Shown here: positions 1 through 64,000 of the stretch, piece after piece
How positions within the stretch are numbered: position 1 is the first letter of the stretch
Layout of the letters: each line of letters begins with the position of its first letter
The notes under the pieces: model-generated
Told to the model about the DNA's origin: nothing
The model's database searches: none
The model's input: only the letters and a program-made list of their open reading frames with translations
Translations under genes and position numbers: made by a program
Assembly (NCBI GenBank): GCA_965202915.1
Contig: OZ241847.1
Location: forward strand, 2,194,242 to 2,258,241
Length of the DNA stretch: 64,000 nucleotides
Source of the DNA: Gammaproteobacteria bacterium
GTDB taxonomy: Bacteria; Pseudomonadota; Gammaproteobacteria; Eutrophobiales; Eutrophobiaceae
Direction: 5' to 3'

Positions 1-947
1 GCTGACGACAAGCCTTTTGCCAGGGTCATGGTATCGGGCTGAAAGCCAAACATGGTGGCACCAAAATCCTTGCCCGTTCGGCCAAACGCACAAATAACCT
101 CATCGTCAAGAAACAGGATATTATTATCCCGCAAAAGTCGTTGAACGCGTGGAAAGTAATCCCTGGGAGGCACTATTACGCCACCCGCGCCATTGATTGG
201 TTCAGCAATAAACGCAGCGATTGTCTCCGCTCCTTCGGTGTCGATTAATTCCTCAAGTTGATTGATCAGACGATCACAAAAAGCACTTTCCGACTCGCCA
301 TTTAAACCATTTCTATAGTAGTGAGGAGCATCTATGCGAAGTATGCCCAGAGCGTCGAATGGGAGATTAAAATGAGCATGATTTGCGGCCAGCCCGGTCA
401 GCGAAGCGGCGGCGACGGTCAATCCATGATAAGCATTATGTCGTGAAATAATTTTTCTTTTCTCAGGCGTACCCAGTATATGATTATAGTAACGCACAAT
501 TTTAACAAGTGAATCATTGGCATCGCTTCCTGAGTTGCCAAAAAATACCTTCGCCCCGCTGATATTCACCATTTCACTCAGTTTGTCAGCTAAATCAATG
601 CCCTCTTGATGTGTTTTCCCGCCAAATAAATGACTATAAGACAGGCGTTCCAGTTGCCCGGAGATGGCCTCTACCAGTTCCTCATTCCCATAGCCCAATG
701 AGGCGCACCATAATCCGGCCAGACCTTCTATGTACTTTTTCCCCTTATCGTCATATACATATATGCCCTTACCCTTAGAAAACTTTATTTGCTCCGGTGC
801 GCATAAATTAGTGCTTGGATATAAAACACTGCTCATTATATTGCTTTCCTCATATGAACAAAACCAATCGCGACGTTCAGACCAGCTTTCCGGTTTATTT
901 ATCTGTATTAAATTATAGTCATTTAATTCTTTATAAACCATCGACAT
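1..947 (-). CDS. Class-III PLP-dependent aminotransferase (omega-aminotransferase type); C-terminus lies outside the window
   Basis: The minus-strand frame is open from the window edge to an ATG at 947. It is absent from the ORF track because its stop is outside the window. My translation starts MSMVYKELNDYNLIQINKPESW. It contains GLWCASLGYGNEELVEAI, FFGNSGSDANDS, NAYHGLT, FIAEPINGAGGVIVPP, DEVICAFGRTG and TLAKGLSS. Confidence 0.8.
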   Translation of the reverse strand, partial: MSMVYKELNDYNLIQINKPESWSERRDWFCSYEESNIMSSVLYPSTNLCAPEQIKFSKGKGIYVYDDKGKKYIEGLAGLWCASLGYGNEELVEAISGQLERLSYSHLFGGKTHQEGIDLADKLSEMVNISGAKVFFGNSGSDANDSLVKIVRYYNHILGTPEKRKIISRHNAYHGLTVAAASLTGLAANHAHFNLPFDALGILRIDAPHYYRNGLNGESESAFCDRLINQLEELIDTEGAETIAAFIAEPINGAGGVIVPPRDYFPRVQRLLRDNNILFLDDEVICAFGRTGKDFGATMFGFQPDTMTLAKGLSS

Positions 948-1076
948 ATTTTCACTTAATCTGTGAATATATCTCACTGATGGCGTTCGCAATGTTTATC
1001 AGGTGGCTTGTTTAGCCTTAAAGCAGGCACAAACCCTTAGCCCACACAACCGCGCGACAGCCTTTATTCCGGGAGA

Positions 1077-1124
1077 AACATTGGCTGAACGCAACATTGG
1101 CTGAACGCAACATTGGCTCACGCC
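1077..1124. repeat. 16-bp direct tandem repeat, about 3 copies (aacattggctgaacgc x2, then the degenerate aacattggctcacgcc)
   Basis: Read directly from lines 1021-1081. It lies in the divergent intergenic region between the aminotransferase start (947) and the GT-C/TPR gene start (1260). Confidence 0.9.
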
Positions 1125-1259
1125 GGCATTTGCCACGCCACCCCCTATGCCTGGCGGCATACATACCGTTGACGCATCACCATGGGGTCATTAAAATATT
1201 CCCGTGTCGCACTACGGACTGGAATCTTCCCTCACACTTAATAATGAGAATCATCAAAA

Positions 1260-3146
1260 GTGAGTAGGCAATCAAATTTCAATGCCAGAAAACGCGGCAA
1301 CAGGAACCGACGCCGGCAAGCCAAATCGCAACCGGTTTCGCCAACAAGCTCAAAGCCATCAGCGACAATATCAGCAAGGGAAAGTATCCATATTACCCCG
1401 GCGCCGCACGGGCCGGAGTCACCCGTCTCCGCCGCGGCACCGGAAGCCGCCATCGCAACCGTATTCGCGCTGCCGGCACTATGCCTGTTAATCACCCTCA
1501 GTTACCTGCCCGCAACCTGGGCGGGGTTGGTGTGGGACGACGTCGTACTGACGATGGCCCAACCGTTGCAACATCTGTCCGGCCTATGGGATATCTGGTT
1601 CGCGCCCCGTTCCCTTTCCCAGTTTGAGGGACACTACTGGCCGCTTCTCTATACGTCTTTCTGGCTGGAGAATCGATTGTGGGGCGTCACCCCGGTCGGC
1701 TATCATATTGTCAACCTTGTACTACATGGCTTGGTCACAGTACTGCTATGGCGCCTGTTACTAAGGCTGGCCGTTCCCGGTGCCTGGTTTGCGGCGGCGG
1801 TGTTCGCGGTACATCCCCTGCACGTGGAGTCCGTGGCATGGATCATCGGACGCAAGGACGTGCTGGCCTCACTGTTTTATCTGGCCTGCGTGCTGAGTTA
1901 CCTGCATTTCATCGAGGCCCGGCGGCGCCGGTTTTATGCCGCGGCACTGGCACTGTTCATGGCGGGTCTGTTGTGCAAATCCATCCTGGTCACGCTGCCC
2001 GTATCGCTACTGATCTGGCACTGGTGGCAACAGGGGCGCGTGACGCCGGCCGACGTGCGCAGAGTGCTGCCGTTCCTGCTGCTGGGGCTGTGCGTCACGA
2101 TCGCCGACGTCTTGTTCTACAAGAGCAGGGATCCCACCGCCTTTGACTATTCAATCGTTGAACGGCTACTGATCGCGGCGCAGGCATTGTGGTTCTACCT
2201 GGGAAAACTGGTCTGGCCGACGCAACTGGCGGTCATTTACCCGCGCTGGGAGGTCGGCGTCGCCAACCCGCTGGCCTGGGGGTGTTTGATGGCCGCCTTC
2301 GCTGCGGTGGCGGCGCTGTGGTTCGGGCGCCACCGCATCGGTCGGGGGCCGCTGGCGGGTGCACTGTTCTTCGTGGTGACGCTGTCGCCGACGCTGGGCT
2401 TCGTGGACTATGGCTACATGCTGTACTCCTTTGTCGCCGACCGCTACCAATACTTGGCCGGGGCCGGTGTGATTGCAACACTGGCCGCAGCCGTAACCCT
2501 GGGCATGGGCAGACTGCCGGGCGCATACCGGCGCGGAGCGCAGGGCATGGCGGTGCTGCCGCTGGCCGCACTGGGCGTCATCACCTGGAACCAGGCGGGA
2601 ATCTACCGGGACAACTACACTTTTTACAGCCACGTCCTCTCTCTCAACCCGCAGGCCCGCTTCGCCCACCACAGTATCGGCCTGGAGTATCAAAAGCAGG
2701 GCCGCCACGAAGAGGCACTTGCCGCTTTTGAAACCGACTATCGTCTTGCCCCGGAGCAGCCGTCCCCACGGGTGCGCATGAGCAAGGCCCAGACCAGCAT
2801 CGGAACGTCGCTTGCGGCACTGGGCCGGATCCAGGAAGCGGAGGAGCACTTCCGGCGCGGGGTTGAGATCGCCCCGGACTTTCCGGGGGCCTACGATCAT
2901 CTGGGCGGGTTCCTGATCACGCACAAGCGTTACCGGGAGGCCCTCGAAGTTTTTCAAGCCGTCATCACCATAACGCCCGGCAATGCAAGGTTTCACGTCG
3001 GCCTGGGGGTCTCGCAGGCGGGCTTGGGACGGCTGGATGAGGCCTTGCAGAGCTACGAGCGGGCGCTGTTGATAGACCCCTTGCAGGAGCAGGCGCTAAG
3101 CAATCGCGCCAGCCTGTTGAAGTTCAGAGAGAGTGGCGGCGGATAG
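1260..3146 (+). CDS. Polytopic GT-C-fold glycosyltransferase-like protein (TMTC/PMT_2-like) with C-terminal TPR repeats; paralogue of 9789-11648
   Basis: 628-aa ORF with a GTG start. It has multiple hydrophobic segments and a first-loop LVWDD acidic motif. GHYWPLLYTSFWLE...GYHIVNLVLHG and AVHPLHVESVAWIIGRKD are also present. The C-terminal ~170 aa shows TPR-like periodicity (EALAAFE, EAEEHFRRGVEIAPDF, EALEVFQAVI, EALQSYERALLIDP). The region is GC-rich with third codon positions mostly G/C. Confidence 0.75.
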   Translation: MSRQSNFNARKRGNRNRRRQAKSQPVSPTSSKPSATISARESIHITPAPHGPESPVSAAAPEAAIATVFALPALCLLITLSYLPATWAGLVWDDVVLTMAQPLQHLSGLWDIWFAPRSLSQFEGHYWPLLYTSFWLENRLWGVTPVGYHIVNLVLHGLVTVLLWRLLLRLAVPGAWFAAAVFAVHPLHVESVAWIIGRKDVLASLFYLACVLSYLHFIEARRRRFYAAALALFMAGLLCKSILVTLPVSLLIWHWWQQGRVTPADVRRVLPFLLLGLCVTIADVLFYKSRDPTAFDYSIVERLLIAAQALWFYLGKLVWPTQLAVIYPRWEVGVANPLAWGCLMAAFAAVAALWFGRHRIGRGPLAGALFFVVTLSPTLGFVDYGYMLYSFVADRYQYLAGAGVIATLAAAVTLGMGRLPGAYRRGAQGMAVLPLAALGVITWNQAGIYRDNYTFYSHVLSLNPQARFAHHSIGLEYQKQGRHEEALAAFETDYRLAPEQPSPRVRMSKAQTSIGTSLAALGRIQEAEEHFRRGVEIAPDFPGAYDHLGGFLITHKRYREALEVFQAVITITPGNARFHVGLGVSQAGLGRLDEALQSYERALLIDPLQEQALSNRASLLKFRESGGG

Positions 3147-3391
3147 TGCTAAAGGGCTCAAGATAAATATATTCTGCGCGGCAAAGCGGGAACATCGGCC
3201 AATAACACCGAGGAAAGGCATCACACACCACAACCAGATCGTGGCCATTCACGCCGACCAAGAGCGAATGAACCGGCAGGTACTCACACCCCACCTCAAA
3301 AGACCAGTTGTCATTGAACGACATATTCAAGATTCCGATCTTACGATTCGGATGGTTTCGGTGATAATGGTGGGCAGGGGGGCAGGGTCAC

Positions 3392-3841
3392 TCATATTCT
3401 CTTTTGTGGCTTCTCCAGCATTTTTCCAAGCTGATTCAGTTTTCTGTTAAGAAGTTGCCCGTCTTTTAGCTGACATTCCCATATCCGCAATACTTTCCAT
3501 CCGTTGTTTTTAAGCGTCTTGTTTACCAGCCTGTCACGTTTCTTGTTGGCATATATTTTTTTAACCCAAAAATCTCTGTTGTTTTGGGGAACTTGGCCGT
3601 GCTTTGGGCAATCATGCCAGAAACATCCATCCATAAAGATCGCAAGCTTACTGTTTGGAAATACAATGTCTGGCTTGCCGAAAATCGGGTATCTGCGTCG
3701 CCATCCTATCACATGATTTCGCTTCAATATTTTAAGCAGTTTCCCTTCGGTTGATTTGTTTCCAGTAGAACGCACCTTACCCATAATCCATGAACGTTTT
3801 TCTTTTGAATAGACGTCAACCATTTTTCTTGACGTTGTCAA
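3392..3841 (-). CDS. vsr: Very-short-patch repair endonuclease Vsr
   Basis: 149-aa ORF containing GKPDIVFPNSKLAIFMDGCFWHDCPKHG, NRDFWVKKIYANKKRD and GWKVLRIWECQL. Its start overlaps the 3' end of the upstream ORF by 26 nt (3816-3841). Confidence 0.9.
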   Translation of the reverse strand: MTTSRKMVDVYSKEKRSWIMGKVRSTGNKSTEGKLLKILKRNHVIGWRRRYPIFGKPDIVFPNSKLAIFMDGCFWHDCPKHGQVPQNNRDFWVKKIYANKKRDRLVNKTLKNNGWKVLRIWECQLKDGQLLNRKLNQLGKMLEKPQKRI

Positions 3842-5477
3842 GCCTAAACAATAAAAATGAAATTAGACTTAGAATATCAAGGCAACTATTTTCTGGAAAT
3901 AATATATTTGATGTTGTCCTAGGTTCATGGTGCGTTGGATTTCTGAATGCTTGCACCAAACCAACTGAAAGAAATTGTTGACCCCTTTGCATGTTAAGTT
4001 CTGTGTCGTCGGAAAGGTCTGAAATTTGAAGTATTGGAAGCCTGGTTATTGTTGTTCTCCCTCTCTCGTTGTGTGATTCAAAACTAAAAGATTTATGCAT
4101 CAAATCAGTAGATGAATAATTAACACCAGCCTTATCTCTAATTTCCCTTTCATAAATCACCACTCCCTCTTTTGCAGCATCCAGATATCGGGCATTTTTA
4201 TAATCTTCGTACAGTCGATCCCTGATAAGCTGATGCAAATTTCTCCAATGATAATAAGGGTAAGAAGGTATAAGTTTTTTAAACTCGACAAACAGCCGAT
4301 TTGATTCAATAGTTTCTATTTCAGGAAAATCTTCAATCAGTTTTTCAGTAATAACCTCAATACTATTCTGAATTTCCTCCGGCATAGAATTTTTCCAGTC
4401 TTCCAGACCAATATCGCCAAGGCTGTTATCAACCTCGGCTATTTTCTTTTCTTTACGCTTTCTACGCCAATCCAATTGAACGAACTGGACACATTTCTCA
4501 AGATATGTATGAAGTTTGCTAGTTTGTAAATACCCCCAGTTTAGGTTTTGTCTGTTAGTGGAAATTACGTCCTCTGAAAAATCTTCTATAAAATCCACTT
4601 CCAACCATCCCGTCATATAAGAAAAGAAATGACTGGACGTGCTATCAGAAAATTGATAAGGAGATTGCACGAGTTTCCCCCGCGAAAACAAAGAAATACC
4701 CCTTGAATCAAATCTTGGTGCAATGGGCTTTTCAGGCGTAATGATCTTTCCCTGAATCTCAGACCGGTGCTCATAATCTGATTCTATGTTTGAAAAATCC
4801 TCGGGGAAATTCCAAGAAAATTCTTCACCAAATGCGGAGAAGTGCATATCATTGGACAACATTACCGGGTCTTCATCGTTACGCCTTACGGTAACGGAAA
4901 AATCTTCATCGAAAATAAAAAACCTTGCTATGCTGTTGGCAAGAAATTTTTCCGAAAAATCAGATTCTCTATTGATGTTTGTAAGTATTATTTGAGTTCC
5001 GGATTGACCATCTTCAACAATTTTGTCAATTACTTGCGGGATCATTAAATATTTCCCTCTCGTGGAGTTCATTAAATCATCCCAATCCATCGTAAAAATA
5101 TTTCTTTTTCCCTGTTGAACAGTGTTTACGGTAATTGTCCGAACAATCCCAAAGAATGAAAGCTTGCCCAAACCCTTTTTACCGATAACCTTCCTACCTC
5201 TCGGAGTCAACTCTTCTCCATCTTCTCTGCGGTTTCTCCCAATAACAAGAAATTTCTTGTCAATATCATTAAAAGACATTCCTGTTCCATTGTCCGTTAC
5301 AATAATTTCTTTTTCATTAATATCATTCAACTGCACTTCCACTTTTGTGGCATCTGCATCATATGCGTTGGCTAGCAGCTCACTTAAAACCGGAGGAAGA
5401 GTTGAGTACATACGAACTCCAAGGTGCTCTATAACTCTTGGGTCAAACTTCATCGTCAATTGATTAGATTCCAGCAT
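3816..5477 (-). CDS. GHKL (HATPase_c_3/MORC-like) ATPase with a C-terminal TIGR02391 (Hypoth_Ymh)-like domain
   Basis: 553-aa ORF with Bergerat-fold motifs: N-box SELLANAYDA, G1 VTDNGTGM, G2 GKKGLGKLSFFG. The C-terminal ~120 aa (YLDAAKEGVVIYEREIRDKAG...DLMHKSF...QRGQQFLSVGLVQAFRNPTHHEP...LSLISFLLFRLD) matches my recollection of the TIGR02391 pattern. It includes an R-x4-H motif (RNPTHH). Confidence 0.75.
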   Translation of the reverse strand: MLESNQLTMKFDPRVIEHLGVRMYSTLPPVLSELLANAYDADATKVEVQLNDINEKEIIVTDNGTGMSFNDIDKKFLVIGRNRREDGEELTPRGRKVIGKKGLGKLSFFGIVRTITVNTVQQGKRNIFTMDWDDLMNSTRGKYLMIPQVIDKIVEDGQSGTQIILTNINRESDFSEKFLANSIARFFIFDEDFSVTVRRNDEDPVMLSNDMHFSAFGEEFSWNFPEDFSNIESDYEHRSEIQGKIITPEKPIAPRFDSRGISLFSRGKLVQSPYQFSDSTSSHFFSYMTGWLEVDFIEDFSEDVISTNRQNLNWGYLQTSKLHTYLEKCVQFVQLDWRRKRKEKKIAEVDNSLGDIGLEDWKNSMPEEIQNSIEVITEKLIEDFPEIETIESNRLFVEFKKLIPSYPYYHWRNLHQLIRDRLYEDYKNARYLDAAKEGVVIYEREIRDKAGVNYSSTDLMHKSFSFESHNERGRTTITRLPILQISDLSDDTELNMQRGQQFLSVGLVQAFRNPTHHEPRTTSNILFPENSCLDILSLISFLLFRLDNVKKNG

Positions 5478-5489
5478 AATAAAACTATC

Positions 5490-6530
5490 TCAGCCCGAGT
5501 AAAAAGATTTCGCTATTCTGTAAGCAAGTTGCGGTGGCACTGCATTGCCTATTAGCTTGGCTGCGATCATTGAACTTTCACACGCAAAAACATAGTCTTC
5601 GCTGAACGTTTGTAGTGTTGCACCTTCTCTTAGGGACAATCCTCTGTTCTCCTCGGGATGGGCAAATCGACCATTTGAAATCCCGTTAAATCTCGTTGTA
5701 ATTGTTGAAGAGGGTTTATCCCACCTCAATCTCCCATAAACATCCCGAAAAGAATTATCTTTGCCTTTGTAGGTGTTCAATTGAAGCTCGGGGTCGTCTT
5801 TCCATGCGCTCCTTGTCCCGCCGTCTTTGGGTGTTAGCTTGAGCCGTCTCAAATTTTTTTCGGATAACGATGAAACTGTATCCATGAAATTATTTTCATC
5901 CTTATAACCGGATTGCAGAACGGGAAATCCATTATGGGTCCCTATAAATTCCTTCAATACGGATTCTTTCTCCGGTTGGGGAAGATCAATCGATTTTTTT
6001 ACCCTGGAAGCAATCAAGATAAATCTCTTTCTGCTTTGCGGAACTCCATAATACTTGGCATTGATAATATCCTCGACAATCTTATATTCTTTTTCAAGTT
6101 TCCGACAAAATTTGTCAAGCCCACTTTCCGCTTTGTTTCTTTTTATTCCCGGAACATTTTCTATAATTACATAACCCGGTTTGTAGTAACAGACAAAGCG
6201 CCAAAAATGATCAAGCAGTCCTCTGGTGTTCTCCGATGATCTTTTGTTCGTATTCAGGGTGGTCCAGTGCTGGCATGGGCTGCACCCTATAAAGATCAAA
6301 GAGTCGTCATTGCGTTTAATCCCACAATTTTTTTCCAGAAAAGTTCGTGGTGTGTCTTCTATATCTTTTAGAAAAAATTTTGTCCCCGGATGATTTGCCT
6401 CATATGTCTCTTTACAATCCTCATCCACATCTATCCCGGCAACAACCTTTACTCCGGCCATCTTTAACCCTTGGGACATGCCGCCGGCACCGCAAAAAAA
6501 ATCAACCGCTCTTAAGGATTTTTTTCTCAT
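5490..6530 (-). CDS. dcm: DNA (cytosine-5)-methyltransferase
   Basis: 346-aa ORF with the canonical m5C-MTase motifs. These are I DFFCGAGGMSQG, IV GCSPCQHW, VI IIENVPG, VIII QSRKRFILIA and X GNAVPPQLA. Its start overlaps the stop of the upstream ORF (ATGA, 6527-6530). Confidence 0.95.
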   Translation of the reverse strand: MRKKSLRAVDFFCGAGGMSQGLKMAGVKVVAGIDVDEDCKETYEANHPGTKFFLKDIEDTPRTFLEKNCGIKRNDDSLIFIGCSPCQHWTTLNTNKRSSENTRGLLDHFWRFVCYYKPGYVIIENVPGIKRNKAESGLDKFCRKLEKEYKIVEDIINAKYYGVPQSRKRFILIASRVKKSIDLPQPEKESVLKEFIGTHNGFPVLQSGYKDENNFMDTVSSLSEKNLRRLKLTPKDGGTRSAWKDDPELQLNTYKGKDNSFRDVYGRLRWDKPSSTITTRFNGISNGRFAHPEENRGLSLREGATLQTFSEDYVFACESSMIAAKLIGNAVPPQLAYRIAKSFYSG

Positions 6531-8872
6531 TCGCCACCGCCCAAACTGGCTATTAATGTTACTATATGTGCCGCAACCGCGGACGAGGCAGCACGCACGA
6601 CAGAATCTTCGTCATATTCCTCCCGGCCATCGGAATTATCTTCGGAGTCACTGACAAGTCTCTTATACATTGCTAATGTGAGAATGCCCACCCCCACCCT
6701 GAAGCGGTGCCTGATGATCTCTCTCTTACCCTCATCTGATTCTTTGGAAATTAAGTACAAGAGATATTTATTGGCTTTGTTCACATATATGGTTAGCGTT
6801 TCTCCTCTGGACACATGACCGCCCGACTCTTCATTGTAGTTATGTTCATCCCAATATTCTTGCTCCACCCACTCAATATTCGGAAATTCCCGAGCCGGTC
6901 TCTCTTGATTGTTTGTGTCTGTTTCATCCCCGGGCGGGTTTCTTTGAGTTTCTTCCGCACTGGCAATTTTGATCATTACGTCAAAAGTCAGAGGATCTGT
7001 TCTTTCCGGGTTTGAGTCATCAAAGCCAAACTGAACGGCAATTTCATCTCCTACTTTTGCCCCCGCGGGAGTTATGACTTTTATTCGGAATTTTCCATTA
7101 CGCAGAGAACCCGAATGTGGCAATATATCAGGTGATGGGTGAATAAACTCCCCTCGGTTGGCATCTCTTATCAAATAATCATTTTGAGCGTCTGTTCTAC
7201 ATTCAATTCGTCTGTAAGAATTTATGGGAACACTCTTAACATTGCCCTCCTCCAAGTGCGTGGGAGTTAAATATGTGGGGAACAATTTCCCTTCATATTG
7301 ATCCTCACCTCCGGATGTTGCAATCTGACTGTCAACAATACTTCCAACATCAAATAGTTCTTGAAGATCCGGATTATCTTTAACAAGATTGGAAAGAAAT
7401 TCTTTATCGGTCTGCTCTTCTATTTGCTCGCTAATACGACGGTTTTTTATTTCTCTTGCATATTCCCTAAGTTCTCCGCTCCCGGCCAAGGCATCTATAA
7501 TAATTTTCTTTAGTTCTCTCGTGAGCCCTATGTCCGCCATTCTTTCCCTGTCCGATTTAAACACGGCGGCTCGCGCCGTATTATCCATGGCATTACAATC
7601 TATTTGAACAATTAAATGGTTTCTCAAATCATCCAGTCGCGCCTTCCGCAACAGACTGGCTCTGTCCGCAGATTGGGACTGACCGTTGATCGTGTAGAAC
7701 ATTCTGTATGGCTGTTTGCGCAAATAATCCTTCATTTTCTTCAACCCAAAATAAGATATTCGGATAGTCCCCAAATCCGAATTTTCAGAATTTTCAATTA
7801 CGTTTTCCAAGTCAACTTCGCTTTCCTCACTTCTTTCATCATCGGATTTGAGCACTATATTCATACCGGAAAAAGTTCTCGGTGCAATACCCTCCGCTCT
7901 AAGACCGCTCCTTGTGGGTTGAGCATCAAAATCATAAAGACGAACAGGCAAGGCACAATTTATAAGGTTGGTCGTAAGCGCATCATATAGTCCTATATCA
8001 ACCGCACGGGCACGAGGCCCTATATCGTATTCATATAACTTCACAATGCTGCCACCATTGATGACGACACCGATATCCTCTCTGCCAAAAGCCTTGATTT
8101 CATCGGTTTCAAAACAGGCAATTTCTCCGTCGGGACAAAAATACTCAACCACTGGCAAATCCTCTCCTTCTCGAACTCCTCTTACCCTTATCAAAGTCCA
8201 TCCCCATAGACCATCCGAACCGTAAGTGGTTCTTTTGGACAGAATAAACTTATACATCCCCGCCCTGATATCTGCTCGGGTACAAAAAGGTATGGATCCG
8301 GTGCTACCCATATTAAATCGACCTTGGACAAACGGAATGCCTTCCTTATTCTTTTCTCCAAGAGATAAAAAAGTTTTTCCAAAATCTGTATGATTTTGCC
8401 CCTCACCAAAATCAACTATCGTATAGTTTGGACAAATATCATTTCTCCTTCCTGTTCTCTTAATACCAATCAAAACACTTTTTTCAGCCAGATCAGTCCT
8501 TTGATTCGGGCTTAACAAAGCCAACCTGCCTTCTTGAACTTTGGGGAAAAAGTGTTTGACAGCCTCGCTCATATCTTGGGGAGCTGATTCACCATAAAAA
8601 TCTATTTGCTCTTCCTTTGCCCTGCGCATAAGGATTGCGTCAATGGAATTAATGATTAACTCTGCCAACGCACCGACTGGTTGGCTCGTTTGGACGCTCA
8701 CCCTGTCCCAATTTTTATCCGCGCCGCCGTAAGGCTTCCAATTTTCATCAGCGCTAAATTCAGGCTGGCTTTCCATGAACCGATTAACGTCGTCGGCTGA
8801 CAAAGCACCGAGAAACTTATTCGCTATTAACTTTGAAAGTGGGCTGTTGAAAAATTTTCTCGAATCATTCAT
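6527..8872 (-). CDS. Large uncharacterised protein with a divergent N-terminal GHKL/Bergerat ATPase-like region
   Basis: 781-aa ORF and the first gene of the AT-rich operon. Candidate motifs are N-box LAELIINSIDA, G1 IVDFGEGQ and G2 QGRFNMGSTGS (about aa 68-200). I recognise no motifs in the remaining ~550 aa, which end in an acidic tail (SDSEDNSDGREEYDED). Confidence 0.6.
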   Translation of the reverse strand: MNDSRKFFNSPLSKLIANKFLGALSADDVNRFMESQPEFSADENWKPYGGADKNWDRVSVQTSQPVGALAELIINSIDAILMRRAKEEQIDFYGESAPQDMSEAVKHFFPKVQEGRLALLSPNQRTDLAEKSVLIGIKRTGRRNDICPNYTIVDFGEGQNHTDFGKTFLSLGEKNKEGIPFVQGRFNMGSTGSIPFCTRADIRAGMYKFILSKRTTYGSDGLWGWTLIRVRGVREGEDLPVVEYFCPDGEIACFETDEIKAFGREDIGVVINGGSIVKLYEYDIGPRARAVDIGLYDALTTNLINCALPVRLYDFDAQPTRSGLRAEGIAPRTFSGMNIVLKSDDERSEESEVDLENVIENSENSDLGTIRISYFGLKKMKDYLRKQPYRMFYTINGQSQSADRASLLRKARLDDLRNHLIVQIDCNAMDNTARAAVFKSDRERMADIGLTRELKKIIIDALAGSGELREYAREIKNRRISEQIEEQTDKEFLSNLVKDNPDLQELFDVGSIVDSQIATSGGEDQYEGKLFPTYLTPTHLEEGNVKSVPINSYRRIECRTDAQNDYLIRDANRGEFIHPSPDILPHSGSLRNGKFRIKVITPAGAKVGDEIAVQFGFDDSNPERTDPLTFDVMIKIASAEETQRNPPGDETDTNNQERPAREFPNIEWVEQEYWDEHNYNEESGGHVSRGETLTIYVNKANKYLLYLISKESDEGKREIIRHRFRVGVGILTLAMYKRLVSDSEDNSDGREEYDEDSVVRAASSAVAAHIVTLIASLGGGE

Positions 8873-8924
8873 TTATGAAAATTCACCTAGGTTTTGGTAT
8901 TTAATCAGTACATATCCATAACCG

Positions 8925-9300
8925 TTAAAAATCATTCCCGGAACCAAATGGCCACCCACTTGCGGAATAGGCCCGGATGTCATCATCGCCGGCATATTTG
9001 AACCAAAAAACCGCCGCCGGCACAACCGAACATTTGCCAAGCCGGCAGTTTTCCACCACCACCTTGAGCATGGCGTATTCGCCGTTGACTTGGCAGGCGA
9101 AAGCCAGCATATCGAATGCTACTTGATACGCCAAATGATGTCGAGTTTAATATATCCAGTTTGACCATTACGCATGTCGGTGATGTCGAGATCTTCACGC
9201 AGTGCTTTATCGCCATTGGTTAGGACCATTTTGTAACTGTATTTGTCGCCGCCCGCTAGAATCGCCGGACATACGGACTCCCCGAACCAAGAATGATAAC
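8925..9300 (-). pseudogene. hemB: Decayed C-terminal relic of porphobilinogen synthase (hemB-like)
   Basis: Minus-strand fragments lie in different frames, broken by stops. Compared with E. coli HemB from memory: ...ALREDLDIT..DMRNGQTGYIKLDIIWRIK resembles [29 protein letters not shown]. ...LAFACQVNGEYAMLKVVVEN...FWFKYAGDDDIRAYSA resembles [20 protein letters not shown]...GSIKRAGADLIFSYFA. Confidence 0.55.
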
Positions 9301-9788
9301 ATTAGCTCCCTCTACAATCCAGGTATTTCCCAACGCCTGTCCTTCCAGAACACCTATCGACCAAACCATCGGTTACTGACAGAACAACATCTACGGACGT
9401 GGCGACAGCGGTAATTGGGTTATCATGGAATCATCCGATTCACACCATCTCCAGAATATACGGGCGGCAGCATCGGACACTTCCTTGGGTATGTGTGCTA
9501 CCCGCACCTCCAATTAACACGGCCGAGTTGAGAATGTGAACCAAGTATTTCGTTGGTAATTACCCCACATCCTTCGACTTATCAGGTAATGAGACAAGAC
9601 TCGGCAAGGTTACGGGACTTCCCCGGTCACCGTCTGTGCACAATCTTATAATGCTTTTCTGCGAAAATTATGAGGATTGTGTAAAATCCTCTCTTGTATA
9701 GGATTAGGATACCCTCTTGCCACACTTCAGACTGAAATCTGCCTTCTCCTCAAGAAAGGAGTGGCGCAAGGTGAACAGATAATCGGAT

Positions 9789-11648
9789 ATGGCGGCCCGA
9801 AAAAACCGAAACAAGGCCCGGCGCAGGCAAATGAAGCTGCAAACCACCGCCAGGCGCCCCGGCACGGTGCGTAGCCGGACCGGCCCCGTACCCATCAAAT
9901 CGTCGCCGGGCGGGTTGCAATCGCTTTTTTCCGGGCTCAAGCGGAGCGTACTTCACGGGGACCCGATCCCACCCGCACTCGCGGCCACGGCGCTGTGGCT
10001 GCTGATACTCATCAGTTACCTGCCCGCGACCTGGGCCGGTTTCGTGTGGGACGACTTCGCGTTCACGGAGGCCGAACAGGTACTGCGCCCATCCGGTCTT
10101 TGGGATATCTGGTTCAAGCCGCACTCGCTGCAGAATGAAGGCCATTACTGGCCGCTCCTCTATACGACCTTCTGGCTGGAGCACAAGTTGTGGGGGCTGG
10201 ACCCGACCGGTTATCATATCGTCAACCTGCTGCTGCACGGGTTGACCACGCTGTTGTTGTGGCGCCTGCTGCTGCGGCTGGCCGTGCCGGGCGCCTGGTT
10301 CGCGGCGGCGGTGTTCGCCGTGCACCCCCTGCACGTGGAGTCGGTGGCATGGGTTATCGGACGCAAGGACGTGCTGGCGGGGCTGTTCTCCGTGGCCTGC
10401 GTGCTGAGCTATCTGCGTTTCGTGGAAGCTGGTCGCCGCGCACGCTATACGCACTACTTTCGGGCACTGGCGCTGTTCGTGGCGGGACTGTTGAGCAAAT
10501 CCATTGTCGTCACCCTGCCGGTGTCGCTGTTGATCTGGCACTGGTGGAAGCAGGGTCGCGTAGCCGTGACCGACGCACTGAGGACGCTGCCGTTCCTGCT
10601 GCTGGGGCTCGGCATCACGATCATCGACTGGTGGTACTACAAGGACCGGGAAGAGATTGTCCTGGAGGACTACTCGTTGATCGAGCAGACGCTGAACGCG
10701 GCGCACGCGCTGTGGTTCTACGTTGGCAAACTGGTCTGGCCGGCGGAACTGGCAGTCATCTACCCGCGCTGGGAAATCAACGTCAGCGAGCCACTGGCCT
10801 GGGCGTATCTGGTCACCGCCGTCGCGGTGGTGTGGCTGCTGTGGTTCTACCGCGACCGCATTGGCCGGGGGCCGCTGGCGGGGGTGCTGTTCTTCGTGGT
10901 GACGCTATCACCGACCCTGGGGTTCGTCGAGTACGGTTTCATGCAGTTCTCGCTGGTCGCCGACCGCTATCAGTACCTGGCCGGGATCGGAGTGACGGCG
11001 GGCCTCGTGGCCGCCGCGGCCCGCGTTGCAGGCCGGCTGTCGGGTACGCCGGCGAGGGGCGTACAGGCCGCGGCGGTGCTGCTGCTGGTCGTGCTGGGAA
11101 CCATCAGTTGGAACCAGGCGGGCATCTACCGCGACAACTTCACGTTCTACCAGCATATCATCGCTCTCAACCCGCAGGCCAGGAACGCCTGGTACAACCT
11201 TGGCAGAGAGTATTCCATGCAGGGCCGCACGCAGGATGCGCTGGCCGCGTATCTCACCGCCGGCGAGCAGCGCCCCGACCACGTCTGGGCGCATATCGGC
11301 GCCGGGCAGATGGCCGCGGAACTGGGAAGGCTCGCCGAGGCGGAGATGTACCTGCAACGCGCGCTTGCGGTTGACCCGAGTTTCCCGGAAGCCCTCAACA
11401 ATATGGGAGCGCTGCGGCTCAGACAAAAACGCTACAGCGAGGCGCTCGAACTCTTTGAGACCCTGATTGAGATGCAGCCCGAGTACGCCAAGGTTTATTC
11501 TGGCATAGGCGTGGCCCTGGCCGGACTCAGGCGGTTTGAAGAGGCGTTGCGGAGTTTTGACCGCGCGCTTGAACTGGACCCGTCACTGGAAGAGGCGCGG
11601 GTCAACCGCGAGCACGTATTGCGGAACTCCAAAAGCGAGAGCAGGTAA
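9789..11648 (+). CDS. Polytopic GT-C-fold glycosyltransferase-like protein (TMTC/PMT_2-like) with C-terminal TPR repeats; paralogue of 1260-3146
   Basis: 619-aa ORF that is colinear with the 628-aa protein. Shared blocks include ISYLPATWAGFVWDD, GHYWPLLYTTFWLE, LLWRLLLRLAVPGAWFAAAVFAVHPLHVESVAW, RIGRGPLAG.LFFVVTLSPTLGFV and WNQAGIYRDN. The TPR tail is more divergent. Its stop overlaps the next start (TAATG at 11646-11650). Confidence 0.8.
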   Translation: MAARKNRNKARRRQMKLQTTARRPGTVRSRTGPVPIKSSPGGLQSLFSGLKRSVLHGDPIPPALAATALWLLILISYLPATWAGFVWDDFAFTEAEQVLRPSGLWDIWFKPHSLQNEGHYWPLLYTTFWLEHKLWGLDPTGYHIVNLLLHGLTTLLLWRLLLRLAVPGAWFAAAVFAVHPLHVESVAWVIGRKDVLAGLFSVACVLSYLRFVEAGRRARYTHYFRALALFVAGLLSKSIVVTLPVSLLIWHWWKQGRVAVTDALRTLPFLLLGLGITIIDWWYYKDREEIVLEDYSLIEQTLNAAHALWFYVGKLVWPAELAVIYPRWEINVSEPLAWAYLVTAVAVVWLLWFYRDRIGRGPLAGVLFFVVTLSPTLGFVEYGFMQFSLVADRYQYLAGIGVTAGLVAAAARVAGRLSGTPARGVQAAAVLLLVVLGTISWNQAGIYRDNFTFYQHIIALNPQARNAWYNLGREYSMQGRTQDALAAYLTAGEQRPDHVWAHIGAGQMAAELGRLAEAEMYLQRALAVDPSFPEALNNMGALRLRQKRYSEALELFETLIEMQPEYAKVYSGIGVALAGLRRFEEALRSFDRALELDPSLEEARVNREHVLRNSKSESR

Positions 11649-13414
11649 TGGCGAAACGGAAAAACCCCCGCCCCGCCACTCGCCGGCGCCGACAACCTGG
11701 GGCAGCGGCGCCGACAACGGCAACGATGCCCTGGCGGTGGCGCGCGGGCGACGCCTTATTTGCCGCCGACCGCCCGCGGCTCGCCGGCGACGGCGAACAC
11801 TGGACGTATTTCTGGCCGCTGCTGGGCGCGGCCCTGCTGCTGCGCGCTGCCATCGCCCTGTGGGGTGACTTTGTGCTGCATCCGGACGAGATCATGCAAT
11901 ACCTGGAGCCGGCCCACTATGTGGCCTTCGGCAATGGCGTCCTCTACTGGGAATATCTCCACGGCGCACGCAGCTGGCTGATCCCGGGCGCGATCGCCGG
12001 CGTGCTGAAGGCGCTGGATGGCTTGGGGCTGGCGCAGCCGGCCATCTATATCGCCGTGGTGAAACTGTTGTTCTGCCTGCTGTCGCTGTCGGTGCCGTGG
12101 GCCATGTACCGCTTCACGCAAATCACGGTCAACGAGCGATCTGCTCGGCTGGCGCTGATCTTCGGCTGCTTCTGGTACGAACTGGCGGCGCTGGCGCACA
12201 AACCCTTCACCGAATTGTTCAGCACTTCCATTTTCATGGTCGTGCTCGCTCTGTCCGTGGGCAGGGAAGCGGAAAGACCCGCCAGGCTGTTTGCCATCGG
12301 CCTGCTGGCGGCACTCAGCGGTGCGGTGCGCCTGCAGTACGCACCCGTGGCGTTGCTGCTGTTGTTGCTGCGCTCGGTATCCCTGCGCAACGGCGTTGCC
12401 GGGCTGGTGTCGTTATGGGCGGGCGCCGGGCTGCTGACGCTGCTAGTGGGTATCTTCGAATGGCAGACCTGGGGGGCGCCGTTTCATTCCTACCTGAGCA
12501 ACTTCTTTATCAATCTCGCCATTGACCCCGCACGCGCCGGTGAATCAAGCCGATGGCTTCTGTTGGGGCAGTTGGCCGCGGCCAGCGGCGGCATGGCACT
12601 GATCGCCTTTGCCGCTGCGCTGCCCAGGGGGCGGCGGCATCTGCTCATCCTGGTGACGAGCGCGGTGATACTCGTCCTGCACCTGCTCCCGGAGCATCGC
12701 GAATACCGCTTCATCCACGTCCTGATCCCGTGCTGGTTGATGCTGCTGGCGGCCTGGATCGCGCGCTGGGGCGACGGATTGTCCGGCGAACGAGGCCGGA
12801 TATCCGCACTGGCGCGGCGCTGGGGCGCGGCGGCGGTGCTGGCCTTCGGCATCCCAGCCCTACTCAATGCGTTTCCCTGGCAGAGCCGGGTGTACCAGAG
12901 TTTCTCCGTGGAAAAACCGGTGTACTACTTGCGCAATCAGGACCCGATATTTGAGATCATGTCTTTCCTGGCCGCCCAGGACGACGTGCACGGAGCTCTC
13001 TACCATACCCGGGAATACAACGCATACTTCAGCACTGGCGGCTATTACTACCTGCACCACGACGTCCCTTTCTATACCGCGCAAGACACCTGGCAAACCA
13101 TCAGGGAACGGCACCCGGCGGTGCCTCAGGAATCGTTGGTTTCCCATATCGTGACCGAGGCCGACGGCCCCGCCATCCAGGGGTTCGAACGACTGCTCCG
13201 GCGTGGAAACCTGGCGCTGTGGCGGCGCCGGGACAACGACAGTGCAGTCCCCCGCTGGCGCGAGCACGTGATCAAGGTAAGCCATGCGGACCTAAACGAC
13301 CTGGTGAGCAGAACCATGCGGCGCCTGAACGCCTCTTCCATGCTCGACCTTTTCGTAGCCGATGACTTGTACTGGGTGGAGGCGCCACCGTTGTTTGAGT
13401 CGGCGGATGAATAA
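11648..13414 (+). CDS. GT-C mannosyltransferase-like membrane protein (GT22 / PIG-B-ALG9-like)
   Basis: 588-aa polytopic ORF. Its first-loop motif LHPDEIMQYLEPAHYVAFGNGVLYWEYLHGARSWLIPG matches the PDE..Q.LE.AH...FG.G.LTWE...G.RS pattern of Dol-P-Man-dependent GT22 enzymes. It is translationally coupled to the upstream gene. Confidence 0.65.
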   Translation: MAKRKNPRPATRRRRQPGAAAPTTATMPWRWRAGDALFAADRPRLAGDGEHWTYFWPLLGAALLLRAAIALWGDFVLHPDEIMQYLEPAHYVAFGNGVLYWEYLHGARSWLIPGAIAGVLKALDGLGLAQPAIYIAVVKLLFCLLSLSVPWAMYRFTQITVNERSARLALIFGCFWYELAALAHKPFTELFSTSIFMVVLALSVGREAERPARLFAIGLLAALSGAVRLQYAPVALLLLLLRSVSLRNGVAGLVSLWAGAGLLTLLVGIFEWQTWGAPFHSYLSNFFINLAIDPARAGESSRWLLLGQLAAASGGMALIAFAAALPRGRRHLLILVTSAVILVLHLLPEHREYRFIHVLIPCWLMLLAAWIARWGDGLSGERGRISALARRWGAAAVLAFGIPALLNAFPWQSRVYQSFSVEKPVYYLRNQDPIFEIMSFLAAQDDVHGALYHTREYNAYFSTGGYYYLHHDVPFYTAQDTWQTIRERHPAVPQESLVSHIVTEADGPAIQGFERLLRRGNLALWRRRDNDSAVPRWREHVIKVSHADLNDLVSRTMRRLNASSMLDLFVADDLYWVEAPPLFESADE

Positions 13415-13654
13415 AAGTTTGTGGTCACGATCTTACACGGGCAGCCCGATGCCGATACCGTTCGCAGGTGTGGCCCACCGGGCCAGGTGGTCGGCGATGC
13501 TTTCCGACCCCATGGAGCCCCGCGCGGCCCCGGAATAGTCTTCGCAACCGCTCATTGGTTTGCCGGCGACAATATGGCACACTCTCCGGCAGTTTGATTG
13601 TAATGTTGATCCTGTCTTTTGATTTGCTTTTTCATTGCTTTAGGAGGCCCGCCC

Positions 13655-14404
13655 ATGTCCAAAAACCTAAGCGACTTTTCAACCCTGAGCCTGGACTGCT
13701 ATGGCACACTCATTGACTGGGAGACTGGCATTTGGGACGCGCTACAGCCCCTGATCCGGCGATCCGGACGAGACGACGTCGTGCGCCGCCAAGGACTCGA
13801 GGCGTTCGCCCGATTTGAAAATGCCCGCGAAATGGAGACACCGGAGCTGCCCTACCCGGAGATTTTGCAACGAACCCACGCCGACGTGGCGGCCTACCTG
13901 GGAATGACCACCTCGGTGGAACTGGACCGCGAGTTTGCCTGCTCCATCGCCCACTGGCCGGCCTTTGCCGACACCGCCGACGCGCTGCGCCGCCTGCGGA
14001 AGCACTATAAACTGGTGATCCTGTCCAACGTCGACCGGGCCGGATTCGCCGCCTCGGCGACCAAGCTCGGCGTCGCCTTTGACGCCGCCTACACAGCGGA
14101 AGATATCCGCTCCTATAAACCCGCCGCCGCCAACTTCCACTACCTGATCGAACATCTCCAGGCCGATCTCGGCGTTAAGCGCGAAGCCATCCTGCACACC
14201 GCCCAGAGCCTGTTCCACGACCACGCACCGGCCAACGCCTTCGACCTCGCCAACGTCTGGATCGACCGCCAGGGGCTGTCGCATAGCGACAACTGGGGCG
14301 CCACCGCCAGGCTCGACAAGCGCCCCGACGTGGACTTCCTGTTCCCGACCCTGGCGGCGATGGCGGACGCAGTGGAAGGGGAGGTCGAGCCGCCCCAGGG
14401 TTGA
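13655..14404 (+). CDS. HAD-superfamily hydrolase, haloacid dehalogenase type II-like
   Basis: An internal ATG of the 261-aa ORF is preceded by AGGAGG. Motifs are LSLDCYGTLIDWE (DxYGT nucleophile motif), ILSNVD, SYKP and the C-terminal DH/D region. Confidence 0.75.
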   Translation: MSKNLSDFSTLSLDCYGTLIDWETGIWDALQPLIRRSGRDDVVRRQGLEAFARFENAREMETPELPYPEILQRTHADVAAYLGMTTSVELDREFACSIAHWPAFADTADALRRLRKHYKLVILSNVDRAGFAASATKLGVAFDAAYTAEDIRSYKPAAANFHYLIEHLQADLGVKREAILHTAQSLFHDHAPANAFDLANVWIDRQGLSHSDNWGATARLDKRPDVDFLFPTLAAMADAVEGEVEPPQG

Positions 14405-14712
14405 AAGCGGTCATGCACTGTACCAGTTAAGGATATAAATCCAGTGGTGGGTCTGGTACCTGGCGTCGTTCCTGATTCCGCACTGATGGCGGGGCGGGGA
14501 GCAAGTGCACAGCAGGGGCCAGGACTGAACACTTCGGCAGTGGGTGCTGCCTGGCGTCTTGCTGGTTGTACAAACGCGCCGGTGCCACGTTGCTGGCGGT
14601 GCTGCTTCCCACCAATTGCGCCGCCGGGACATTTTTAATGAACTATGTCCACAAAAAATTCACTTGTCCGAGCGAAAGCTTTGTAGTGCCCGCCCTGGTG
14701 CGCGAGATTCAC

Positions 14713-15643
14713 TTACCCGTTCGCCATTGTGGAGACGGTCGTGTATCTGCGCGCGAGTGCCGCACGAGAGACACGGTGTTCGTCGACCAGTGGCGGGATT
14801 CCCCGATGTTGCCGTATTACTTGAGCGGTCAACTCATTTTCTGCTGCGGCCTGGGACACTACACCAGACTGCCCGGTGACCTTGTATAGGGTGATATCCT
14901 CGCGCACTTGCTCCAACAGATAGAATTCCATCCGGGCATGGTTGAAAGCGAAGCGATCTCCTGACCGGTTGTTGAACACCAGCTTGGAGAGCGCAATGTT
15001 GACGACTACCAGCGCGGCCAAAATTGTCAGTATCCAGTGATTAGACAGCCCTAGCCTGCAAACCACGGCAAACCCCTTGAGATGGGTCGGATTTCGACCC
15101 TGTGCGTAAACCAGCGTCAGCAGCAGAATCAAAAGAAAAAGCAGCACGTGTAAGGAATACACCTTCTGGATAATGGACTGCGACCAGAATAGCTTGGAAA
15201 ACCCGTAGGCGAAGCCGGCCATGTAGCCGCCGAGGCGGCCGCCCGTCAGGTGGACCGCCACCAGATATAGCACCGCGCAGGCCGCCGCGCCCAAAAGGGC
15301 GCTCAATATGTTGCCGGCCAGCGGGCGCGAAAGCAACGGCAGGTGGGCGAACGGGAAGCACAACATGCTGTACAGCGGGTAACCCGGCGGGTGCACTGGT
15401 TGGCCGTAGTGGCAAATCAGGTTGAAGATCGCTGCGTCTTCGTAGGTGACGACACGGGGCATCGTGGCCAGATATACGATAAAAAGCCCGGTAAACACGG
15501 CCAGAGGGGGGGCAGCCCTGTCCTTCGATGTTATCGCGTAATGAAAACAAGCTAACCGTAGCGGCGTTGCGCACCCTGTCTTGGGACTGGGGGCGCACCT
15601 TACCCGAACGGGTACGGTTTTTTCTTTTACTCTTTCTGCGCAT
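14713..15643 (-). pseudogene. DUF2723/TMEM260-like GT-C membrane protein, reading frame broken at a C7 homopolymer (pseudogene, phase variant or sequencing error)
   Basis: The 261-aa ORF (14713-15498) carries YEDAAIFNLICHYGQPVHPPGYPLYSML, the DUF2723 first-loop signature. Its frame stays open upstream (..KDRAAPPLAVFTG..). A basic N-terminus MRRKSKRKNRTRSGKVRPQSQ...EGQGCPP lies in another frame, starting at 15643. Removing one C from the C7 run joins the two frames. Confidence 0.6.
15506..15512. repeat. Homopolymeric G7 (C7 on the coding strand) tract at the frameshift point of the DUF2723-like gene
   Basis: Read directly from line 15481 (ccagaggggg ggcagccc). Confidence 0.9.
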
Positions 15644-15656
15644 GGTGCCTACCCAA

Positions 15657-15956
15657 CTACAGTCCCTTTTTGGCAAATACTATCACGTCTGATGCTGTAC
15701 CCGCTCGAATCGGCTCGCCTGAACGGGAGGGCGGAATGATTGTAATGTCGACTATGATGTCGCGTGTTTCATCCGGGCGGTTTTGTTGAATCTCGTCTTT
15801 TATGATTTGTATGTCCAGCCGGATCAACGGTTTATTCAGGTCAAAGATTTTCGCCAATTGGTAGCAAACGTCGCCGTCAAAGAATAAATCTTTGCGGTCT
15901 GTCTCAACCTCATATTGGGGGTTATAATGGTCTTGAGTTCGTTTTGCTTGGCACAA
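15657..15956 (-). CDS. Hypothetical protein (99 aa, TTG start), ending 13 nt upstream of the DUF2723-like gene start
   Basis: Supported only by the ORF and its operon-like spacing. I recognise no motif in it. Confidence 0.3.
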   Translation of the reverse strand: MCQAKRTQDHYNPQYEVETDRKDLFFDGDVCYQLAKIFDLNKPLIRLDIQIIKDEIQQNRPDETRDIIVDITIIPPSRSGEPIRAGTASDVIVFAKKGL

Positions 15957-16039
15957 TCGTAATATTTACTCAGTAGTGGACCAATCCACCGCTGTTTTTT
16001 CTTTGATAATACTCTGCACTTTTTTGATTGGATATAGCG

Positions 16040-16215
16040 AGTTCAAGGATGTGTTTGACTCACTGCTAAAAGACAACCCTATCTTCCACATGTCCCGACA
16101 AGCGGCCCTATTCAACCAAAAACTGGCTGACACGTCCCCGCATCGGGGTTGGCTACCCAAATACAACGCCATCCGACCTCATAAAGGAGTTGGACTCAAA
16201 ACACCCGTATGGATT
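16040..16215 (+). mobile_element. Transposase C-terminal remnant (rve/DDE integrase-core tail, IS3/IS481-like)
   Basis: The 96-aa ORF contains ...GWLPKYNAIRPHKGVGLKTPVW. This matches the W..YN..RPH..LG.KTP tail typical of DDE transposases. No catalytic core or terminal inverted repeats were seen. Confidence 0.45.
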
Positions 16216-16329
16216 ACTATCGATAACAACAAAATTTATACAATATGTGGTGGACCCCATACATAGAGTAGTAGAAATATCGCTATGTGGGAGTATATAT
16301 GCAGATAAGGCATAGGGAGTTTCCTAATA

Positions 16330-17304
16330 ATGAAATTAGATGAATTAAATAAATACAGAAGGCTAATACTCATTATTAGTGTTATTGCCTTTTCTCTTTT
16401 GTTAATTGGTGTGTCTGAGGTCTTTCTAGCCAGATATATGGGCCTGGGTGAGCCTGTACTTTATGACTCATCTCCAATATACGGGTATAGGCCATTGCCT
16501 GGAAAAACATACTCTAGATTTTATGGAAAGGAGGTAAAGTTTAATAATCTGGGGCTAAGGTCTGAATCTGATTGGAACGAAGATATTGAAGATAAAATAC
16601 TTTTTCTTGGTGATTCCGTAACTTATGGAGGTTCTTATATTAGCAATACGGAATTGTTTTCTTATCTATCTGTAAAAAATCTGGGAAACAATTACGTTAG
16701 CGGGAATGCCGGGGTAAATGCATGGGGGGTTGAAAATATATATGGTCTTATTGTCGAGTCAGGGTTCATGCCCGCGGGAATTTACGTCACAGTTATTCCA
16801 GAATCTGATTTTTACAGAGGCTTGACTAGAATACACGGGCTCCCTTTCTATAATGAGGATCCAAAATATGCTTTTCAGGAGCTATTTGATTATTTTATTA
16901 TTAATAAAAATAATAATAAGCGATACAAAGGTTGGCAACACTATGCTGATAAAAACACAAAGGCTTTCGTTATAGAAAAAGCAGTGAAAAAACTAAAGAT
17001 GATCGATGTATTGTTAAAGGAAAAGGGGTATAAGCACTTAATCTTTATTTCTCCCAAAAAAAGGCAAGTGATAAAACATTTGGAGAAAGATCTTCTGAAA
17101 AAAGATCCATTGGTTAAAAAATTTCTAACGAAACATGGGCTGTTTCCTTTCTATATAAAAGATGAAATAAATAAGCTTGATTTATTGAGGGAGGAAATAG
17201 AGGGTATCTATCATGGCGACCATGACAACATACATCTTTCAGAAAAGGGCCATAGGCTCTGGGCAAGGATTATAACAAATAAGTTACAAGAGTTACTGCT
17301 TTAG
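16330..17304 (+). CDS. Membrane-anchored SGNH/GDSL-family hydrolase-like protein
   Basis: 324-aa ORF in a very AT-rich stretch, with an N-terminal TM segment (LILIISVIAFSLLLIGV). Block I is ILFLGDSVTYGG, with GNAGVNAWG following. Block V is HGDHDNIHLSEKGH. Confidence 0.7.
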   Translation: MKLDELNKYRRLILIISVIAFSLLLIGVSEVFLARYMGLGEPVLYDSSPIYGYRPLPGKTYSRFYGKEVKFNNLGLRSESDWNEDIEDKILFLGDSVTYGGSYISNTELFSYLSVKNLGNNYVSGNAGVNAWGVENIYGLIVESGFMPAGIYVTVIPESDFYRGLTRIHGLPFYNEDPKYAFQELFDYFIINKNNNKRYKGWQHYADKNTKAFVIEKAVKKLKMIDVLLKEKGYKHLIFISPKKRQVIKHLEKDLLKKDPLVKKFLTKHGLFPFYIKDEINKLDLLREEIEGIYHGDHDNIHLSEKGHRLWARIITNKLQELLL

Positions 17305-17593
17305 TTGGCGTTAAGCCCTGGGTTGGCAGCTAACGATTGCGGGTTTTATTCTGTCGCCATGGGGTCGCTTTGTTGGACAATATATTGCATTAATCTCAAC
17401 AAGTTAATCGCAACCAAAGAATCATTTGGCAACGTATTATCATAATAATTATCTTTCCATTCATAGGGTTATTGTACCGATTTACTTGGCCTGGCTGTAT
17501 AAGCTCAGAAACATATTGCGGGCAATATCCTCGGCGTATATCATGTCATCGTGTGTGACGTTCCGCTATCGCAAGACAACCAGGATAAACAAT

Positions 17594-17935
17594 ATGACTG
17601 ATACCGTATTTGGAAAAATCATAGCCGGGGAAATACCCGCGGACGTGGTCTATGAGGATGACTTGTGTCTGGGATTTCGTGACGTCAATCCTCAGGCACC
17701 GACCCATATACTGCTGATTCCGAAAAAATCTATCGCTAAATTATCCGAGGCAGGGCCGGAGGATCAGGCGTTGCTTGGCCACCTGATGTTGACCGCCGCT
17801 AAAATTGCCGGACAGGAAGGTGTTGGTGATCGCTTCCGGCTGGTGATGAATAATGGTGCTGATGCCGGTCAAACCGTATTCCATCTGCATATCCATATCC
17901 TTGCCGGTCGACAATTGGACTGGCCCCCCGGGTAG
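17594..17935 (+). CDS. hinT: HIT-family (HinT-like) nucleotide hydrolase
   Basis: An internal ATG of the 169-aa ORF gives MTDTVFGKIIAGEIPADVVYEDD...APTHILLIPKK...VFHLHIHILAG, which includes the HxHxH histidine triad. Confidence 0.85.
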   Translation: MTDTVFGKIIAGEIPADVVYEDDLCLGFRDVNPQAPTHILLIPKKSIAKLSEAGPEDQALLGHLMLTAAKIAGQEGVGDRFRLVMNNGADAGQTVFHLHIHILAGRQLDWPPG

Positions 17936-17968
17936 CCTGGCCCGTCCCGGCAATAAAGATGCGGCTTT

Positions 17969-18784
17969 TTAGTGCTTCTTTTGCCGGCATAAAAGCGAAA
18001 TAAAATAGGCTGAGCAAGCGATGAGCACCATGACGGATGCCGCCGGCAGATCAGGCTGATAGGAAACGGCCAATCCAAGCCAGGTGACCATTAATGCAAT
18101 CAGGCAGGCAACGATCATCATTTTTTTCAGTGATTTTGTGAATAGAGCCGCGGTCGCGGCCGGCATGCTTAACAAACAGATAACCAGTATTAATCCAACG
18201 ACTTGTATTAATAATACGACGGTCAGTGCAATCAATAAAAACAGCAAATAATAGATTGCCTCGACGTTAATGCCTCGAATGCGGGCAAATTCTTCATCAA
18301 AGACCGATAACAGTATTTGTTGGTAAAAGATCGATACCACGCTGATGATCACTATATCAAGAACCAGCATCAGAATAAGATCGGAATCAGTGATCAGCAG
18401 GATATTGCCAAATAGATAAGCGAATAAATCCACGTTATATCCCGGCGTCTTTGACAGGAAGATAATGCCGATTGCCATCCCGGCGGACCATATTGCGGCA
18501 ATTAAGACGTCTTCCTGCTGTTTCCATTTCAGATTAATCCAGCCAATAATCATTGCCGCGATAATCGCGGTGATGATTGCGCCGTGCATCGGCGACGCAC
18601 CAAAGAAATAGGCGATACCCATGCCTGCCAGAACCGAATGCGCTATCCCGGCACTGATGCTGCTGATCCTCTTGACAACGACGTAACTGCCAATGATGCC
18701 GCAACCGATGCTCGCCAGCAGACAGGCAATCACCGCATATTGCATGAATTGGTAATTGCTTAATAAATTAATGGCTTCATTCAT
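17969..18784 (-). CDS. znuB: Zinc/manganese ABC transporter permease
   Basis: 271-aa polytopic ORF in an operon with the ATPase and substrate-binding protein. It overlaps the znuC stop. Confidence 0.85.
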   Translation of the reverse strand: MNEAINLLSNYQFMQYAVIACLLASIGCGIIGSYVVVKRISSISAGIAHSVLAGMGIAYFFGASPMHGAIITAIIAAMIIGWINLKWKQQEDVLIAAIWSAGMAIGIIFLSKTPGYNVDLFAYLFGNILLITDSDLILMLVLDIVIISVVSIFYQQILLSVFDEEFARIRGINVEAIYYLLFLLIALTVVLLIQVVGLILVICLLSMPAATAALFTKSLKKMMIVACLIALMVTWLGLAVSYQPDLPAASVMVLIACSAYFISLLCRQKKH

Positions 18785-19497
18785 ACCGGATGCTGATGAT
18801 GAATGATATTGACCCGCACGTCGTAGAGTTCCTCAATCATCTTGCCGCTGATTGATTCGGTGTCGTGGCAAATCAGTGTTTTATTCAGACAAGCGACTCT
18901 GCTGACATAGGAGGAAATAAAGGCCACGTCATGCGACACAATAATGATGGTCATATATTCATTGTATTTTTCCAGAAAACTGAAAATATTTTCTTCCCCT
19001 TTGACGTCAATATTGGCCGTTGGCTCATCCAAAATAAGGATCTTCGGACGACAAACCAGCGCCCGCGCCACCAATACACGCTGGAGTTGGCCGCCCGATA
19101 ACGCGCCTATGGGTTTGGCGGCTATATGATCGATTTCCACCTCCCGCATGGTTTCCCTTACCAACGCACTGTGCTCAGACTGTATGCTATTGGCGGTTCC
19201 AAGCATGACCACTTCTTCAACAGTGATCGGAAAGTCTCTGGAAAACTTTGCATATTGGGGAACATAACCAATGTGATGCACGGCTTGTTCAGGCGGCTTG
19301 CCATAAATTGTGATCTTGCCGCGTTCAGGCTTTAGCAGTCCCAGCATTAATTTAAGGAGGGTCGTCTTGCCGCCGGCATTCGGGCCAATGATGCCAATAA
19401 ATTCCTCTTGATAAATGGAAAGATTAATATCCTTTAATACCCGCACCTCCGAATAGGAGAAATCAAGCGCCTGAATATCGATGACTATATCCGCCAT
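18781..19497 (-). CDS. znuC: Zinc ABC transporter ATP-binding protein
   Basis: Walker A GPNAGGKTT, ABC signature LSGGQLQR and Walker B ILILDEP. Confidence 0.9.
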   Translation of the reverse strand: MADIVIDIQALDFSYSEVRVLKDINLSIYQEEFIGIIGPNAGGKTTLLKLMLGLLKPERGKITIYGKPPEQAVHHIGYVPQYAKFSRDFPITVEEVVMLGTANSIQSEHSALVRETMREVEIDHIAAKPIGALSGGQLQRVLVARALVCRPKILILDEPTANIDVKGEENIFSFLEKYNEYMTIIIVSHDVAFISSYVSRVACLNKTLICHDTESISGKMIEELYDVRVNIIHHQHPV

Positions 19498-20372
19498 TAT
19501 CTTAATGATAATGCAATTGCATCACTCACGCGATCCAGATTGGCAAGATAATCCTCCGCCAACGGGTCTATAGTGATAATGTTGCCATTAATCTCTTTCG
19601 CAAGAACGCTGGCGGCATTTTGATTGAACTGGGGCTGTACAAATATGGTGCGCACCGCGTTTGTTTTGGCAAATTGGATCAGATCAACCAGTTTTGCGGC
19701 ATTAAGCTCGCGTCCATATTCCTCAAGTGATACCTGAACCAGGTCATAATCATGGGCAAAATATCCCCATGCAGGATGTGAAACGATAAATGCTTTGCGT
19801 TTTTTATCGGCCAGTTTGGATTTGATTTTTTCATCCATCAAAATGAGGGCGTCGGTTAAATGTTTGTGGTTGTCGGCAAATTCACTTTGCAATAAAGGTT
19901 TCAAGCGGAGGAGATGCGCGTATATTGCATCCGCTAAATGCGCCGCCTGTCTTGGACTGGTCCATATATGGGGATCAATATTATTACCGCTTTGATGGTG
20001 GTGGTGATCATTAATTTTGACGGCCGCGTCACAGCACCTGAGCAGTTGCATTTGCGGGTGGCGTTGCATAAAGACCTCGGCCCAAACCGATTCAAAAGGA
20101 ACACCAATAAAAAAAAACAGGTCCGTCGAGGCCAGTGCCGCCATTTGTTTTGGGGTCGGTTCATAGATCGCCGGATTATGCCCAGGTTTCACCATTACAG
20201 ACACGTCAACGTGGTCCCCGCCGATGCGTTCAACAAAATATTTTTGTGGTGGCACCGATACAAACACCCTGATCTTGTCATCCGCATGCAGGAATGATGC
20301 GTTGAGTAGCAGGACAAATAAAATACAGTGGCCGATAAGGTTGCCTCTGTCCATATCCATCATTGATTTCAT
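19497..20372 (-). CDS. znuA: Zinc ABC transporter periplasmic substrate-binding protein (His-rich loop)
   Basis: The family pattern is present (VFVSVPPQKYFVERIGG, NPAIYEPTP, DPHIWTSP). It has the Zn-type His-rich loop NDHHHHQSGNNIDPH. The start is placed at the internal M before the signal peptide (MKSMMDMDRGNLIGHCILFVLLL). The ORF extends to 20462. Confidence 0.8.
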   Translation of the reverse strand: MKSMMDMDRGNLIGHCILFVLLLNASFLHADDKIRVFVSVPPQKYFVERIGGDHVDVSVMVKPGHNPAIYEPTPKQMAALASTDLFFFIGVPFESVWAEVFMQRHPQMQLLRCCDAAVKINDHHHHQSGNNIDPHIWTSPRQAAHLADAIYAHLLRLKPLLQSEFADNHKHLTDALILMDEKIKSKLADKKRKAFIVSHPAWGYFAHDYDLVQVSLEEYGRELNAAKLVDLIQFAKTNAVRTIFVQPQFNQNAASVLAKEINGNIITIDPLAEDYLANLDRVSDAIALSLR

Positions 20373-20925
20373 AAAATCCGTAACGGCCAAATGGCCTGAT
20401 TGGTTTCCGGTAAAGACCCGTTTTGCGAGCTTGTCACTGAATATACGGCACCGATGGTTCATGCCCGGGCGGTCTTGCCGGCCATTTGATTGAACGCCAC
20501 AAGCTATGCAGCGTCTAATACCTCAAGCCTGGTCGTTCCGCAATAAATGTAACCCTCGATATAATGAACACCCTTTTGAGCCGCCACGCTTGTTTGCTGA
20601 ATTGATTGTAACAGGCATATAAACATTACGCCGATCTTTCACGGGTCGGAACGGGCTGATAGTATTATGGTTTTGCATGATCAAGTATCGATTACACTAT
20701 AACATATCACCTTATTTTATTGCACGTTCCGACTGGTTAATAGTGTGAATCCGGATAACAATCAAAGCGGCCGCGTCGCTTTATTGCACCTGCCATCGAA
20801 CGCTGGGATAAATATGCAGTCCGGAACACCTGGCACAACCGGGCGCCCTCGATTCAGCGATCACCGGGCGGGCGGTAATATTGGTTTAAGCGGGTGTTTC
20901 CAATATAATTGGCGAAAAAGTTGAT

Positions 20926-21186
20926 ATGGACGATGGAATAAAATACGACGAATATCTCGATGCCAAGGGTCTGAATTGCCCCTTGCCCATCTTAAAGACC
21001 AAGGTGCTGCTCAATAAAATGCAAGCCGGTCGAGTGCTTTACGTTGAAGCCACCGACCCACATTCAAAGGTTGATTTTGAAGCCTATTGCGCCAGAACAA
21101 ATCACGGTTTGTTGACCAGTGGTAAAACCGATGATGGGATTTTTTCCTTTTATATAAAACGCGCCGAAAATCCAAAAAAAATATGA
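20926..21186 (+). CDS. TusA/SirA-family sulfur-carrier-like protein
   Basis: 86-aa ORF with LDAKGLNCPLPILKTK, the conserved CPxP active-site motif. Confidence 0.8.
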   Translation: MDDGIKYDEYLDAKGLNCPLPILKTKVLLNKMQAGRVLYVEATDPHSKVDFEAYCARTNHGLLTSGKTDDGIFSFYIKRAENPKKI

Positions 21187-21318
21187 ACGTCCGTCGCCCA
21201 TATTAACCATGATGCCCTGCTTTATTATGCAAGCGCGGCATACATCCGCAACTCTAACGAGCATATCTCATCCGGTAATGATATGATATACAGGGCATGC
21301 CGCTCCGCGGAGGATAGA

Positions 21319-21981
21319 ATGACTGCAAAAAAGATTTTAGTTGTTGACGACGACGCCACCACTGCGATTGTTATGCAGTTGTACCTGCGAAATTTCGGTT
21401 TCCACGTACCTACTATTGCCAAGTCGGCCAGCGAGGCGATTTCCATGGCAAAAGCCGAAAGACCAGACCTGGTATTAATGGACATTCGCCTTGGAGGAGG
21501 TCTGGATGGCATTGACGCCGCCGAGGTGATCATTGAAAGGATTGGTATTCCGGTGGTTTACGTCACCGCCTATTCGGATGAAGCCACCCTGGAACGGGCA
21601 CAATTGTCCAACCCCGTCGGTTTTATTAATAAACCGTTGCGCGAAAAAGATCTGAAGACAACACTTCGATTTGCATTGACCGGCAATAACAAGCCGCAAC
21701 CAAAAACCGTCCGAAACTTTAATATGGTCTCAATGTTGCGAAATATTTATGATCTTACCCGTGCGGAAGCAAGAGTAGTGGCGACCTTGCTTAATAACCC
21801 CAATGTTGAAAATGCCGCAAACACCTTACACGTCAGTCTCTCCACCGTGCGCACGCATTTAAAGCATATATATCGAAAGACCGGCACCAAACGCCAAACG
21901 GCCCTGCTACACAAAATAGTGACCGGGCCAATCCCAACAATAATGGGTTCTCCCGAACTACCGATCCAAACTGAGGACTGA
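21319..21981 (+). CDS. Response regulator, REC domain + LuxR-type HTH
   Basis: MTAKKILVVDDD, PDLVLMDIRL and FINKP mark the REC domain. The C-terminal LTRAEARVVATLL...NAANTLHVSLSTVRTHLKHIYRKTG is a LuxR-type HTH. GGAGG lies upstream of the ATG at 21319. Confidence 0.85.
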   Translation: MTAKKILVVDDDATTAIVMQLYLRNFGFHVPTIAKSASEAISMAKAERPDLVLMDIRLGGGLDGIDAAEVIIERIGIPVVYVTAYSDEATLERAQLSNPVGFINKPLREKDLKTTLRFALTGNNKPQPKTVRNFNMVSMLRNIYDLTRAEARVVATLLNNPNVENAANTLHVSLSTVRTHLKHIYRKTGTKRQTALLHKIVTGPIPTIMGSPELPIQTED

Positions 21982-22075
21982 GATAAATTGCCCGCAAACA
22001 TTGACCCCAAAAGCAATCCCGAACAGACCATGTATTCAATCCCACGGCCTTTAGCCGCGGTTCGGTAAATAAAAT

Positions 22076-22152
22076 TGGTAGCGGGGGCAGGATTTGAACC
22101 TGCGACCTTCGGGTTATGAGCCCGACGAGCTGCCAGACTGCTCCACCCCGCA
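22076..22152 (-). tRNA. Initiator tRNA-Met (anticodon CAU)
   Basis: The reverse complement reads UGCGGGGUGGAGCAGUCUGGCAGCUCGUCGGGCUCAUAACCCGAAGGUCGCAGGUUCAAAUCCUGCCCCCGCUACCA. It is near-identical to E. coli tRNA-fMet as I remember it. It has three G-C pairs closing the anticodon stem and an unpaired 1:72 position. Confidence 0.95.
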
Positions 22153-22294
22153 CCGGACGGTCAAGTATAAAGGCCTGAGTTTATTTTTCAAGGGGGGCGT
22201 ATAAATCCGCAATATACGGATCAGTATGGGATAGACGGGGTTGTGGTTGCGATGTGCTCGGACAATAACCGTAGCCAGAGAGATATCGCCTCAA

Positions 22295-22801
22295 CTAACC
22301 GCCACTCAATAATGCAAAAACGCCAATGATCGCACCGATTCCAACACCAATTTGAACGTCCGCGGGTGCATTAACGACGGCCTTTGTGAACCAGTCATAT
22401 TCCTGTTCCGGTTGTTGCTCGGGAGCGTCGGTGGCCTGGGGCTCAGCAGATTCATCGTTTGCCGTTGTTTTGCCGTTTCCCGCTTCAGCACCATGATAAA
22501 TATAATAATCACTCTCGGTAACGCGGATACCACCCAGTTCAAATGACCATATCCCGTGTTTGTCCATCTCCAGGCCGAAAAGCGCCGGCTTGTTGAGATC
22601 AAAACCGGAATCAATGGGTGTTTGTATCAAGCTGCGGTCCAGTCTCAAGCCAAAACTGTATTGGTTCGCCGATTGACTTGCGCCGGCGAGCGGAATATTA
22701 AAATAGACGTAGGCCTGATGATCCAGAACAGGTTCGATGGCATAAAGGTTGAAAGAAACGGCTGAAATAACCGCGAATAGAAGACAGTGTGGTTTGCGCA
22801 T
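22295..22801 (-). CDS. Hypothetical exported protein with a C-terminal Gly-rich hydrophobic anchor
   Basis: The internal start gives the signal peptide MRKPHCLLFAVISAVSFNLYA. An acidic/Pro-Gln linker follows. The C-terminus is IGVGIGAIIGVFALLSGG. Confidence 0.5.
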   Translation of the reverse strand: MRKPHCLLFAVISAVSFNLYAIEPVLDHQAYVYFNIPLAGASQSANQYSFGLRLDRSLIQTPIDSGFDLNKPALFGLEMDKHGIWSFELGGIRVTESDYYIYHGAEAGNGKTTANDESAEPQATDAPEQQPEQEYDWFTKAVVNAPADVQIGVGIGAIIGVFALLSGG

Positions 22802-22918
22802 ATTATCCTCCCCGGCTATATGAGGGCATGATGAATGACCATGAAAAACCAATATCGATATTTACCCTGCCAGGGGCGTATTCAAGCGGTGCCGTGAAAT
22901 GCTGCAATCTCATCACCT

Positions 22919-23389
22919 TTAGAACGGGATATCATCATCCAAGTCGGCGGTCGGGCCGGGTTGTTGAGGTTTTGCCGGTGCCGGATTTTCACCCGCATTA
23001 GGCCGGGCATTTTGCTGTGGAGGCGTGCTATCAATACTGGCCGAGCCGCCACTGCGACTATCCAGCATTTGCATTTCCCTGGCGACGATTTCCGTCGTAT
23101 AGCGATCATTACCCTCCTTGTCCTGCCATTTACTTGTTTGTATTCGGCCCTCCACGTACACCTTGGAGCCCTTATGCAGGTATTCACCAACGATCTCGGC
23201 AAGGCGCCCGAAAAAAACCACTCTATGCCACTCCGTGCGTTCCTGCTGGTCGCCGGTTTCTTTGTCACGCCATGACTCACTGGTGGCAATACTTATGTTG
23301 GCAACCGCGGCCCCATTGGCCGTGTAGCGTATATCCGGATCATTCCCCAGATTACCGATTAAAATAGCTTTATTAATACCGCCGGCCAT
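22919..23389 (-). CDS. ssb: Single-stranded DNA-binding protein
   Basis: The internal ATG at 23389 gives [43 protein letters not shown]...[10 protein letters not shown]. The protein ends in the acidic tip DLDDDIPF. Confidence 0.95.
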
Positions 23390-23669
23390 ATTTTGATCCC
23401 CCTGTCTCCTTAATAGTGTCCTTGCTCCCGGCACAGGATACCCTTTTTGTTGGAAAGATGACAACAAATATTTGATGCCGGCACATTCTAAAAAACGGCG
23501 GGACGGCGAGTGTCTGGCAGGACGTCTTTCCAGTGCGGGCGTCTTGCCGGTCGATCTCTGCATTCCCTTTCAAGTTGACCCCGGAACGCCGGTCACGCAA
23601 CAGGTTGATTCTGCCCGCGTTGCGCAAATTATCCGGCAGAACCCTCAGACGGCGGATTTGCTGTTTTGC

Positions 23670-25091
23670 TCAGGCCTTTTGCTCAGACCGCGCATCCAGA
23701 ATGTATCCGGCTTGATGCAGTGAATCGCGATCCAGATTATCGATATCAACCTTCAAATAGGCCACGCCCTCTTCCGCGACCACGGTTGCATCCACCACCC
23801 CGGATACGGCCGATAACGTGCCGGCCAGTTTGCCGGCGTTTTCGGCGTCCAGCTTGCCTACGTTAAGCAGATAGCTCTTATGCCGAGCGAGCCGGGGCAG
23901 GGTCAATATCAGGATAAGCCAGGGCAGGGTTAATAACGCACAACCAAAATAAACCGCGGCAATACCAAATAGTGCATATAATCCACCGCCCGCTATTCCA
24001 CCCACAAAAATGCCGGCAAATTGGGCGGTGGAATGTGCACCGAGGGCGGTGCCCTTGGCGGCAATCGGCGCACTGCGCGACACCTGCGAAGGCAGGAAGG
24101 CTTCAAGGTAATTAAATGCAATAAACAGCATCGTGGTCAAGAAAAACACCGCGGCATGTGAGGAATAGTATAATGCATTGCCGAATTGTGAGATAAATAG
24201 TAACAGGGTTGAAGGAAGTAGATATTTGCCGGGGTTGCCCCGGCGTTCTCCATATACCAACACCGAGCCGGCAATCACCAGCGAAATGAGGACTACCGGC
24301 AAATAAAAATGCCAATGCATTGCCGCCTCCAGTCGGTGATGGTCGAGCAGGATAATCGGCAACACGGTAAAATTGGCCATAAGGATCGTATGGGCGATAA
24401 GGATGCTGAGATTAAGCCGCACCAAAACAGGGTTGCGGATCACCGATTTTAAATCGGCGTAAATGAATCCGGTGTCGCGATATCTGCGTATCCGCCGGGG
24501 ATCGGGCACCATAACAAACAGGACGGCTATCGCGGCAACGGCGAGCAGAGTGCACAATAGGAACAGGCCGGCGTGGCCCACCACCGCGTACATTATCGGC
24601 CCGGCAACAAAGGCGAATGAAAACGCGAGCCCTATGCCGCCGCCAATAATCGCCATGATCTTGGTACGCTGCTCATCTCGGGTTAAATCCGCGGCCAGCG
24701 CCAGCGTGGCCGCGGCTATCGCACCGGCCCCCTGCAACGCCCGACCGATAATGATCATATCGATGGTATCAGCCCCGGCGGCGATCAGACTGCCCACGGC
24801 GAAAATAACCAGTCCCAGGGTAATAACCGGTTTTCTTCCCCAGCGATCGGATAACAGGCCAAACGGGATTTGAAAGACCGCCTGCGTCAGACCGTAGATC
24901 CCCAGCGCAAGCCCGGTCTTAAAAGGCGTGTTGCCGGCAAGCTCGTTTGCCATCAGGGCAATGACCGGCAACAGCATAAACAGCCCCAGCATGCGAAGAA
25001 ACAGCACCAGGGAAACGGACGCTCCAACTTTTAACTCAAAAGCGGAAATTTTATTATCGGGGGTCACTGACGATTGAATTGCATCACGCAT
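23670..25091 (-). CDS. MFS transporter with a C-terminal Cys-less HMA-like extension
   Basis: About 12 TM segments, with the MFS loop motif [11 protein letters not shown]. It sits between ssb and uvrA, as I recall for Pseudomonas. The start is placed at the internal ATG 25091. The ORF-track N-terminal extension overlaps the uvrA start. Confidence 0.85.
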
Positions 25092-25140
25092 GTAAAAACA
25101 TTTATAGTAACAGGTTATTTTGTCACTGGCGAAAGAGTAA

Positions 25141-28020
25141 ATGGATAGTATTAGAATACGCGGGGCACGCACCCATAACCTGAATAATGTTGACCTGGAT
25201 ATTCCCAGGGACCGGCTCATCGTGATCACCGGGATCTCCGGATCAGGCAAATCATCGCTTGCATTTGATACCATCTATGCGGACGGGCAACGGCGTTACG
25301 TTGAATCGCTGTCGGCCTACGCGCGCCAGTTTCTATCGGTGATGGAAAAACCCGACGTCGATCATATAGAGGGTCTTTCACCGGCAATTTCCATCGAACA
25401 AAAATCAACCTCACATAACCCCCGTTCCACGGTCGGCACGATCACCGAAATCTATGATTATCTGCGCTTACTGTTTGCAAGAGTGGGTGAACCGCACTGC
25501 CCCACGCATCGGACGCCGCTGGCCGCGCAAACCGTCGGTCAGATGGTGGATCAAGTGATGACGCGTGAACAGGGGGAAAGATTAATGCTGCTTGCTCCGG
25601 TGGTACAGGATCGCAAGGGCGAACACGTGCAATTGATAGAACGACTCAGGATAGATGGTTTTTTGCGGGCGCGGGTGGACGGGCAAATCATTGAACTGGA
25701 CAACGTGCCCGCTCTCGATCTTTATAAAAAACACACAATAGAAGTGGTGGTCGATAGATTCAAGATTAAACCCACGCCGGAAATGCAACTCAGATTGAGC
25801 GAGTCCTTTGAAACCGCACTGAAATTATCCGAAGGTACGGCAAAGATCGTTGCAATGGATAATGAATGCGATGAACAACTGTTTTCTTCATTGTTTGCCT
25901 GTAATCAATGCGGTTATAGCCTGAACGAGCTTGAACCAAGATCATTTTCCTTCAATAATCCGGCCGGTGCCTGTGACGGCTGTGACGGCCTTGGGATAAT
26001 AGAGTTTGTCGACCCGGATCGAGTCGTGCGGGACCCTGATCTGAGCCTGCCCGGCGGCGCGATAAAGGGTTGGGACAGACGCAACGCCTATTATTACCAA
26101 ATGCTAAAGTCTCTCGCTCAGCATTATAAGTTTGAGCTTGACGCGCCGTTTAACCGTTTATCAAAAGAGATACAAAACGTGATTCTTTACGGCAGTGGAA
26201 CCGCCGAGATTGAATTCCAATATCTGCACGACGGCGGTACTCCCCTTGTTCAACGCCATACTTTTGAAGGCGTGTTGCCGAATATGCAACGACGCTTGCG
26301 GGAAACGGAATCAATTACGATGCGGGAAGAGCTGTCCAAATACCAGACCAGCACAAGCTGTTCAAAATGTGACGGCACCCGGCTGAACCAAGCCGCTCGC
26401 CACGTGTTTATAGAGACCATGGCCTTGCCGAATATCACCGCGATGACCATCGTCAAGGCGCAATCTTTTTTTGCGTCATTGCACTTGCAGGGAAGTCGCG
26501 GTGAAATTGCCGCCAAGATACTCAAGGAAGTGAACGACCGTTTGCGTTTCCTGGTCAACGTCGGGCTGGATTATTTGACGCTTAACCGCAGTGCCGAAAC
26601 ACTTTCCGGCGGAGAGGCGCAGCGAATACGCCTGGCCAGCCAGATCGGTGCCGGACTGGTCGGGGTAATGTACGTACTGGATGAACCTTCCATCGGATTG
26701 CATCAGCGTGATAACCGGCGACTGTTATCCACCCTGTTCGATTTACGTGATTTGGGAAATACCGTGATCGTCGTTGAACACGACGAGGAGGCGATCAATG
26801 CCGCGGATCACGTCATCGACATCGGTCCGGGCGCCGGTATTCATGGAGGCTGCATTGTCGCCGAGGGCAAACCTGAGGAGATCGCCGCCGATCCAAATTC
26901 GCTGACCGGACAATACTTGTCCGGCGTGAAAGAAATTGCAACACCCAGGCGACGCACGACCTATGACAAGACGCGCACCCTAAAACTGACGGGCGCAAGC
27001 GGTAATAATCTGAACTCGGTGAATTTGGCAATACCAATAGGGCTTATGACTTGTGTAACGGGTGTATCCGGATCGGGGAAATCGACACTGGTCAACGACA
27101 CGCTGTATAAAATCGCGTCACATAAATTGAATTGCGCCAATACTGAGCCGGCCCCATATCAATCCATCTGCGGTCTGGAACATTTTGACAAAGTCATCGA
27201 TATCAATCAGAGTCCAATAGGACGCACGCCGCGCTCTAATCCGGCCACCTACACCGGTGTATTTACACCGATACGGGAGTTGTACGCGGCCACTCAGGAG
27301 GCGCGTTCACGCGGCTATAAGCCGGGACGCTTCAGTTTTAATGTAAAAGGCGGTCGTTGCGAAGCCTGTCAGGGAGACGGTTTGATCAAGGTGGAAATGC
27401 ACTTCCTGCCGGACATATACGTCCCCTGCGACGTTTGCAAAGGCAGGCGCTATAACCGTGAAACTCTGGATATTCGCTACAAGGGCGTCAATATCCGCGA
27501 AACGCTTGAAATGACCATAGAAGAGGCCCGCGAGTTATTCGACGCGGTGCCGGTGATTGCCCGTAAGCTGCAAACCCTGATGGACGTTGGGCTTAGCTAT
27601 ATCCAGTTGGGTCAAAATGCGACGACTTTATCCGGTGGCGAGGCACAACGGATAAAATTATCCAAAGAACTGTCCAAGCGAGACACGGGTAAAACGCTTT
27701 ATATTCTGGATGAGCCGACAACCGGCCTGCATTTTCATGATATTCGACAACTTTTGGCCGTACTACGGCGCTTGCGGGACCACGGTAATACGATTGTGAT
27801 CATTGAGCATAACCTGGACGTGATCAAAACCGCCGATTGGATTGTCGATATGGGACCGGAAGGCGGTGACGGCGGTGGCAACATTATTGCCAAAGGCACG
27901 CCTGAGAAGATTGCACAGGCAAAAAAATCCTATACCGGGCAATTTCTCAAGAGATTATTTGCTCGCGCGACGCGGCAAAAACGCGCCGGTCGGCAAAAAA
28001 CTCTCGATAAAGTGGGTTGA
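25141..28020 (+). CDS. uvrA: Excinuclease ABC subunit A
   Basis: 959-aa ORF. It has two ABC modules ([14 protein letters not shown]; [14 protein letters not shown]; LSGGEAQR x2) and zinc-finger Cys clusters (CNQCGYS...CDGCDG; CEACQGDG...CDVCKG). Confidence 0.97.
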
Positions 28021-28082
28021 TACCTTTTCAAACTGAGCGCATTTCATTTATCATGAATACAACAACCCATTAAATATATGAT

Positions 28083-29018
28083 ATGAAAGCGCTTATTTGT
28101 GGCTCAGTTGCCTACGATAATATTATGGTCTTTCCGGACTATTTTAAAAACCATATTTTGCCCGATAAGGTACACATGCTTAATGTGTCATTCATGGTGC
28201 CGAGTCTGAGGCGCGAGTTCGGCGGCTGCGCGGGAAACATCGCCTATAATCTAAATCTGCTCATGGATGATATTGCCGTGCCCATGGGAACGGTGGGTAA
28301 AGATTTCCAACCTTATGCAAACTGGATGGATAAAAATAAGATAAATCGGCAATGCGTCAGAGTCATTGATACCGTTTTTACCGCGCAGGCCTACATTACC
28401 ACCGATTTGGATGATAATCAGATCACCGCTTTTCACTCCGGGGCGATGGAATTTGCGCATCACAACAAAATTGTGAACAAAGACGATATAGCCATCGGCG
28501 TGATTGCGCCCGATGGCCGTGAAGGCATGCTTCAGCACGCCGCACGGTTTCATGATCTGGGCATTCCTTTTATCTTCGACCCGGGACAGGGCATGCCTAT
28601 GTTTGGCGGAGAAGAATTAAAGGATTTTATCCATCAGGCGGATTGGATCACGGTCAATGATTATGAATGGCAGCTCATGCAAAAGTACACCGGATATAAC
28701 GCCGAGGAGGTTGCCGAACAGGTGCGGGCACTGGTTGTGACCCTGGGCGGTCAGGGATCGATAATTTACGCGGCGGGCAAAGAGTATAAAATACCGGCGG
28801 TACAAGTTGATCACTTACAGGATCCAACCGGTTGCGGCGATGCTTTTCGCGCCGGCCTGATGTACGGCTTATTAAAAGATATGGATTGGGAAACCATGGG
28901 GCGCGTTGCATCGTTAATGGGCGCCATCAAGATTGCATCACACGGCAATCAGAATCATTCATTCACGTTCGACGAGTTTCAAGCAAAATTCAAAGAAAGC
29001 TTTAACCGAACAATATAA
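28083..29018 (+). CDS. PfkB-family carbohydrate/nucleoside kinase
   Basis: 311-aa ORF with GGCAGNIAYNL near the N-terminus and the PfkB signature DPTGCGDAFRAG near the C-terminus. Confidence 0.85.
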   Translation: MKALICGSVAYDNIMVFPDYFKNHILPDKVHMLNVSFMVPSLRREFGGCAGNIAYNLNLLMDDIAVPMGTVGKDFQPYANWMDKNKINRQCVRVIDTVFTAQAYITTDLDDNQITAFHSGAMEFAHHNKIVNKDDIAIGVIAPDGREGMLQHAARFHDLGIPFIFDPGQGMPMFGGEELKDFIHQADWITVNDYEWQLMQKYTGYNAEEVAEQVRALVVTLGGQGSIIYAAGKEYKIPAVQVDHLQDPTGCGDAFRAGLMYGLLKDMDWETMGRVASLMGAIKIASHGNQNHSFTFDEFQAKFKESFNRTI

Positions 29019-29021
29019 AAA

Positions 29022-31367
29022 TCATCCACCGATTGCGTCGCGGCGGCCGGCGCGTTTGCCGATCAATAGCGACGCAATTGCCGGCAAAATCAAAATTGCA
29101 CCCGCCATGCTGACAAGTAACATGAAGCTAAGAAGAACGCCCATGTCGGCCTGGAATTTTAACGGAGAATACAACCAGGTTATCACCCCGGTGGCCAGCG
29201 TTACGCCGGTAAAGATGACACCGAAACCACTGGTTTGCAAAGCGATAAAATACGCCTGGCGTATGCTCGCGCCCCGCTTCAAGGAGTCGGATATTTGGCT
29301 GTATATGTAAATCCCGTAATCGACACCGATGCCTATGCCCAATGCAACCACCGGCAGGGTGTTCACCTTCAAACCGATTGCAAGATAACTCATCAGGGCA
29401 TAGCTAAGTAAAGACACAAGTACCAGGGGTAATACGATGCACAGCATCCCGCTGATGGATCGAAATTGTATTAAACAGAGCAATATGATTGCGGCAAAAA
29501 CATAAAGTAAAATTGGAAATTGTGCCGCCCTGACCTCCTGGTTAGTGGCCGCCATTACACCGACGTTGCCGGTCGCGAGTCTGAAATTGACCAAATCGGT
29601 TTGATTTTCGGTCTTAAATTGTTCCACGCCGTCTATTACCGCGTCAATCGTTTCGGCCTTGTGGTCCTGGGTGAATATATGCACCGGCATGGCACTGCAA
29701 TCAGTGTTCAACAATCCGGAAGAGGTCGGCACGTGGGAAACGGCACGGGTCAGGGACGACCGGTTCCTGGGCAATACTCGCCACTTCATATCGCCTTCAT
29801 TCCATCCGGCGTTTATTCTTTTGGCAATTAACGGCAGCCCGACCACGGATTGAACTCCGGGCGTGTTTTGCATGTGCCATGCAAACCGATCGATCAAATC
29901 CATGACGTGATAATCGATACAACCTTCACTCTTTGTTTCGGCGATTATCGAAATCACGTCGACACCGATTGAAAATCGTTTTGTGATCGCGTCGGTGTCG
30001 ACGTTATAGCGCGCCTCTTCATGCAATTCCGGAACGCCGCGATGCAAGTCGCCTATCTTCACATCCGTCCCCTTTACAAACCCGAAAATGCCCAGCAATA
30101 CCGAAACTGCAATAATCGATTGCGCGTAAGGATAAGCGGTCAGGCCGGACGTCTTCCACCATAAAGCTCGCAGAGCATCGGCCCGGCGTTGTAATTTTTC
30201 ACCATAAGACGCGTCAAACTTGATAAATGAAATCAGCACCGGCAGTAAAAATAGGTTGGTAAAAATGATCACGGCCACGCCTATGCTTGCGGTGATCGCC
30301 ATTTCCCGGATGATATCGATCTCGATGAACGAGATGCTTATAAAACCGATCGCGTCACTGATAAGCGCAATCGAGCCGGCAATGAATAATTTTCTAAAAC
30401 TTTTTTTGGCCGCGTTCAAACTATCGGCGCCCCGATAAATTTCAGCGCCCGCGGCGCCAATCATCTGCACGCCGTGGCTGACCCCGATGGCAAAGATTAA
30501 AAAGGGCAGAAGTATCGACATCGGGTCGATTCCAAATCCGAACAGGGACAGCACGCCCAGTTGCCAGATCACCGCAACCAGTGAACAGACCAATGGCACG
30601 ACCGCCATTTTGATCGATTGCGCATAATAAATGACCAGCAACGCGGTGATCAGAAACGCAATCGCAAAAAACGCAACCACCCGCTTGACGCCTTTGCTAA
30701 TTTCGTTAATTACCATCGCAAAGCCTGTGATATGGTAATCGATATTTGTTGCCGCATATTTTGTCCTGATATTTTCTTGCAATTGTTCGGCAACGCGGAC
30801 GTAATCAAGCCGTTCGCCGGTTCTTGGATCAATCTCCAGCAGTTGTGCGCTGATTAACGCCCCTGAAAAATCATTCGCCACCAGCCGACCCAACAGGCCC
30901 GCCTTGATGATGTTTTCCCGTACCCGCTTGAACCCTTCATCGGTCGCCGCAAAATTATCAGGAATAACGTTGCCGCCGGCAATGCCCTCCTCGACCACCT
31001 CGATAAAACGCACGTTAGGGGTAAAAAGTGATCTAATTTGGGCGCGATCGACACCGGCAATAAAAAATACTTCGTCGGTCACCTTATTCAAGGTATTAAA
31101 GAATTCGGGAGTAAATATATCCCCCTCTTTCGCCACCAGGGCAACCAGAATTCGGTTTGCCGCGCCAAACTCATTCTGATATTGGATGAAGGTTTGCATG
31201 TATTCATGTTTGAGCGGCAGTAATTTGTCAAAACCGGCGTCCATTTTAAGGTGGCTGGCCGACCAAAGCATGAATGCGCTTATGAGCAGGAATATGCCGA
31301 TCACCACCGCACGGTTGGCAAATAAAAACCATTCGAGGCAGGCAAGCGGGGCCGATTGCCGCATCAT
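29022..31367 (-). CDS. RND-superfamily (MMPL/HpnN-like) transporter
   Basis: 781-aa ORF with two blocks of ~6 TM helices separated by large soluble loops. It overlaps the upstream gene by 4 nt. Confidence 0.8.
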   Translation of the reverse strand: MMRQSAPLACLEWFLFANRAVVIGIFLLISAFMLWSASHLKMDAGFDKLLPLKHEYMQTFIQYQNEFGAANRILVALVAKEGDIFTPEFFNTLNKVTDEVFFIAGVDRAQIRSLFTPNVRFIEVVEEGIAGGNVIPDNFAATDEGFKRVRENIIKAGLLGRLVANDFSGALISAQLLEIDPRTGERLDYVRVAEQLQENIRTKYAATNIDYHITGFAMVINEISKGVKRVVAFFAIAFLITALLVIYYAQSIKMAVVPLVCSLVAVIWQLGVLSLFGFGIDPMSILLPFLIFAIGVSHGVQMIGAAGAEIYRGADSLNAAKKSFRKLFIAGSIALISDAIGFISISFIEIDIIREMAITASIGVAVIIFTNLFLLPVLISFIKFDASYGEKLQRRADALRALWWKTSGLTAYPYAQSIIAVSVLLGIFGFVKGTDVKIGDLHRGVPELHEEARYNVDTDAITKRFSIGVDVISIIAETKSEGCIDYHVMDLIDRFAWHMQNTPGVQSVVGLPLIAKRINAGWNEGDMKWRVLPRNRSSLTRAVSHVPTSSGLLNTDCSAMPVHIFTQDHKAETIDAVIDGVEQFKTENQTDLVNFRLATGNVGVMAATNQEVRAAQFPILLYVFAAIILLCLIQFRSISGMLCIVLPLVLVSLLSYALMSYLAIGLKVNTLPVVALGIGIGVDYGIYIYSQISDSLKRGASIRQAYFIALQTSGFGVIFTGVTLATGVITWLYSPLKFQADMGVLLSFMLLVSMAGAILILPAIASLLIGKRAGRRDAIGG

Positions 31368-32431
31368 CGATTGTTTTGGAAAACGTCACGCCGCGTCAAG
31401 CGTTTAATGCCAAATTCACCGACCAACACCAGCCCGTCATCAGCGACCGTACTGATTGCCGCAATCCCCTGTCGTTGCTCCAGGGAGCGGGACTGGAACG
31501 TTGCCCCATTATCGCGACTGAGCAGATACCGGCCTCCGGTCGCGGAGATAACGATGCCGTCGGCCAATCCAAGCCCTGCAGTTAACCTTTCCGTGGTATT
31601 AATATCGATTTTATTCCAGTTAACGCCGGCATCGGTCGATCTGTACAGATGGCCGCGCAGACCGAACACCAAAAGAGTATCGGCTCGTGCCGGCAAGACG
31701 CCAAAAAAAGAGCCGTCATAGGGGGACGAGATCGCCGACCAGGTCGCACCCTGGTCGAAAGATTGAAAAATATTGCCCGCTTCCGCGGCAATATATAACA
31801 CTCCTTCGTCAGACCCGGCAATATCATGCAAATGAAAATCAAAGAAGTCTTCAGCGGCGCCATCGGTGCCGAGCAGGTCGGCAAAGGCCAATTGCCGCCA
31901 ACTGGAACCGCCGTCTTGCGTCAGCAGATATAAACCATATGCACCGATCGCAATGCCATGATTTGCATCGAAAAACCAAAGATCGAGTAATGGGGCGTCC
32001 AATTCAATGTTAGAGTGGACTTTGGTCCAATTTTTGGCGCCGTCCTCGGTTTTCAGAATAATTGCATCATGACCGGCGGCCCAGCCGATGCTATCATCCA
32101 GCATAAAAACACTGGTCAGCGTTGCTCTGCTTGCAACCCTGGCCTGATGCCAATTTACACCGTCGGCCGAATAAAGAATATGGCCTCGTTCTCCGACCAC
32201 CACGACCAACGACTTGGAGGATGCCGCCGACAGCAATAAGGATTGTTTTGCCAGCGGCGCAATAGTGGCGTATTCATCGTTTGCCAGGACAATCCCGGCT
32301 CCGAGGAATAAAAATAATAAGGGCATTGAAGAAACAAAACCGGAGGGCTTCGGCGCGTGATGAAACATTGAACCGCCATCATTAAAAAACCTGTTCATTG
32401 CCGCCACCGGAGCTGATTTTCCAGTCGGCAA
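31364..32431 (-). CDS. BNR/Asp-box repeat beta-propeller protein (Ycf48-like)
   Basis: Six S/T-x-D-G-x-x-W-type repeats are present: SADGVNWHQ, TEDGAKNWTK, TQDGGSSWRQ, SFDQGATWSA, STDAGVNWNK and SRDNGATFQS. There is an N-terminal hydrophobic signal/anchor. The exact start is uncertain. Confidence 0.75.
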   Translation of the reverse strand: MPTGKSAPVAAMNRFFNDGGSMFHHAPKPSGFVSSMPLLFLFLGAGIVLANDEYATIAPLAKQSLLLSAASSKSLVVVVGERGHILYSADGVNWHQARVASRATLTSVFMLDDSIGWAAGHDAIILKTEDGAKNWTKVHSNIELDAPLLDLWFFDANHGIAIGAYGLYLLTQDGGSSWRQLAFADLLGTDGAAEDFFDFHLHDIAGSDEGVLYIAAEAGNIFQSFDQGATWSAISSPYDGSFFGVLPARADTLLVFGLRGHLYRSTDAGVNWNKIDINTTERLTAGLGLADGIVISATGGRYLLSRDNGATFQSRSLEQRQGIAAISTVADDGLVLVGEFGIKRLTRRDVFQNNR

Positions 32432-32439
32432 GCGGTCAT

Positions 32440-33792
32440 TTATCGGCGTCCCCGCCTGCGCAACGCGCCCGGCGTAAATTCCCAGTTGGAAAAATTCACA
32501 TTGAAGTTAAGCGGCATACTCTCATTATTCAGTCCTATGGCCAGATATCGGCCAACCTGCAGATCGGTATGCACTTCCAGCGTGGTCCATACACTTTGGA
32601 CGTCATAATAATTCATCGCAAAGCCCTCGGAGACCCGCCACAGCTGATCACGATTGTCATAATGATCGACTATCAGGATCTGCCATGAATCTTCATCGAC
32701 ATAAAATACTCTGCGTTTATAGATATGGCGCACACCCGGTTTCAACGTCGCCCGCACCACCCACACTCGGTGCAATTCATAGCGAGGATAACTCTGATTA
32801 ATATGCAACGGGGTCAAAATATCACCGTATTTAAGTGATGGGGAATGCAATTTGTAGCTGTTGTACGGCACGTAGATTTCCTTTTTACCCTCCAGGCTCC
32901 AGTCGTAACGTTCGGGACTGCCGTTGAACATGTCCAGTTGGTCATTGGTGCGCATACCATCCGATGCCGTACCCGGATTATCAAACGCCAGGTTGGGTGC
33001 GCGTCTCACCCGCCGTTGACCGGGATTATAAAACCATGCTTTGCGATTTTCCGCCTTTTGATTCATGGTTTCATGAACCAATAATATACCACCCGCCAAA
33101 CGAGCCGGGGCTTTCACTTCCTGTTTGAAATATAAAATAATGTTATTCAGTTTATCCGGCGTCATATCCTCATGGCTGTATAACATGGCAAAATGATCAT
33201 GGAACTGAACCAGGGTATAATCACCTCCCCTTGTTGGTGTCGCCTGGGCAATATTTCGTTCGACATACTCTCCGCGCCAACGCAATATATGATTCCAGAT
33301 CACTTCCAGCCCGTTCGCGGGGATTGGAAATGGAATGCCCAGCACCGCGTTTTGTACGCCGTTACCATCCGCGGTCAGCCTCGCCGACGCGGCGATCCGT
33401 TTAGTCGCGTCGTAGATGTGCCTGGGTGCCGAGGCGCTGCGCCGAGTCGGGTATATATTCATCTTATAAGTGTCAGGATAGGTGCCAAGCAATGCCTTAT
33501 GCCCCGCACTTAATTTATCCGCGTGGTCATCGGCGTTATTTGCGGTTATGGTAAATTTCACGGCATCGCCGGCATACGGGTCCGTATAATGTTGGCCGGG
33601 TATATAAGCGGACGGTGGCGTAGTAATACCGCCCTCCCAGGCGGGAATGGTGGCATTCGCATTGGCCGCTTTATCGCCACCCAAAGGCGTGAGGTCATTG
33701 TCCAAACGTGCAATTTGATCCGCGGAGATTTCTGCGGATGCAGGCAATGATATTAACGGCAGAATCAGGAGGAAACTGTTTATCAATCTCAT
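32440..33792 (-). CDS. DUF1329-family periplasmic protein (LolA-like fold family)
   Basis: It has a signal peptide (MRLINSFLLILPLISLPASA). The family-typical N-terminal block DLTPLGGDKAANANATIPAWEGG follows. Confidence 0.7.
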   Translation of the reverse strand: MRLINSFLLILPLISLPASAEISADQIARLDNDLTPLGGDKAANANATIPAWEGGITTPPSAYIPGQHYTDPYAGDAVKFTITANNADDHADKLSAGHKALLGTYPDTYKMNIYPTRRSASAPRHIYDATKRIAASARLTADGNGVQNAVLGIPFPIPANGLEVIWNHILRWRGEYVERNIAQATPTRGGDYTLVQFHDHFAMLYSHEDMTPDKLNNIILYFKQEVKAPARLAGGILLVHETMNQKAENRKAWFYNPGQRRVRRAPNLAFDNPGTASDGMRTNDQLDMFNGSPERYDWSLEGKKEIYVPYNSYKLHSPSLKYGDILTPLHINQSYPRYELHRVWVVRATLKPGVRHIYKRRVFYVDEDSWQILIVDHYDNRDQLWRVSEGFAMNYYDVQSVWTTLEVHTDLQVGRYLAIGLNNESMPLNFNVNFSNWEFTPGALRRRGRR

Positions 33793-33811
33793 AATTTATT
33801 CTCCGCCGGAG

Positions 33812-35518
33812 TTAGAAGGAATATTTAACGTTAAAGGCAAAGAAATCACGGTCATGTATCAAATTTTGCCGGCCTGCGCCAAAGAAATTGGTATAGCTCA
33901 TATCGACCTCCCATTGATTCTGATAGATCGCGCGCAAACCCAAATTAAAGGATTTTCTGCCTTCAATAAAATTACCGCCTGGTCCGGGGCTGATTCCATG
34001 TATATCATGTTGCCAGCCAAAACGCGGTTGCAAATTGACCGCATTAAAAAGCGCATTATTATAATCAAGCCTGCCAACCAATCGATATCCGTACGCGGTT
34101 GCATCAGGAAAATTGGTCAATGGCTCAGACGCCGGCTGACCGAGCAAAACCACGGACGCGGTGGCGGGCACAAATGTATGAGGGGCTTCCAACCGGAATG
34201 TACGTTTAGCCGGTAGATTGTGGACATGGGTGATTGCAAATTCACCTAATAAAAAAGCGGAACTTGCCTTTAACGTCGGCCCGAATATTTTCGAAACAGT
34301 GAACTGAAATTGGCTGCTGTCTCGCAATATAAAACCGTCGAGGCGATTGCCCGCCGAAAATGAGCCCGCCGGTGTGATTTGGTTCGGAACACCCAGACCG
34401 GCGGCCAGCAATTCCTCAAGGTCAATTTGAAACGGCGCATCACGCCTGTAAGAATATTCACCCTGTATCGCTATGCCCGACTGACCAAGTTCATTATTAA
34501 AGCTGAAACCGAGCAGTTGTATATCCTCAGGATAACTAATGAAATACCGGGCATCAGTCAACCCACCCCGGCTGTTGCCGGAAATTGCATTTACGATCGG
34601 TAATTTGCTGTGATAATTAATGTAATAGAAGCCAAATTCGGTGGCATTAAGAATCGGGGTAAAGACTCTGATCGCCATACCATATTCTCCACCGTTGGCC
34701 GGTTCCCGGTCCGGGCCCCTGGCAAGATGGGATGCATCCATAAAGCTCCGATCGGTCCCCCTGCCAAAACCGGCGGCCACCGCAAAAACACCGCCCTTGC
34801 CAACAAAATCATTGGTGCTGAAATACGAACCCGGCGGATCAATAACGGTCTGTTCCCAATCATATTGATAAAAGGCCTCGACCGAAATATTTTCCGTTAT
34901 GGCCACATCACCCCAGATCATGCCGACCGGAATCAATGCCTCACGCACCTCCGCACCGGGCGTTCTCAATCTCGAGACGTCAACCGGATTGATGGTATTG
35001 ATACCGTTCTGAATGAAGGTGCTTTCTCCCCAACTCAACACCTGTTCACCGACCTTGATCGTACCCGGCACCTTGCCTATGGAAAAATCCAGCCACGCAA
35101 ACAAATCCCGTAAGACCAGGTTCGATTCTACAAGGCGTTTGGCGTCATTGCTCAGCGGGGTGCGATCAGTCTTATCAATCGAATGGTCGCCAAAACCACT
35201 GCCGCGAAAAAAGATCCCGGCATGGTTTTTATAAACAAGATCGAGCTCGGTGGTGAATTGTCCGGTTGCGGCGACTAATCCGGGGTCATAGTTCAAATTA
35301 CCATCATCGCCGTTGATGGAAAAGGCCGAACCGCCGTTGGCAACGCCCACCAGTTGTTTCGACCTGGATTGTACTCGGTATAGATGGCCGTAGGTTAAGA
35401 TGGTATCCCAACTACCACTAAACTCGTTAAATCTAAATGCAACGGCATTAACGGAAGCCGAATACTGCAACAAGATCAATACGGCAAACAGTCGCTTAAC
35501 CGGGCACAAATCAATCAT
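33812..35518 (-). CDS. DUF1302-family outer-membrane beta-barrel protein
   Basis: The start is placed at the internal ATG 35518, before the signal peptide (MIDLCPVKRLFAVLILLQYSASVNA). It shows alternating beta-strand patterning and a terminal ...FNVKYSF (C-terminal Phe). The ORF-track extension to 35854 overlaps the rimP promoter region. Confidence 0.7.
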   Translation of the reverse strand: MIDLCPVKRLFAVLILLQYSASVNAVAFRFNEFSGSWDTILTYGHLYRVQSRSKQLVGVANGGSAFSINGDDGNLNYDPGLVAATGQFTTELDLVYKNHAGIFFRGSGFGDHSIDKTDRTPLSNDAKRLVESNLVLRDLFAWLDFSIGKVPGTIKVGEQVLSWGESTFIQNGINTINPVDVSRLRTPGAEVREALIPVGMIWGDVAITENISVEAFYQYDWEQTVIDPPGSYFSTNDFVGKGGVFAVAAGFGRGTDRSFMDASHLARGPDREPANGGEYGMAIRVFTPILNATEFGFYYINYHSKLPIVNAISGNSRGGLTDARYFISYPEDIQLLGFSFNNELGQSGIAIQGEYSYRRDAPFQIDLEELLAAGLGVPNQITPAGSFSAGNRLDGFILRDSSQFQFTVSKIFGPTLKASSAFLLGEFAITHVHNLPAKRTFRLEAPHTFVPATASVVLLGQPASEPLTNFPDATAYGYRLVGRLDYNNALFNAVNLQPRFGWQHDIHGISPGPGGNFIEGRKSFNLGLRAIYQNQWEVDMSYTNFFGAGRQNLIHDRDFFAFNVKYSF

Positions 35519-35867
35519 TCCCTGGCCATACACTGATATCCCTCCAAAAATAACGCGTTTGCATGCACAAAAACCGATGTGATTTTTATCCTCAACGCAA
35601 TCCAAGCATACCCGGAAGCGGCGGCTGATTGCAAGGATGACGCGACTTATTAGCGTGCAGGCACAATCGCGGTGGCACATGGATTGCCCCGTATGGTTGT
35701 AGGCGGAGCTGACAGAAGCCGGCGGGACTAAGCCGATCAGCTCAGCGCACCGATTGCCACCGACAAATTGCCCAAAATTGGTATGGCAATTATTTATTAA
35801 AGCAGTTATAATAGTCTGGCATGATGTATTTTGGGAGTGGGCCTTAGCGCCCACTTTTTGGTTTTAT

Positions 35868-36323
35868 ATGTACAGGCAAAATCAGGCACTCATTAATCTG
35901 TTGGAGCCGGTGGTGAACGCACTCGGCTATAGGCTGTTAGGTATAGAATACCTGCCCGGAAGCAGGGGCGTACTATTGCGGTTTTATATAGATAACGATG
36001 CGGGCATCACCCTTAATGATTGTGCCAGGGTCAGCCAGCAGGTAACCGGCGTATTGGACGTCGAGAACCCGGTCCGGGACATATATGAGCTCGAGGTATC
36101 ATCACCGGGCCTGGATCGACCTTTGTTTACACTGGAGCAGATTAAGCAGTATGCGGGTCACATGGTAAGTCTAAAATTGTATGAAAAACTGCAGGGTCGC
36201 ATGCGTTTTCGAGGCAAGGTGAAAACGGTGCATAACGGTGCCGTTGTTATTTTGGCGGAAGATACTGAATATTTAATACCGGCTGGTATGATTAAAAAAG
36301 CCAGACTGGTACCTCGGATATAG
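35868..36323 (+). CDS. rimP: Ribosome maturation factor RimP
   Basis: MYRQNQALINLLEPVVNALGYRLLGIEY...YELEVSSPGLDRPL. It lies immediately upstream of nusA. Confidence 0.9.
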   Translation: MYRQNQALINLLEPVVNALGYRLLGIEYLPGSRGVLLRFYIDNDAGITLNDCARVSQQVTGVLDVENPVRDIYELEVSSPGLDRPLFTLEQIKQYAGHMVSLKLYEKLQGRMRFRGKVKTVHNGAVVILAEDTEYLIPAGMIKKARLVPRI

Positions 36324-36346
36324 TGATAGAACGGATGTTGAACGGT

Positions 36347-37855
36347 ATGAATAAAGAAATATTAATGGTAGTCGACGTCGTCTCCAACGAAAAAGGCGTC
36401 GCCAAAGAGATCATCTTTAACGCGCTGGAGGCGGCACTTGCAAGCGCAACCAAGAAACGCAGTCGCGAGGACATCGAGGCACGAGTATCGATTGATCGTG
36501 AAACGGGCGATTATAAAACCTTTCGCCGCTGGCAAGTGCTGGATGATGATCCGGAATTATTTGAAACGCCCAGCAGGCAAATATCATTGAGTGACGCGCG
36601 TAAAAATAATCCTGATATTAATGTGGGTGATTTTATCGAAGAACCGATGAAATCGCTGGAATATGGACGAATTGCGGCACAGGCGGCAAAACAGGTTATC
36701 GTCCAAAAAGTTCGTGAAGCAGAGCGCGACCAGGTTATCAAAAATTATCAGGACCGCATTGGTGAAATGCTGGGGGGAACTTTCAAACGCATGGACCGTA
36801 ATGGTGTAATTATCGATCTGGGCAATAATGCCGAGGGCTTGATCCCTCATTATGAATTGATTCCGCGTGAATCATTCAGACTCGGCGATCGTGTACGCGC
36901 TTATTTAACGGAGGTGAGACCGGAAGTACGCGGCCCCCAGTTATTCTTAAGCCGCACATCTCCAAAGCTGTTGATTGAACTCTTTAAAATCGAGGTTCCG
37001 GAAATTAATGAAGGCCTTATCGATATTATTAATGGTGCTCGCGACCCGGGGGTGCGGGCAAAGATTGCGGTAAAGGCAAATGATCCCCGCATTGACGCTG
37101 TTGGTGCTTGTGTCGGTATGCGCGGCTCCAGGGTGCAGGCGGTATCAAACGCGCTGGCCGGTGAACGTGTTGATATTATTTTATGGGATACAAATCCGGC
37201 TCAATTCGTTATTAATGCAATGGCACCGGCTGAAGTCGTTTCAATTATGGTGGATGAGGATGCAAAGTCCATGGATATTGCCGTTGCCGAAGAGCATTTA
37301 TCGCAGGCGATTGGCCGTGGAGGACAAAACGTTAAATTAGCCAGTGAACTGACTGACTGGGCACTAAACATCATGTCCATTGAACAGGCGGAAGAAAAAA
37401 ATGAATCTGAGGCGGAATCGTTGCGGGCGATATTCATGGAACAGCTGGACGTGGATGAGGAAGTGGCGATTATTCTGGTGCAGGAGGGTTTTTCCAGCAT
37501 TGAAGAAGTGGCCTATGTTCCGGAAAACGAGATGCTGGACATTGACGAATTTGATAATGAACTGGTGCAGGAATTAAGGGCGCGCGCGCGTAACGCCATA
37601 TTGACGCATGCCATCGCAAACGAAGAAAAACTGGGTGACGCCAAACCGGACAATGATTTATTGACTATGGAGGGCATGGATGAACAGTTGGCTTACGAAC
37701 TGGCCGGTCGAGGCGTGGTGACCGTGGAAAATTTGGCCGAACAATCGGTTGATGAACTGTTGGATATTCAAGGATTGGATAAAGATCGTGCCGGAGAGTT
37801 GATAATGACCGCCAGACAGCCTTGGTTCGAAGCCGAAAAAATGAGTAAGGTGTGA
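36347..37855 (+). CDS. nusA: Transcription termination/antitermination factor NusA
   Basis: [18 protein letters not shown].. at the N-terminus. S1 and KH regions are present (PGVRAKIAV.., [26 protein letters not shown]). Acidic C-terminal repeats follow. Confidence 0.95.
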
Positions 37856-37862
37856 GCAAGAG

Positions 37863-40361
37863 ATGGCAAAGATAACAATAGCTGAATTTGCTAAAAATAT
37901 AGGAGTCCCGACTGATCGTCTGACGCAGCAATTGATGGAAGCGGGCATGGGTGAAAAATCCGCCAATGGCATGATCACCGATGAGGAAAAATCTGATCTG
38001 CTTAATTTTCTGCGCCGCAGACATAGTAAAAAAGACGGCTTTGAACCTGAGAAAATTATCCTGAAAAGAAAAACAATCAGTGAAATCAAAATGCCGCCCA
38101 CCACCCAGAGCAGAATAAAGTCGCGGACAAAAACAGTGAACGTTGAATTTAGAAAACGCCGCACCTACGTTAAACGGAGCGTGGTAGCCAAAGACATGCT
38201 GAAGCAGAGGGAAGATGAAGTTGCCGCGCAACAGGCCAAACAACAGGAGGCAGAAGAGCAGAAATTAAAAATTCAGGCCGAAAAAGTCGCTCAACAAGCC
38301 GAGGAAGCGACGCCCCAGGCCGACGCGCTAAACAATGAAAAGGCGACGCTGATCAGTGAACCCCCGATAACCGCCGAAGAAAATGAAGTGAACGCGGCGT
38401 CTATGGACGCCGTGCCGCAGGCCACACCGGCGGCTGACGAGCCGGAAACGCCAAAGAAACAAGCGGAGCAAAAGGATCATAATAGTCGTAAAGAATTGCA
38501 TATTGCGAGTGAAAAATCCGGCCGGCGCAGGAAAAGAACCATCCGTCCGAAATCGGTGGTTGCCCAGGCATCACGCAAGCATGGATTTGAAAAACCAACC
38601 GCACCGATCGTTCATGCAGTGGAAATTCCCGAAAGCATTACCGTGGCGGATCTGGCCCAACGCATGTCCATTAAGGCTTCCGAAGTGCTCAAGACCATGA
38701 TGGGGCTGGGCAGTATCGCCACTATCAATCAGACTATCGATCAGGACGTGGCCGCAATTGTGGTGGAAGAGATGGGGCACAAACCGCAAATGCTAAAGGA
38801 GAACGCGCTGGAGGAAAAAATCATTCAGTCATCAAAGCAAGCGGGGGCGCAAATCAGCCGCACGCCGATCGTAACCATTATGGGACACGTTGACCACGGT
38901 AAAACGTCTTTGCTGGATTATATTCGCCGTTCCAAGGTGGCCGCCGGGGAACCCGGTGGCATCACGCAACATATTGGCGCATATCGGGTCTCCACCGATA
39001 ACGGCGATATTACCTTCCTCGACACACCGGGGCATGAGGCATTTACTGCAATGCGCGCTCGCGGGGCAAAAGTGACTGACGTGGTCGTGGTGGTTATCGC
39101 GGCCGATGATGGGGTCATGCCGCAAACCGATGAGGCGATCAAACATGCCAGGGCGGGTTCGGTGCCCATCATAGTTGCGATCAATAAAATTGACAAAGAT
39201 GACGCGGATACCGAGCGCGTCAAGCGGGAATTATCCAAGCATGGGCTGATTTCCGAAGACCTGGGCGGCGATACCATGGTGATTCACGTGTCTGCAAAAA
39301 CCGGGCAGGGCATTGATGAACTGCTGGACGGTATTCTCCTGCAAACGGAAATACTTGAGCTTAAGGCCATCAAATCCGGGCCTGCATCAGGCACTGTGAT
39401 CGAATCGAGACTGGACAAGGGACGTGGTCCGGTGGCCTCGATCCTGGTGCAGAATGGCAAATTAAACAAGGGCGACGTTATATTAAGCGGGCATGAGTTT
39501 GGGCGGGTTCGATCCATGATTGATCATAGTGGCAGGGAAGTAAGCGAAGTCGGACCTTCAACGCCGGTGGAGGTGTTCGGCTTGTCCGGCACGCCCAGGG
39601 CCGGCGATGAAATGATCGTCGTGCCGGATGAAAAGAAAGCGCGTGAGATTGCATTATTCAGGCAGGGGAAATACCGCGAAACCAAAATGGTACGGCAACA
39701 GACTGCCAAGCTCGAAGACGTGCTGTCACAAATGGGCGATGGCCTGGCAACCGGGTTGAATTTGATAATCAAAACCGACGTGCAGGGTTCGGCTGAAGCA
39801 ATGGTGGATATGCTGACGCGCTTGAGCAATGATGAAGTCCAGGTCAATATCGTCAGCAGTGGAGTGGGCGGGATCACAGAATCGGATATCAATTTGGCGA
39901 TGACCTCCAAAGGGAGGGTGATCGGTTTTAACGTCCGTGCCGACGCCGCGGCAAAAAAGCTGGCTGATGCGGAAGGTATAGATCTGCGCTATTACAGCGT
40001 CATCTATGACGTGGTTGATGACGTGAAAGCAATAATCACCGGATTGCTTACGCCTGAAGTGCATGAACAGATCATCGGTATTGCAGAGGTGCGTGATGTA
40101 TTCCATTCTCCCAAATTTGGGAATATTGCCGGATGTATGGTTGCAAGCGGAGCCATAAAGCGCAATAGCCCAATTCGGGTGTTGCGCGACAATATCGTCA
40201 TCTACCAGGGCGAATTGGAATCATTGAGACGATTCAAAAATGACGTCAGCGAGGTTAAATCCGGGATGGAATGCGGGATAGGCGTTAAAAATTACACCGA
40301 CGTCAGAGTCGGGGATCAGATAGAAATATTTGAATGTGTCGAAGTGGAGCGTAATACATAG
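37863..40361 (+). CDS. infB: Translation initiation factor IF-2
   Basis: 832-aa ORF with GTPase motifs [17 protein letters not shown] and NKID. Confidence 0.97.
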
Positions 40362-40401
40362 ACCGCAGTCAGGTGACGCTGCTTTATCATAAGTCGATAT
40401 C

Positions 40402-40761
40402 ATGCCAAAAGAATTTGGACGCAATCGCCGTATTGCCGAGTTGATCAAGCACGAGCTGGCGGGGGCCTTGCAACAGCGGTTCCCGACCAGTCAATATGGC
40501 CTTATCACCCTGTCGGCGGTGGACGTCAGCCCTGACCTGGAAAATGCCAGGGTTTATGTAACCTGCCTCAGAGAGGATAGCGATATCCCGGTTTTTATCA
40601 AAGCACTGAATGCGCAGACGTATTTTTTTAGAACCCGGATCGCCAGGGTAATGCACTCCAGAAAAGTGCCGGTAATACAATTCCAATATGACGAATCGAT
40701 ACGGCGGAGTGAACGTCTGACTGCGCTGCTTGATTCACTGGCACCGCCAAAGACCGATTGA
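40402..40761 (+). CDS. rbfA: Ribosome-binding factor A
   Basis: 119-aa ORF starting MPKEFGRNRRIAELIKHELA, in the conserved position after infB. Confidence 0.9.
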   Translation: MPKEFGRNRRIAELIKHELAGALQQRFPTSQYGLITLSAVDVSPDLENARVYVTCLREDSDIPVFIKALNAQTYFFRTRIARVMHSRKVPVIQFQYDESIRRSERLTALLDSLAPPKTD

Positions 40762-40786
40762 TCAAAATAATCAGCCCGGAAAGACG

Positions 40787-41689
40787 GTGCAACGCGGTAG
40801 AAACCTGAACGGTATATTATTATTGGATAAGCCCGCCGGCAGGACCTCCAACCAGGTTTTACAAGTCATCAAGAGACTATTTGATGCAGACAAGGCCGGG
40901 CACACCGGCAACTTGGACAGACCGGCGACCGGATTATTAATCATCTGTTTTGGCCGTGCCACCAAGATATCCGGCTTCCTGTTAAATGCGGATAAATATT
41001 ATCGAGTCCAATGCCGGTTGGGTATTCAAACCACAACCGGAGACGCCGAGGGTGATATCGTCGAGCAGAGACCGGTGGACAATTATTCTGCGACCGATAT
41101 CCGGCCGATACTATCGGCATTTACCGGTGAGAGTAAGCAGGTGCCGCCGATGTATTCCGCGCTGAAACATAATGGCCGGAGATTGTATCGACTCGCCTAT
41201 CGAGGCATCAACGTGGCGCGTAAACCGCGCAAAATAAAAATTTCCAAGATCAAGCTGCTTGACTATGCATCCGAGCGACTGAGCCTGGAAGTGCACTGCT
41301 CAAAAGGGACCTATATTCGCGTCCTGGTGGAAGATATTGGCGATAAGTTGGGTTGTGGCGCGCACGTGCATGATCTCAGACGGCTTGGTATCGGACATTT
41401 TAGCGCTCAGCAAATGCTGTCATTGGACACGATTGAGGACTTGGCGCAACAAGGATATGCCGCTCTGGATAAGTTGCTTCTCCCGATAGATGCGGCCTTG
41501 ACAAATTTGGCCACCGTATATCTGGATGAAAAGACGGCGTACTATTTGCGCCGGGGGCGGGCCGTGCGGGTGTCGGATGCGCCGGCACAGGGGTGGCTGC
41601 GAATCTATGATGAGCGGGGAAACTTTTTTGCCATTGGAGAGGCAAGGGGGGACGGGCATATCGCTACAAAGCGTTTAATCATCCCCTGA
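40787..41689 (+). CDS. truB: tRNA pseudouridine-55 synthase
   Basis: NGILLLDKPAGRTSNQ and GHTGNLDRPATGLL (catalytic Asp motif) are present. The start is placed at an in-frame GTG at 40787. The ORF-track start at 40730 overlaps rbfA. Confidence 0.88.
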   Translation: MQRGRNLNGILLLDKPAGRTSNQVLQVIKRLFDADKAGHTGNLDRPATGLLIICFGRATKISGFLLNADKYYRVQCRLGIQTTTGDAEGDIVEQRPVDNYSATDIRPILSAFTGESKQVPPMYSALKHNGRRLYRLAYRGINVARKPRKIKISKIKLLDYASERLSLEVHCSKGTYIRVLVEDIGDKLGCGAHVHDLRRLGIGHFSAQQMLSLDTIEDLAQQGYAALDKLLLPIDAALTNLATVYLDEKTAYYLRRGRAVRVSDAPAQGWLRIYDERGNFFAIGEARGDGHIATKRLIIP

Positions 41690-41788
41690 TCGGTGGGCAC
41701 TGCCAAGCGATAAAAATAGCGGGAATAGAGTGTATCTTTATGGCTCCGAGACAAACCAGGCACCATTTCTTCCATGCGGGTTATCGAT

Positions 41789-42958
41789 TTACCAGGGACG
41801 GAGAACAAAATCAGCGACTTTCGAAGAATAATCTATCGGGGGAATGCGATGCCTTTTCCATTTGGGTTGGGCCAGCTCATCCAATGCCTCAAGGATTTCC
41901 GGTTCTGACGCATCTGCCGGCAGCGACAGACCCGCTTTGAAACGATGAATTTCCTTTATGGTGTCTGCTTCCGGCGGCCCAAGAAATAGAACCGGCGCCT
42001 CCGTTTGGAGAATTCCGTACAGCTTGCTGGGAATAATGATGCCCTCCCATCCCGGATTCATTGTGATTAAGTGCACGGTGGCGTTGAAAAAAAGATTAGT
42101 GAATTCTTCCAATGGCGGATAATCAAGGACACAAAAGTTTTTGAGGTCGTTAGTATCCTCGATCAGCTGCTTGCGACCAGACCCGCGGATGACAAACACG
42201 AATATCCAGTCATTGTGGTTTGCTTCAGACAACAAACGAGCCGCGCCCACTAGGGCTTTTGAGGAATGACCCCGGCCAAGATTGCCCGCGTAGAGGGCGA
42301 TCTTGGCGTCCTTCAGTCCGTGCCTCTCGACAAGGCTGTCATTGCTTGTCTTGTGGCGCCGGAGCGGACGGGCATCCCATGGAGGGATCACAACAATTGC
42401 CTGATCGCGATTATGTAAGGCAGGATAACGACTTAGGCGTTGCTTCTGTTTCTCGCCGAGCGAGATCACGCCCGCAATACTTTTCAGTCCCAGGTTGTTT
42501 ACGCGGCGCAGGCAACGATAGACAATACCGCTCTCGTTTAGGAACGAAGCAGCCGCCAATGCCTCCGGATAGAGATCCATCGCCCACAAAATCAGAGAGC
42601 GCTTCCTGCCATAGCAAAACAGGCGTGAGGGCCAGGCACTGAAGATCAAAAAAGGTGGGTCCGTCAATAGAACACAACGGTCCCAGTTAAGCAGTGGGAC
42701 CCGGATGAGGGCCTGGCACCAGAACAGAAACCAGTTGAGAGGACGCAAGCGGAAAGGCGGGGTAAAGGCAAAATGCATGACAAATGCGCCGGCTCTATCC
42801 GCTCGCGCGGGCATTGAAGGCACGTATGAATCGCGGCTGGAAAAAACCTCCACGGTGTGACCCTTGACGGCCAGGTGGAGAGCCACGTCATGGAGCATTC
42901 TGCCGGAGGGAGAAGCCTGCTCGTCTCCGAAAAATCGATTGACTAAGAGAATACGCAT
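41789..42958 (-). CDS. GT-B glycosyltransferase (family 4/1-like)
   Basis: MRILLVNRFFG.. at the N-terminus, with a C-terminal E-x7-E-like region (..GWEGIIIPSKLYGILQTEAPVLFLGPPE). It is a stand-alone gene, convergent with truB. Confidence 0.75.
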   Translation of the reverse strand: MRILLVNRFFGDEQASPSGRMLHDVALHLAVKGHTVEVFSSRDSYVPSMPARADRAGAFVMHFAFTPPFRLRPLNWFLFWCQALIRVPLLNWDRCVLLTDPPFLIFSAWPSRLFCYGRKRSLILWAMDLYPEALAAASFLNESGIVYRCLRRVNNLGLKSIAGVISLGEKQKQRLSRYPALHNRDQAIVVIPPWDARPLRRHKTSNDSLVERHGLKDAKIALYAGNLGRGHSSKALVGAARLLSEANHNDWIFVFVIRGSGRKQLIEDTNDLKNFCVLDYPPLEEFTNLFFNATVHLITMNPGWEGIIIPSKLYGILQTEAPVLFLGPPEADTIKEIHRFKAGLSLPADASEPEILEALDELAQPKWKRHRIPPIDYSSKVADFVLRPW

Positions 42959-43370
42959 GAAGGCAGGACTCAATTACAGTACAGGCAGTGTAGAAGCAGG
43001 TGCAAGCTGATAGACGGTCAATACGGTTACAAAAAATACCCTGATGCAGGACGACAAACCATGCCGGCATTTATTCTGTTGTCAATGAGTCTGGATTGCA
43101 GTCCGGGCATTATTGAGATTCCACATGAAATAGGTTGGCTATGATGTATGGGTATTATAAAACACCTGCATTGACAAATACAGCGGGGAAGCATGCACTT
43201 AGGTTGCAAAGGGGCCATTGATGGACAAGAGTTAAAGCATGGCTATTGCCGGCGTGGTGGTATCGCTTGAATAACGGTCACAGAGCCGGGCATGCATGGA
43301 ATCACAAAGCAAATTGGCACAACGGATAGCGGTCAATGCCAAAATTTCGTCTTTTTTACACTTAAATGCA

Positions 43371-43399
43371 TTGCATGAGGACGGCGACTCATCTACAAT
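43371..43399 (+). promoter_or_regulatory. Sigma70-type promoter candidate for the rpsF operon
   Basis: TTGCAT (43371-43376), a 17-nt spacer, then TACAAT (43394-43399). It lies ~67 nt upstream of the rpsF ATG. Confidence 0.45.
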
Positions 43400-43465
43400 T
43401 AACCCTTTAGCGTTTGTCTCACCGTCTTAAAATGAGGAAATTACTTAACCATGAGGATGCAATAG

Positions 43466-43963
43466 ATGCGGCACTATGAAATTGTGTTATTGGTCCATCC
43501 CGACCAGAGCGACCAGGTGCCCGCGATGGTAGATAAATACCAGGCCATGGTCACTACTAATGGTGGTGCCATTCATCGCATTGAAGACTGGGGACGGAGA
43601 TTGCTCGCCTATCCGATCAATAAAATGCATAAAGCGCATTATATTCTGCTCAATATCGAATGCGACGCGGATATCCTTAAACAGCTTACCGACGGGTTTT
43701 TCTTCAACGACGCGGTTATTCGTAATCTTGTTATTCGCCGTGACCGCGCCTTCAAGGAACCATCGCTGTTGGCAAAATCCGATGAAGAAGGTGATGACGG
43801 CGACGACGCGGAGGCACAGGAACCGGAAAGTGTTGAAGGAGAGGATTTAAAGCAGTCTGATGCACAGGAGCTGCCGGCGGATAACACCGCCGATCCGGTG
43901 GAAGAAACCTCCGGGGAACGCGACGAAACAGCCGAAGACGCGGCGGCAACCGATAAAGTATAG
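43466..43963 (+). CDS. rpsF: 30S ribosomal protein S6 with a long acidic C-terminal tail
   Basis: [18 protein letters not shown]... Confidence 0.95.
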
Positions 43964-43974
43964 AGGAACACTCG

Positions 43975-44199
43975 ATGGCATATTTTTTAAAACATAAGCG
44001 CTATTGCCGCTTTACAGTAGAGCGTGTTGAGGAAATTGATTACAAGGATATAAACATGCTAAGGAATTACATTACCGAAACGGGGAAAATTATCCCGAGT
44101 AGAATGTCCGGTACCAGTGCAAAATATCAGCGACAGTTGGCGACGGCAATTAAACGTGCAAGATTTCTGGCGCTTATGCCATACTGTGACGCACACTAG
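43975..44199 (+). CDS. rpsR: 30S ribosomal protein S18
   Basis: 74-aa ORF containing [57 protein letters not shown]. Confidence 0.95.
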
Positions 44200-44292
44200 C
44201 AAAATATATATTATTGTTGTCACCCCCGGGTTGCCAGAATAACCATGACAAGCCGGGTATCGTCCGATACCATTTGATTTTGAGAAGCGGCA

Positions 44293-45195
44293 ATGCACGC
44301 ATTGGGCAACCATATACTTCGCGGCCGGTCACAAGCGATTATAATTATTACCGCCTTCACCCTGTGCTCCGTGATATTATTTCCATTGGCTTATTTGCTA
44401 AGTGGCGCGCCGCTGGCCCTGGTCACTTTGGGGCAAGGCAGTCGGCAGGGCCTGCAGGTTATTATCGGGGTCGGACTGGTTCTGACTTTATTTAGCCTGG
44501 CCGTGCAATGGCCGGTGCATCTGGTACTGGCATATTCTATTTTTATCTGGATACCGGTGTGGTTATGCGCAACCATTTTGCGCTTGAGTCAACAACAGGG
44601 CATACTGGTAACCGCGGCCGGTTTAATGGGCATAGTGACATTGGCCACCTTATACGTCACATTGAGCGACACTGGCGGCTGGTGGCAAAATCTGCTTAAT
44701 AACGTAATTGAAAAGAATCTGCCCATTGAGCAACAAGCCGAATACAAAGACAGGCTATTGCCGATGGCGGAGTTTATCAGCGCTTTGCTGGTGGTCGGCT
44801 TTGTGGTAAATTTGGTCACAACGGTCATGTTGTCGCGCTGGTGGCAGGCTTTGCTGTACAATCCGGGTGGATTCGGTAAAGAATTTCGCGCACTCCGGTT
44901 GCCACCGGTAATACTGATGCTGACCGCGGTAAATATTATTGCCTGCCTGGTCGTAGCCGAGCCCTGGGGCCGGTTTGCCAGAGACACGTTGGCGGTAATA
45001 GTATTTATGTTTTTATTTCAGGGTCTGGCTTTGGCGCATAGAACCGTCGACGCCAGGCGCTTACCTGATTTTTGGCTGGTGATCACGTACGGCTTACTGC
45101 TGCTTGTACCGGGGTTGGCACTGTTTATGGCCTGCCTGGGGATGATCGACAGTTGGCATGCAAGCCGTAAGCCCATCAGGCCTAATCATGATTAA
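44293..45195 (+). CDS. Uncharacterised polytopic membrane protein embedded in the rpsF-rpsR-rplI operon
   Basis: 300-aa ORF with ~7 hydrophobic segments, located between rpsR and rplI. Confidence 0.7.
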   Translation: MHALGNHILRGRSQAIIIITAFTLCSVILFPLAYLLSGAPLALVTLGQGSRQGLQVIIGVGLVLTLFSLAVQWPVHLVLAYSIFIWIPVWLCATILRLSQQQGILVTAAGLMGIVTLATLYVTLSDTGGWWQNLLNNVIEKNLPIEQQAEYKDRLLPMAEFISALLVVGFVVNLVTTVMLSRWWQALLYNPGGFGKEFRALRLPPVILMLTAVNIIACLVVAEPWGRFARDTLAVIVFMFLFQGLALAHRTVDARRLPDFWLVITYGLLLLVPGLALFMACLGMIDSWHASRKPIRPNHD

Positions 45196-45237
45196 GACGG
45201 GGCACTGTCCCATTTGTTAATTAACGGTAGCGATGAG

Positions 45238-45690
45238 ATGGACATTATTTTATTGGAAAAAGTGCATAGTCTCGGTGACCTGGGAGATCAGGTCAAAGTC
45301 AGGCCCGGATACGGGCGCAATTATTTGATACCCAGCGGCAAGGCGGTGGCAGCCTCCGATGATAATCGCAAGATGGTCAAAGTCCGGCAGGCGGAGCTGG
45401 AAAAACAGCAAAAACAAACCCTGGAGCGAGCCGCTGCCAGGGCCGAAAAGATGCGGGACTTGACAGTCGATATCACCAGCAAAGCCGGTGCCTCGGGCAA
45501 ACTGTTTGGTTCCGTGGGAACCGCCGATATAGCCGCCGCGGCCACGGCCGCCGGAGTGGAACTCGCCAAGCACGAGGTCAGATTACCGCAGGGTTCACTA
45601 CGGGCAACGGGTGAATATGATATTGACGTGCAATTACACGCGGACGTGACAACGGCAATTAAAATCAATATTGTAGCGGAGGAATCTTAG
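45238..45690 (+). CDS. rplI: 50S ribosomal protein L9
   Basis: The internal ATG gives MDIILLEKVHSLGDLGDQVKVRPGYGRNYLIPSGKAV. Confidence 0.95.
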   Translation: MDIILLEKVHSLGDLGDQVKVRPGYGRNYLIPSGKAVAASDDNRKMVKVRQAELEKQQKQTLERAAARAEKMRDLTVDITSKAGASGKLFGSVGTADIAAAATAAGVELAKHEVRLPQGSLRATGEYDIDVQLHADVTTAIKINIVAEES

Positions 45691-45853
45691 CTATAGGTAT
45701 GATGCACTTTTAGCTCCAGGCCATCAAACATCCCATCTCGTATTAGATACGCGGATAGGTTGATGAATTTGTAAGCTGCTGCCGATGACCCCGGTTCCGT
45801 GGCTTGTTGCGAAAGCTCATCATTGCAGAGCAAACGAAAATCCGGAGGAAATA

Positions 45854-47281
45854 ATGCAGGAAATGGCTCAAACACCCGGTGCCGGTGACGCCGAAGTTGA
45901 TGCTTTGAAAATCCCGCCTCACTCCATTGAGGCCGAGCAGTCGGTGCTGGGTGGCGTGTTGTTGGATAAAAATGCCTGGGTTAAAGCCACCGAACACGTT
46001 CGGCAAGAGGATTTTTACCGGAAAGACCACAGACTTATCTTTCAGGCCATCGCCAGGCTGGATAACGAAGGTCAGCCGTTCGATATCGTCACAGTGGCGG
46101 AATGGCTGGAAAACCATCAACAGCTCGAAGACGCCGGCGGGATAAGTTATCTGGCCGCATTGGCGGAAAACACCCCCCACGTCAGCAACATTGCCGTCTA
46201 TGCCGATATAGTACGAAAGCGCTCGATCCTGCGTCAACTCATCACCGCAACCAGGAATATAGGCGACACCATTTTTAATCCGCAGGGTAGAAGCAGCGAC
46301 GAAATTCTGGATTTTGCCGAGCAGTTGGTGTTTGAAATCGCCGAACAGGAAGGGCGTAGCAAAAAAAATTACAAGAACATCAAAGACGTTGTGGCAACCG
46401 CGCTTAAACGCGTGGATGAACTGTTTCACAAGAACAGTCCCATTACCGGCGTGGCAACCGGTTTCGATGATCTGGATGCCAAAACGGCGGGCCTGCAACC
46501 CTCCGATCTGATCATCATTGCCGGACGTCCGTCCATGGGAAAAACCGCACTGGCAATTAATATCGCCGAGCATGCCGCGATCAAGGACAAAATGACCGTT
46601 GCTATCTTCAGCATGGAAATGTCGGGCGAACAACTTGCCATGCGGATGATGGCGTCGCTGGCGCGTATCGATCAACACAATATCCGCACCGGTAGGCTTG
46701 ATGAAGACGATTGGCCAAGATTAACCTCTTCACTGGCGGTATTGTCGGAAACCAGCATGTTTATCGATGATACCCCGGCGTTAACGCCCGCCGAATTAAG
46801 AGCACGTTGCCGACGTATTGCCAGAGAGCAGCACGGTCTTGATATGATTGTGGTTGATTACCTGCAACTCATGCAAGTGCCGGGTACGGCGGAGAATCGA
46901 GCCACGGAATTATCCGGGATATCCCGTTCCCTAAAGGCAATGGCAAAGGAATTGAATATTCCAGTGGTTGCATTATCACAATTAAATCGCAGTCTCGAAC
47001 AACGGCCCAACAGACGTCCGGTGATGTCCGACCTGCGTGAGAGTGGCGCGATTGAACAGGACGCCGACGTTATCCTGTTTATTTATCGCGACGAGGTTTA
47101 TGACAAGGACAGTCCCGACAAAGGCATGGCCGAAATCATTATAAGCAAACAAAGAAACGGCCCGATTGGCATGGTGAAATTGGCTTTCAGGGGACAATTT
47201 ACCCGCTTTGAAAATTATATTGAGGAACGGGACCTGGTCCTGGCGGGCGACTCATACCTTGTATCGAGATCGGATGAATGA
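45854..47281 (+). CDS. dnaB: Replicative DNA helicase
   Basis: PPHSIEAEQSVLGGVLLD is present, with Walker A AGRPSMGKTALAINIA. IVVDYLQLM and LSQLNRSLEQR are also present. Confidence 0.95.
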   Translation: MQEMAQTPGAGDAEVDALKIPPHSIEAEQSVLGGVLLDKNAWVKATEHVRQEDFYRKDHRLIFQAIARLDNEGQPFDIVTVAEWLENHQQLEDAGGISYLAALAENTPHVSNIAVYADIVRKRSILRQLITATRNIGDTIFNPQGRSSDEILDFAEQLVFEIAEQEGRSKKNYKNIKDVVATALKRVDELFHKNSPITGVATGFDDLDAKTAGLQPSDLIIIAGRPSMGKTALAINIAEHAAIKDKMTVAIFSMEMSGEQLAMRMMASLARIDQHNIRTGRLDEDDWPRLTSSLAVLSETSMFIDDTPALTPAELRARCRRIAREQHGLDMIVVDYLQLMQVPGTAENRATELSGISRSLKAMAKELNIPVVALSQLNRSLEQRPNRRPVMSDLRESGAIEQDADVILFIYRDEVYDKDSPDKGMAEIIISKQRNGPIGMVKLAFRGQFTRFENYIEERDLVLAGDSYLVSRSDE

Positions 47282-48351
47282 CGCGACCATCCCGGGTCAT
47301 TATTGATCGCGCCGCACTTCAGCATAATTTTTCTGTTGTAAAATCCATCGCCCCCGCCGCCCGGATCATGGCCATCATCAAGGCCGATGCCTATGGTCAC
47401 GGCCTGATCCGGGTCGCAAAGCTGTTGCGCGACGCCGATGCCTTTGGGGTGGCCTGCCTGGAAGAGGCAAGCCAATTGCGCGACGCCAATATTGACCGGA
47501 CCATAGTCTTGCTTGAGGGCCCGTATGATGCCGGGGATATCCCTCCGGTGCGTGATCTCAAACTGGATATCGTCATCCATAACCAACACCAGATCGAGAT
47601 GTTAAAAGGCGCATCCTGCTACGATCTGCAAACCTGGATCAAGGTCGACACCGGCATGCATCGTCTGGGATTCCAGGCCGATGCGGTTGCCAACGTGTGC
47701 CAACAATTGGAAGCCTTGCGCTTGTCCCGCCCACCAAGACTCATGACTCACCTGGCGGTCGCGGACCAGCCGAAGAATCAATTTAATCGATTACAATTGG
47801 CGCGCTTTAGTGAGCTCAACGCAGGCGTCGCGCTGGAAAAAAGTGTTGCCAATTCCGCCGCGATTCTGGCCGAATCTGAAACTCATATGCATTGGGTCCG
47901 CCCCGGCTTGATGCTCTATGGCGTCTCGCCCTTTCCCGAAAAACAGGCAAATGATCATGATTTAAAACCGGTTATGACCCTGGAGTCGGAATTGATCTCG
48001 GTCCGGTGGTTAAAAAAAAATGAACCGGTCGGCTATGGCGCCGATTGGCGTTGCCCGGAAGATATGCCGATAGGCACAGTGGCTACCGGATATTGCGATG
48101 GCTTTTCCAGGCACGCGCGCCCCGGCACCCCGATATTGGTGCACGGCAAACGCTGCGCACTCATTGGCAGGGTGTCGATGGATATGCTCACCGTAGATCT
48201 GCGCAATTGTGCCACCGCCGGTATCGGCGCGCCGGTTACGCTATGGGGAAACGGATTGCCGGTGGAGGAAATTGCCAGGGCGGCCGATACCATCCCCTAT
48301 GAATTATTATGCGGCGTCCATAAGCGGCTTGAATTTGTAGAACGTGGCTAA
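47278..48351 (+). CDS. alr: Alanine racemase
   Basis: IIKADAYGHG provides the PLP-binding Lys. The C-terminus is ..PYELLCGV. Its ATG overlaps the dnaB stop (ATGA). Confidence 0.9.
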   Translation: MTRPSRVIIDRAALQHNFSVVKSIAPAARIMAIIKADAYGHGLIRVAKLLRDADAFGVACLEEASQLRDANIDRTIVLLEGPYDAGDIPPVRDLKLDIVIHNQHQIEMLKGASCYDLQTWIKVDTGMHRLGFQADAVANVCQQLEALRLSRPPRLMTHLAVADQPKNQFNRLQLARFSELNAGVALEKSVANSAAILAESETHMHWVRPGLMLYGVSPFPEKQANDHDLKPVMTLESELISVRWLKKNEPVGYGADWRCPEDMPIGTVATGYCDGFSRHARPGTPILVHGKRCALIGRVSMDMLTVDLRNCATAGIGAPVTLWGNGLPVEEIARAADTIPYELLCGVHKRLEFVERG

Positions 48352-49726
48352 AACAAAAATACAATTTCAATGCAGTGAATGCAGTGCAATAGCCCCAAAA
48401 TGGTCCGGACAATGCGCGGAATGCCGATCATGGAACAGTATGATTGAGGTGACAATGGCGGCGCCGTCCCTACATACCGCACGGTTACCACAGGACTCAG
48501 GCGAGTCGGTAAAAGTCTGCGCGCTCAGTGCGGTACGCTTTAATGATGAGCCGCGTCAGCATACCGGCATCGCCGAACTCGACGTCGTCATTGGCGGTGG
48601 CATAGTCAAGGGATCGGTGACATTGATAGGAGGCGATCCGGGGATCGGCAAATCCACCCTGTTATTACAGGCCTTGTCGGGACTCAGGCAAGTCGGCAAT
48701 ATAAGCAGCTTGTACGTAACCGGCGAAGAATCGGCGCAACAGGTGGGTTTGAGGGCACAAAGACTGGGGTTGCCGCTTGACGGTCTGAAATTACTTACCG
48801 ACAACCGGCTTGAAAGAATATTAACCATCATCGCCGGCGAACAACCGCAGGTTATCGTCATTGATTCCATCCAGACAATGTACAGTGAACTGGTGCAGTC
48901 GGCGCCCGGGTCCGTTGCCCAGGTGCGTGAATGCGCGGCACAATTGGTGCGGTTTGCCAAATACAGCGGTACCGCGGTATTTCTTGTCGGACACGTGACC
49001 AAAGAAGGGGCGCTGGCCGGCCCGCGTGTACTGGAACACATGGTTGATACCGTTTTGTATTTTGAGGGTGAGCACGATAGTCGCTACCGGATAGTGCGGT
49101 CGGTCAAGAACCGATTCGGCGCGGTCAATGAACTGGGGATCTTTGCGATGACCGATAAGGGATTCAAAGAGGTGAATAACCCGTCGGCAATATTCCTGTC
49201 ACGCCATGATGAACAAATACCGGGGTCGGTGGTGATGGTGATGCGTGAAGGCACCCGGCCCATACTGGTCGAGGTGCAGGCGCTGGTTGACGCCGGGCAC
49301 CCCGGCAATCCCCGCCGAGTCATACTGGGCATGGAACAAAACCGCCTGGCGATGCTGTTGGCGGTATTGCATCGTCACGCCGGTATCGTCACCACCGACC
49401 AGGATATATACGTCAACGTGGTCGGTGGCGTGCGCATCAGCGAGACTGGTGCCGACCTGGCCATTTTGCTGGCGATCATGTCCAGTTTACGCAACCAATG
49501 CCTGCCTTTGGATTTGGTCGTGTTTGGAGAAGTGGGTTTGTCCGGTGAAATTCGTCCGGTTCAGAATGGTCCGGAAAGATTGAATGAGGCGGTCAAACAT
49601 GGTTTCAAGAATGCCATTATTCCAGGGGCCAATAAACCCAGACAAAATATCGCCGGCTTAAATGTTATTGCAACCGACAATTTACAGTCGGCACTACAGG
49701 CACTCAAACGGCTCTGCCGGTTGTGA
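48344..49726 (+). CDS. radA: DNA repair protein RadA/Sms
   Basis: Zinc ribbon CSECSAIAPKWSGQCAECRSWN, Walker A GGDPGIGKSTLLLQ, the KNRFG motif and a Lon-like C-terminus. Confidence 0.95.
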   Translation: MAKTKIQFQCSECSAIAPKWSGQCAECRSWNSMIEVTMAAPSLHTARLPQDSGESVKVCALSAVRFNDEPRQHTGIAELDVVIGGGIVKGSVTLIGGDPGIGKSTLLLQALSGLRQVGNISSLYVTGEESAQQVGLRAQRLGLPLDGLKLLTDNRLERILTIIAGEQPQVIVIDSIQTMYSELVQSAPGSVAQVRECAAQLVRFAKYSGTAVFLVGHVTKEGALAGPRVLEHMVDTVLYFEGEHDSRYRIVRSVKNRFGAVNELGIFAMTDKGFKEVNNPSAIFLSRHDEQIPGSVVMVMREGTRPILVEVQALVDAGHPGNPRRVILGMEQNRLAMLLAVLHRHAGIVTTDQDIYVNVVGGVRISETGADLAILLAIMSSLRNQCLPLDLVVFGEVGLSGEIRPVQNGPERLNEAVKHGFKNAIIPGANKPRQNIAGLNVIATDNLQSALQALKRLCRL

Positions 49727-49820
49727 ACCGATTTGCATGGCCTGAAAATATTGTCTCACTGATGCATTGGATTAGCGTATCGCTTATAAAAAAAGGATTC
49801 CAGGGGCGGCCCGGAAAAAA

Positions 49821-51143
49821 CTAAACCGGCGTGGAGTGGCGTACGTCTTCAGTAATTCTGGCTTTCTTAACCGCGTTATCAACAACCTGAATGATTTCTA
49901 TGGTGTAATTATTTATGCGTAAGCTGGTATTCGCAACCGGAATATGTTCAAGCTGTTCCAGGACCAGACCATTCAATGTTTTCGCCCTTTCGGTCGGGAA
50001 ATTCCATTGTAATTGCCGATTTATTTCTCTCAGCGCGATCGACCCATCCACCATATAAACGCCATTTCCCTGTTCATGTATGTCTTGGTTAAACATCTGC
50101 ATATTGGTTGTGAACTCACCGACAATCTCTTCAAGAATATCTTCCATGGTTACAATACCCTTAATGACGCCATATTCATCCACCACCAGGCCATAGCGAA
50201 GTTTTTGACGCTGAAAATTAAATAACTGTGTATGCAGTGGCGTACCCTCAGGCACAAAATAAGGCTCGGACAAGACGTCTCTGAGTGCCTCGGGGGTGAA
50301 ACCATCTTTATCGGATAAGACCCGCAGGACGCGACGAACGTGCAGTACCCCGATAACATTATCAATATCCCTGTCATAAACCGGCAGGCGGGTATGCTGA
50401 CTACGGTCCAGTTGCTTGATGACGTTGCCGGCCGCTTGGTTGATATCGATCGCCACCATTTCGTTGCGCTTAATCATGATATCATCAACGGTGACGTTCT
50501 CCAGCTCAAGGATATTCATCAGCATTTTTTTATGGCGCGGCGGGATCAGGTGACCGGCCTCCCTGACGACGGTATGCAACTCATCACGAGACAGCGCCAC
50601 TCCGGTTTGGCCCTCCGGATCTATCTTGAACAGCATAAGTATGCCATTTGATATTTTATTGACGACAAATACCGCCGGGTAACACAGCTTCATCAACACC
50701 GACAAGACGTGCGAGGCCGGAAACGCAACGGCTTCGGGATACAACGCGGCCGTGGTCTTGGGCAACACCTCGGCAAAGATAAGGAACACAACAACCAGGA
50801 TAAAAGGCGCCAGCGCCACGCCGACGTCTCCCAATAGACGCATACCGATTAAGGTGGCAATAGTCGCGGCAATGAGATTGACGAGATTATTACCAAGCAG
50901 AATCAATCCAAATAATCGATCCGGGCGCTGTAATAATCGGTTGGCTTTAATTGCAGACTTATGATTATTCTTAACGAGATGACGCAGGCGATAACGATTG
51001 AGCGCCATCATACCTGTCTCAGAACTTGAAAAAAAAGCCGACAGGACAATCATGATCCCGAGCACAGCAAATAATACGGACAGGGGAATATCGTTCAAGT
51101 AATTTATGGTACCGGTTGTGGACTGGATATCATTTTGAGACAA
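49821..51143 (-). CDS. CNNM/CorC-HlyC family transporter (DUF21 + CBS pair + CorC_HlyC)
   Basis: 440-aa ORF with four N-terminal TM segments. It has the CBS-pair region (VDDIMIKRNEM.., LPVYDRDIDNVIGVLH) and a CorC C-terminal domain. Confidence 0.85.
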   Translation of the reverse strand: MSQNDIQSTTGTINYLNDIPLSVLFAVLGIMIVLSAFFSSSETGMMALNRYRLRHLVKNNHKSAIKANRLLQRPDRLFGLILLGNNLVNLIAATIATLIGMRLLGDVGVALAPFILVVVFLIFAEVLPKTTAALYPEAVAFPASHVLSVLMKLCYPAVFVVNKISNGILMLFKIDPEGQTGVALSRDELHTVVREAGHLIPPRHKKMLMNILELENVTVDDIMIKRNEMVAIDINQAAGNVIKQLDRSQHTRLPVYDRDIDNVIGVLHVRRVLRVLSDKDGFTPEALRDVLSEPYFVPEGTPLHTQLFNFQRQKLRYGLVVDEYGVIKGIVTMEDILEEIVGEFTTNMQMFNQDIHEQGNGVYMVDGSIALREINRQLQWNFPTERAKTLNGLVLEQLEHIPVANTSLRINNYTIEIIQVVDNAVKKARITEDVRHSTPV

Positions 51144-51183
51144 AACCGGGGCATGTCAAGTCCAAATATTGCCCGGCGGACGA

Positions 51184-51993
51184 CTATACCCGCTTGAGAA
51201 TCAATTCCAGCACCATTTTGGAACCAAAATAGGCCAATAGCAGTAATGAAAAACCGCCTAATGCCCATTTCACGACGGTAATTCCCCGCCATCCCAAACG
51301 CCAACGCCCCCACAACAGAATGCCATAGACAAACCAGGCAAAAATCGAAAACACGGTTTTATGGGCAAGATGTTGAGCAAAGATATTATGGATAAACATC
51401 AGGCCGGAGGCGAGACTCAGGCTGAGTAAAAAGAACCCGATCATTATCAATTGAATCAACAGACTTTCCGTAGTCTGCATCGGTGGCAATATATTAAACA
51501 ATCCGGTGAAATGTTTATTCCGCAGGGTATATTCCTGGATATAAAGCATAAACGCCTGCAACGTGGCGATGGCAAGCAGGCTATAGGCAACAAGCGACAG
51601 CAAAATATGAAACTGTAGCCCAAATGACAGCAAACTATCCGGGGCTCCGGGATCATGCAGAGAGTATTGCAGGACCAGCACGATCACCGCCAACGGATAA
51701 ATAATTATCAACAGGCTTTCCACCGGTTTAACAACTGCGGTGAACGTGGCTATGGTGACGATAAGCCATGCCACCAGGGATAATGCATTATAGAAACCCA
51801 GGTCAACAACACCAGCAACAAGTAGGGTTTGATAGAGTGAAACCGCATGCAGAATCAACGCGCCCGCACCAACACCGAGATATAAAAACCGCGACCCAAA
51901 CCGGCTGCCAGGCCCCCCGGAAAAACGCATAAGGAGCATAACACTTGCCAGCAGATAGCCGACCATCGTCAATCCGAGGATAATAATATTCAT
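51184..51993 (-). CDS. YpjD/CcsA-like cytochrome c assembly family membrane protein
   Basis: 269-aa polytopic ORF with the Trp-rich C-terminal region WFVYGILLWGRWRLGWRG. Confidence 0.75.
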   Translation of the reverse strand: MNIIILGLTMVGYLLASVMLLMRFSGGPGSRFGSRFLYLGVGAGALILHAVSLYQTLLVAGVVDLGFYNALSLVAWLIVTIATFTAVVKPVESLLIIIYPLAVIVLVLQYSLHDPGAPDSLLSFGLQFHILLSLVAYSLLAIATLQAFMLYIQEYTLRNKHFTGLFNILPPMQTTESLLIQLIMIGFFLLSLSLASGLMFIHNIFAQHLAHKTVFSIFAWFVYGILLWGRWRLGWRGITVVKWALGGFSLLLLAYFGSKMVLELILKRV

Positions 51994-52303
51994 TGCATGG
52001 TGATCATATTCTCAGCATGATTGCATATTAACAGAGATTCAAAAAATTCCTGTGCACGGGGCGGCGTCAAACAATGGTCGATCAAAAGATGCGGAAACAT
52101 TATTTCCAAAAAAGTAATATCACCGAGGCACAGGCCAATTTTTCCGGCTATTTATTGCCGGGAATTGAATTATAATTTTTCTTATTTTTTTAAATAGATA
52201 TAGCTTTTATTAAATAAATTGTATTAAGATCATATCATAAGCTATACTTATCTATACTTAACTTAGAGAAATTAACCTGAACAGACAGTCGTAATAAACA
52301 ATC

Positions 52304-54553
52304 ATGTCCGATGATACTGAAAAAAGTGCACTTGATTACCACCGCTTACCTCGTCCCGGCAAGATAGAGATTTCTCCAACCAAACCGCTGGCCAATCAAC
52401 GGGACCTGGCACTCGCCTACAGTCCCGGCGTTGCCGAACCCTGCAAGGCCATCGCATCGGATGAAAACATGGCCGCCGAGCTTACCTCCCGTTCCAACCT
52501 GGTTGCGGTGATCACCAATGGCACCGCGGTGCTTGGCTTAGGCAATATCGGCCCGCTTGCCTCCAAGCCGGTGATGGAAGGCAAAGGTGTATTATTCAAG
52601 AAATTTGCCGGTATCGACGTATTTGATATCGAAATCGAGGAACAGGACCCCGCCAAACTGGTTGATATCATCGCCAGTCTGGAACCCACCTTCGGCGGGA
52701 TCAATCTCGAAGATATTAAATCCCCGGAATGTTTTCTGGTCGAAGGCCAGTTACGGCAACGTCTCGGCATACCAGTATTCCATGACGATCAGCATGGTAC
52801 GGCAATCATCGTTGCCGCGGCGGTATTAAATGCCCTGCGCCTGGTGGAAAAGAATATCGCAGATATAAAAATAGTGGTGACCGGCGCCGGCGCCTCCGGC
52901 ATCGCCTGCCTGAAGCTACTGGTCAAAATGGGTGCAAAAAAGGCAAATATCATCGTCGTCGATAGAACCGGTGTGATTTCCAAAAATCGCGGGGGCTTGA
53001 CGCCTCACAAGAGGATGTTTGCAAGCGATACCGATGCCAGGACTTTATCCGACGCGATACAGGGCGCGGATATGTTTTTGGGTTTATCCGGGCCGGGGGT
53101 GGTCAAGCCTGAAATGGTGCGCAGCATGGCGAAACGACCGTTGATCTTTGCCCTGTCGAATCCACTGCCGGAGATACTGCCGGAGGAAGTCAAAGCGGTG
53201 CGGTCAGACGCGATCATTGCCACCGGGCGCTCCGATTACCCAAACCAGGTCAACAATGTATTGTGTTTTCCATTTATTTTCCGGGGCGCACTGGATGTAT
53301 GTGCGACCACAATCAACGATGAGATGAAACTTGCCTGCGTCAAGGCATTGGCGGAATTGGCTCATGAAGAGGCACCGGATACAGTGGTCGCCGCATATGG
53401 AGGGGACGAAATTAAATTTGGGCCGGATTACCTGATCCCCAAACCATTTGACCCCAGGCTGATCATGAAACTTGCGCCGGCGGTGGCAGAAGCGGCGATG
53501 CAAAGCGGCGTCGCCAGGCGGCCGATTAAAGATCTGCGGAAATACATGGAGAAGCTGTCACAATATGTATTCAGATCCATCATCCTGATGCGACCGGTAT
53601 TTGAAAAGGCCAAGCAGGCTCCCAAACGGCTGGTATATGCGGAAGGCGAACAACCCAAGGTATTGAGGGCGGTGCAATCGGTCATTGATGAAGGCATTGC
53701 AAAACCCATCTTGATAGGCGATGAAGCCCTGATTGACTCCCATATCAAAAGAATGGGGTTAAGAATTCGACCCGGTATAGACGTTCAAATCGTCAACCCT
53801 GAGCAACATGAGCCTGCAAAAAACAACCCGGATAGCCCGGATAGCATCACAAGCAATACCCGCCTTGCGGCAACCATGATTCACAACGGTGAGGCCGATG
53901 GCCTGATCTGTGGCACCACCGGCAACTACCATCAACACCTGAATCAAGTGATAGCGGAACTGGGGGTAATGAACGGCATACAGCAACCCACTGCAATGAA
54001 TATCCTGATCCTCAAAATGGGGGTATTTTTTATCTGTGATTCTGCAGTGACGGTTGAACCCAATGCCGAACAGATCGCCGGCAACACCCTACTGGCCACC
54101 GAAAGCGTCAGGCGATTCGGCATTACGCCCAGGGCGGCCCTGTTGTCGTTTTCAAATAACGGTGATATTTACCCTGACGATACCGCAAAAATGGCAACGG
54201 CACTACAATTGATCCGGCAACGACAACCCGACCTCAGGATCGAAGGGCCGATGCGGGCTGATGCGGCATTGGTAAGTGGGATAAGAAAACGGGTCTTACC
54301 TTATTCCAAACTCGTAGAAAACGCCAATCTATTGATCATGCCCAATCTGCATGCCGCCAAAATTGCATACGATATGATAAAAGTGTTGAGTGACGGGATA
54401 TCCATAGGCCCGATATTATTGGGATTAAACCATCCGGTTCACATCATGACGCCCTCATCCACCGTTCGGCGTTTGGTCAACGCCAGCGCGCTTGCAGTGG
54501 TTGATACGGGATTGGCGGTTGCGGCTCAACGACGGGTAAAAAAAGCCAGCTGA
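52304..54553 (+). CDS. maeB: NADP-dependent malic enzyme with a C-terminal phosphotransacetylase-like domain
   Basis: 749-aa ORF. It contains [29 protein letters not shown] and GAGASGIA (Rossmann fold). A PTA-like C-terminal half is present. Confidence 0.95.
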
Positions 54554-54746
54554 CTGTAGCGGGAGCACGGTTCCACCGTCATCTTCCCGTCATCGGTCAC
54601 GTCTTGCATTCCAATTGGCTGATATCCGGGTATTCCTCGCCAGCTCGTGCCCGCCGGGAAACGTCGGGGCGGGTGCATATCGGCCATTAAAATCACCGTG
54701 ACACTAAATTACAGTTGAAAACCAGGGTATAAATTAAACCTTGCAA

Positions 54747-54773
54747 GTGAGAATAGTTTTCATTTATCATTAG
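54747..54773. promoter_or_regulatory. Fur-box-like sequence upstream of the OMP/P19 pair
   Basis: The sequence is gtgagaatagttttcatttatcattag. Its reverse complement contains TAATGATAA, a perfect half of the GATAATGATAATCATTATC consensus, but the other half is weaker. It lies ~35 nt upstream of the GTG at 54807. Confidence 0.4.
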
Positions 54774-54806
54774 TTTCTCATTTAGATTAGATAAAGGGGG
54801 AACGGT

Positions 54807-55544
54807 GTGGAAGCAAATCAAAAACTCGTCATTACCTGGTTCAACAGAGGCCGACGGGTCTGCCTGAGCACATTGTTCATTATAGCCTTTTCAGGCGGTG
54901 TCGCAACCGCCGATGAGGCCGCACAACTGGAAACAGAGGCATCCCTGAGGTGGGATTCCAAATACGTCTCTCGCGGACGAGATCAATTGGATGACGGCGG
55001 CATTTTCTCCCCGGAAATTGGCCTGTCTTATGGTAACAGTTACGTCGGCGCCTGGTTTGCCGTTGGCGATTCGGTCAACTATCGTGAATTGAATCTCTCG
55101 GTCGGACACGTTTTCTCGGCCGGTCCGGTGGAATTGGACCTGGGCTATACCTGGCTCTGGTTCGAGGATGAAAGAACGGACGAGAATGAATTCACCGCCA
55201 TTGCCTCCTGGCAGGCTCAGGAATGGCTGGGTTTCGACGCCGATTACATCTATAACACCCTCGAGGATGGATGGGCAATTGATGCGGTGGTACGGGGCAA
55301 TTTTGCCGTTGGCAATTTTACAATCTCTCCATACGCCCTTGCCGGATTTGATTTCGGCTTCTCCAGCCCTGAGCACAACGGCATTGCTGAAATTCAGATT
55401 GGCGCCGAGACGAGTATCCCACTGGGGGATAAATCGGAATTGAGTATCTACGCCGCTCATTCCCTGGCTCAAAGAGATAAGAGTAGAGACGGTCTGGGTG
55501 ACCTGAGCTGGATCGGGGTCGGACTGCATTTCCATCTGCCGTAG
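54807..55544 (+). CDS. Putative outer-membrane beta-barrel protein (possibly Gcw_chp/TIGR02001-like)
   Basis: 245-aa ORF with a GTG start after a GGGGGA ribosome-binding site and a signal-like N-terminus (LSTLFIIAFSGGVATA). Aromatic/Gly beta-strands alternate (GAWFAVGD, LDLGYTWLWF, IGVGLHFHLP). The family assignment is tentative. Confidence 0.55.
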   Translation: MEANQKLVITWFNRGRRVCLSTLFIIAFSGGVATADEAAQLETEASLRWDSKYVSRGRDQLDDGGIFSPEIGLSYGNSYVGAWFAVGDSVNYRELNLSVGHVFSAGPVELDLGYTWLWFEDERTDENEFTAIASWQAQEWLGFDADYIYNTLEDGWAIDAVVRGNFAVGNFTISPYALAGFDFGFSSPEHNGIAEIQIGAETSIPLGDKSELSIYAAHSLAQRDKSRDGLGDLSWIGVGLHFHLP

Positions 55545-55583
55545 ATAACCGCTATTACTATCCAATATAGAGGAGGAAACACC

Positions 55584-56177
55584 ATGAATAATCATTATGC
55601 AATCAAGCTCCCAACTGTGCCGCAAGGCTTGCCGGGAAAATGCCTGGTACTGTGCTGGCCGTTACTGCTGGCGACGGACATATATGCCGCCGAACTGATC
55701 CTCGGCAAAGAGCGCATCCCACCCGGTATTGAGCTCATCTTTGAAGGTGCCGTCAAAGATGACGTGACGCCCGCCGGCCAACATTTGCCAATCGCTAAAA
55801 CCCACGTACACCTGGAGGCATTGGCGAACTGGGCTGAAGACGGGTCGGCACCGGCGGGCGCCCCCGGCGGAGGCTTCATACCTTACCTGAAGATCACTGC
55901 TGAAGTCACCAATGAAACAAGCGGGGCTTCAACACTGGTGGACCTGGTACCGCACATTAACCTGATTGACAACCTGCACTACGCACGCAACATGTCCCTG
56001 CCGGGCAAGATCACCGATAAATACGAGGTGACTTTCCACGTTGTCCCCCCCGGCAGATTCGACCTTGCCTATCACAAGGATTGGCGGGTGCAATACGAAA
56101 AAGGCTTATTCAAAGAAGCAAAATTCCGCATCCGGCACATCGACTTCGAGGAAATTGCGCTGGCGACCAGGGAGTAA
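55584..56177 (+). CDS. P19/FtrA/Tp34-family periplasmic iron(copper)-binding protein
   Basis: 197-aa ORF with AGGAGG 8 nt upstream and a signal peptide. THVHLEALANWAED...GGFIPYLKITAEVTNETSG...LVPHINLIDNLHYARN...KYEVTFHVVPP parallels the Campylobacter P19 pattern I recall (HLEADIHA..GF.PYL.I.YE..N..TG...P....DG.HY..N..YEL.F.I..P). Confidence 0.65.
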   Translation: MNNHYAIKLPTVPQGLPGKCLVLCWPLLLATDIYAAELILGKERIPPGIELIFEGAVKDDVTPAGQHLPIAKTHVHLEALANWAEDGSAPAGAPGGGFIPYLKITAEVTNETSGASTLVDLVPHINLIDNLHYARNMSLPGKITDKYEVTFHVVPPGRFDLAYHKDWRVQYEKGLFKEAKFRIRHIDFEEIALATRE

Positions 56178-56260
56178 GGCCTGCTGGTAAACACCGTCCG
56201 CCGCTGACCGGGGCAAACCGTGGCGATACAGTACACTCGCCGGTCGGCCGCGGGCATTGA

Positions 56261-56770
56261 TCAGTCCGGTTTAAACGAATGCCGATACAGGATGGCCGGT
56301 ACTGATGCAATCAAGATCGCCAGGAAGCAGATCATGCTCCATTCCGCAATACTCATACTCATGAAACGCCATTGCACCTCGGCACATTCGCCGGAACCGG
56401 TGAACACCATGCCAATGGCCTCCCGTAGCGGGAAGACTTCCAACATGTACTCCAGGCCCGGCCCACATTCAGGCACTTCATCCGGCGGCAAATGCTGTAG
56501 CCAGATCTGGCGCCCGGCAATCGCCGCGCCCGCCAACGCGATAACGCTGATCACCCCATGATAAATTTTGCCCACAAATTGGCGCGGACCGTGAATCACC
56601 GCAATCAGGGCGACCAGGGCGATCAATACATACGCTAACCGTTGCAGGATACAAAGCGGACAGGGTTCAAGTCCGACCCCGTATTCCAGATACAGTCCAA
56701 ACCCAAGCAATCCGATGCAGGCCAGGAGCAGCAGCAGAAAATACGCCCTTGATGTAACCATGCTGATCAT
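56261..56770 (-). CDS. dsbB: Disulfide bond formation protein B
   Basis: LEPCPLCILQRLAY provides the first CxxC pair. There are four TM segments and a second Cys pair (PECGPG...SGECAE). The start (56761-56782) is uncertain. Confidence 0.85.
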   Translation of the reverse strand: MISMVTSRAYFLLLLLACIGLLGFGLYLEYGVGLEPCPLCILQRLAYVLIALVALIAVIHGPRQFVGKIYHGVISVIALAGAAIAGRQIWLQHLPPDEVPECGPGLEYMLEVFPLREAIGMVFTGSGECAEVQWRFMSMSIAEWSMICFLAILIASVPAILYRHSFKPD

Positions 56771-56790
56771 CCTGACAAACATATCATATT

Positions 56791-57783
56791 TTATGAATTT
56801 AACCGGCTTTTGAAAAACGCCGGAATGCGTCTTTCCAACCAATAGGTCGATTGAAACGGGAATCTTCCGCCGACAAATCCAACGTGACCGCCCGTATCGG
56901 CAAGTTCAAGCGTCACCTGATCCGATAATTCAGCCAAACCGGGAATGGCCGCCGCGGTCAGGAAAGGATCATCGCGGGCATGAACGATCAAGGTCGGTAC
57001 CCGGATGTCTTTTATAAATTGCCGGCTGCTGCATTTTGCATAATAATCATCGGCGTTTTTAAACCCATGCAAACGTGCGGTAACGCAATCATCGAATAAC
57101 GCAAAGCTGCTCCATTTATGCATCCGGGTCATATCAAAAGGCGTCGGTCTGTGCAAAAATTTGTAACGCATCTTATTTGCAAGACGGTTTATCAGATAAC
57201 GCCGGTACAAGCGTGACGCCCCTCGATCGAGTCTTGCCGCACCCTTGGCCAATTCAAACGGAACCGATACCGCCACCGCAACCTTGATCATGCTCCGATT
57301 GCCCTCTTCCCCCAGATACTTTAACAAAACATTGCCCCCCAGAGAAAACCCTATTATGGCGACGTCCCGATTTGGAAAATGGCGCGCCAGATATTTGATA
57401 AAATACCGCAGATCACCCGTGTCACCGGCATGATAACTTCTTTGCAATCTGTTATGCCTGCCGCCGCATCCTCTGAAATGCATAAGCACACCCTGCCAGC
57501 CCTGCCGTTCAACCCTGTGCAACATACCCCTTATATAGCGCGAATTAACAGACCCCTCAAGACCATGTAACAACACTATAATCGGGCCGTCACAGTCGCG
57601 GGTCCAAACCAAATCAACAAAGTCGCCATCATCGGTATCCAGAGTTTGCCATCGTAATTCAAGCCTGTTCCGCCGGCGGAACAGGGCCGGCCATATAGTC
57701 TGGAGATGTTTATTCCTAAGCCACCAGGCCGGCTGAAATTGACTTTCGATGATCACGGTATGGTCACAAAAACCACTTCCCAA
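56791..57783 (-). CDS. Alpha/beta hydrolase, YheT-like
   Basis: 330-aa ORF containing VLLHGLEGS, the nucleophile elbow GFSLGGN and a late D/H (HARDDPF ... GGHVGF). Confidence 0.8.
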   Translation of the reverse strand: MGSGFCDHTVIIESQFQPAWWLRNKHLQTIWPALFRRRNRLELRWQTLDTDDGDFVDLVWTRDCDGPIIVLLHGLEGSVNSRYIRGMLHRVERQGWQGVLMHFRGCGGRHNRLQRSYHAGDTGDLRYFIKYLARHFPNRDVAIIGFSLGGNVLLKYLGEEGNRSMIKVAVAVSVPFELAKGAARLDRGASRLYRRYLINRLANKMRYKFLHRPTPFDMTRMHKWSSFALFDDCVTARLHGFKNADDYYAKCSSRQFIKDIRVPTLIVHARDDPFLTAAAIPGLAELSDQVTLELADTGGHVGFVGGRFPFQSTYWLERRIPAFFKSRLNS

Positions 57784-57843
57784 AATACCTCATCTTGCCG
57801 GCAACCCGGCAAAACTTTCTCCTGATAGCGCGGCGACGCTTGT

Positions 57844-58887
57844 TCAAGGATTCTCCCCCTGTTCGAGTGTGTGCCGCATATTGCCAAGCCCAGGCGATGG
57901 ATGGAGTATTACGGACCGGTCCGGTTTGTTTGACAGGCATATCCGGTCGGCATCCGGACGGTCCAGTTCCATCACCACCAGCATAATCGTTTTCTCACCG
58001 CTATCCCTGATGCAGGACAGTACCGTGCCTATTGACCGGTCATTGCCATCATAACAAAGGGTGTCACCCACGTTTGCGTCCGCAGCCACCGACGCCGGCA
58101 TAAGGCGGCGTTTTACCGTGCCGCGGTAATGCAGGCGAGCAATCACTTCCTGCCCCGGAAAGCAGCCTTTGTTCAGGTTGATTGCAGACAGTAAATCCAG
58201 GTTCAGCATTTGCGGCAGAAACTGTTCGCTGGTCCTGGTGCCGACCCGGGGCAGGCCCTGCTTAATATCCAGATATTGCCAGGATAGGTCGTCAGTAAAA
58301 GACACCAACACTTCCCGGTTCTCGATAACGGACCGCATATCAGCAAAATCAGACAAGATCATCACCCTCCCCGAATGCTCAGGCAGACCGATTATTACCC
58401 GATTTTCATGCACGATGACCCCGCCGGGCGGACAGTCAATTCCCCCCCCGGTGTGCAGCGCATTAACCGTCTCCATATCCGCCGCACCCGATAAAACATA
58501 ATCATTACCGGCCTCCTCTATTTTTACATTGGCGCGCAACTTAAACATGGCCAGACGCGGTGACACCACAGCGGTTAAATCCTCAGGCAGCAGCATAAAA
58601 AAGTCGCCGCTGATATTGGCAAGTATAAAAAAACTGATCACCTGACCCCTGGGATTGCACCAGGCATTGAGCTGACAGCCCGAAGCCGCAATCGCGGTAA
58701 CGTCATTACTGAATTGACCGTTTAGAAATGACAGGGCATCGGGCCCCGACACCTTAATGATCGCCAAATGAGACAGATCAAACAGCCAGCACCGGTCTGG
58801 CCCCTGAAGTTCGGATACATCGCCAAGGTCGGCAAACCGGGTGAACCGACTCGACCGTTGCAGAAGGGTACGCCATTCCCGGTTCAT
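57844..58887 (-). CDS. ygfZ: Folate-binding Fe-S cluster repair / tRNA-modification protein YgfZ
   Basis: 347-aa ORF with the GcvT-like fold pattern. It carries the family motif KGCFPGQEVIARLHYRG. Confidence 0.85.
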   Translation of the reverse strand: MNREWRTLLQRSSRFTRFADLGDVSELQGPDRCWLFDLSHLAIIKVSGPDALSFLNGQFSNDVTAIAASGCQLNAWCNPRGQVISFFILANISGDFFMLLPEDLTAVVSPRLAMFKLRANVKIEEAGNDYVLSGAADMETVNALHTGGGIDCPPGGVIVHENRVIIGLPEHSGRVMILSDFADMRSVIENREVLVSFTDDLSWQYLDIKQGLPRVGTRTSEQFLPQMLNLDLLSAINLNKGCFPGQEVIARLHYRGTVKRRLMPASVAADANVGDTLCYDGNDRSIGTVLSCIRDSGEKTIMLVVMELDRPDADRICLSNKPDRSVILHPSPGLGNMRHTLEQGENP

Positions 58888-58900
58888 AGATACCCAAAAA

Positions 58901-59152
58901 CTATTTAGTCTTTACTTGCCGTAACAGGGCAATGATGGCATTGAAATCATCCCGCCGCGGCCGGCCCTTATCCATGATCCAGGCGAGAATATCCAAATCG
59001 GCCTCATCCAGCATATCATCGAAACTCAGTTTTTGATTGTCCGACAGCCGGTCATAATGCCGTTCAATAAAGCCCTGCAACAACAAATCCATCTCCTTGA
59101 CGCCGCGCCGGCAACGCCACCGCAGACGGGAGCGACTGGCCTCCATAGACAC
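58901..59152 (-). CDS. sdhE: FAD assembly factor SdhE (SDHAF2 family)
   Basis: 83-aa ORF containing RLRWRCRRGVKEMDLLL, the RGxxE motif. It lies directly downstream of sdhB. Confidence 0.85.
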   Translation of the reverse strand: MSMEASRSRLRWRCRRGVKEMDLLLQGFIERHYDRLSDNQKLSFDDMLDEADLDILAWIMDKGRPRRDDFNAIIALLRQVKTK

Positions 59153-59154
59153 GA

Positions 59155-59943
59155 TTAAACCGTGCGGGTAAGCATCAATTTTTTAACCTCGGCAATGGCC
59201 TTCGCCGGGTTCAATCCTTTTGGACAGGTATTGGTACAATTCATAATCGTATGACAACGATACAGACGGAACGGGTCTTCCAGTTCATCCAGACGCTCAC
59301 CGGTATTTTCATCCCGACTATCGACAATCCAGCGATAGGCCTGAAGCAGTATCGCCGGCCCAAGATAGCGGTCCCCATTCCACCAATAGCTCGGACAACT
59401 GGTGGAACAACATGCGCACAATATGCACTCATACAAACCATCCAGCCGGGCCCGCTCCGGTTTTGATTGCAGACGTTCAGCATCCGGCGGCGGCGGACTC
59501 TGGGTTTGCATCCAGGGTTTAATGGATGCGTATTGCGCATAAAAATGGGTCAGATCAGGCACCAGGTCCTTGATCACCGGCAGATGCGGTAACGGATAGA
59601 TTGCAATATCACCGGCAAAATTTTTGATCGCCCTGGTACAGGCCAGGGTATTAGTGCCACCAACGTTCATCGCACAGGAACCACAGATCCCCTCCCGGCA
59701 GGAGCGACGAAAAGTGAGTGTCGAATCCAACTCATTTTTAATGTAAATCAGAGCATCCAGCACCATCGGCCCGCATTGATCAAGATCGATCCGGTAACTA
59801 TCCATGACCGGATTGTGATCCTTGTCCGGGTCCCAGCGATAGACGCGCAAAGTCTTGTCGCGTGCCGCACCATTGGCGGCGTTCACGGTCTTGCCCGATT
59901 TGACCCTGGAATTTTTTGGTAACGTGAATTCAGCCATGATCAC
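59155..59943 (-). CDS. sdhB: Succinate dehydrogenase iron-sulfur subunit
   Basis: Cys clusters are [23 protein letters not shown] and [12 protein letters not shown]. Confidence 0.95.
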
Positions 59944-59964
59944 TCTCTCAAATAGTTATAATAA

Positions 59965-61752
59965 TCAATAGACCCGTTTCTTAGGAGGAATAACCTCAAC
60001 CTCGTCAGTCAACGTGAACAAATGCGTTGGCCGATAACCAAACGACACCTTGCCGTTGGCATCGATCCAGGTCAAAGTATGTTTCATCCAGTTTTCATCA
60101 TCCCGATCGGGATAATCCTCCCTGGCGTGCCCGCCCCGGCTTTCCTGTCTATTATCGGCGGCGTGTATGCTCACGATTGCACACTGCAACAGATTTCTTA
60201 GCTCCAGTGTCTCCACCAGATCGGTATTCCAGATCATGCTTCTGTCTTCCAATTTAACGTCGGCAAATGAATCCCAGATCCCGGCCATTACCTCAATACC
60301 CTCGCGCATAACCTCGCCGGTGCGAAATACCGCGGCGTGACCCTGCATATTGCGTTGCATATTGGTGCGGATCCGTGACGTAGGAACCGAGCCGTTGCTA
60401 TGACGAAGCTGATCCAGTTCCTCTATCGCCTGCGCACCCGCGTCCTGAAGGGACTTATGCGCCATCCCCGGCTTGATATTTTCCGCGCAATAATTTGCGG
60501 CCGCCCGCCCAAACACGATCAGATCCAGCAGCGAATTGGAACCCAGCCTGTTGGCGCCGTGCACCGACACACAGGCCGCTTCACCGATAGACATCAAGCC
60601 GGGCACCACCGCGTCCGGATCATCACCGTCCAGGGTCACCACCTGGCCGTGGTAATTGGTCGGGATCCCACCCATATTGTAATGCACGGTCGGGATCACC
60701 GGTATCGGTTCCCTGGAGACGTCAACCCCGGCAAAAATCCTGGCCGACTCGGCGATCCCAGGCAGACGCTCATTGATCACCTCCGTGCCCAGATGCTCCA
60801 GATGCAGATGCACGTGATCCTTATCCGCCCCCACGCCCCGGCCTTCACGGATCTCGACCGTCATTGAACGGCTGACCACGTCACGCGATGCAAGGTCTTT
60901 CGCGGACGGCGCATAACGCTCCATGAATCGTTCGCCGTCCGAATTGGTTAAATAGCCACCCTCACCCCTGACCCCCTCGGTGATTAAACAACCGGAACCA
61001 TAAATCCCGGTCGGGTGAAATTGAATAAATTCCATATCCTGCAACGGCAACCCGGCGCGCAACACCATCGCATTCCCGTCACCGGTGCAGGTATGCGCCG
61101 AAGTGCAGGAAAAATAAGCGCGGCCATAGCCGCCGGTGGCCAATACCACCTGGTGGGCGCGAAACCGATGCAAGGTGCCGTCGTCCAACTTCCAGGCCAT
61201 CACCCCGACGCAGGCGCCGTCATCATCCATAATCAGATCCAGCGCAAAGTATTCAACAAAAAAATCGGCGTCATACTTTAACGATTGCTGATACAGCGTA
61301 TGCAATATCGCATGGCCGGTACGGTCCGCCGCCGCACAGGTTCGCTGGGCGGTGCCTTCACCATAATTGGTCGTCATGCCGCCAAATGGACGCTGATAGA
61401 TCTTGCCGTCCTCGGTGCGCGAAAACGGCACCCCGTAATGCTCCAGTTCTATCACCGACGGAGCCGCCTCACGACACATATACTCGATGGCATCCTGATC
61501 GCCCAGCCAATCGGACCCCTTGACCGTGTCGTACATATGCCAGCGCCAATCATCCTCTCCCATGTTACCGAGCGCGGCGCTCATTCCGCCCTGAGCCGCG
61601 ACGGTGTGGCTGCGGGTCGGAAACACCTTGGTGATACAGGCGGTCGCCAGGCCCTTCACGGCCATGCCGAACGTCGCCCGTAACCCGGCGCCGCCGGCAC
61701 CGACCACGACCACGTCATACCGATGTTCAATAATCTGATAACCGTCGGCCAT
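59965..61752 (-). CDS. sdhA: Succinate dehydrogenase flavoprotein subunit
   Basis: [13 protein letters not shown] is the FAD-binding motif, and [10 protein letters not shown] holds the covalent FAD His. HPTG and HGANRLG are also present. Confidence 0.97.
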
Positions 61753-61758
61753 CGCGGT

Positions 61759-62142
61759 TCAAAACCCCAGAGACATTTTCAATACCGCCACCAGCGCCGC
61801 CAACCCGGCCAAACAGAACAAAAACTTAACCAGCATGATGCACGCAATCTTTTGCCATTCCGGTTGAATATAATCCTCTATTACCACCTGCATACCGAGT
61901 GCCGCGTGATAATAAAGTGCAATCAACATCAGCAACATAAGCACACAGCGCATTGGCGATAACTGCAACCAGCTATTTATGCCGGCATAATCCATCGTAG
62001 TCATACTCACCAGGGAATAAACAAACCACACGCTGAGCGGCACCAGCAAAACCGCGGTCAATCTTTGCGCCCACCAATGGCGCAAACCCTCTTTGGCGGA
62101 ACCCAGGCCGCGCGCCCTGGCTATCGGGGTTTGCAGACTCAT
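61759..62142 (-). CDS. sdhD: Succinate dehydrogenase membrane anchor subunit
   Basis: 127-aa ORF with three TM segments. It overlaps the sdhC stop by 4 nt and sits between sdhC and sdhA. Confidence 0.85.
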   Translation of the reverse strand: MSLQTPIARARGLGSAKEGLRHWWAQRLTAVLLVPLSVWFVYSLVSMTTMDYAGINSWLQLSPMRCVLMLLMLIALYYHAALGMQVVIEDYIQPEWQKIACIMLVKFLFCLAGLAALVAVLKMSLGF

Positions 62143-62522
62143 ACACTGCCACCCGCAAGCCAGGTCGCAACGCTAAGCAACAACGCAACCACGATGGCGG
62201 CGTAACCGCTTTTATAACTGGTCTCAAGCTCCAGGCCGAAACCCGCGTCCCAGAATAAATGCCTGATGCCGTTGCACAAGTGGTAATAGAAAGAAAGCAC
62301 AAACGCAAACAACAGACACTGACCGTACCAACTGCTGATATGAGTCTGCATCAGCGCGAAATATTGCGGCCCGGTGGCCGCCGCCGTTAACCAGCAGGCA
62401 AGCAACACCGCGCCCAGCGCCAAAAATACCCCGGTGCCGCGATGACTGATCGACAACAGCGAAGTCAACTGCGGTTTATATATCTGCAAATGCGGTGATA
62501 AGGGTCTATTTACCATCGCCAT
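62139..62522 (-). CDS. sdhC: Succinate dehydrogenase cytochrome b556 subunit
   Basis: The internal start gives MAMVNRPLSPHLQIYKPQLTSLLSISHRGTG. Confidence 0.85.
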   Translation of the reverse strand: MAMVNRPLSPHLQIYKPQLTSLLSISHRGTGVFLALGAVLLACWLTAAATGPQYFALMQTHISSWYGQCLLFAFVLSFYYHLCNGIRHLFWDAGFGLELETSYKSGYAAIVVALLLSVATWLAGGSV

Positions 62523-62593
62523 ACATGCTGCCTCCTCCTGATCACGTTTTATATCCGGTACATCAATCGCCCGGCGGGTGAATCCAAACCCGC

Positions 62594-62755
62594 CTAGAAA
62601 TCGATACAGCGCCCGCGCCGTTCCCAATCACCGTAGCGCGTCGGCTCCGGCCCCTGCGGACCTCCGATTTCACCGCCGGCGTTTTTTTTCACGTCCATAA
62701 CCGGCTCAGGTTGAATATCGTCCGGTTTTTTAGCATCATTGGTTTTTGCCTGCAT
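62594..62755 (-). CDS. DUF1674 (SDHAF4-like) small protein
   Basis: The internal ATG at 62755 gives a 53-aa product ending GGPQGPEPTRYGDWERRGRCIDF, the DUF1674 C-terminal signature. It lies ~70 nt upstream of sdhC on the same strand. Confidence 0.75.
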   Translation of the reverse strand: MQAKTNDAKKPDDIQPEPVMDVKKNAGGEIGGPQGPEPTRYGDWERRGRCIDF

Positions 62756-62872
62756 TCGTAAATTATATCCCAGGCCGCCAAAAAAAACAGCACTTTTGTA
62801 CGTCGGAATACCGGCGAAAGTCCGGCCGCAATTAAAAACCACCAGAATAACAAGGAGACAGCATAAACCGGG

Positions 62873-63352
62873 ATGAGCAGAGAGAACCCTTTCCTATTGC
62901 CGCTATCGATTCCGGTGGCGGTATCGCCCAGGCTGATCAGGCTGCTGTACGCGGTGGCACTGGGGGCCGGCCTGGCAATATGGATCAGTGCCGCCACAGT
63001 GATAATAAAATCCGCGGCGTCACTATTATTATTGCTTTATATCGCGCTCCTGCGGCGCCGGCTCCAATCCAACCGGGCGCACGATCCCAGACAAATAACG
63101 CTACTCCATGATAACAGTTGGCGGATCATTACCCATGCCGGCGAGACCCTGCCGGCAACACAGGGCCGGGCGATCTTTATTCATCGCGATCTGATCGTGC
63201 TGCCTCTGCACTACAATCGGCGCAAAAAGATCCTGCTGTTGACGCCTGACAGCCTCGACAATACACTCCTGCGGCGCTTGCGGGTGCGCCTGCAATACCT
63301 CAGCGACCAGCCACCGCTCAGCACCAAAAATGTTTTATCTTCCAGGCAATAA
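62873..63352 (+). CDS. YgfX/CptA-like inner-membrane protein
   Basis: 159-aa ORF with two TM segments followed by LLRRRLQSNRAHDPRQITLLHDNSWRI ... KILLLTPDSLDNTLLRRLRVRLQY. This is colinear with E. coli YgfX as I recall it (..VRSQRRINARQGEIRLLMDGRLRW...HLWLAADSMDEAEWRDLRRILLQ). Confidence 0.6.
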   Translation: MSRENPFLLPLSIPVAVSPRLIRLLYAVALGAGLAIWISAATVIIKSAASLLLLLYIALLRRRLQSNRAHDPRQITLLHDNSWRIITHAGETLPATQGRAIFIHRDLIVLPLHYNRRKKILLLTPDSLDNTLLRRLRVRLQYLSDQPPLSTKNVLSSRQ

Positions 63353-64000
63353 ACAACTTGCTCAGCGGACTCAGCGCATGCCGTTGCCGCAGGAATGAAT
63401 CGCAATGACGGATATCGACCCCGCACTGACGCGCCAGTAAACGGCACAGGATCAATGCATGCAACTGTTGCCGGCGGTCGGTCGCCGGCATCCGCTCATA
63501 GAGCCGCTGCAAATACCGCCGCAATTCCGTAAATAATGGAATAAAGACCGCCCGCAGCTCAGCCGCTTCCTGATTCAAACAGGCCGGAATAGAGGCCCGA
63601 CTTAAATAGCCGCCGGGGATAAAAATACGATCCTGCCGCAAATGAAAAGCGGTTTGCCCAAGCAGGCCGAACAACGCATTGACGGCCGCGGTTTTTGCCA
63701 AAACCTCCAGCGTATCGGGATCCGAACAGCCGCCTATCTCGGCACTCAGCCGCCAGATTGTACCGGGGCCGTTCATCAAAACCCGGATACAGGCATCCAA
63801 CGATTCAGGCTGCTCAATGCAGATCAAAGAATCGGCATGAGCGATGGGCCCGATCAGCCTGGCCCGGTCTATTGTGTGCACCGCAATGATCTCCGCCAAC
63901 GCACGGCTGATCGGATGCCCGGCCCTGTGCCGGTAAAGCCGGTCGATCTCCTCACTCCACCACAGTAACTTCAACCTGGCCACGCCCGGATCCTGGCAGG
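63318..64000 (-). CDS. Squalene/phytoene-synthase-family protein (N-terminus outside the window)
   Basis: The frame is open to the window edge. ARLKLLWWSEEIDRLYRHRAGHPISRALAEII and ..RQDRIFIPGGYL resemble the rL.WWr.ei...HPv..AL and gRiYlP blocks of the family. I did not see clear DxxxD motifs in the visible part. Confidence 0.6.
   Translation of the reverse strand, partial: CQDPGVARLKLLWWSEEIDRLYRHRAGHPISRALAEIIAVHTIDRARLIGPIAHADSLICIEQPESLDACIRVLMNGPGTIWRLSAEIGGCSDPDTLEVLAKTAAVNALFGLLGQTAFHLRQDRIFIPGGYLSRASIPACLNQEAAELRAVFIPLFTELRRYLQRLYERMPATDRRQQLHALILCRLLARQCGVDIRHCDSFLRQRHALSPLSKLFIAWKIKHFWC

Follow-up and report, generated by a model that had tools for sequence, protein, structure and literature searches.

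The segment from position 1260 to 17572 of the window (the whole stretch of 64,000 nt analysed here) was very probably acquired horizontally and has at least two origins. It would represent a mobile, GC-rich glycosyltransferase (GT) cluster which carries a restriction-modification (RM) cassette in one of its spacers, the composite having formed before it reached this genome. The host is a gammaproteobacterial sponge symbiont (~2.5 Mb, 51% GC), probably related to Arenicellales. Both the cluster and the cassette are also present in unrelated sponge bacteria. This is a known phenomenon at high resolution, a clear but not especially unusual example of symbionts sharing genes. The features are listed in window coordinates.

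1–945, minus strand: class-III aminotransferase, native left flank, cut by the window edge (six-frame translation; gene call with Aminotran_3 in contig L004)
1260–3146, plus strand: GC-rich gene 1 ("628-type"), 628-aa GT-C (PMT_2-like) membrane protein with C-terminal TPR repeats and TMTC-like architecture
3147–9788: AT-rich insert of 6642 bp, in place of a 69-bp spacer between GT/TPR paralogs
3392–3841, minus strand: Vsr very-short-patch repair endonuclease (TIGR00632, 115.6 bits, cut-off 97.85; PF03852); 143 aa at 3392–3823 in a separate gene call
3816–5477, minus strand: 553-aa paraMORC-type GHKL ATPase (HATPase_c_3, E = 1.8e-22; Hypoth_Ymh, E = 5.4e-19)
5490–6530, minus strand: C5 cytosine DNA methyltransferase, Dcm type (PF00145, E = 5.9e-52; TIGR00675, 138 bits, cut-off 100.65)
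6527–8872, minus strand: 781-aa divergent MORC/MutL-like GHKL ATPase of an unannotated family, with beta-sandwich C-terminal domains
8952–9265, minus strand: hemB', 3' remains of a decayed porphobilinogen synthase gene (~HemB aa 192–316; tblastn with intact HemB)
9398–9468: non-coding block in common with the L006 insert (L006 13177–13245)
9789–11648, plus strand: GC-rich gene 2 ("619-type"), 619-aa GT-C/TPR paralog of gene 1
11648–13414, plus strand: membrane protein of the GT22 (Alg9-like) mannosyltransferase family (PF03901, 91.6 bits, cut-off 23.8)
13619–14404 (likely start ~13655), plus strand: GC-rich HAD type II-like hydrolase (TIGR01428, 119.8 bits, slightly short of the 125.4 cut-off)
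14448/14449: strain breakpoint (BLASTn against L005)
14533–14886, plus strand: inverted cluster-gene fragment (tblastn, 46% aa identity to a 213-aa ORF beside the TMEM260-like gene in L009)
14872–15504, minus strand: TMEM260-like O-mannosyltransferase pseudogene with internal deletion and truncation (PF11028, 63.6 bits)
16040–16215, plus strand: possible C-terminal relic of a DDE transposase
16330–17304, plus strand: very AT-rich 324-aa ORF (sole domain match Lipase_GDSL, E = 0.005, sub-threshold)
17572/17573: right boundary of the foreign region (BLASTn)
17594–17935: HIT gene (HIT domain)

The three-way GC mosaic proposed in the initial annotation is confirmed by segment GC, by GC3 (the GC content of third codon positions), and by dinucleotide-signature distances. 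The GC content is 62.1% at 1260–3146, 42.0% at 3147–9400, 62.3% at 9789–15650, 43.9% at 15651–16329, and 34.9% at 16330–17304, compared to 50.9% in the rest of the window (17305–64000; 500-bp windows range from 38.8% to 61.2%, with an sd of 3.5%). Two details of the proposal needed correction: the AT-richness does not extend over 9400–9788, as segment 9401–9788 is intermediate (46.9%), and GC-richness varies within the right block, whose right part (14450–15650) is pseudogene debris with only ~55%–58% GC. GC3 is 0.71–0.82 in the GC-rich genes (0.75 in gene 1, 0.79 in the HAD type II-like gene), 0.34–0.43 in the genes of the AT-rich cassette, 0.335 in the ORF at 16330–17304, and mostly 0.48–0.59 in core genes, with a single gene at 0.67. 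Every compartment also lies farther from the remainder of the window in dinucleotide signature than any of 200 background chunks matched in size (compartment/maximum: 120/96, 138/55, 106/58, and 102/72). Transitions do fall on gene boundaries, as had been claimed: one GC step lies at 3146, where the stop codon of the 628-aa gene ends, and another at 9789, where the 619-aa gene begins with its ATG.

The genes of the GC-rich cluster are predicted to code for membrane GT-C glycosyltransferases (628-type, 619-type, GT22, and a decayed TMEM260-like enzyme). Both GC-rich blocks hold paralogs of this one cluster, which had been overlooked; gene 2 shows 62% aa and 74% nt identity to gene 1. Gene 1 matches TPR families and, with a score below the Pfam cut-off, PMT_2. 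This domain is detected in 30 of 33 members of the gene 1 family, and D93-D94 are invariant. Relatives of gene 1 were encountered only in sponge-symbiont MAGs from many phyla, and all of the 73 related GT loci found among species-representative genomes come from sponge-associated MAGs (>8 phyla or classes). The order 628-type, 69-bp spacer, 619-type, GT22, (TMEM260-like) is conserved in L007 (Poriferihabitaceae) and L009 (Nitrospirales), where the 619-type ortholog (71%–72% aa identity) directly follows the 628-type gene. The two are separated by a 1.4-kb insert in L006 (Porifericomitaceae). GT22 orthologs (65%–68% aa identity) come after the 619-type gene in L006, L007, L009, and L063. In the three-gene core of the cluster, L007 and L009 show 98.4% DNA identity over 5438 bp while their flanks do not match, which points to a recent transfer between phyla; the cluster is, on sequence comparison, demonstrably mobile. 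The L006 cluster is ~95% identical to both. Single GT family genes are also GC-rich compared to their mid-GC hosts in Ca. Spongiihabitans thiooxidans (63% vs. 50%) and in a Pseudohongiella MAG (65% vs. 50%). The TMEM260-like pseudogene aligns only to aa 59–247 (72% identity) and 423–497 (44%) of the 792-aa protein from L009. The HAD gene has no tblastn match in the 73 GT loci and no counterpart in the other GT clusters that were compared. No vector for cluster or cassette was identified in IMG/VR or among plasmid and viral relatives: IMG/VR contains no member of the GT family, and relatives of the 781-aa family on plasmids or viral contigs are only 22%–30% identical.

The AT-rich cassette (Vsr, paraMORC/BbrUII-like protein, Dcm, and the 781-aa MORC-like ATPase) is predicted to function in m5C-based restriction-modification, in which Vsr would repair T:G mismatches that arise by deamination of 5-methylcytosine. 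The gene of the 781-aa family always adjoins the Dcm gene. The 553-aa protein has a BbrUII/HgiDII-like N-terminal part and a C-terminal Ymh domain (TIGR02391) and matches PADLOC REase_II (E = 3.9e-32). It is a candidate for the restriction component, which we do not assign with confidence because the BbrUII/HgiDII model scores below its cut-off (NF050001, 224 vs. 550 bits) and because a Nitrospirales copy of the cassette is devoid of the 553-aa gene. No nuclease domain was found in the 553-aa or the 781-aa protein. The block common to other cassettes spans ~3261–9259. In seven genomic contexts its GC content is constant (40.5%–43.3%) with flanks of 47.5%–62%, and three relocated copies (L080, L092, and L094, the last with small HTH_23 ORFs on both sides) are found at unrelated sites. 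The cassette is a discrete block that can clearly relocate by itself.

The decayed hemB fragment noted previously is real (ALAD, PF00490, E = 4e-8, profile positions 210–312 of 317, from a hand-stitched two-frame translation). It does not stem from the decay of a local gene; it is a cassette-borne marker of a former location, which had been overlooked. In two syntenic Arenicellales genomes (L081 and L093), an intact hemB is located ~60 bp upstream of the cassette in a conserved arrangement (adk-hemB-[cassette]-ubiE-ubiB), and the fragment in the window, which lies just upstream of the 781-aa gene, therefore is most readily understood as a hitch-hiker. Copies leaving this site would have carried the 3' end of hemB along, and hemB fragments occur at the same place beside the cassette in L080, L092, and L006.

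In L007 and L009, the distance from the 628-type stop codon to the 619-type ATG is 69 bp; similarity to the window is lost ~10–20 nt past the stop codon and returns at the ATG. L006 retains a remnant of the insert, located in the corresponding spacer and oriented identically. It includes hemB' along with the 5' end of a 781-family gene and non-coding DNA in common with the window (9398–9468; local alignment score 42 vs. 17.5 ± 2.1 for shuffles, with 0/1000 as high). This block neither matches the L007/L009 spacer nor is it detectably hemB in the window. Identity is ~76% between the GT genes of the window and L006, and ~71% between the hemB'/781-start regions of L006 and of L081, the home copy. 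Because of the L006 remnant, we consider that the cassette was probably already nested in the cluster when it reached this genome. The initial annotation had suggested two independent nested acquisitions. Two distinct foreign components, one inside the other, are indeed present, but their independence for this chromosome is not upheld.

The foreign DNA lies between a native aminotransferase and native HIT-znuBCA genes. On the left, aminotransferase-AlaDH-LysR synteny is seen in an Arenicella-like relative (L082, 77% aa identity) and aminotransferase-LysR without AlaDH in L084 (76%). At 14448, the sister strain L005 runs into nadB-rpoE-rseAB. The transposase relic claimed at ~16040–16215 is indicated only weakly (rve_3, E = 0.003, last 20 residues only, 17.8 bits with a cut-off of 26.5). 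The 324-aa ORF is found in the same-strain contig L003; at its position in L001, Rrf2-suf adjoins HIT instead, and collinearity with L001 (99.1%) begins at 17573, just upstream of HIT. None of the junctions has a recognizable integration signature such as an integrase, a tRNA gene, or flanking direct repeats. A search of the host lineage for an empty site revealed none: L005, the sole close relative, shares the mosaic, and in relatives further away (76%–77% aa identity in the flanking gene) the neighbors are different.

An artefact of assembly or binning that fused DNA of two organisms, one high-GC and one low-GC, into a single contig is scarcely credible, even though the source is a metagenome with many co-resident symbionts bearing related GT genes and 14449–15013 is covered by the window only. 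Sister strain L005 comes from a different sample and was assembled separately. Its 389-kb contig is collinear over window positions 1–14448 (L005 18856–4423, 98.9% identity, BLASTn), and because this independent assembly spans both inner junctions, a chimera is excluded for 3147, 9400, and 9789. L004 (window 1–6674) and L003 (15014–22131) match at 100% and 99.97%; they come from a separate assembly pipeline, although the read set may be the window genome's own. In addition, the DNA on either side of 14448 derives from one and the same donor-type cluster, with GT22 to the left and pieces of the TMEM260-like gene and the 213-aa ORF to the right. AT-richness is common in RM genes, and the GC-rich genes code for polytopic membrane proteins rich in Ala, Leu, and Arg, so that amino acid content or selection on vertically inherited genes might be invoked in place of transfer. 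We regard this as very improbable: the contrast is largest at synonymous third positions (0.75–0.82 and 0.34–0.43 vs. 0.48–0.59), near-identical DNA occurs across phyla, and the GC content of the cassette is unchanged in hosts of 47.5%–62% GC.

It is possible, though rather unlikely, that the GC-rich cluster arrived first and the cassette with hemB' entered later in place, the L006 insert being independent. Uninterrupted clusters exist in L007 and L009, the L006 insert could be recent since the L006 GT genes are 95% identical to these, and the cassette relocates alone (L080, L092, L094). However, the 69-bp spacer would have to be hit twice independently, each time with identical orientation and with the hemB' end beside the 619-type gene. 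Also, the non-coding sequence shared by the two inserts extends beyond hemB', and insert divergence (L006 insert vs. L081, ~71% identity) about equals GT divergence (window vs. L006, ~76%). Recurrent insertion in the window and L006 would be easier to accept if the paralog spacer were a preferred target, used site-specifically or via hemB' or other short homology. That two distantly related genomes have the insert at one site and in one orientation would fit, as would the hemB fragment retained just upstream of the 781-family gene in the translocated L080 and L092 copies and the HTH_23 ORFs on both sides of the L094 copy. We nevertheless consider this doubtful: no recombinase is present in or next to the cassette, neither target duplication nor terminal repeats were found, the three relocated copies reside in unrelated sites, and the L007/L009 spacer is without similarity to hemB or either insert. 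We thus favor entry of a pre-formed composite (628-type/cassette plus hemB'/619-type-GT22 and following genes), which most likely existed before it entered the lineage. Its right end decayed later, and in the window strain it abuts a strain-specific, AT-rich junction that represents a rearrangement breakpoint.

The eukaryotic proteins TMTC1–4 and TMEM260 are protein O-mannosyltransferases of the GT-C/PMT clan (PMC7801869, PMC10214176). Like TMTC1–4, the 628-aa and 619-aa proteins have an N-terminal polytopic PMT_2-like domain, an invariant DD pair, and C-terminal TPR repeats; unlike these, they are bacterial and much shorter, and a match to DUF1736 was not found in them. Foldseek matches are dominated by the TPR part, so the TMTC likeness is one of domain architecture, not of direct sequence or structure comparison. 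The TMEM260-like Pfam domain occurs in the neighboring pseudogene, and a GT22 (Alg9-like) enzyme belongs to the same cluster.

ParaMORC ATPases have been linked to RM systems (Iyer et al., 2008, as cited in PMC8011034). The cassette resembles type II m5C RM systems with Vsr and the RM-associated paraMORC ATPases: a Dcm-type methylase, Vsr, and an HATPase_c_3 protein form one tight same-strand cluster. It differs by a second, unannotated MORC-like ATPase (781 aa), the invariant partner of the methylase. The 553-aa protein resembles BbrUII/HgiDII enzymes at its N-terminus and departs from that family in its score and in ending with a Ymh domain.

Sponge symbionts are enriched in RM systems and TPR proteins and exchange them by lateral transfer (Robbins et al., 2021, PMC8163846). 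The region resembles the genomic islands and "sponge-enriched" genes of such symbionts (RM systems, TPR proteins, and further repeat proteins of eukaryote-like type) in its atypical composition, its patchy, cross-phylum but sponge-restricted spread, and its RM and TPR cargo. Unlike these islands, its borders in the window are without integrase, tRNA gene, or repeats. We found no description of a GT cluster with a defence cassette in its spacer in the searched literature. What sets the region apart from those islands (PMC8163846) is a specific multi-gene GT cluster, resolved to the base pair, whose spacer holds a defence cassette.

The base composition of the locus changes in large steps, which bears out the compositional mosaic proposed in the initial annotation. 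The GC content is 62.1% at 1260-3146, 42.0% at 3147-9400, 46.9% at 9401-9788, 62.3% at 9789-15650, 43.9% at 15651-16329, and 34.9% at 16330-17304, compared to 50.9% for the other 46.7 kb of the window (in 500-bp windows: standard deviation 3.5%, range 38.8-61.2%). GC at third codon positions falls into three classes (0.71-0.82 for the GC-rich genes; 0.34-0.43 for the genes of the AT-rich cassette and 0.335 for the ORF at 16330-17304; 0.48-0.59 for most housekeeping genes). The dinucleotide signature of every compartment is further from the remainder of the window than that of any of 200 size-matched background chunks. By GC, third-position GC, and dinucleotide signature, the composition thus deviates as expected for a horizontally acquired island. 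The steps fall on the stop codon of the gene for a 628-aa protein (3146) and on the ATG of the gene for a 619-aa protein (9789), so that the transitions do coincide with gene boundaries. The features of the locus are:

1-945, minus strand: class-III aminotransferase, directly left of the island
1260-3146: 628-aa TMTC-like GT-C/TPR protein
3147-9788, closely spaced genes, each on the minus strand: AT-rich cassette with vsr, a gene for a 553-aa protein, dcm, a gene for a 781-aa protein, and a 3' fragment of the porphobilinogen synthase gene (hemB')
9789-11648: 619-aa paralog of the 628-aa protein
right of 17573: HIT and znuBCA, collinear with another contig (L001) at 99.1%

The aminotransferase is considered native because its neighbours are kept in relatives (AlaDH and LysR in one Arenicella-like relative, LysR in another), and HIT and znuBCA because of their collinearity with L001. 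A 389-kb contig of the sister strain (L005), which originates from a different sample and is 98.9% identical, is collinear over 1-14448, including both inner junctions. Contigs from a separate assembly pipeline correspond to positions 1-6674 at 100% (L004) and 15014-22131 at 99.97% (L003). A perfect 16-nt tandem duplication (AACATTGGCTGAACGC twice, with a partial third copy) is found shortly before the first island gene, in the intergenic sequence at 1077-1108.

The two GC-rich paralogs (62% amino acid and 74% nucleotide identity) each combine a polytopic N-terminal domain with C-terminal TPR repeats; for the 628-aa protein, the latter are represented by TPR_1 and TPR_2 matches with E-values down to 1e-27. 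Its PMT_2 match stays just below the Pfam cut-off (23.4 vs. 26.1 bits), and PMT_2 is matched at E<=1e-3 in 30 of the 33 aligned family members (best E=1.6e-11). All 33 aligned sequences share D93-D94, an acidic pair behind the first transmembrane helix that corresponds to the DD/DE motif of GT-C enzymes; its role is assumed from what is known of these enzymes. When the 628-aa model was compared to PDB with Foldseek, the TPR part dominated the matches and the membrane domain gave no information; a PDB sequence search was likewise dominated by the TPRs. The GC-rich block also encodes an Alg9-like GT22 protein (PF03901, 91.6 bits vs. a gathering score of 23.8), a HAD hydrolase, and a TMEM260-like ORF with the domain PF11028 (63.6 bits). 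Because this ORF covers only residues 59-247 and 423-497 of its 792-aa homolog from a Nitrospirales genome (L009), it is a pseudogene. An inverted fragment of the gene adjacent to that homolog lies beside it, which indicates that 14450-15650 is debris of the same cluster and accounts for the lower and uneven GC content there. The 628-type, 619-type, GT22, and TMEM260-like proteins all begin with a similar polybasic N-terminus (1260-1340, 9789-9850, 11648-11710, and ~15600-15645 on the minus strand; in L009 from 21061 downward), exemplified by MSRQSNFNARKRGNRNRRRQ, MAARKNRNKARRRQ, MAKRKNPRPATRRRRQ, and MGRKNKRKNRRQ and with the alignment consensus MAxRKxxxKxRRR. A topology or targeting signal is a possible function of this N-terminus. 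At the level of predicted architecture, the combination of glycosyltransferase and TPR domains in the 628-aa and 619-aa proteins is similar to that of the eukaryotic TMTC O-mannosyltransferases, and the neighbouring pseudogene of the cluster to eukaryotic TMEM260 (PMC7801869, PMC10214176).

A scan with the 628-aa protein, which covered one genome per prokaryotic species, retrieved 73 loci, all from sponge-associated MAGs, among which the genome under study is absent. They belong to Nitrospirales, Poriferihabitaceae, Porifericomitaceae, Latescibacterota, Gemmatimonadota, Acidobacteriota, Binatia, Alphaproteobacteria, and others. Where such genes reside in other mid-GC hosts, they are also GC-rich relative to their flanks (63 vs. 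50% and 65 vs. 50%). The genes for the 628-type, 619-type, and GT22 proteins occur in this order and on one strand in L009 and in a member of the Poriferihabitaceae (Gammaproteobacteria; L007); a convergent TMEM260-like gene is found further along in L009 and in a member of the Porifericomitaceae (L006). The L007 and L009 sequences show 98.4% nucleotide identity over 5438 bp, which comprise exactly the 628-type, 619-type, and GT22 genes. Their flanks gave no match to each other; each left flank instead matches a genome of its own taxon (L009 with L014, L007 with L013). Near-identical genes with unmatched, own-taxon flanks indicate a recent transfer between phyla. The L006 cluster is ~95% identical to both, so that the cluster is shared at 95-98% by three chromosomes (Nitrospirales and two gammaproteobacterial orders) which are MAGs with adjacent accession numbers. 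The cluster of the window is ~76% identical to these three. The near-identical clusters differ by insertions, such as a 930-aa ORF (~3.4 kb) between the GT22 and TMEM260-like genes of L009 (15647-18439), and the intergenic spacers of the cluster seem to accumulate foreign DNA. The glycosyltransferase family is absent from IMG/VR, and in the limited library searched we found no description of this cluster in sponge symbionts, which is absence of evidence.

The AT-rich cassette encodes a predicted restriction-modification system. It comprises a Vsr endonuclease (TIGR00632, 115.6 bits vs. a cut-off of 97.85) and a Dcm C5-methylase (PF00145, E=5.9e-52; TIGR00675, 138.1 bits vs. a cut-off of 100.65). 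The 553-aa protein carries a paraMORC-type HATPase_c_3 domain and a C-terminal Ymh domain; it matches PADLOC REase_II (E=3.9e-32) and, over residues 8-379 only, the BbrUII/HgiDII family NF050001 with 224 bits, which is below the cut-off of 550. The 781-aa protein has no match in Pfam, NCBIfam, or PADLOC. A Bergerat-fold ATPase with a transducer-like module, as in MORC/paraMORC GHKL ATPases, is present, and no nuclease fold or domain was recognised in the 781-aa model or in the 553-aa ATPase. The 781-aa family has ~351 members, and none of those listed has a functional annotation. Its relatives are only 25-30% identical in IMG/VR and 22-27% on plasmids, and none was found in the phage collection. 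Homologs with 24-26% identity are encoded on a Hymenobacter plasmid (NZ_CP110137.1) and a Halogeometricum plasmid (NC_014731.1) either in the neighbourhood of a tyrosine recombinase, SIR2, DUF262, and a PAPS-reductase-like gene or in that of a DNA methyltransferase, which links the wider family to bacterial and haloarchaeal defence islands. The other 781-aa ORF of the window (29022-31367) proved to be unrelated and codes for an MMPL transporter. The sequence GTCGAC occurs 10 times in the 64-kb window (12.1 expected), a sample too small to show avoidance, and the other palindromes counted there come from the same small sample.

Seven genomic contexts of the cassette were compared. Its GC content is 40.5-43.3% in all of them, with flanks between 47.5 and 62%, and it was found in Nitrospirales and Arenicellales, with a remnant in Porifericomitaceae. 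L081 (Arenicellales) and L093 (Poriferihabitaceae) are syntenic over 8.6 kb; in both, adk and an intact hemB are followed after ~60 bp by a 781-type gene, dcm, a 553-type gene, a GBBH-like gene, ubiE, and ubiB. This looks like the conserved position of the cassette in Arenicellales. Two further copies (L080 from a Ca. Spongiihabitans sp., and L092) are located in unrelated surroundings with a short hemB fragment immediately upstream of the 781-type gene, as in the window. In L080, a single gene with N6_N4 methyltransferase and HNH domains lies within the suf operon, where it separates sufB from sufC (2028-3263). The cassette in L094 has no hemB and is bracketed by small HTH_23/HTH_28 ORFs (4491-4766 and 10497-10721); these, possibly transposase N-termini, are all that hints at a mobilising element. 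The copy in L079, which is part of the L009 genome, consists of genes for a 778-aa protein, dcm, and vsr, and is devoid of the paraMORC/BbrUII-like 553-aa gene. Compared with the copies in L080, L081, L092, L093, and L094, this singles out the 781-family protein as the constant partner of the methylase.

The hemB fragment reported in the initial annotation was confirmed: when two reading frames are joined manually, the translation matches ALAD (E=4e-8) at profile positions 210-312 of 317, far from full length, and tblastn places it at ~8952-9265 on the minus strand. No further decayed hemB was detectable at 9300-9788. We rejected decay of a local gene as its origin, because DNA similarity to the other cassette copies begins inside hemB' and extends to just past vsr (~3261-9259). 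The fragment thus represents flanking DNA carried along with the moving cassette.

The initial annotation also suggested at least two independent acquisitions. Composition and homology uphold two origins; two separate arrivals go beyond the evidence. In L007 and L009, only 69 bp separate the stop codon of the 628-type gene from the ATG of the 619-type gene, which represents the "empty" spacer for the inner cassette. The similarity of the window to these loci is lost within ~10-20 nt past the stop codon and begins again at the ATG, with 6642 bp between. L006 carries a 1.38-kb insert with 45% GC (11931-13309) in the corresponding position and orientation. It consists of a gene for an HNH_2 endonuclease, ~80 nt from the start of a 781-family gene, a ~60-bp intergenic stretch, and a hemB fragment. 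Past hemB', L006 and the window have a common non-coding block of ~70 nt (local score 42 vs. 17.5 +/- 2.1 for shuffles, none of 1000 scoring as high), which in the window is not detectably hemB. The L007/L009 spacer is unlike either insert. The simplest reading, and probably the one to be preferred over independent insertions, is that a glycosyltransferase cluster received one old insertion. The composite of cluster and cassette would then have spread, with the insert decaying in L006 and being lost from, or never entering, the L007/L009 branch.

Near-identical DNA in unrelated genomes, as expected for an acquired island, was found for the cluster (Nitrospirales and Poriferihabitaceae, over 5.4 kb), and the distribution of the cassette is incongruent with taxonomy. 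Integration signatures are lacking: no integrase was found at the island, tRNA and Rfam scans of 1-20000 gave no match, and a repeat search yielded no flanking repeats. No plasmid or viral vector was found. The transposase relic of the initial annotation corresponds only to a sub-threshold rve_3 match (17.8 bits vs. a cut-off of 26.5) that is confined to the last 20 profile positions, and no rve-type catalytic core of an IS/DDE transposase was recognised. Comparison with relatives, suggested there for finding the empty site, retrieved none in the host lineage via homologs of the flanking aminotransferase: those with 76-77% amino acid identity have other genes beside them, namely secG/tpiA in one contig and a polysaccharide cluster in the second, and the sister strain L005 carries the same mosaic.

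At the right end, L005 continues beyond 14448 with nadB-rpoE-rseAB-degP, and in L001 HIT is joined at 17573 to Rrf2-suf. As these arrangements differ, 14449-17572 is strain-specific and represents the site of a rearrangement breakpoint. Since the window sequence past 14448 contains debris of the cluster, we consider it likely that the window shows the older arrangement for the right end of the island. A third arrangement at the breakpoint upstream of HIT is seen in L002 (JGI 3300000051 Botbay15_c000866), where position 17478 is joined at 11304/11325 to 24413 running downward; this fits a ~6.9-kb tandem duplication or circle, or an old mis-assembly. A 99-aa ORF without a family match is located on the minus strand at 15657-15956, with the GC-rich debris on one side and the transposase-like relic on the other. 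For annotation of this genome, we recommend that 1260-17572 be regarded as accessory DNA and that the pseudogenes in it be labelled as such.

The mosaic is real, its core interpretation holds, and the locus is an unusually well-resolved case of a known kind of feature. The enrichment and lateral transfer of restriction-modification systems and TPR proteins in sponge symbionts have been published as statistical surveys (PMC8163846), as has the association of paraMORC ATPases with restriction-modification systems (PMC8011034). The locus provides a base-pair-resolved example of restriction-modification/TPR transfer in these symbionts, with two notable aspects: a whole glycosyltransferase cluster is shared at high DNA identity across phyla, and the defence cassette has kept part of hemB as a pointer to its conserved location elsewhere, downstream of hemB. 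It flags candidate functions for the TMTC-like, GT22, and TMEM260-like enzyme family, found in sponge-symbiont genomes only, and for the unannotated, MORC-like 781-aa partner of the Dcm methylase.

A joint reading, which we regard as rather doubtful, is that a eukaryote-like glycosyltransferase cluster and a hemB'-tagged Dcm/Vsr/double-MORC defence cassette circulate among unrelated sponge symbionts with the following roles. The cluster (two TMTC-like proteins, GT22, and TMEM260-like) may be a transferable determinant of symbiosis, with surface or secreted proteins as the targets of its modification. The cassette may form a discrete unit which recurrently inserts into the internal spacer of the cluster, or may ride with it. 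The 781-aa MORC-like protein may represent a new type of methylation-dependent restriction effector.

Follow-up and report, generated by a model that had tools for sequence, protein, structure and literature searches.

This locus raises the question of why GT-C glycosyltransferases of different families begin with the same type of arginine- and lysine-rich leader, and of what such a leader may do. The window, that is the whole 64,000-nucleotide stretch of DNA that was analysed, comes from a Gammaproteobacteria bacterium. A preliminary description reported the leader on four proteins, and the four N-terminal strings that it quoted match the sequence exactly. The relevant features are:

1260-3146 (+): P1, TPR GT-C enzyme of 628 aa with a GTG start, TMTC-like architecture and C-terminal TPR repeats
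1260-1331 (+): P1 leader, residues 1-24, basic core ARKRGNRNRRRQAK shifted 8 residues from the N-terminus
3392-8872 (-): low-GC (39-43%) island separating P1 from P2, with Vsr, a GHKL ATPase with Hypoth_Ymh domain, a C5 DNA methylase and a 781-aa protein
9789-11648 (+): P2, by sequence a paralogue of P1, 619 aa, ATG start
9789-9842 (+): P2 leader MAARKNRNKARRRQMKLQ (ORF translation)
11648-13414 (+): P3, assigned as a GT22 (Alg9-like) GT-C enzyme, 588 aa
11648-11701 (+): P3 leader MAKRKNPRPATRRRRQPG (ORF translation; predicted coil)
14533-14886 (+): fragment of PMT2a, a PMT_2-type GT-C family without leader (122 aa, 46% identity, tblastn)
14872-15504 (-): TMEM260-like remnant matching residues 59-247 and 423-497 of a 792-aa orthologue (tblastn)
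15506-15512 (-): C7 homopolymer, site of the P4 frameshift between leader and domain, whose ORFs are in different frames
15581-15643 (-): P4 leader MRRKSKRKNRTRSGKVRPQSQ, ancestral N-terminus of the TMEM260-like gene, now out of frame with the domain

P1, whose N-terminus at 1260 (+) reads MSRQSNFNARKRGNRNRRRQAKSQ, and P2 share 71-78% DNA identity from TM1 on and 58% BLASTP identity (P0056). Their C-terminal repeats match TPR_1, TPR_2 and related Pfam families (E-values 1e-21 to 1e-27), a VWDD motif (DD) follows TM1 in both, and many of their homologues bear a precomputed PF13231 annotation. The PMT_2 match of P1 is weak (23.4 bits, under the cut-off of 26.1) and P2 has none. TMTCs are characterised by a DUF1736 loop that lies between TM7 and TM8 (PMC7801869). 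The Pfam search of P1 and P2 (E<=0.01) gave no DUF1736 match, leaving membership of the TMTC family unsupported by this search and the two proteins TMTC-like in their apparent architecture. P1 is 72% identical to the first TPR-GT-C of the cluster in the related locus L002; there the two TPR-GT-C genes lie side by side, unlike the separated P1 and P2 of the window. The 781-aa protein of the intervening island has no match in Pfam. An ATG at 1282-1284 in P1 is one base out of frame relative to GCC AGA AAA. Were the frame kept, it would yield the family-typical MARKRGNRNRRRQ, suggesting that the leader has been displaced and that the ORF has come to rely on the GTG at 1260. The P2 leader has the orthologues MATRKNRNKARRRQ in L002 and MAPRKNRNKNLRRR in L003, and its copy in strain L085 is identical.

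The stop of P2 and the start of P3 overlap (TAATG). P3 matches Glyco_transf_22 (PF03901) over residues 62-392 with 91.6 bits (cut-off 23.8). Its AF2 model (pLDDT 82.7, pTM 0.86) predicts coil for residues 1-28 (pLDDT about 52-55), a helix at 29-38 and TM1 at 55-72 (11810-11863). The best Foldseek matches of P3 in the PDB are ALG12 (9s6t) and ALG9 (9s6s) at TM-scores of 0.58-0.69; OST/STT3, ArnT and AftD come next. In the HPDE motif of the first loop after TM1, H78, D80 and E81 are invariant across 30 homologues. Pfam, the predicted fold and this acidic loop-1 motif together identify P3 as a GT22 GT-C glycosyltransferase. GT2-GtrA fusion genes adjoin GT22 genes in 26 genomes, a putative context for a polyprenyl-phosphate mannose donor; a tblastn search for GT2-GtrA in the window found none.

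P4 has a different status. Its leader matches that of the intact L002 orthologue (MGRKNKRKNRRQ), and the ORF at 14713-15498 matches PF11028 (TMEM260-like; 63.6 bits vs a cut-off of 24.2). The tblastn homology of the domain begins at 15504 in another frame than the leader, and the orthologue's residues 248-422 and 498-792 have no counterpart. P4 is a frameshifted, internally deleted pseudogene, and the window holds three intact leader genes, P1, P2 and P3, instead of the four proposed. Nor are there "three unrelated GT-C families" here, as all belong to the GT-C fold class, two are paralogues and one is this pseudogene. The match to strain L085 (99.08% identical) stops at 14448, and the P4 region lies beyond that point.

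The leader is a strongly basic stretch of about 20-25 residues, among them about nine K/R and hardly any D/E. M-[A/S/T/G]-K-R-[K/R/N] is the consensus of its head, and [KR][KR]Q is a frequent ending of a second basic cluster. The leader is predicted to be intrinsically disordered, as in the coil of the P3 model. Residue order exceeds the effect of composition (4.76 identical positions vs 4.11±0.12 shuffled). The spacer from the basic head to TM1 measures 25-41 residues, shorter than the 30-60 first given, and its low-complexity character holds for P1 (Pro/Ser/Thr/Ala fraction 0.62) more than for the other leader proteins (0.28-0.46). Pfam and NCBIfam models gave no match over the first ~60 residues of P1-P3. 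GT-C proteins have the N-terminus in and an acidic motif in loop 1 (PMC7801869), a topology by which the leader would be cytoplasmic. According to their family assignments, the carriers would work on the periplasmic side, with polyprenyl-phosphate sugars as their donors. A leader of this type, shared across several GT-C families, is apparently undescribed; no published description was found in the literature.

The distribution of the leader sets it apart from the charge bias of membrane proteins in general. Defined as at least 8 K/R and no D/E within residues 2-26, it occurs among the 49 non-overlapping ORFs of the window in P1, P2 and P3 only (9, 10 and 8 K/R), while the other polytopic membrane proteins of the host in the window have 0-5 K/R. 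Across 1.65 Mb of related loci, sampled as cluster neighbourhoods of the related genomes, the ORF pipeline detects it in 125/188 ORFs of eight polytopic families vs 6/124 other polytopic proteins (p=5e-31). The latter set takes in the PMT2a GT-C family and the GT2-GtrA donor synthase, both consistently leaderless (1/22 and 1/18, respectively). Five of the eight leader families are supported as GT-C by Pfam; GT-C membership was sought for the other three and not demonstrated. Among called genes, at least 8 K/R are found in 12 of the 13 GT-C genes of leader families vs none of 66 neighbours (p=2.5e-13), and no soluble family bears the leader. The GT-C leader families co-occur in a horizontally mobile glycosylation cluster together with the GT2-GtrA donor synthase.

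The leader is thus real, exceeds positive-inside bias and is specific to several GT-C families. The positive-inside flanks described by von Heijne are likewise cytoplasmic K/R-rich segments before an N-in first TM helix. However, they have few charges, lie next to the helix and are found on most membrane proteins, whereas the leader brings a net charge of ~+8 in ~23 additional residues at a distance of 25-40 residues from TM1, in certain GT-C families only, and homologues whose TM1 has identical properties lack it. An ordinary positive-inside N-tail, the first of two objections that the preliminary description had raised against itself, is rejected on the neighbour and polytopic counts and on the distance of the basic head from TM1. 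A Tat signal peptide also has consecutive arginines near the N-terminus. It is rejected for the leader, in which RRRQAKSQP, RRRQMKLQT and RRRRQPGAA lead into a polar spacer of 25-40 residues instead of the S/T-R-R-x-F-L-K consensus and a hydrophobic region, and whose carriers are polytopic.

The reading preferred here, held tentatively and at somewhat less than even confidence, is that the leader is a disordered cytoplasmic tag binding a common anionic surface or partner. The polybasic head would be kept in the cytoplasm on a flexible linker of 25-40 residues and would bind its common target electrostatically. Candidate targets are the anionic surface of the inner leaflet (PG, cardiolipin, polyprenyl phosphate) or a shared acidic partner. 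As a common tag, the leader may co-localise, stabilise or co-regulate the GT-C enzymes, reinforcement of the N-in orientation being only a side effect. A search of the ±10 kb flanks of leader genes for a conserved partner gene found none except GT2-GtrA. Leaders of different families are not significantly more alike within a genome than between genomes (4.76 vs 4.62; permutation p=0.13), and thus give no hint of having co-evolved with a partner specific to each genome.

Known systems offer partial parallels to such a tag. In E. coli, basic residues in the cytoplasmic tail of the bitopic protein FtsN mediate a specific interaction with FtsA, and bitopic PBP1b too binds partners through a polybasic N-tail. 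These too are disordered basic cytoplasmic N-tails preceding the anchor of a periplasm-acting protein, but each is specific to one family, while at least five GT-C families share the leader and have passed it from one to another. LPXTG, PEP-CTERM and GlyGly-CTERM are C-terminal tags that include a TM helix and are processed by sortase, exosortase or rhombosortase. They share with the leader a short terminal module, a low-complexity linker, occurrence on several unrelated or paralogous families per genome and a patchy phylogeny; the leader differs in being N-terminal, cytoplasmic and purely polybasic. Eukaryotic ER/Golgi glycosyltransferases also have basic N-terminal cytoplasmic tails, whose di-arginine ER retrieval and [RK]X[RK] ER-export motifs are read by COPI/COPII coats, which bacteria do not have. 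The eukaryotic members of the carrier families (ALG9/12-, TMTC-, TMEM260- and PIG-V-like) are ER Dol-P-Man enzymes; eukaryotic TMTC proteins typically have short, non-basic N-tails.

The strongest competitor, unlikely but still to be taken seriously, sees in the leader an exaggerated positive-inside N-tail, a reinforced topogenic or targeting signal that would keep the long N-tail from being translocated, hold TM1 as N-in and/or aid SRP co-translational targeting of a marginally hydrophobic signal anchor. A role of the leader in biogenesis can be envisaged because so many positive charges should favour N-in insertion as well, and basic residues are reportedly able to promote SRP binding. By family assignment the carriers are polytopic and have a periplasmic catalytic loop after an N-in TM1 (topology per PMC7801869), a positively charged N domain is typical of signal sequences (PMC8230904), and TM1 of GT22 holds a conserved arginine (R66, invariant). 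The GT22 family itself speaks against this role. Of the representatives at 50% identity, 11/24 of the closest have the leader, as do 4/24 of the next group and about none further out. GT22 proteins with and without it have the same TM1 hydrophobicity (2.0 vs 2.0), and the near-TM flank charge of leaderless relatives is +1.0 vs +0.7. Their whole tail differs, with a net charge of only +1.9 vs +9.9 and TM1 starting at residue 27 vs 51. Since distant GT22 proteins without leader match the others in TM1 hydrophobicity and in charge near the membrane, the leader is an add-on of 23-25 residues. It lies outside the catalytic fold and is set ahead of the normal N-tail of several GT-C families, which bears out the initial proposal of a module separate from the descent of the catalytic domains. 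The topogenic role is further opposed by the co-clustered PMT2a enzymes, which have the same topology and nearly always no leader, by the other leaderless polytopic proteins of the same loci, and by the position of the basic cluster at the far end of the linker.

Less probable is an arginine-rich nucleic-acid-binding peptide through which the nascent chain or the enzyme would be anchored to rRNA, SRP RNA, mRNA or the nucleoid, e.g. so as to pre-target the ribosome-nascent chain complex to the membrane. Arginine-rich RNA-binding motifs are known from lambda N and HIV Rev, which the composition and motifs of the leader (RQERRQAARNDAKAQ, RRRRQ, KRKNR) may resemble. The [KR][KR]Q motif is ~3-fold enriched over shuffles, and portability across phyla would suit a universal anionic target. 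Against this, no RNA element adjoining the leader genes was found in the window, and sequence conservation between lineages is low except for the charge and the head.

A similarly improbable explanation considers the leader as passenger of a mobile 5' cassette (promoter, 5'UTR and start region), the peptide being merely tolerated. At least eight phylum-level lineages, for the most part sponge- or coral-type MAGs, contain the leader, and it has crossed between families. The U1 leader of L015 is 82% identical in amino acids and 89% in nucleotides to those of TPR-GT-C genes, and within L014 the U1 and GT22 genes are 90% identical from -143 to +32. By these identities, recombination of 5' ends has carried the leader from one family to another. 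In both swap cases the shared DNA reaches upstream of the start, extending from -299 to +113 between L015 and L025, and a conserved element of ~110 nt with a terminator-like hairpin precedes the leader genes of Latescibacterota-type loci, as the passenger explanation would have it. Yet between phyla that retain no DNA similarity the charge and head motif are still conserved, and no DNA repeat common to the four window leaders was found. Differences by codon position (98/113/279) show the third-position excess of purifying selection on a translated peptide. GAR codons are just as rich in purines, and yet D/E are depleted. The leaders make use of all six Arg codons, and their GC is not below that of the rest of the gene.

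Misassigned starts, with the leader as untranslated DNA ahead of the true start codon, the second objection raised at the outset, are scarcely credible: the source annotation begins P2 at M15 (P0001, 605 aa), no canonical Shine-Dalgarno precedes the P2 ATG at 9789 and an SD-like 4-mer lies upstream of only 30% of leader starts, but the leader is conserved in frame in hundreds of homologues, with the third-codon variation noted above, orthologues have no alternative Met before TM1, SD-like motifs are 3-fold above the internal control and many leader genes have an in-frame stop shortly before the start (in P2 a TAA 9 nt 5' of the ATG), the leader Met of P2 being the real start because the L002 orthologue has no Met at the M15 position.

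Beyond the preferred reading of a disordered tag on a common anionic surface or partner, a more far-reaching version can be formulated, which is rather unlikely. The leader would be a new N-terminal cytoplasmic recognition tag, read by a dedicated factor that sorts, assembles or regulates the eukaryote-like GT-C set (ALG9/12-, TMTC-, TMEM260- and PIG-V-like), tag and island having spread together by horizontal transfer among distant sponge and coral symbionts. If this were true, the glycosylation island would remodel the cell surface seen by the sponge or coral host.

The Arg/Lys-rich leader that precedes the spacer and the first transmembrane helix (TM1) is a translated, selected, disordered and polybasic N-terminal module found specifically on a group of GT-C enzymes whose genes cluster together. 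It is modular, and the family keeps its basic fold and topology without it. The window is a gammaproteobacterial-looking chromosome of ~50% GC in which the GT-C genes occupy patches of 62-65% GC, as follows.

1260-3146 (+): P1, GTG start, 628 aa; GT-C-type membrane domain and C-terminal TPR repeats
3392-8872 (-): low-GC (39-43%) island between P1 and P2, also present in the 99%-identical strain L085
9789-11648 (+): P2, 619 aa; GT-C-type membrane domain and C-terminal TPR repeats
11648-13414 (+): P3, GT22 enzyme of 588 aa; PF03901 at 91.6 bits
14533-14886 (+): fragment of a PMT_2-type GT-C gene, 122 aa, beside the P4 remnant
starts 15643 (-): P4 leader ORF, in a frame that differs from that of the TMEM260-like ORF (PF11028)

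P1 and P2, both of the TPR-GT-C family, are paralogues whose DNA is 71-78% identical from TM1 onward, the similarity being absent in leader and spacer. The AF2 model of P3 has a pLDDT of 82.7, with ALG12 and ALG9 as top matches among solved structures. The P2 stop and the P3 ATG overlap by one base (TAATG, window 11646-11650) and, in three related loci (L002, L003 and L004), the called TPR-GT-C gene end and GT22 start share the coordinate 10001, an arrangement that suggests translational coupling of the gene pair. The four N-terminal strings read exactly as quoted in the preliminary description. Its count of four GT-C proteins holds for three intact genes (P1-P3); the fourth is frameshifted, with the frame change located in a C7 run (15506-15512), and lacks residues 248-422 and 498-792 of the intact 792-aa orthologue. 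The independent assembly of strain L085 is 99.08% identical over window 1648-14448, where the match stops; the P4 remnant region lies beyond this point and so appears to be strain-specific debris. Window 14449-16300 holds the TMEM260-like pseudogene, the PMT_2-type GT-C fragment and non-coding debris; in L085 what follows the HAD hydrolase gene is instead nadB, rpoE, rseA, rseB and degP-like genes. The GT-C cluster of the window is eroded, TMEM260 being a pseudogene and PMT2a (a leaderless PMT_2-type GT-C family) a fragment, and tblastn found in the window no homologue of GT2-GtrA, a fusion presumed to be a polyprenyl-phosphate sugar synthase.

The island between P1 and P2 codes for Vsr, the C5 DNA methylase Dcm, a GHKL ATPase (HATPase_c_3 plus Hypoth_Ymh domain) and a 781-aa protein without match in a Pfam search, and looks like a methylase-associated defence or modification module. 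The two TPR-GT-C genes of a relative stand side by side. About 130 nt ahead of P1, window 1077-1133 holds a 16-nt tandem repeat (AACATTGGCTGAACGC, ~2.5 copies). L003 (2096-6388) shares with the window (45785-49726) a trio of dnaB, alr and radA, which in L003 directly adjoins the GT-C pair and a manC-like gene; this suggests either a relationship between the two organisms or a conserved insertion neighbourhood.

The consensus head of the leader in both large families is M-[A/S/T/G]-K-R-[K/R/N], followed by a second basic cluster that often ends in [KR][KR]Q. The latter motif occurs in 63% and 39% of the sequences of the two families, against 20% and 14% after shuffling, and cross-family leader pairs are identical at 4.76 of 18 positions, against 4.11±0.12 when shuffled within leaders; residue order in the leader exceeds composition. 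All six Arg codons are used, with enrichment of AGR (34% vs 10%). Selection of an A-rich 5' end for translation initiation was rejected as main driver, given that GC is no lower in the leader than in the remainder of the gene (0.633 vs 0.609) and that D/E codons are depleted. In the AF2 model of P3, residues 1-28 form a low-confidence coil, followed by a short helix (29-38) and TM1 (55-72). The low-complexity Pro/Ser/Ala/Thr spacer of ~30-60 aa described previously is clearly recognizable in P1 (fraction of these residues 0.62); the spacers measure 25-41 residues, and the fraction is 0.28-0.46 in the others. GT-C enzymes have their N-terminus inside and the catalytic acidic motif in loop 1 (PMC7801869), a topology by which the leader would be cytoplasmic; the acidic motif is VWDD in P1 and P2 and an invariant HPDE in P3. 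None of the Pfam/NCBIfam models covers the leader, and full-text searches on relevant topics brought up no description of it.

The leader stands apart from ordinary positive-inside bias, which had been considered a possible source of the motif. Of 49 non-overlapping ORFs in the window, P1, P2 and P3 alone combine 8 or more K/R with a lack of D/E in residues 2-26, a segment with 0-5 K/R in the ten or so other polytopic proteins of the host. Real gene calls from five related loci reach at least 8 K/R in 12 of the 13 GT-C genes of leader families and in 0 of 66 neighbouring genes (p=2.5e-13; these counts are not fully independent because L003 and L004 share one gene pair). Among these neighbours are membrane proteins of the OpuA-type permease, ion-channel, EamA, GtrA and FeoB kinds. 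An ORF pipeline covering 83 sources (1.65 Mb), with a deliberately lenient criterion taking the best result over all candidate starts, scored the leader in 125/188 ORFs of eight families and in 6/124 other polytopic ORFs (p=5e-31). On inspection, the leader-like matches outside the defined families were put down to internal starts, spurious frames rich in Arg, or pieces of leader families. The leaderless PMT_2-type family (motif CLVNLDYAALWHDE) scores 1/22, the lone match being judged spurious, and the GT2-GtrA fusion 1/18. A tandem-leader profile search against any protein returned 402 candidates, none with E<=10, and is uninformative on the presence of the leader elsewhere.

Within GT22 the leader is limited to the subclade nearest P3: it is found in 11/24 of the top 25 representatives at 50% identity, in 4/24 of the next 25 and in essentially none beyond. 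Leader-less relatives and leader-bearing proteins have equal TM1 hydrophobicity (2.01 vs 1.98) and similar charge in the 15 residues before TM1 (+1.0 vs +0.7), while the net charge of the whole tail is +1.9 vs +9.9 and TM1 starts at residue 27 vs 51. Since the relatives match in TM1 and in the charge next to it, the leader is, as judged from these sequences, a 23-25-residue add-on without which homologues of the same topological needs manage. It lies at the distal end of the N-tail, not beside TM1.

A reinforced topogenic or SRP signal is a rather unlikely reading of such a segment: PMT2a and the distant GT22 relatives share the topological needs and have no leader, the basic head is far from TM1, and the distribution across families is tag-like. 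For these reasons a shared tag is favoured over a purely topogenic role and is, tentatively, the most likely function. The leader presumably stays in the cytoplasm and would act via its charge; with a flexible linker as tether, it would bind an anionic target common to its carriers, either an acidic partner that they share or the surface of the inner leaflet (PG, cardiolipin or polyprenyl phosphate), and binding would co-localise, stabilise or co-regulate the enzymes that bear it. Against the shared tag, no partner was found in the flanks and there is no co-evolution signal (p=0.13). Clustering of all locus ORFs for co-located partners yielded only GT2-GtrA, lineage-specific synteny and one spurious antisense ORF family. 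The preliminary proposal of a shared cytoplasmic module, rather than shared descent of the catalytic domains, is borne out in that the leader is a modular add-on found across families; as an interpretation it is only partly supported overall.

The leader resembles known systems only in part, and we rate it as a polybasic cytoplasmic tail that behaves like a tag shared across families within a mobile glycosylation island. Compared with positive-inside flanks, it fails in generality and proximity. The polybasic partner-binding tails of FtsN and PBP1b are one-family-specific, and in eukaryotic ER/Golgi glycosyltransferases the readers of the basic tails are coat proteins, which bacteria do not have. 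Tat signals differ by their motif and adjacent hydrophobic region, both of which the leader lacks. Terminal sorting tags such as PEP-CTERM follow the same distribution logic at the other terminus and with other chemistry; unlike for PEP-CTERM-type tags, we know of no enzyme that processes the leader. An arginine-rich nucleic-acid-binding peptide is an improbable reading of this polybasic segment.

Exchange of modules is at least part of how several families share the leader. Three polytopic families of 518-643 aa (U1-U3) that carry it are at most candidate GT-C families: they are without match in a Pfam search and give hhalign probabilities of 1-22% against the GT22 profile. The 38-aa leader of the U1 gene of locus L015 is 82% identical to TPR-GT-C leaders of related genomes and its DNA is 89% identical to TPR-GT-C over 113 nt; L015 13276-14877 and L025 from 11722 onward are 85% identical in DNA over -299 to +113, beyond which the similarity ends. 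The U1 orthologue of L014, unlike that of L015, bears a GT22-type leader, and its gene (7435-8991) is 90% identical in DNA from -143 to +32 to the GT22 gene starting at 9896 in the same locus. These are clear cases in which 5' ends including upstream sequence have recombined between non-homologous GT-C genes, with the leader kept. That the leader merely rides along on a mobile 5' cassette is improbable. No repeats of shared DNA were found at the four genes of the window, the P1/P2 paralogy aside; their leaders lack DNA similarity, and window 1-17000 has no Rfam match. Concerted evolution within genomes is not supported as a general rule (cross-family similarity 4.76/18 within vs 4.62 between genomes, permutation p=0.13), the documented exchanges being individual events. 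The TPR-GT-C gene downstream in L015 (15025) retains a partial duplicate of the leader. In Latescibacterota and Rhodothermaceae loci, leader-type GT-C genes are preceded by a conserved element of ~110 nt (L014 7290-7420 and 9750-9880; upstream of GT22 genes in L048, L028, L029 and L022). It contains a terminator-like hairpin (GCCTCC...GAGGC, then GTTTGTTTTTTAT), has no Rfam match, shows too little covariation to judge, and might serve as an attenuator or as a terminator/promoter cassette shared by these genes.

Mis-called starts, the other objection foreseen in the preliminary description, can practically be dismissed as the origin of the leader. A leader of the same kind opens 103/120 P2 homologues and 113/120 P3 homologues among the full-length sequences examined (median 9 K/R in residues 2-26), with frequencies of 83% and 87%, respectively, for the head M-(small residue)-[KR]-x?-[KR]; P2's orthologue in L002 (MATRKNRNKARRRQARPQP) has no Met from leader to TM1; and SD-like 4-mers are three times as frequent upstream of leader starts as at internal control sites (30% vs 10%). 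In eleven orthologous GT22 leaders, codon positions 1, 2 and 3 account for 98, 113 and 279 nucleotide differences, the signature of a translated sequence under purifying selection. Many leader genes have an in-frame stop just upstream of the start. In P1 the basic core starts with residue 9. The ATG at 1282-1284 misses the frame of GCC AGA AAA CGC by one base; in frame, it would give the family-typical MARKRGNRNRRRQ. The ORF now depends on the GTG at 1260, which puts eight residues (MSRQSNFN) before the core. One base was probably lost at the ancestral start (possibly ATGGCC -> ATGCC; window 1244-1290). Latescibacterota-type GT22 genes (SKRNRSQ...) have a TTG start throughout, with a stop one or two codons upstream (L015, L023-L027, L032, L035, L038, L052, L055 and L081). 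Such starts help explain why gene callers miss or truncate the leader. P2 itself is clipped in the source annotation, where it starts at the second Met, M15 (P0001, 605 aa), and the leader is hence under-represented in databases.

The carriers supported by Pfam are TPR-GT-C (PMT_2 and TPR), GT22, TMEM260-like proteins, a second PMT_2 type (DWDES motif) and some PIG-V-like proteins (Mannosyl_trans2). An intact cluster in L002, a Nitrospirales MAG, comprises two TPR-GT-C genes, GT22, an autotransporter, TMEM260-like, leaderless PMT_2, GT2-GtrA and an ion channel. The autotransporter (11967-14759, -) has He_PIG and PKD (Ig-like) domains. Because eukaryotic TMTC and TMEM260 enzymes mannosylate Ig-like domains, it is by analogy a possible acceptor substrate. 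In an Acidobacteriota-type locus two GT22/TPR-GT-C pairs come after GT2-GtrA, with transposases on the flanks, and in another locus such a pair lies between IS66 fragments. Seven tandem GT22 paralogues in L060 (Nitrospirales MAG OY843588, 1120-16190) and repeated GT22/TPR-GT-C pairs adjoining transposases in L084/L076 are signs of rapid paralogue expansion.

A genome scan gave 78 loci, nearly all from MAGs, and leader-positive genes fall under at least 8 phylum-level labels (Latescibacterota, Nitrospirales, Gammaproteobacteria, Acidobacteriota, Spirochaetia, Binatia, Gemmatimonadota and Rhodothermaceae). Titles of the locus records point to sponge/coral symbionts (Ca. Porifericomitaceae, Ca. 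Poriferihabitaceae, Porisulfidus, sponge/coral MAG series), a habitat link that is read from titles and may partly mirror database content. Porifericomitaceae features in a sponge microbiome study (PMC12625764).

If the tag serves a specific function, its sequence would give a simple means of finding glycosyltransferases of this kind, even in families missed by every library model: U1-U3 were found by the leader alone. Eukaryotic members of the carrier families build N-glycan and GPI precursors or O-mannosylate proteins. These roles, together with the concentration in host-associated MAGs of many phyla, make the cluster a candidate determinant of the symbiont surface glycans met by the host. 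Should the tag function prove specific, it would open a way into how several lipid-carrier-dependent glycosyltransferases that face the periplasm are organised in bacteria.

What the first reader, a model, noticed from the sequence alone, without database searches (positions are those of the whole stretch)
3392..5477. MORC-like GHKL ATPase fused to a TIGR02391 domain carrying an Rx4H motif, overlapping Vsr
Seen: the 553-aa protein has a clean GHKL head (ELLANAYDA / DNGTGM / GKKGLGKLS). Its C-terminal helical domain ends ...LVQAFRNPTHHEP...LSLISFLLFRLD. RNPTHH fits the Rx4-6H catalytic motif of HEPN RNases. vsr starts 26 nt inside this gene's 3' end. Known: HEPN domains are frequent abortive-infection effectors. 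In E. coli, VSP repair by Vsr is stimulated by the GHKL ATPase MutL. Two readings are possible. (a) An ATP-driven sensor is coupled to an RNase effector, giving abortive infection. (b) A portable MutL-like cofactor is dedicated to Vsr, so the mobile m5C methyltransferase brings its own T:G repair machinery. The second reading would not require a nuclease beyond Vsr.
Basis: partly seen in the sequence, partly recalled or inferred. Interest (0 to 1): 0.65.

Follow-up and report, generated by a model that had tools for sequence, protein, structure and literature searches.

The report
Methylase-linked MORC-type ATPase with HEPN nuclease
This gene encodes an ATP-driven, MORC-like clamp protein fused to a probable RNA-cutting (HEPN) domain; it almost always sits next to a DNA cytosine methylase, an already catalogued but never tested kind of restriction-like defence module, and it is not a dedicated helper of the Vsr repair nuclease.

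Summary

The architecture is already known from sequence analysis: R.NmeAIP (Orlowski & Bujnicki 2008) and paraMORC-Ymh fusions in R-M operons (Anantharaman 2013). I found no experimental work.

In 80 loci from different species, a Dcm methylase is adjacent in 78 and Vsr in only 30. No other nuclease recurs. So the protein partners the methylase, not Vsr, and reading (b) is disfavoured.

Most likely it is the effector arm of an NmeAI-type restriction-like module. ATP-driven dimerisation would switch on the HEPN RNase when DNA lacks the Dcm mark. That mechanism is inferred.

New here: the unannotated upstream 781-aa gene is a second MORC-like ATPase, recognisable by fold only. Its family usually occurs as P781-Vsr-Dcm (Vsr in 18 of 23 loci), so a MutL-like Vsr helper fits that gene better.

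Verdict: new member of a known, uncharacterised kind; moderate interest.

The parts
6527..8872 (-). P781: first gene of the operon. It is a cryptic MORC-like GHKL+S5 ATPase (roughly the N-terminal 440 aa), followed by helical, Ig-like beta-sandwich and long C-terminal helical regions. No nuclease fold was detected.
5490..6530 (-). C5 cytosine DNA methyltransferase (Dcm type), the near-obligate partner of the target gene. Its specificity may be CCGG.
   Evidence: PF00145 5.9e-52 and TIGR00675 138 bits. It overlaps P781 by 4 nt. It is 56-58% identical to the gonococcal remnant of the NmeAI-type methylase. M.NmeAI methylates C5mCGG according to PMC4676702.
3816..5477 (-). Target gene: 553-aa GHKL-S5-helical linker-HEPN(Ymh) protein, including its stop codon at 3816-3818.
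4968..5477 (-). GHKL (Bergerat) ATP-binding domain, aa 1-170, with E33/N37/D40, D62xGxG66 and G99KKGxGK105.
   Evidence: HATPase_c_3 1.8e-22. The motifs are conserved in 75-76 of 76 relatives. Coordinates were verified.
4533..4967 (-). S5-fold transducer domain, aa 171-315. It contains G260ISLFSRGK268LV, which fits the MORC signature GhXhhpXXRhl with K in place of R.
4263..4532 (-). Helical linker, aa 316-405, including a 36-residue helix at 317-352. It is the least conserved region.
   Evidence: AF2 secondary structure. Regional identity between groups is 25-43%.
3819..4262 (-). Ymh-family HEPN domain, aa 406-553.
3927..3944 (-). [quoted passage not shown]
   Evidence: Translation verified. 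R is conserved in 76/76, N in 59/76 and H in 75/76 relatives. The position matches the HEPN description in PMC3710099.
3392..3823 (-). vsr, the very-short-patch-repair T:G mismatch endonuclease. It is 143 aa from ATG 3823; the maximal ORF starts at TTG 3841.
   Evidence: TIGR00632 115.6 bits against a cutoff of 97.85, with the profile starting at residue 7 of the long ORF. Translation. Relatives L004 and L005 have 143-aa homologues with the same 8-nt overlap.
3816..3823 (-). 8-nt overlap ATGGTTGA between the stop codon of the GHKL-HEPN gene and the vsr start codon, suggesting translational coupling.
   Evidence: Sequence read directly.

Best explanation
The 553-aa protein is the effector, or 'R-like', subunit of an NmeAI-type m5C restriction-like module. 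It is a MORC/paraMORC-class GHKL+S5 ATPase whose usual C-terminal DNase has been replaced by a Ymh-family HEPN domain. The following is shown here: the domain identities, intact ATPase and Rx4H motifs, near-obligate pairing with the Dcm gene immediately upstream, and the absence of any other nuclease in most loci. The mechanism is inferred. Like other GHKL proteins, it would dimerise on ATP binding and clamp DNA. Engagement with DNA that lacks the Dcm mark would bring two HEPN domains together into an active, metal-independent RNase. The Dcm methylase probably supplies the target recognition, because the protein has no variable recognition region of its own. RNA cleavage would then arrest the cell, giving abortive infection or post-segregational killing. 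Host DNA methylated by Dcm would keep the RNase off. Vsr is the ordinary companion of an m5C methylase and repairs T:G mismatches caused by 5mC deamination. In this operon a second, cryptic MORC-like ATPase (P781) has been added upstream of the same methylase.
Against: No experiment on any member of this family was found. RNase activity, toxicity, ATP dependence and sensitivity to methylation are all inferred. REBASE-style annotation treats the protein as a DNA restriction enzyme. How an RNase would be gated by DNA methylation is unknown, and no complex with Dcm was modelled. This copy carries S531 where 74/76 relatives have D, so its activity could be altered. CCGG is not avoided in the window, but under methylation protection this says little either way.
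Confidence: 0.5

Rival explanations
1. PrrC/RloC-like guard, as proposed by Anantharaman et al. 2013. The HEPN RNase is a latent suicide effector held in check by an associated R-M machine. It is released when a phage inhibits that machine, rather than being triggered by unmethylated DNA itself. In this window the guarded first-line system would be P781+Dcm.
For: This was explicitly proposed for paraMORC-Ymh fusions (PMC3710099). The architecture, an NTPase followed by a C-terminal HEPN, parallels PrrC. In this window and 9 other loci a second R-like protein (P781) shares the methylase, and such composites arose twice independently.
Against: In 70/80 loci nothing is available to guard except a lone Dcm: no REase, no P781 and no other recurrent gene. 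PrrC, by contrast, accompanies a complete type I system. P781 has no recognisable nuclease domain.
Confidence: 0.2
2. Conventional ATP-dependent DNA restriction endonuclease, as in the REBASE reading of R.NmeAIP. The protein itself cleaves unmethylated target DNA. Cleavage would be done either by the HEPN domain acting on DNA or by an unrecognised catalytic site.
For: The gene order is M then R with tight coupling in 72/80 loci. The N-terminal module is shared with BbrUII/HgiDII restriction enzymes. It is catalogued as a putative Type II R gene (PMC2441816; PMC3787668). M and R have decayed together in N. gonorrhoeae.
Against: No PD-(D/E)xK, HNH, GIY-YIG or PLD fold appears in a confident model. 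The only effector-like domain is a HEPN, and every characterised HEPN active site cited is a metal-independent RNase. The protein has no TRD-like variable region that could match the methylase specificity, and its methylase partner has been switched.
Confidence: 0.17
3. One reading: the 553-aa protein is a portable MutL-like cofactor dedicated to stimulating Vsr, so the mobile methylase brings complete T:G repair with it.
Against: Vsr is absent from 50/80 loci, and from 33/50 with full flanks, whereas Dcm is present in 78/80. Excluding loci that also carry P781, Vsr is present in only 22/70. The invariant HEPN Rx4H motif has no role in this model. The protein lacks a MutL C-terminal domain (TIGR00585 gives 33 bits against a cutoff of 180). 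The Vsr link is significantly stronger for the other ATPase, P781 (18/23 against 22/70, Fisher p=1.7e-4).
Confidence: 0.08

Closest known systems
NmeAI system of Neisseria meningitidis (M.NmeAI, putative R.NmeAIP, V.NmeAI) and its decayed gonococcal counterpart
   Same: The three genes are in the same order: m5C methylase, then GHKL + Hypoth_Ymh protein, then Vsr. Identities to the window proteins are 56-58% for M, 31-39% for R and 38% for Vsr. The FRNPxxHE motif is present.
   Different: Neisseria has no P781-type gene upstream. The R activity of NmeAI is only putative, and I found no biochemical data. The CCGG specificity of the window's methylase is inferred and was not shown.
paraMORC-Ymh (HEPN) fusions in R-M neighbourhoods (Anantharaman et al. 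2013; Iyer et al. 2008)
   Same: The domain architecture and the genomic context match exactly. The prediction of an RNase effector functionally analogous to PrrC/RloC applies.
   Different: Those papers are purely computational. They do not report that the conserved core is a two-gene Dcm+GHKL-Ymh unit with no other nuclease, nor that Vsr is optional.
BbrUII/HgiDII family restriction enzymes (NCBIfam NF050001; SalI isoschizomers)
   Same: They share a homologous N-terminal GHKL+S5+linker of about 390 aa (3.6e-66) and the same position directly downstream of a Dcm.
   Different: Their C-terminal ~260 aa, an unassigned fold and presumed DNase, is absent here and replaced by a HEPN. The window protein scores 224 bits against a family cutoff of 550.
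VcSduA / paraMORC3-type Shedu (GHKL ATPase + PD-(D/E)xK nuclease)
   Same: It is a single polypeptide with an N-terminal GHKL ATPase thought to control a C-terminal nuclease effector. Both activities are required for phage defence (PMC12137116).
   Different: Its effector is a DUF4263 DNase, not a HEPN. It has no linked methylase and belongs to a different paraMORC family.
PrrC / RloC anticodon nucleases
   Same: An NTPase domain is followed by a C-terminal HEPN RNase, genetically embedded in an R-M locus. This gives an abortive-infection logic.
   Different: Their NTPase is an ABC/Rad50-like P-loop, not a GHKL, so the resemblance is analogous rather than homologous. PrrC accompanies a complete type I system with its own DNase.
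MutL-Vsr partnership in E. coli VSP repair
   Same: A GHKL+S5 ATPase sits beside a Vsr endonuclease and a Dcm methylase.
   Different: The protein has no MutL C-terminal dimerisation or endonuclease domain. Its co-occurrence with Vsr is weak (30/80). The neighbouring P781 family fits this analogy better (18/23).

Membership tests
GHKL (Bergerat-fold) ATPase superfamily | Motifs I-III (ExxxNxxD, DxGxG, GxxGxG) in a Bergerat fold | tested here: met
   [not shown]
MORC / paraMORC GHKL+S5 ATPases (Iyer et al. 2008) | GHKL domain followed by an S5-fold domain that supplies a basic finger | tested here: met
   [not shown]
MORC / paraMORC GHKL+S5 ATPases (Iyer et al. 2008) | MORC-specific S5 motif GhXhhpXXRhl, which separates MORC proper from the paraMORCs | tested here: inconclusive
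   G260ISLFSRGK268LV fits the pattern except that K replaces R (K 68, R 8 of 76). Anantharaman et al. 2013 call the Ymh-fused ATPases paraMORCs. I made no phylogeny against reference MORCs.
TIGR02391 / Pfam PF09509 Hypoth_Ymh | Profile score above the curated cutoff | tested here: met
   TIGR02391 gives 65.4 bits against 39.45. PF09509 gives 68.7 bits against 25, covering profile positions 1-118 of 119.
HEPN superfamily | Four-helix up-down bundle (HEPN fold) | tested here: met
   [not shown]
HEPN superfamily | Rx4-6H motif at the end of helix 3, with a polar residue after R | tested here: met
   R512 76/76, N513 59/76 and H517 75/76. The motif lies just after helix 491-510.
HEPN superfamily | Metal-independent endoribonuclease activity | not testable with these tools
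   This needs biochemistry. No published assay on a Ymh-family protein was found.
NmeAI-type putative Type II R-M system | m5C methylase immediately adjacent to the GHKL-Ymh gene | tested here: met
   In the window, dcm 5490-6530 is followed by a 12-nt spacer and then the gene. In the family, 78/80 loci have the methylase adjacent.
NmeAI-type putative Type II R-M system | Sequence-specific cleavage of unmethylated DNA by the R protein | not testable with these tools
   To my knowledge this has never been shown for any member. R.NmeAIP carries REBASE's 'putative' suffix.
BbrUII/HgiDII family restriction enzyme (NF050001, equivalog) | Full-length match above the 550-bit cutoff, including the C-terminal ~260 aa | tested here: not met
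   The score is 224 bits and only model positions 2-397 of 659 align. True relatives align over positions 2-649. The protein is a homologue of the N-terminal module only, not a member.
MutL | N-terminal GHKL+S5 plus a C-terminal dimerisation (or endonuclease) domain, with TIGR00585 above cutoff | tested here: not met
   TIGR00585 gives 33 bits against a cutoff of 180, and only aa 30-74 align. PDB sequence hits to MutL cover only aa 29-103. The C-terminal domain is a HEPN, not a MutL CTD.
Vsr (for the downstream gene) | TIGR00632 above cutoff | tested here: met
   115.6 bits against 97.85.

The most novel reading that the evidence does not exclude
The Dcm + GHKL-Ymh pair may be a restriction-modification system whose restriction arm is an RNase. 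A MORC-type ATP-driven DNA clamp, using the methylase as its sequence reader, would detect DNA lacking the m5C mark. It would respond by dimerising its HEPN domains to cut RNA, so that DNA-methylation-based self/non-self discrimination is coupled directly to abortive infection without any DNase. In addition, the neighbouring P781 family (usual operon P781-Vsr-Dcm) may be the real portable MutL-like partner of Vsr. The window would then combine a repair or nicking arm and an RNase arm around one methylase.
Probability: 0.35. Interest if true: 0.75.

Novelty: new member of a known kind. Interest (0 to 1): 0.45.

Why it matters
The family is widespread. I found 373 relatives in a one-genome-per-species collection, spanning Patescibacteria, Proteobacteria, Bacteroidota, Actinomycetota and archaea, and more than 3,000 protein clusters. 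It occurs in Neisseria pathogens. It has been annotated as a restriction enzyme for about 20 years without any biochemical test. If the HEPN domain is the effector, this would be an R-M-like system that reads DNA methylation but acts on RNA. That would blur the line between restriction and abortive infection. It would also give a tractable bacterial model for how MORC-type ATPases couple DNA or epigenetic sensing to an output. The cryptic P781 family adds a second MORC-like ATPase, invisible to profile libraries, that is tightly linked to Vsr and Dcm.

Tried and rejected
1. A profile-profile comparison of the P781 family against the GHKL-Ymh family (hhalign) and a PDB profile search with P781 gave nothing. 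Only the predicted structure revealed the GHKL fold.
2. I looked for a hidden nuclease or other recurrent partner around the Dcm+GHKL-Ymh pairs by clustering all other ORFs of at least 120 aa. Nothing recurred in more than 8 of 80 loci, and those were unrelated defence genes.
3. I looked for a TRD-like hypervariable or specificity-determining region in GHKL-Ymh that tracks the Dcm cluster. None was found, and only two positions (M/L) discriminate the groups.
4. I looked for island boundary repeats, tRNA targets, and promoter or terminator signals. No convincing flanking repeats were found, the scan counts were near the shuffle expectation, and the only tRNA is 12 kb away.
5. CCGG avoidance as a hint of restriction pressure was not seen: 537 sites observed against 242 expected from composition. 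This is uninformative.
6. Literature searches for experiments on GHKL+HEPN, TIGR02391 or bacterial MORC proteins found none. Claus et al. 2000 on NmeAI is not held. The supplements of the 2008 and 2013 papers hold no usable sequences. I therefore could not decide whether P781 equals 'paraMORC1'.
7. The source organism could not be named from the collection.
8. My early assumption that the host is about 63% GC was wrong. Only the immediately flanking glycosyltransferase block is that GC-rich, and the rest of the window is about 50%.
Full report
OBSERVATION. The finding's coordinates cover two overlapping minus-strand genes. ORF 3816-5477 encodes 553 aa. Pfam HATPase_c_3 matches aa 28-159 at 1.8e-22. 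Hypoth_Ymh PF09509 matches aa 412-545 at 5.4e-19. TIGR02391 scores 65.4 bits against a cutoff of 39.45. The downstream ORF is an orthodox Vsr, with TIGR00632 at 115.6 bits against 97.85. The 26-nt overlap applies only to the maximal ORF starting at TTG. The profile match starts at residue 7 of that ORF, and relatives have 143-aa Vsr genes with an 8-nt overlap. The likely start is therefore ATG 3823, giving the overlap ATGGTTGA.

The two genes end a tight four-gene operon: a 781-aa ORF (6527-8872), dcm (5490-6530, overlapping it by 4 nt), the target gene after a 12-nt spacer, and vsr. The cassette is 38-45% GC. It sits between two paralogous glycosyltransferase/TPR genes of 57-66% GC, in a window that is otherwise about 50% GC. 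It is clearly horizontally acquired.

R512-N-P-T-H-H517 lies just after helix 491-510. The HEPN superfamily paper places the catalytic Rx4-6H at exactly this position, with a polar residue after the R (PMC3710099).

CONSERVATION. I aligned 76 family members from different species. E33 is conserved in 76/76 and N37 in 75/76. The DxGxG and GKKGxGK motifs are conserved in 76/76. R512 is conserved in 76/76 and H517 in 75/76. Both the ATPase and the HEPN site are thus under strong selection.

This copy departs from the ≥90% consensus at only two positions. One is the conservative E298, where the family has D. The other is S531, where 74/76 relatives, including all the closest ones, have D.

WHAT IS ALREADY KNOWN. 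The architecture is not new.
- Orlowski & Bujnicki 2008 list the putative REBASE enzyme R.NmeAIP as a GHKL N-terminus plus a Hypoth_Ymh C-terminus (PMC2441816).
- Iyer et al. 2008 describe MORC and paraMORC ATPases in R-M operons rich in cytosine methylases and Vsr genes. Some of these operons have two different GHKL proteins. The authors draw the MutL-Vsr analogy explicitly (PMC2292703).
- Anantharaman et al. 2013 state that Ymh HEPN domains are fused to paraMORC ATPases in R-M neighbourhoods, and propose a PrrC/RloC-like role (PMC3710099).
- NmeAI comprises M (C5mCGG), R and a patch-repair gene (PMC3787668 and PMC4676702).

I recovered the gonococcal counterpart. It has the same M-R-V order. 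M and R are both split into fragments, and Vsr is intact. The window's proteins are 56-58%, 31-39% and 38% identical to its M, R and Vsr. Four literature searches found no experiment on any GHKL-HEPN protein.

WHAT THE GENE TRAVELS WITH. A scan of one genome per species found 373 relatives, and I analysed 80 loci.
- A Dcm-type methylase lies within 300 bp in 78/80 loci. It is immediately upstream on the same strand in 72/80.
- Vsr is within 2.5 kb in only 30/80 loci, or 17/50 loci with complete flanks.
- The 781-aa gene is present in 10/80 loci.
- No other gene recurs in more than 8 loci, and no separate nuclease is present.

The conserved unit is therefore Dcm + GHKL-Ymh. Reading (b), a cofactor dedicated to Vsr, does not fit a protein whose family mostly lacks an adjacent Vsr and keeps an invariant RNase motif.

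The N-terminal ~390 aa are homologous to BbrUII/HgiDII-type restriction enzymes (NF050001, 3.6e-66, model positions 2-397 of 659). Full-length members of that family on Acinetobacter and Pantoea plasmids also sit directly downstream of a Dcm. The window protein is thus a sibling of ATP-dependent restriction enzymes with its C-terminal effector swapped for a HEPN. Published paraMORC families carry PD-(D/E)xK or TIR effectors in the same position. VcSduA needs both its ATPase and its nuclease residues for defence.

HOW IT MIGHT RECOGNISE ITS TARGET. GHKL-Ymh co-diverges with its Dcm partner (Mantel rho 0.46, 0 of 500 permutations reaching the observed value). The divergence is spread evenly over all four regions. 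There is no TRD-like variable segment, and only two positions (M/L) discriminate the groups.

In one composite lineage, a cluster-B-type GHKL-Ymh is paired with a Dcm only ~30% identical to the cluster-B Dcms. A classical Type II R protein must match its methylase's specificity independently. These data instead suggest, by inference, that the methylase supplies recognition, as the Mod subunit does in Type III systems.

The family is large, with 783 clusters at E≤1e-30, and ten distant members also lack any Pfam hit. In 23 P781-anchored loci with enough downstream sequence, Dcm is present in 20, Vsr in 18 and GHKL-Ymh in 1. The usual order is P781-Vsr-Dcm with overlapping genes. Those Vsr proteins are orthodox.

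Vsr is significantly more linked to P781 than to GHKL-Ymh. The counts are 18/23 against 22/70 (Fisher p=1.7e-4). Within the GHKL-Ymh loci they are 8/10 with P781 against 22/70 without (p=0.005). The loci are not phylogenetically independent, which is a caveat.

Composites of P781 and GHKL-Ymh around one Dcm arose at least twice. The window's type is P781 + cluster-A Dcm + GHKL-Ymh + Vsr. The other type is P781-Vsr-(P781-type Dcm) + cluster-B GHKL-Ymh.

MECHANISM.
- Shown here: domain identities, intact catalytic motifs, near-obligate pairing with Dcm, absence of any other nuclease, and effector swapping within a restriction-enzyme family.
- Inferred: ATP binding dimerises the GHKL heads and clamps DNA, as in MutL and MORC. 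Engagement with DNA lacking the Dcm mark, probably through the methylase, brings the two HEPN domains together into an active RNase. RNA cleavage then arrests the cell, giving abortive infection or post-segregational killing. Methylated host DNA keeps the RNase silent. Vsr repairs the T:G damage that any m5C methylase causes.

I put about 0.5 on this explanation. I put about 0.2 on the PrrC-like guard variant, which uses the same effector but a different trigger. A true DNA-cutting enzyme gets about 0.17, and the Vsr-cofactor reading for this protein gets about 0.08.

VERDICT. This is a new member of a known, computationally described but experimentally untouched kind. The added value here has three parts. 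First, the conserved core is quantified as Dcm + GHKL-Ymh, with Vsr optional. Second, there is evidence against the protein having its own sequence specificity. Third, a cryptic second MORC-like ATPase family has been identified that is tightly linked to Vsr. Interest is moderate (0.45). The most novel reading not excluded is an R-M-like system that reads DNA methylation but acts on RNA, and it is directly testable.

Noticed in passing
[not shown]
   Followed up: partly
window 1000-3150, 3150-9500, 9700-15500, 16000-17500: The region is a strong GC mosaic. The cassette is 38-45% GC, and the flanking glycosyltransferase/TPR block is 57-66% GC. A further patch of 36-40% GC holds a 324-aa ORF at 16330-17304 (+). 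The rest of the window is about 48-53% GC. The cassette splits two paralogous GT39/TPR-like ORFs (1260-3146 and 9789-11648).
   Followed up: partly
window 3885-3887 (codon for residue 531 of the 553-aa protein): This copy has Ser where 74 of 76 family members, including all the closest relatives, have Asp. The residue belongs to a near-invariant D-C-L motif at the start of the last HEPN helix. The effect on activity is unknown.
   Followed up: partly
window 4233-4250 (residues 410-415): The Ymh HEPN domain carries a second near-invariant motif, H410-W-R-x-L-H415 (H410 74/76, H415 73/76), in addition to Rx4H. It may form part of the active site or the substrate-binding surface.
   Followed up: no
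L082 (NZ_CP119142.1, N. gonorrhoeae) 2600-5600: This is a decayed NmeAI-type locus. The methylase is split into two ORFs and the GHKL-Ymh gene into two ORFs (297 + 198 aa), while vsr is intact. The record is a 2.17-Mb chromosome filed as a plasmid in PLSDB.
   Followed up: partly
L030, L050, L057, L104 versus window and L002-L007, L056: P781 and GHKL-Ymh have been joined around a single Dcm at least twice independently. The two arrangements differ in gene order and use different Dcm lineages, which suggests functional synergy between the two ATPases.
   Followed up: partly
window 8873-9788: About 900 nt between the start of the operon and the next host gene contain only short, unconvincing ORFs. 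One 61-69-aa ORF at 8925-9134 (-) is called in the metagenome copy L001. This may be a promoter or regulatory region, or a remnant of the insertion.
   Followed up: no
L086 (Gammaproteobacteria AqS3 MAG) 8410-13999: Here a P781 homologue is followed by an unannotated 240-aa gene instead of a Dcm. It lies next to a 1596-aa DUF4011/AAA_11/AAA_12/MTES_1575 (Vsr-like REase) helicase-nuclease, which is a different context for the P781 family.
   Followed up: no

Follow-up and report, generated by a model that had tools for sequence, protein, structure and literature searches.

Prokaryotic ATPases that join a GHKL domain to an S5 domain and are encoded in restriction-modification (R-M) operons form the paraMORC families, and such GHKL-type (MORC-like) R-M components were predicted in 2008 (Iyer, Abhiman & Aravind 2008, PMC2292703). 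MORC proteins sensu stricto carry a specific motif in the S5 domain, GhXhhpXXRhl (PMC2292703). GHKL domains are also found in restriction enzymes recorded in REBASE, namely R.HgiDII/BbrUII and R.NmeAIP (Orlowski & Bujnicki 2008, PMC2441816; NCBIfam NF050001). VcSduA, a Shedu protein of the paraMORC3 type, combines GHKL with a DUF4263 PD-(D/E)xK nuclease; its ATPase was proposed to gate the C-terminal effector, and both sets of residues were needed in experiments (PMC12137116). In the literature, no mechanistic study of a Dcm-linked GHKL member and no characterised GHKL+Dcm defence pair or bacterial MORC defence system was found, nor any experiment on a member of the family described here.

The locus lies in a 64,000-nt stretch of DNA, referred to as the window, and encodes a 781-aa protein followed by three further genes (Table 1).

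Table 1. Features of the locus. Coordinates are positions within the 64,000-nt window; amino acids are numbered along the 781-aa protein.
Feature	Position	Strand	Remarks
Gene of the 781-aa protein	6527..8872	-	Divergent GHKL+S5 (paraMORC-like) ATPase; C-terminal half uncharacterised
N-terminal helical strap, aa 1-60	8693..8872	-	Model secondary structure and conservation
Bergerat-fold GHKL ATP-binding domain, aa 61-345	7838..8692	-
N-box E71/N75/D78	nt 8636-8662	-	In GHKL domain
G1 box D154xG156xG158	nt 8396-8419	-	In GHKL domain
G2/lid G184..G189..G192	nt 8294-8323	-	In GHKL domain
Motif IV candidate T226		-	In GHKL domain of the 781-aa protein
S5-fold transducer domain, aa 346-465	7478..7837	-	TINGQ aa 394-398; R442 in FKSDRER
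Helical linker, then low-confidence loop, aa 466-530	7283..7477	-	Model secondary structure, pLDDT
Ig-like beta-sandwich, aa 531-640	6953..7282	-	Family motif (E)TDAxNDYxxR aa 557-569; D619
C-terminal segment, aa 641-781, and stop codon	6527..6952	-	Structure models, motif positions
dcm, C5 cytosine DNA methyltransferase, 346 aa	5490..6530	-	PF00145 E=5.9e-52; TIGR00675
Second GHKL gene, 553 aa	3816..5477	-	HATPase_c_3 + S5 + Hypoth_Ymh (HEPN)
vsr, very-short-patch repair endonuclease, 149 aa	3392..3841	-	TIGR00632 1.6e-33; Pfam Vsr 3.3e-16

The 781-aa protein is a genuine GHKL ATPase of the MORC/MutL/topoisomerase type, though a highly divergent one. The earlier note had proposed a Bergerat ATP-binding fold, and both the family alignment and the structure model bear this out. 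The N-box of GHKL ATPases supplies the catalytic Glu and the Mg-binding Asn; here, 56 representatives (24-57% identity) all share N75 and D78, and E71 reaches at least 90% conservation. The three named residues of the G1 box are invariant, and in the alignment this box is in register with the DNGxGM of HATPase_c_3 proteins. In the G2 lid, G184 and G189 are invariant and N187 and G192 at least 90% conserved; this region shows the highest conservation of the family (0.72-0.82 identity between clades) and is predicted to be flexible, with pLDDT <50 at aa 186-195. T226, a candidate for the adenine-contacting Thr of motif IV, is at least 90% conserved and is found on strand 223-231 of the model. 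Judged from the N-box, G1 box and G2 lid, the ATP-binding motif set is intact, catalytic-base Glu included. In the strap W45 is invariant and N54 at least 90% conserved, and by analogy with other GHKL ATPases the strap may have a role in dimerisation. In the model the Bergerat fold is directly followed by the S5-fold domain, giving a GHKL+S5 fold. Within the S5 region R442 is invariant and is a candidate for a basic 'finger'.

The earlier note had also placed the protein far from the MutL, Hsp90 and histidine-kinase consensus. No curated model matches it above threshold. Searches against Pfam, NCBIfam and PADLOC at E <=0.1 returned no match, and HATPase_c_3 scored 12.9 bits (E=0.11), where 25 is the cutoff. 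Sequence and profile searches of the PDB with the protein alone and with two alignments (A1, A3) gave only noise (eRF1, designed myoglobin, harmonin), and the names in public sources are all "hypothetical protein". With hhalign, the protein aligned to the single sequence of its 553-aa neighbour at E=0.082, and replacing this sequence with a 13-sequence profile lowered the value to 1.5e-4. Identity to the N-terminal ATPase modules of eukaryotic MORC2/3 and SMCHD1 and of bacterial MutL is just 11-13%. Structure prediction with a Foldseek search, as suggested in the earlier note, recovered the GHKL fold, with the Topoisomerase VI B subunit (TopoVI-B) of M. mazei as top match (E 4.5e-11 over 728 alignment columns) at low TM-scores of 0.28/0.34. 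The protein shares with M. mazei TopoVI-B a GHKL domain, a transducer domain and long helices in this part, and M. mazei TopoVI-B likewise has an Ig-like domain, at its end. Unlike in TopoVI, the operon contains no TopoVI-A/Spo11-like partner or Toprim domain. Foldseek puts TopoVI-B and GyrB first, and the protein can be placed only as broadly as MORC/MutL/topoisomerase. Histidine kinase and Hsp90 chaperone identities were both rejected, given the S5 transducer, best matches to the MORC/MutL/topoisomerase type and an unfitting genomic context.

Judged by the published descriptions, the protein fits paraMORC1. As in paraMORC1, the operon also encodes a cytosine methylase and Vsr, another HATPase_c_3 gene of MORC-like type (that of the 553-aa protein) accompanies it, and the family is patchy in distribution and horizontally mobile. 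By their descriptions, the C-termini of paraMORC3 (RE-fold), paraMORC4 (TIR) and paraMORC5 (HxH) are unlike that of the 781-aa protein. The family differs from paraMORC1 in having neither the MORC S5 motif nor a Pfam, NCBIfam or PADLOC model, and in being found also beside N6/N4 methyltransferases and phosphorothioation clusters. MORC proteins sensu stricto are set apart by their S5 motif, in place of which the protein has R390-M-F-Y-T-I-N-G-Q398-S-Q. The family consensus at this position is GxxxTVNGQTHG, and the invariant Q398 replaces the expected Arg. The CW, coiled-coil and hinge domains of MORC2/3 and SMCHD1 are missing.

The coupling of the gene to dcm is tight. As the earlier note had observed, the two genes overlap: the 781-aa gene precedes dcm, and its stop codon overlaps the dcm start (ATGA). 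The dcm product has the full motif set (FCGAGG, SPCQ with the catalytic C86, ENV, QSRKR, GNAVPP). The 553-aa protein is recognised by Pfam (HATPase_c_3 1.8e-22, Hypoth_Ymh 5.4e-19) and PADLOC (REase_II), and matches the NCBIfam BbrUII/HgiDII restriction family over aa 8-379 at 3.6e-66, under the family cutoff; at aa 260 it carries GISLFSRGKLV, a motif resembling that of MORC proteins. Its architecture is that of the R.NmeAIP or paraMORC-Ymh type (PMC2441816, PMC3710099), and its HEPN domain is predicted to be an RNase of the kind typically seen in abortive-infection systems (PMC3710099). Scans around the island for flanking direct or inverted repeats, terminators and promoters found nothing above chance.

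The GHKL-containing REBASE enzymes are likewise large proteins that begin with GHKL and are encoded beside a C5 methyltransferase, whether or not Vsr is present. Their catalytic domains are unassigned, and the C-terminus of R.HgiDII fits no known nuclease fold. Unlike R.HgiDII/BbrUII and R.NmeAIP, the 781-aa protein matches neither NF050001 nor PADLOC REase_II, whereas its 553-aa neighbour does. Its C-terminus consists of an Ig-like sandwich and a helical hairpin, compared with Ymh/HEPN in the R.NmeAIP type. As in VcSduA, a GHKL ATPase precedes a C-terminal part in a single polypeptide; however, VcSduA works alone with a recognisable nuclease, while the 781-aa protein is coupled to a methyltransferase.

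In the C-terminal half, described in the earlier note as lacking recognisable motifs, no known nuclease was recognised. No nuclease fold or motif (PD-(D/E)xK, HNH, GIY-YIG, PLD, half-pipe) was detected anywhere in the protein, and aa 641-781 had no structural match above a generic level. According to the models, a disordered loop (aa 641-663) leads into a small alpha/beta unit carrying VNxxNxYL (aa 697-704), followed by a long C-terminal helical hairpin. An acidic stretch (aa 741-756) lies in the loop joining the arms of this hairpin. Conserved polar residues are few in this half and a charge count found no basic surface; the net charge of the whole protein is -29.

The family comprises 2,370 clusters at 50% identity in bacteria and archaea, and occurs in 472 of ~186,000 species genomes. 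Listing the neighbours of homologues, a check proposed earlier, showed that DNA-modification modules and defence islands accompany it family-wide. Dcm is present at 36 of 82 loci and Vsr at 28; in the near clade, Dcm adjoins the homologue in 28 of 33 informative loci. Eight loci are Dcm-linked but lack Vsr (L002, L010, L015, L016, L017, L022, L028, L036), and in two-gene loci such as L002 and L028 Dcm is the sole conserved partner. Neither Dcm nor Vsr is found at 46 of the 82 loci, which instead have N6/N4 methyltransferases (7 loci), phosphorothioation (Ssp) clusters, Type I R-M, GmrSD and others. The architecture is kept at 24-30% identity across C5, N6/N4 and phosphorothioate partners. About half of the distant loci have no modification gene within 3 genes, and intact homologues without a nearby methyltransferase exist (L014; L031 and L032, between spoT and recG). 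A phage origin was rejected because phage genomes contained no match and IMG/VR just 8 weak loci.

The preferred reading, given a probability of roughly 0.55, is that the 781-aa protein is a dimerising, ATP-gated GHKL+S5 clamp which, partnered with the co-translated Dcm, serves as the restriction side of an R-M-like defence. Dcm methylation would mark self DNA, and the ATPase would close around or along unmodified incoming DNA. It might then either cut the DNA with an unrecognised C-terminal active site (sandwich and alpha/beta module; candidate residues D561, D619, Y566, R569, N698, N701) or recruit a partner and activate it. Sequence specificity would probably come from the methyltransferase, as from Mod in Type III systems, because no segment of the protein behaves as a variable recognition domain; a hypervariable TRD-like segment was not detected in the family. 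In the window, Vsr and another GHKL protein, of the NmeAI-type GHKL-HEPN kind, accompany the pair. Several results count against this reading: no nuclease fold or DQHA motif was detected, the C-terminal half is poor in conserved polar residues and in basic surface, and none of the PADLOC or REBASE-derived REase models recognises the protein. About half of the distant loci also lack a modification gene nearby, and the copies without a methyltransferase fit a classical restriction enzyme poorly, unless an unlinked methyltransferase serves them. A bolder and doubtful extension is that the two genes are a GHKL-motor analogue of a Type III enzyme, in which the methyltransferase recognises and the clamp cuts or traps. 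This could involve a new nuclease active site on the Ig-like/alpha-beta C-terminal module, or restriction without cutting, with unmethylated DNA topologically trapped or compacted. If true, the latter would give bacteria an equivalent of the MORC silencing that is linked to methylation in eukaryotes.

The same orphan copies, together with heterogeneous partners in distant clades and the abortive-infection type of HEPN domain next door (PMC3710099), would suit an autonomous defence-island ATPase (an abortive-infection/sensor protein or a modification-dependent, Type IV-like factor), with Dcm as a clustering or addiction/immunity partner rather than part of a common enzymatic mechanism. This appears unlikely, since the ATGA coupling and the near-clade adjacency exceed what is expected from island co-localisation and Dcm is the only conserved partner in two-gene loci. 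It is quite improbable that the protein is a MutL-like accessory of very-short-patch repair, an ATP-dependent clamp stimulating Vsr at T:G mismatches from deaminated 5-methylcytosine. Both the Vsr-less Dcm loci and the majority of loci lacking both genes argue against it, and most bacterial Dcm-Vsr pairs function without such a gene. The MutL C-terminal dimerisation/endonuclease domain is also missing (DQHA(X)2E(X)4E absent, no structural match), as is a match to NCBIfam mutL (TIGR00585). A classical Type II endonuclease comparable to R.HgiDII, with a regulatory GHKL domain and a new nuclease/recognition fold in the C-terminal ~315 aa, would agree with the R-gene-like position before and overlapping the methyltransferase, with the unassigned C-termini of GHKL-bearing REBASE enzymes (PMC2441816) and with a putative active site of conserved D561, D619, Y566 and R569, but is very improbable given one architecture across such different partners (Type II REases that differ in specificity are as a rule not related to one another), no variable recognition segment and no detected nuclease fold.

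Because the family is large yet has no Pfam, NCBIfam or PADLOC model, it is missed by current defence-system annotation; a profile HMM built from the present alignments would permit its annotation. The simplest form, a two-gene cassette with Dcm, offers an easy experimental entry point to how a GHKL clamp reads the modification state of DNA and to what the MORC ATPases of eukaryotes originally did.

In the distant clades, a ~75-80 aa protein is encoded directly upstream at 20 loci and a Pfam-less partner of 337-412 aa is found at 7; searches for the families of both gave no significant match. Other partners in these clades include PIN/VapC-like genes and second GHKL proteins.

The 781-aa protein encoded by the first gene of the operon is a predicted GHKL+S5 ATPase with a complete set of ATP-binding and catalytic motifs. 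Database models gave little indication of this. No match was found in Pfam, NCBIfam or PADLOC at E <= 0.1, the sole Pfam match at E <= 10 was HATPase_c_3 (E=0.11), and PDB sequence and profile searches returned only noise. The earlier note had proposed a cryptic GHKL N-terminus and named three motifs, all of which are present: ELIINSIDA (aa 71-79), IVDFGEGQ (aa 152-159) and GRFNMGSTGS (aa 184-193). The fold assignment was right, as Foldseek on the predicted structure, family-wide motif conservation and profile-profile alignment agree. An AlphaFold2 model built from 44 homologues (mean pLDDT 79.5, pTM 0.64) matched TopoVI-B (E 4.5e-11), the GyrB 43K fragment and Hsp90, each with probability 1.00, and the aligned lengths indicate that the match spans both the GHKL domain and the S5/transducer domain after it. 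Alignment to the profile of 13 bona fide HATPase_c_3 partner proteins brought G1, G2 and the strand after them into register (E=1.5e-4). Across 56 representatives (24-57% identity to the window protein) N75, D78, D154, G156, G158, G184 and G189 are invariant, and conservation is at least 90% at E71, N187, G192 and T226. The stretch aa 61-345 holds 45 of the 70 most conserved positions.

In the model the S5 domain ends at about aa 465. Next come a helical linker and a loop modelled with low confidence, then a domain rich in beta structure (aa 531-640) and a disordered loop (aa 641-663). Beyond aa 663 lie a small alpha/beta unit and a long helical hairpin; the acidic stretch already noted from the sequence near the end of the protein (aa 741-756) sits in the loop that joins the hairpin's helices. 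Conserved polar residues are few in the C-terminal half (T560, D561, Y566, R569, D619, N698, N701). A charge count revealed no domain of net positive charge; for the whole window protein the net charge is -29. Divergence between clades paired with different Dcm types is smooth, with dips confined to disordered loops; by this comparison the protein contains no segment resembling a target-recognition domain.

The gene is translationally coupled to dcm: its stop codon and the dcm start overlap as ATGA, which bears out the overlap claimed earlier. The C5 cytosine methyltransferase that dcm encodes is complete (PF00145, 5.9e-52) and has every catalytic motif. In the 553-aa protein, the BbrUII/HgiDII restriction-enzyme model reaches no further than the first 379 aa (score 224, cutoff 550), and a Ymh/HEPN domain, a predicted RNase, takes the place of the BbrUII/HgiDII C-terminal part. 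Together the four genes make up an island of low GC (0.39-0.43) flanked by paralogous TPR/glycosyltransferase genes with a GC of 0.55-0.65. Neither flanking repeats nor an integrase or tRNA were found in the stretch around it. It appears that transfer of the island brought along a piece of donor flank. The spacer of about 900 bp holds a frameshifted 3'-end remnant of hemB (porphobilinogen synthase), which shares 43-44% identity with aa 209-333 of intact HemB. In loci L005 and L012 an intact hemB lies immediately upstream of the homologous operon, and L011 retains a hemB fragment.

Features of the window operon and of homologous loci
Feature	Position	Strand	Remark
781-aa GHKL+S5 gene	6527..8872	minus	ATG start, first operon gene
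dcm	5490..6530	minus	second operon gene
HATPase_c_3 + Hypoth_Ymh (HEPN) gene	3816-5477	minus	553 aa, third operon gene
vsr	3392-3841		fourth operon gene
Low-GC island	~3392-9750		
TPR/glycosyltransferase flanks	1260-3146, 9789-11648, 11648-13414		
Spacer	8873-9788		
hemB remnant	8952-9301	minus	
Distant homologue locus	L070:5962-12753		Virgibacillus xinjiangensis
337-412 aa partner genes	L043:6896-7948, L045:1183-2196, L048:6958-7974, L050:6985-8001, L055:2071-3159, L072:6825-7952, L080:661-1899		same strand as homologue

This operon fits the account by Iyer, Abhiman and Aravind (2008; PMC2292703) of prokaryotic MORCs and five paraMORC families, GHKL+S5 proteins from R-M operons that also encode cytosine methylases and Vsr. 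The 781-aa protein is a new paraMORC-type GHKL ATPase of R-M-like systems that lacks an existing sequence model and, compared through the published description, is quite possibly paraMORC1 itself. GISLFSRGKLV, a MORC-like S5 motif, occurs at aa 260 of the 553-aa protein, whereas its 781-aa partner lacks the motif and has an invariant Q398 at the position of the Arg. The curated REase models likewise match the 553-aa neighbour but not the 781-aa protein. REBASE contains five GHKL-bearing subfamilies (Orlowski and Bujnicki 2008), among which R.NmeAIP (GHKL + Hypoth_Ymh) has the architecture of the 553-aa neighbour (PMC2441816). The NmeAI system comprises three genes, M-R-Vsr (PMC3787668), and Anantharaman et al. 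have likewise discussed the paraMORC-Ymh fusion (PMC3710099). VcSduA/paraMORC3 is one experimentally validated GHKL-nuclease defence protein, in which the ATPase residues and the nuclease residues are both required (PMC12137116). A literature search for a characterised GHKL+Dcm pair found no paper.

The family is large and entirely unannotated. A word-indexed search gave at least 351 homologues, mostly full-length among the 120 listed, and an exhaustive profile search gave 2,370 clusters at 50% identity (E <= 1e-3; 788 of these at E <= 1e-30), mostly of 750-850 aa. Relatives occur in 472 species genomes, which include bacteria of many phyla as well as some methanogens and haloarchaea; the family is absent from the phage genomes searched and nearly absent from IMG/VR. 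It is horizontally mobile. The whole operon was found at 68-74% identity in L005-L013, MAGs of different phyla (Arenicellales, Nitrospirales, Thermodesulfobacteriota, Ca. Spongiihabitans, Poriferihabitaceae), many titled sponge symbionts, which suggests recent cross-phylum exchange within one habitat. The window probably stems from a genome of this kind as well. Truncated homologues (L013, ~598 aa, beside an 82-aa Dcm fragment; L035, 441 aa; L036, 405 aa) and a split vsr in L011 are signs of decay in some loci. R-M and defence genes typically show such turnover.

Neighbours were surveyed in 82 non-redundant loci. Among relatives of at least 40% identity, Dcm is the adjoining gene in 28 of the 33 informative loci; it mostly follows directly downstream, often with a 4-nt overlap or with Vsr between the two. 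Overall, Dcm is at most two genes away in 36 loci, and only 12 have the GHKL-HEPN gene. Several loci (L002, L015, L016, L022, L028) have the homologue and Dcm alone, a simple two-gene form. In an alphaproteobacterial clade (28-30% identity) Vsr-Dcm is divergent and upstream of the homologue. The family is repeatedly associated with defence islands and DNA-modification modules of differing chemistry. N6/N4 methyltransferases lie beside distant members in 7 loci, and in L070 the homologue sits between an hsdM-S fusion and hsdR of a Type I R-M system, a position occupied elsewhere by PrrC/RloC-type accessory defence genes. Other neighbours are GmrSD and an Hhe-like helicase-nuclease (L037), a DpdB/DndB-like protein (L041) and a second HATPase_c_3 protein (L038, L067). 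On plasmids, members adjoin an Ssp-type phosphorothioation cluster with SIR2 and DUF262 (Hymenobacter) or a PAPS-reductase/ATPase pair (Ensifer), or are divergent from a DNA methyltransferase (Halogeometricum).

The protein is probably (roughly 0.55) a DNA-clamping, restriction-side partner of Dcm. By analogy with MORC, MutL and type II topoisomerase ATPase modules, ATP binding would cause it to dimerise and clamp DNA. Since the architecture stays constant while the modification partner changes, and no variable recognition segment is present, specificity would come from the methyltransferase or the modification state and not from the protein itself, an arrangement like that of Type III systems. 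The effector step may lie in a cryptic active site of the C-terminal module or in recruitment of a partner protein. A GHKL-motor analogue of Type III restriction, with either a new nuclease fold or nuclease-free DNA trapping, is a rather unlikely reading. There is a similarly small chance of an autonomous defence or abortive-infection ATPase with a secondary Dcm linkage: partners are varied and intact orphan copies exist (L014, and L031 and L032, both of which lie between spoT and recG), but the coupling to Dcm is tight. A MutL-like stimulator of Vsr in very-short-patch repair is improbable: the MutL similarity speaks for it, as does Vsr, present in 28 of the 82 loci and in 28 of the 36 Dcm-linked ones, but Vsr is missing from 8 loci with Dcm, and 46 loci lack both. 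Least probable is a classical Type II endonuclease whose nuclease fold would be new, as one architecture is conserved across different modification chemistries.

Two further upstream features were observed. A conserved stretch of ~75-80 aa (in ORFs of 81-127 aa; core RVNxAIKxIxLIGNLSNRSNYxY) directly precedes the homologue on the same strand in 20 of the 82 loci, from several clades (L016, L020-L026, L034, L042, L044, L047, L049, L051, L054, L058, L059, L075, L076, L082, L084). It is absent in the window and its closest relatives and has no significant Pfam match; its position is like that of R-M controller proteins. In 7 loci the immediate upstream partner of distant homologues is a 337-412 aa protein without a match in Pfam or PADLOC, whose N-terminus, judged by eye, has a ribbon-helix-helix look.
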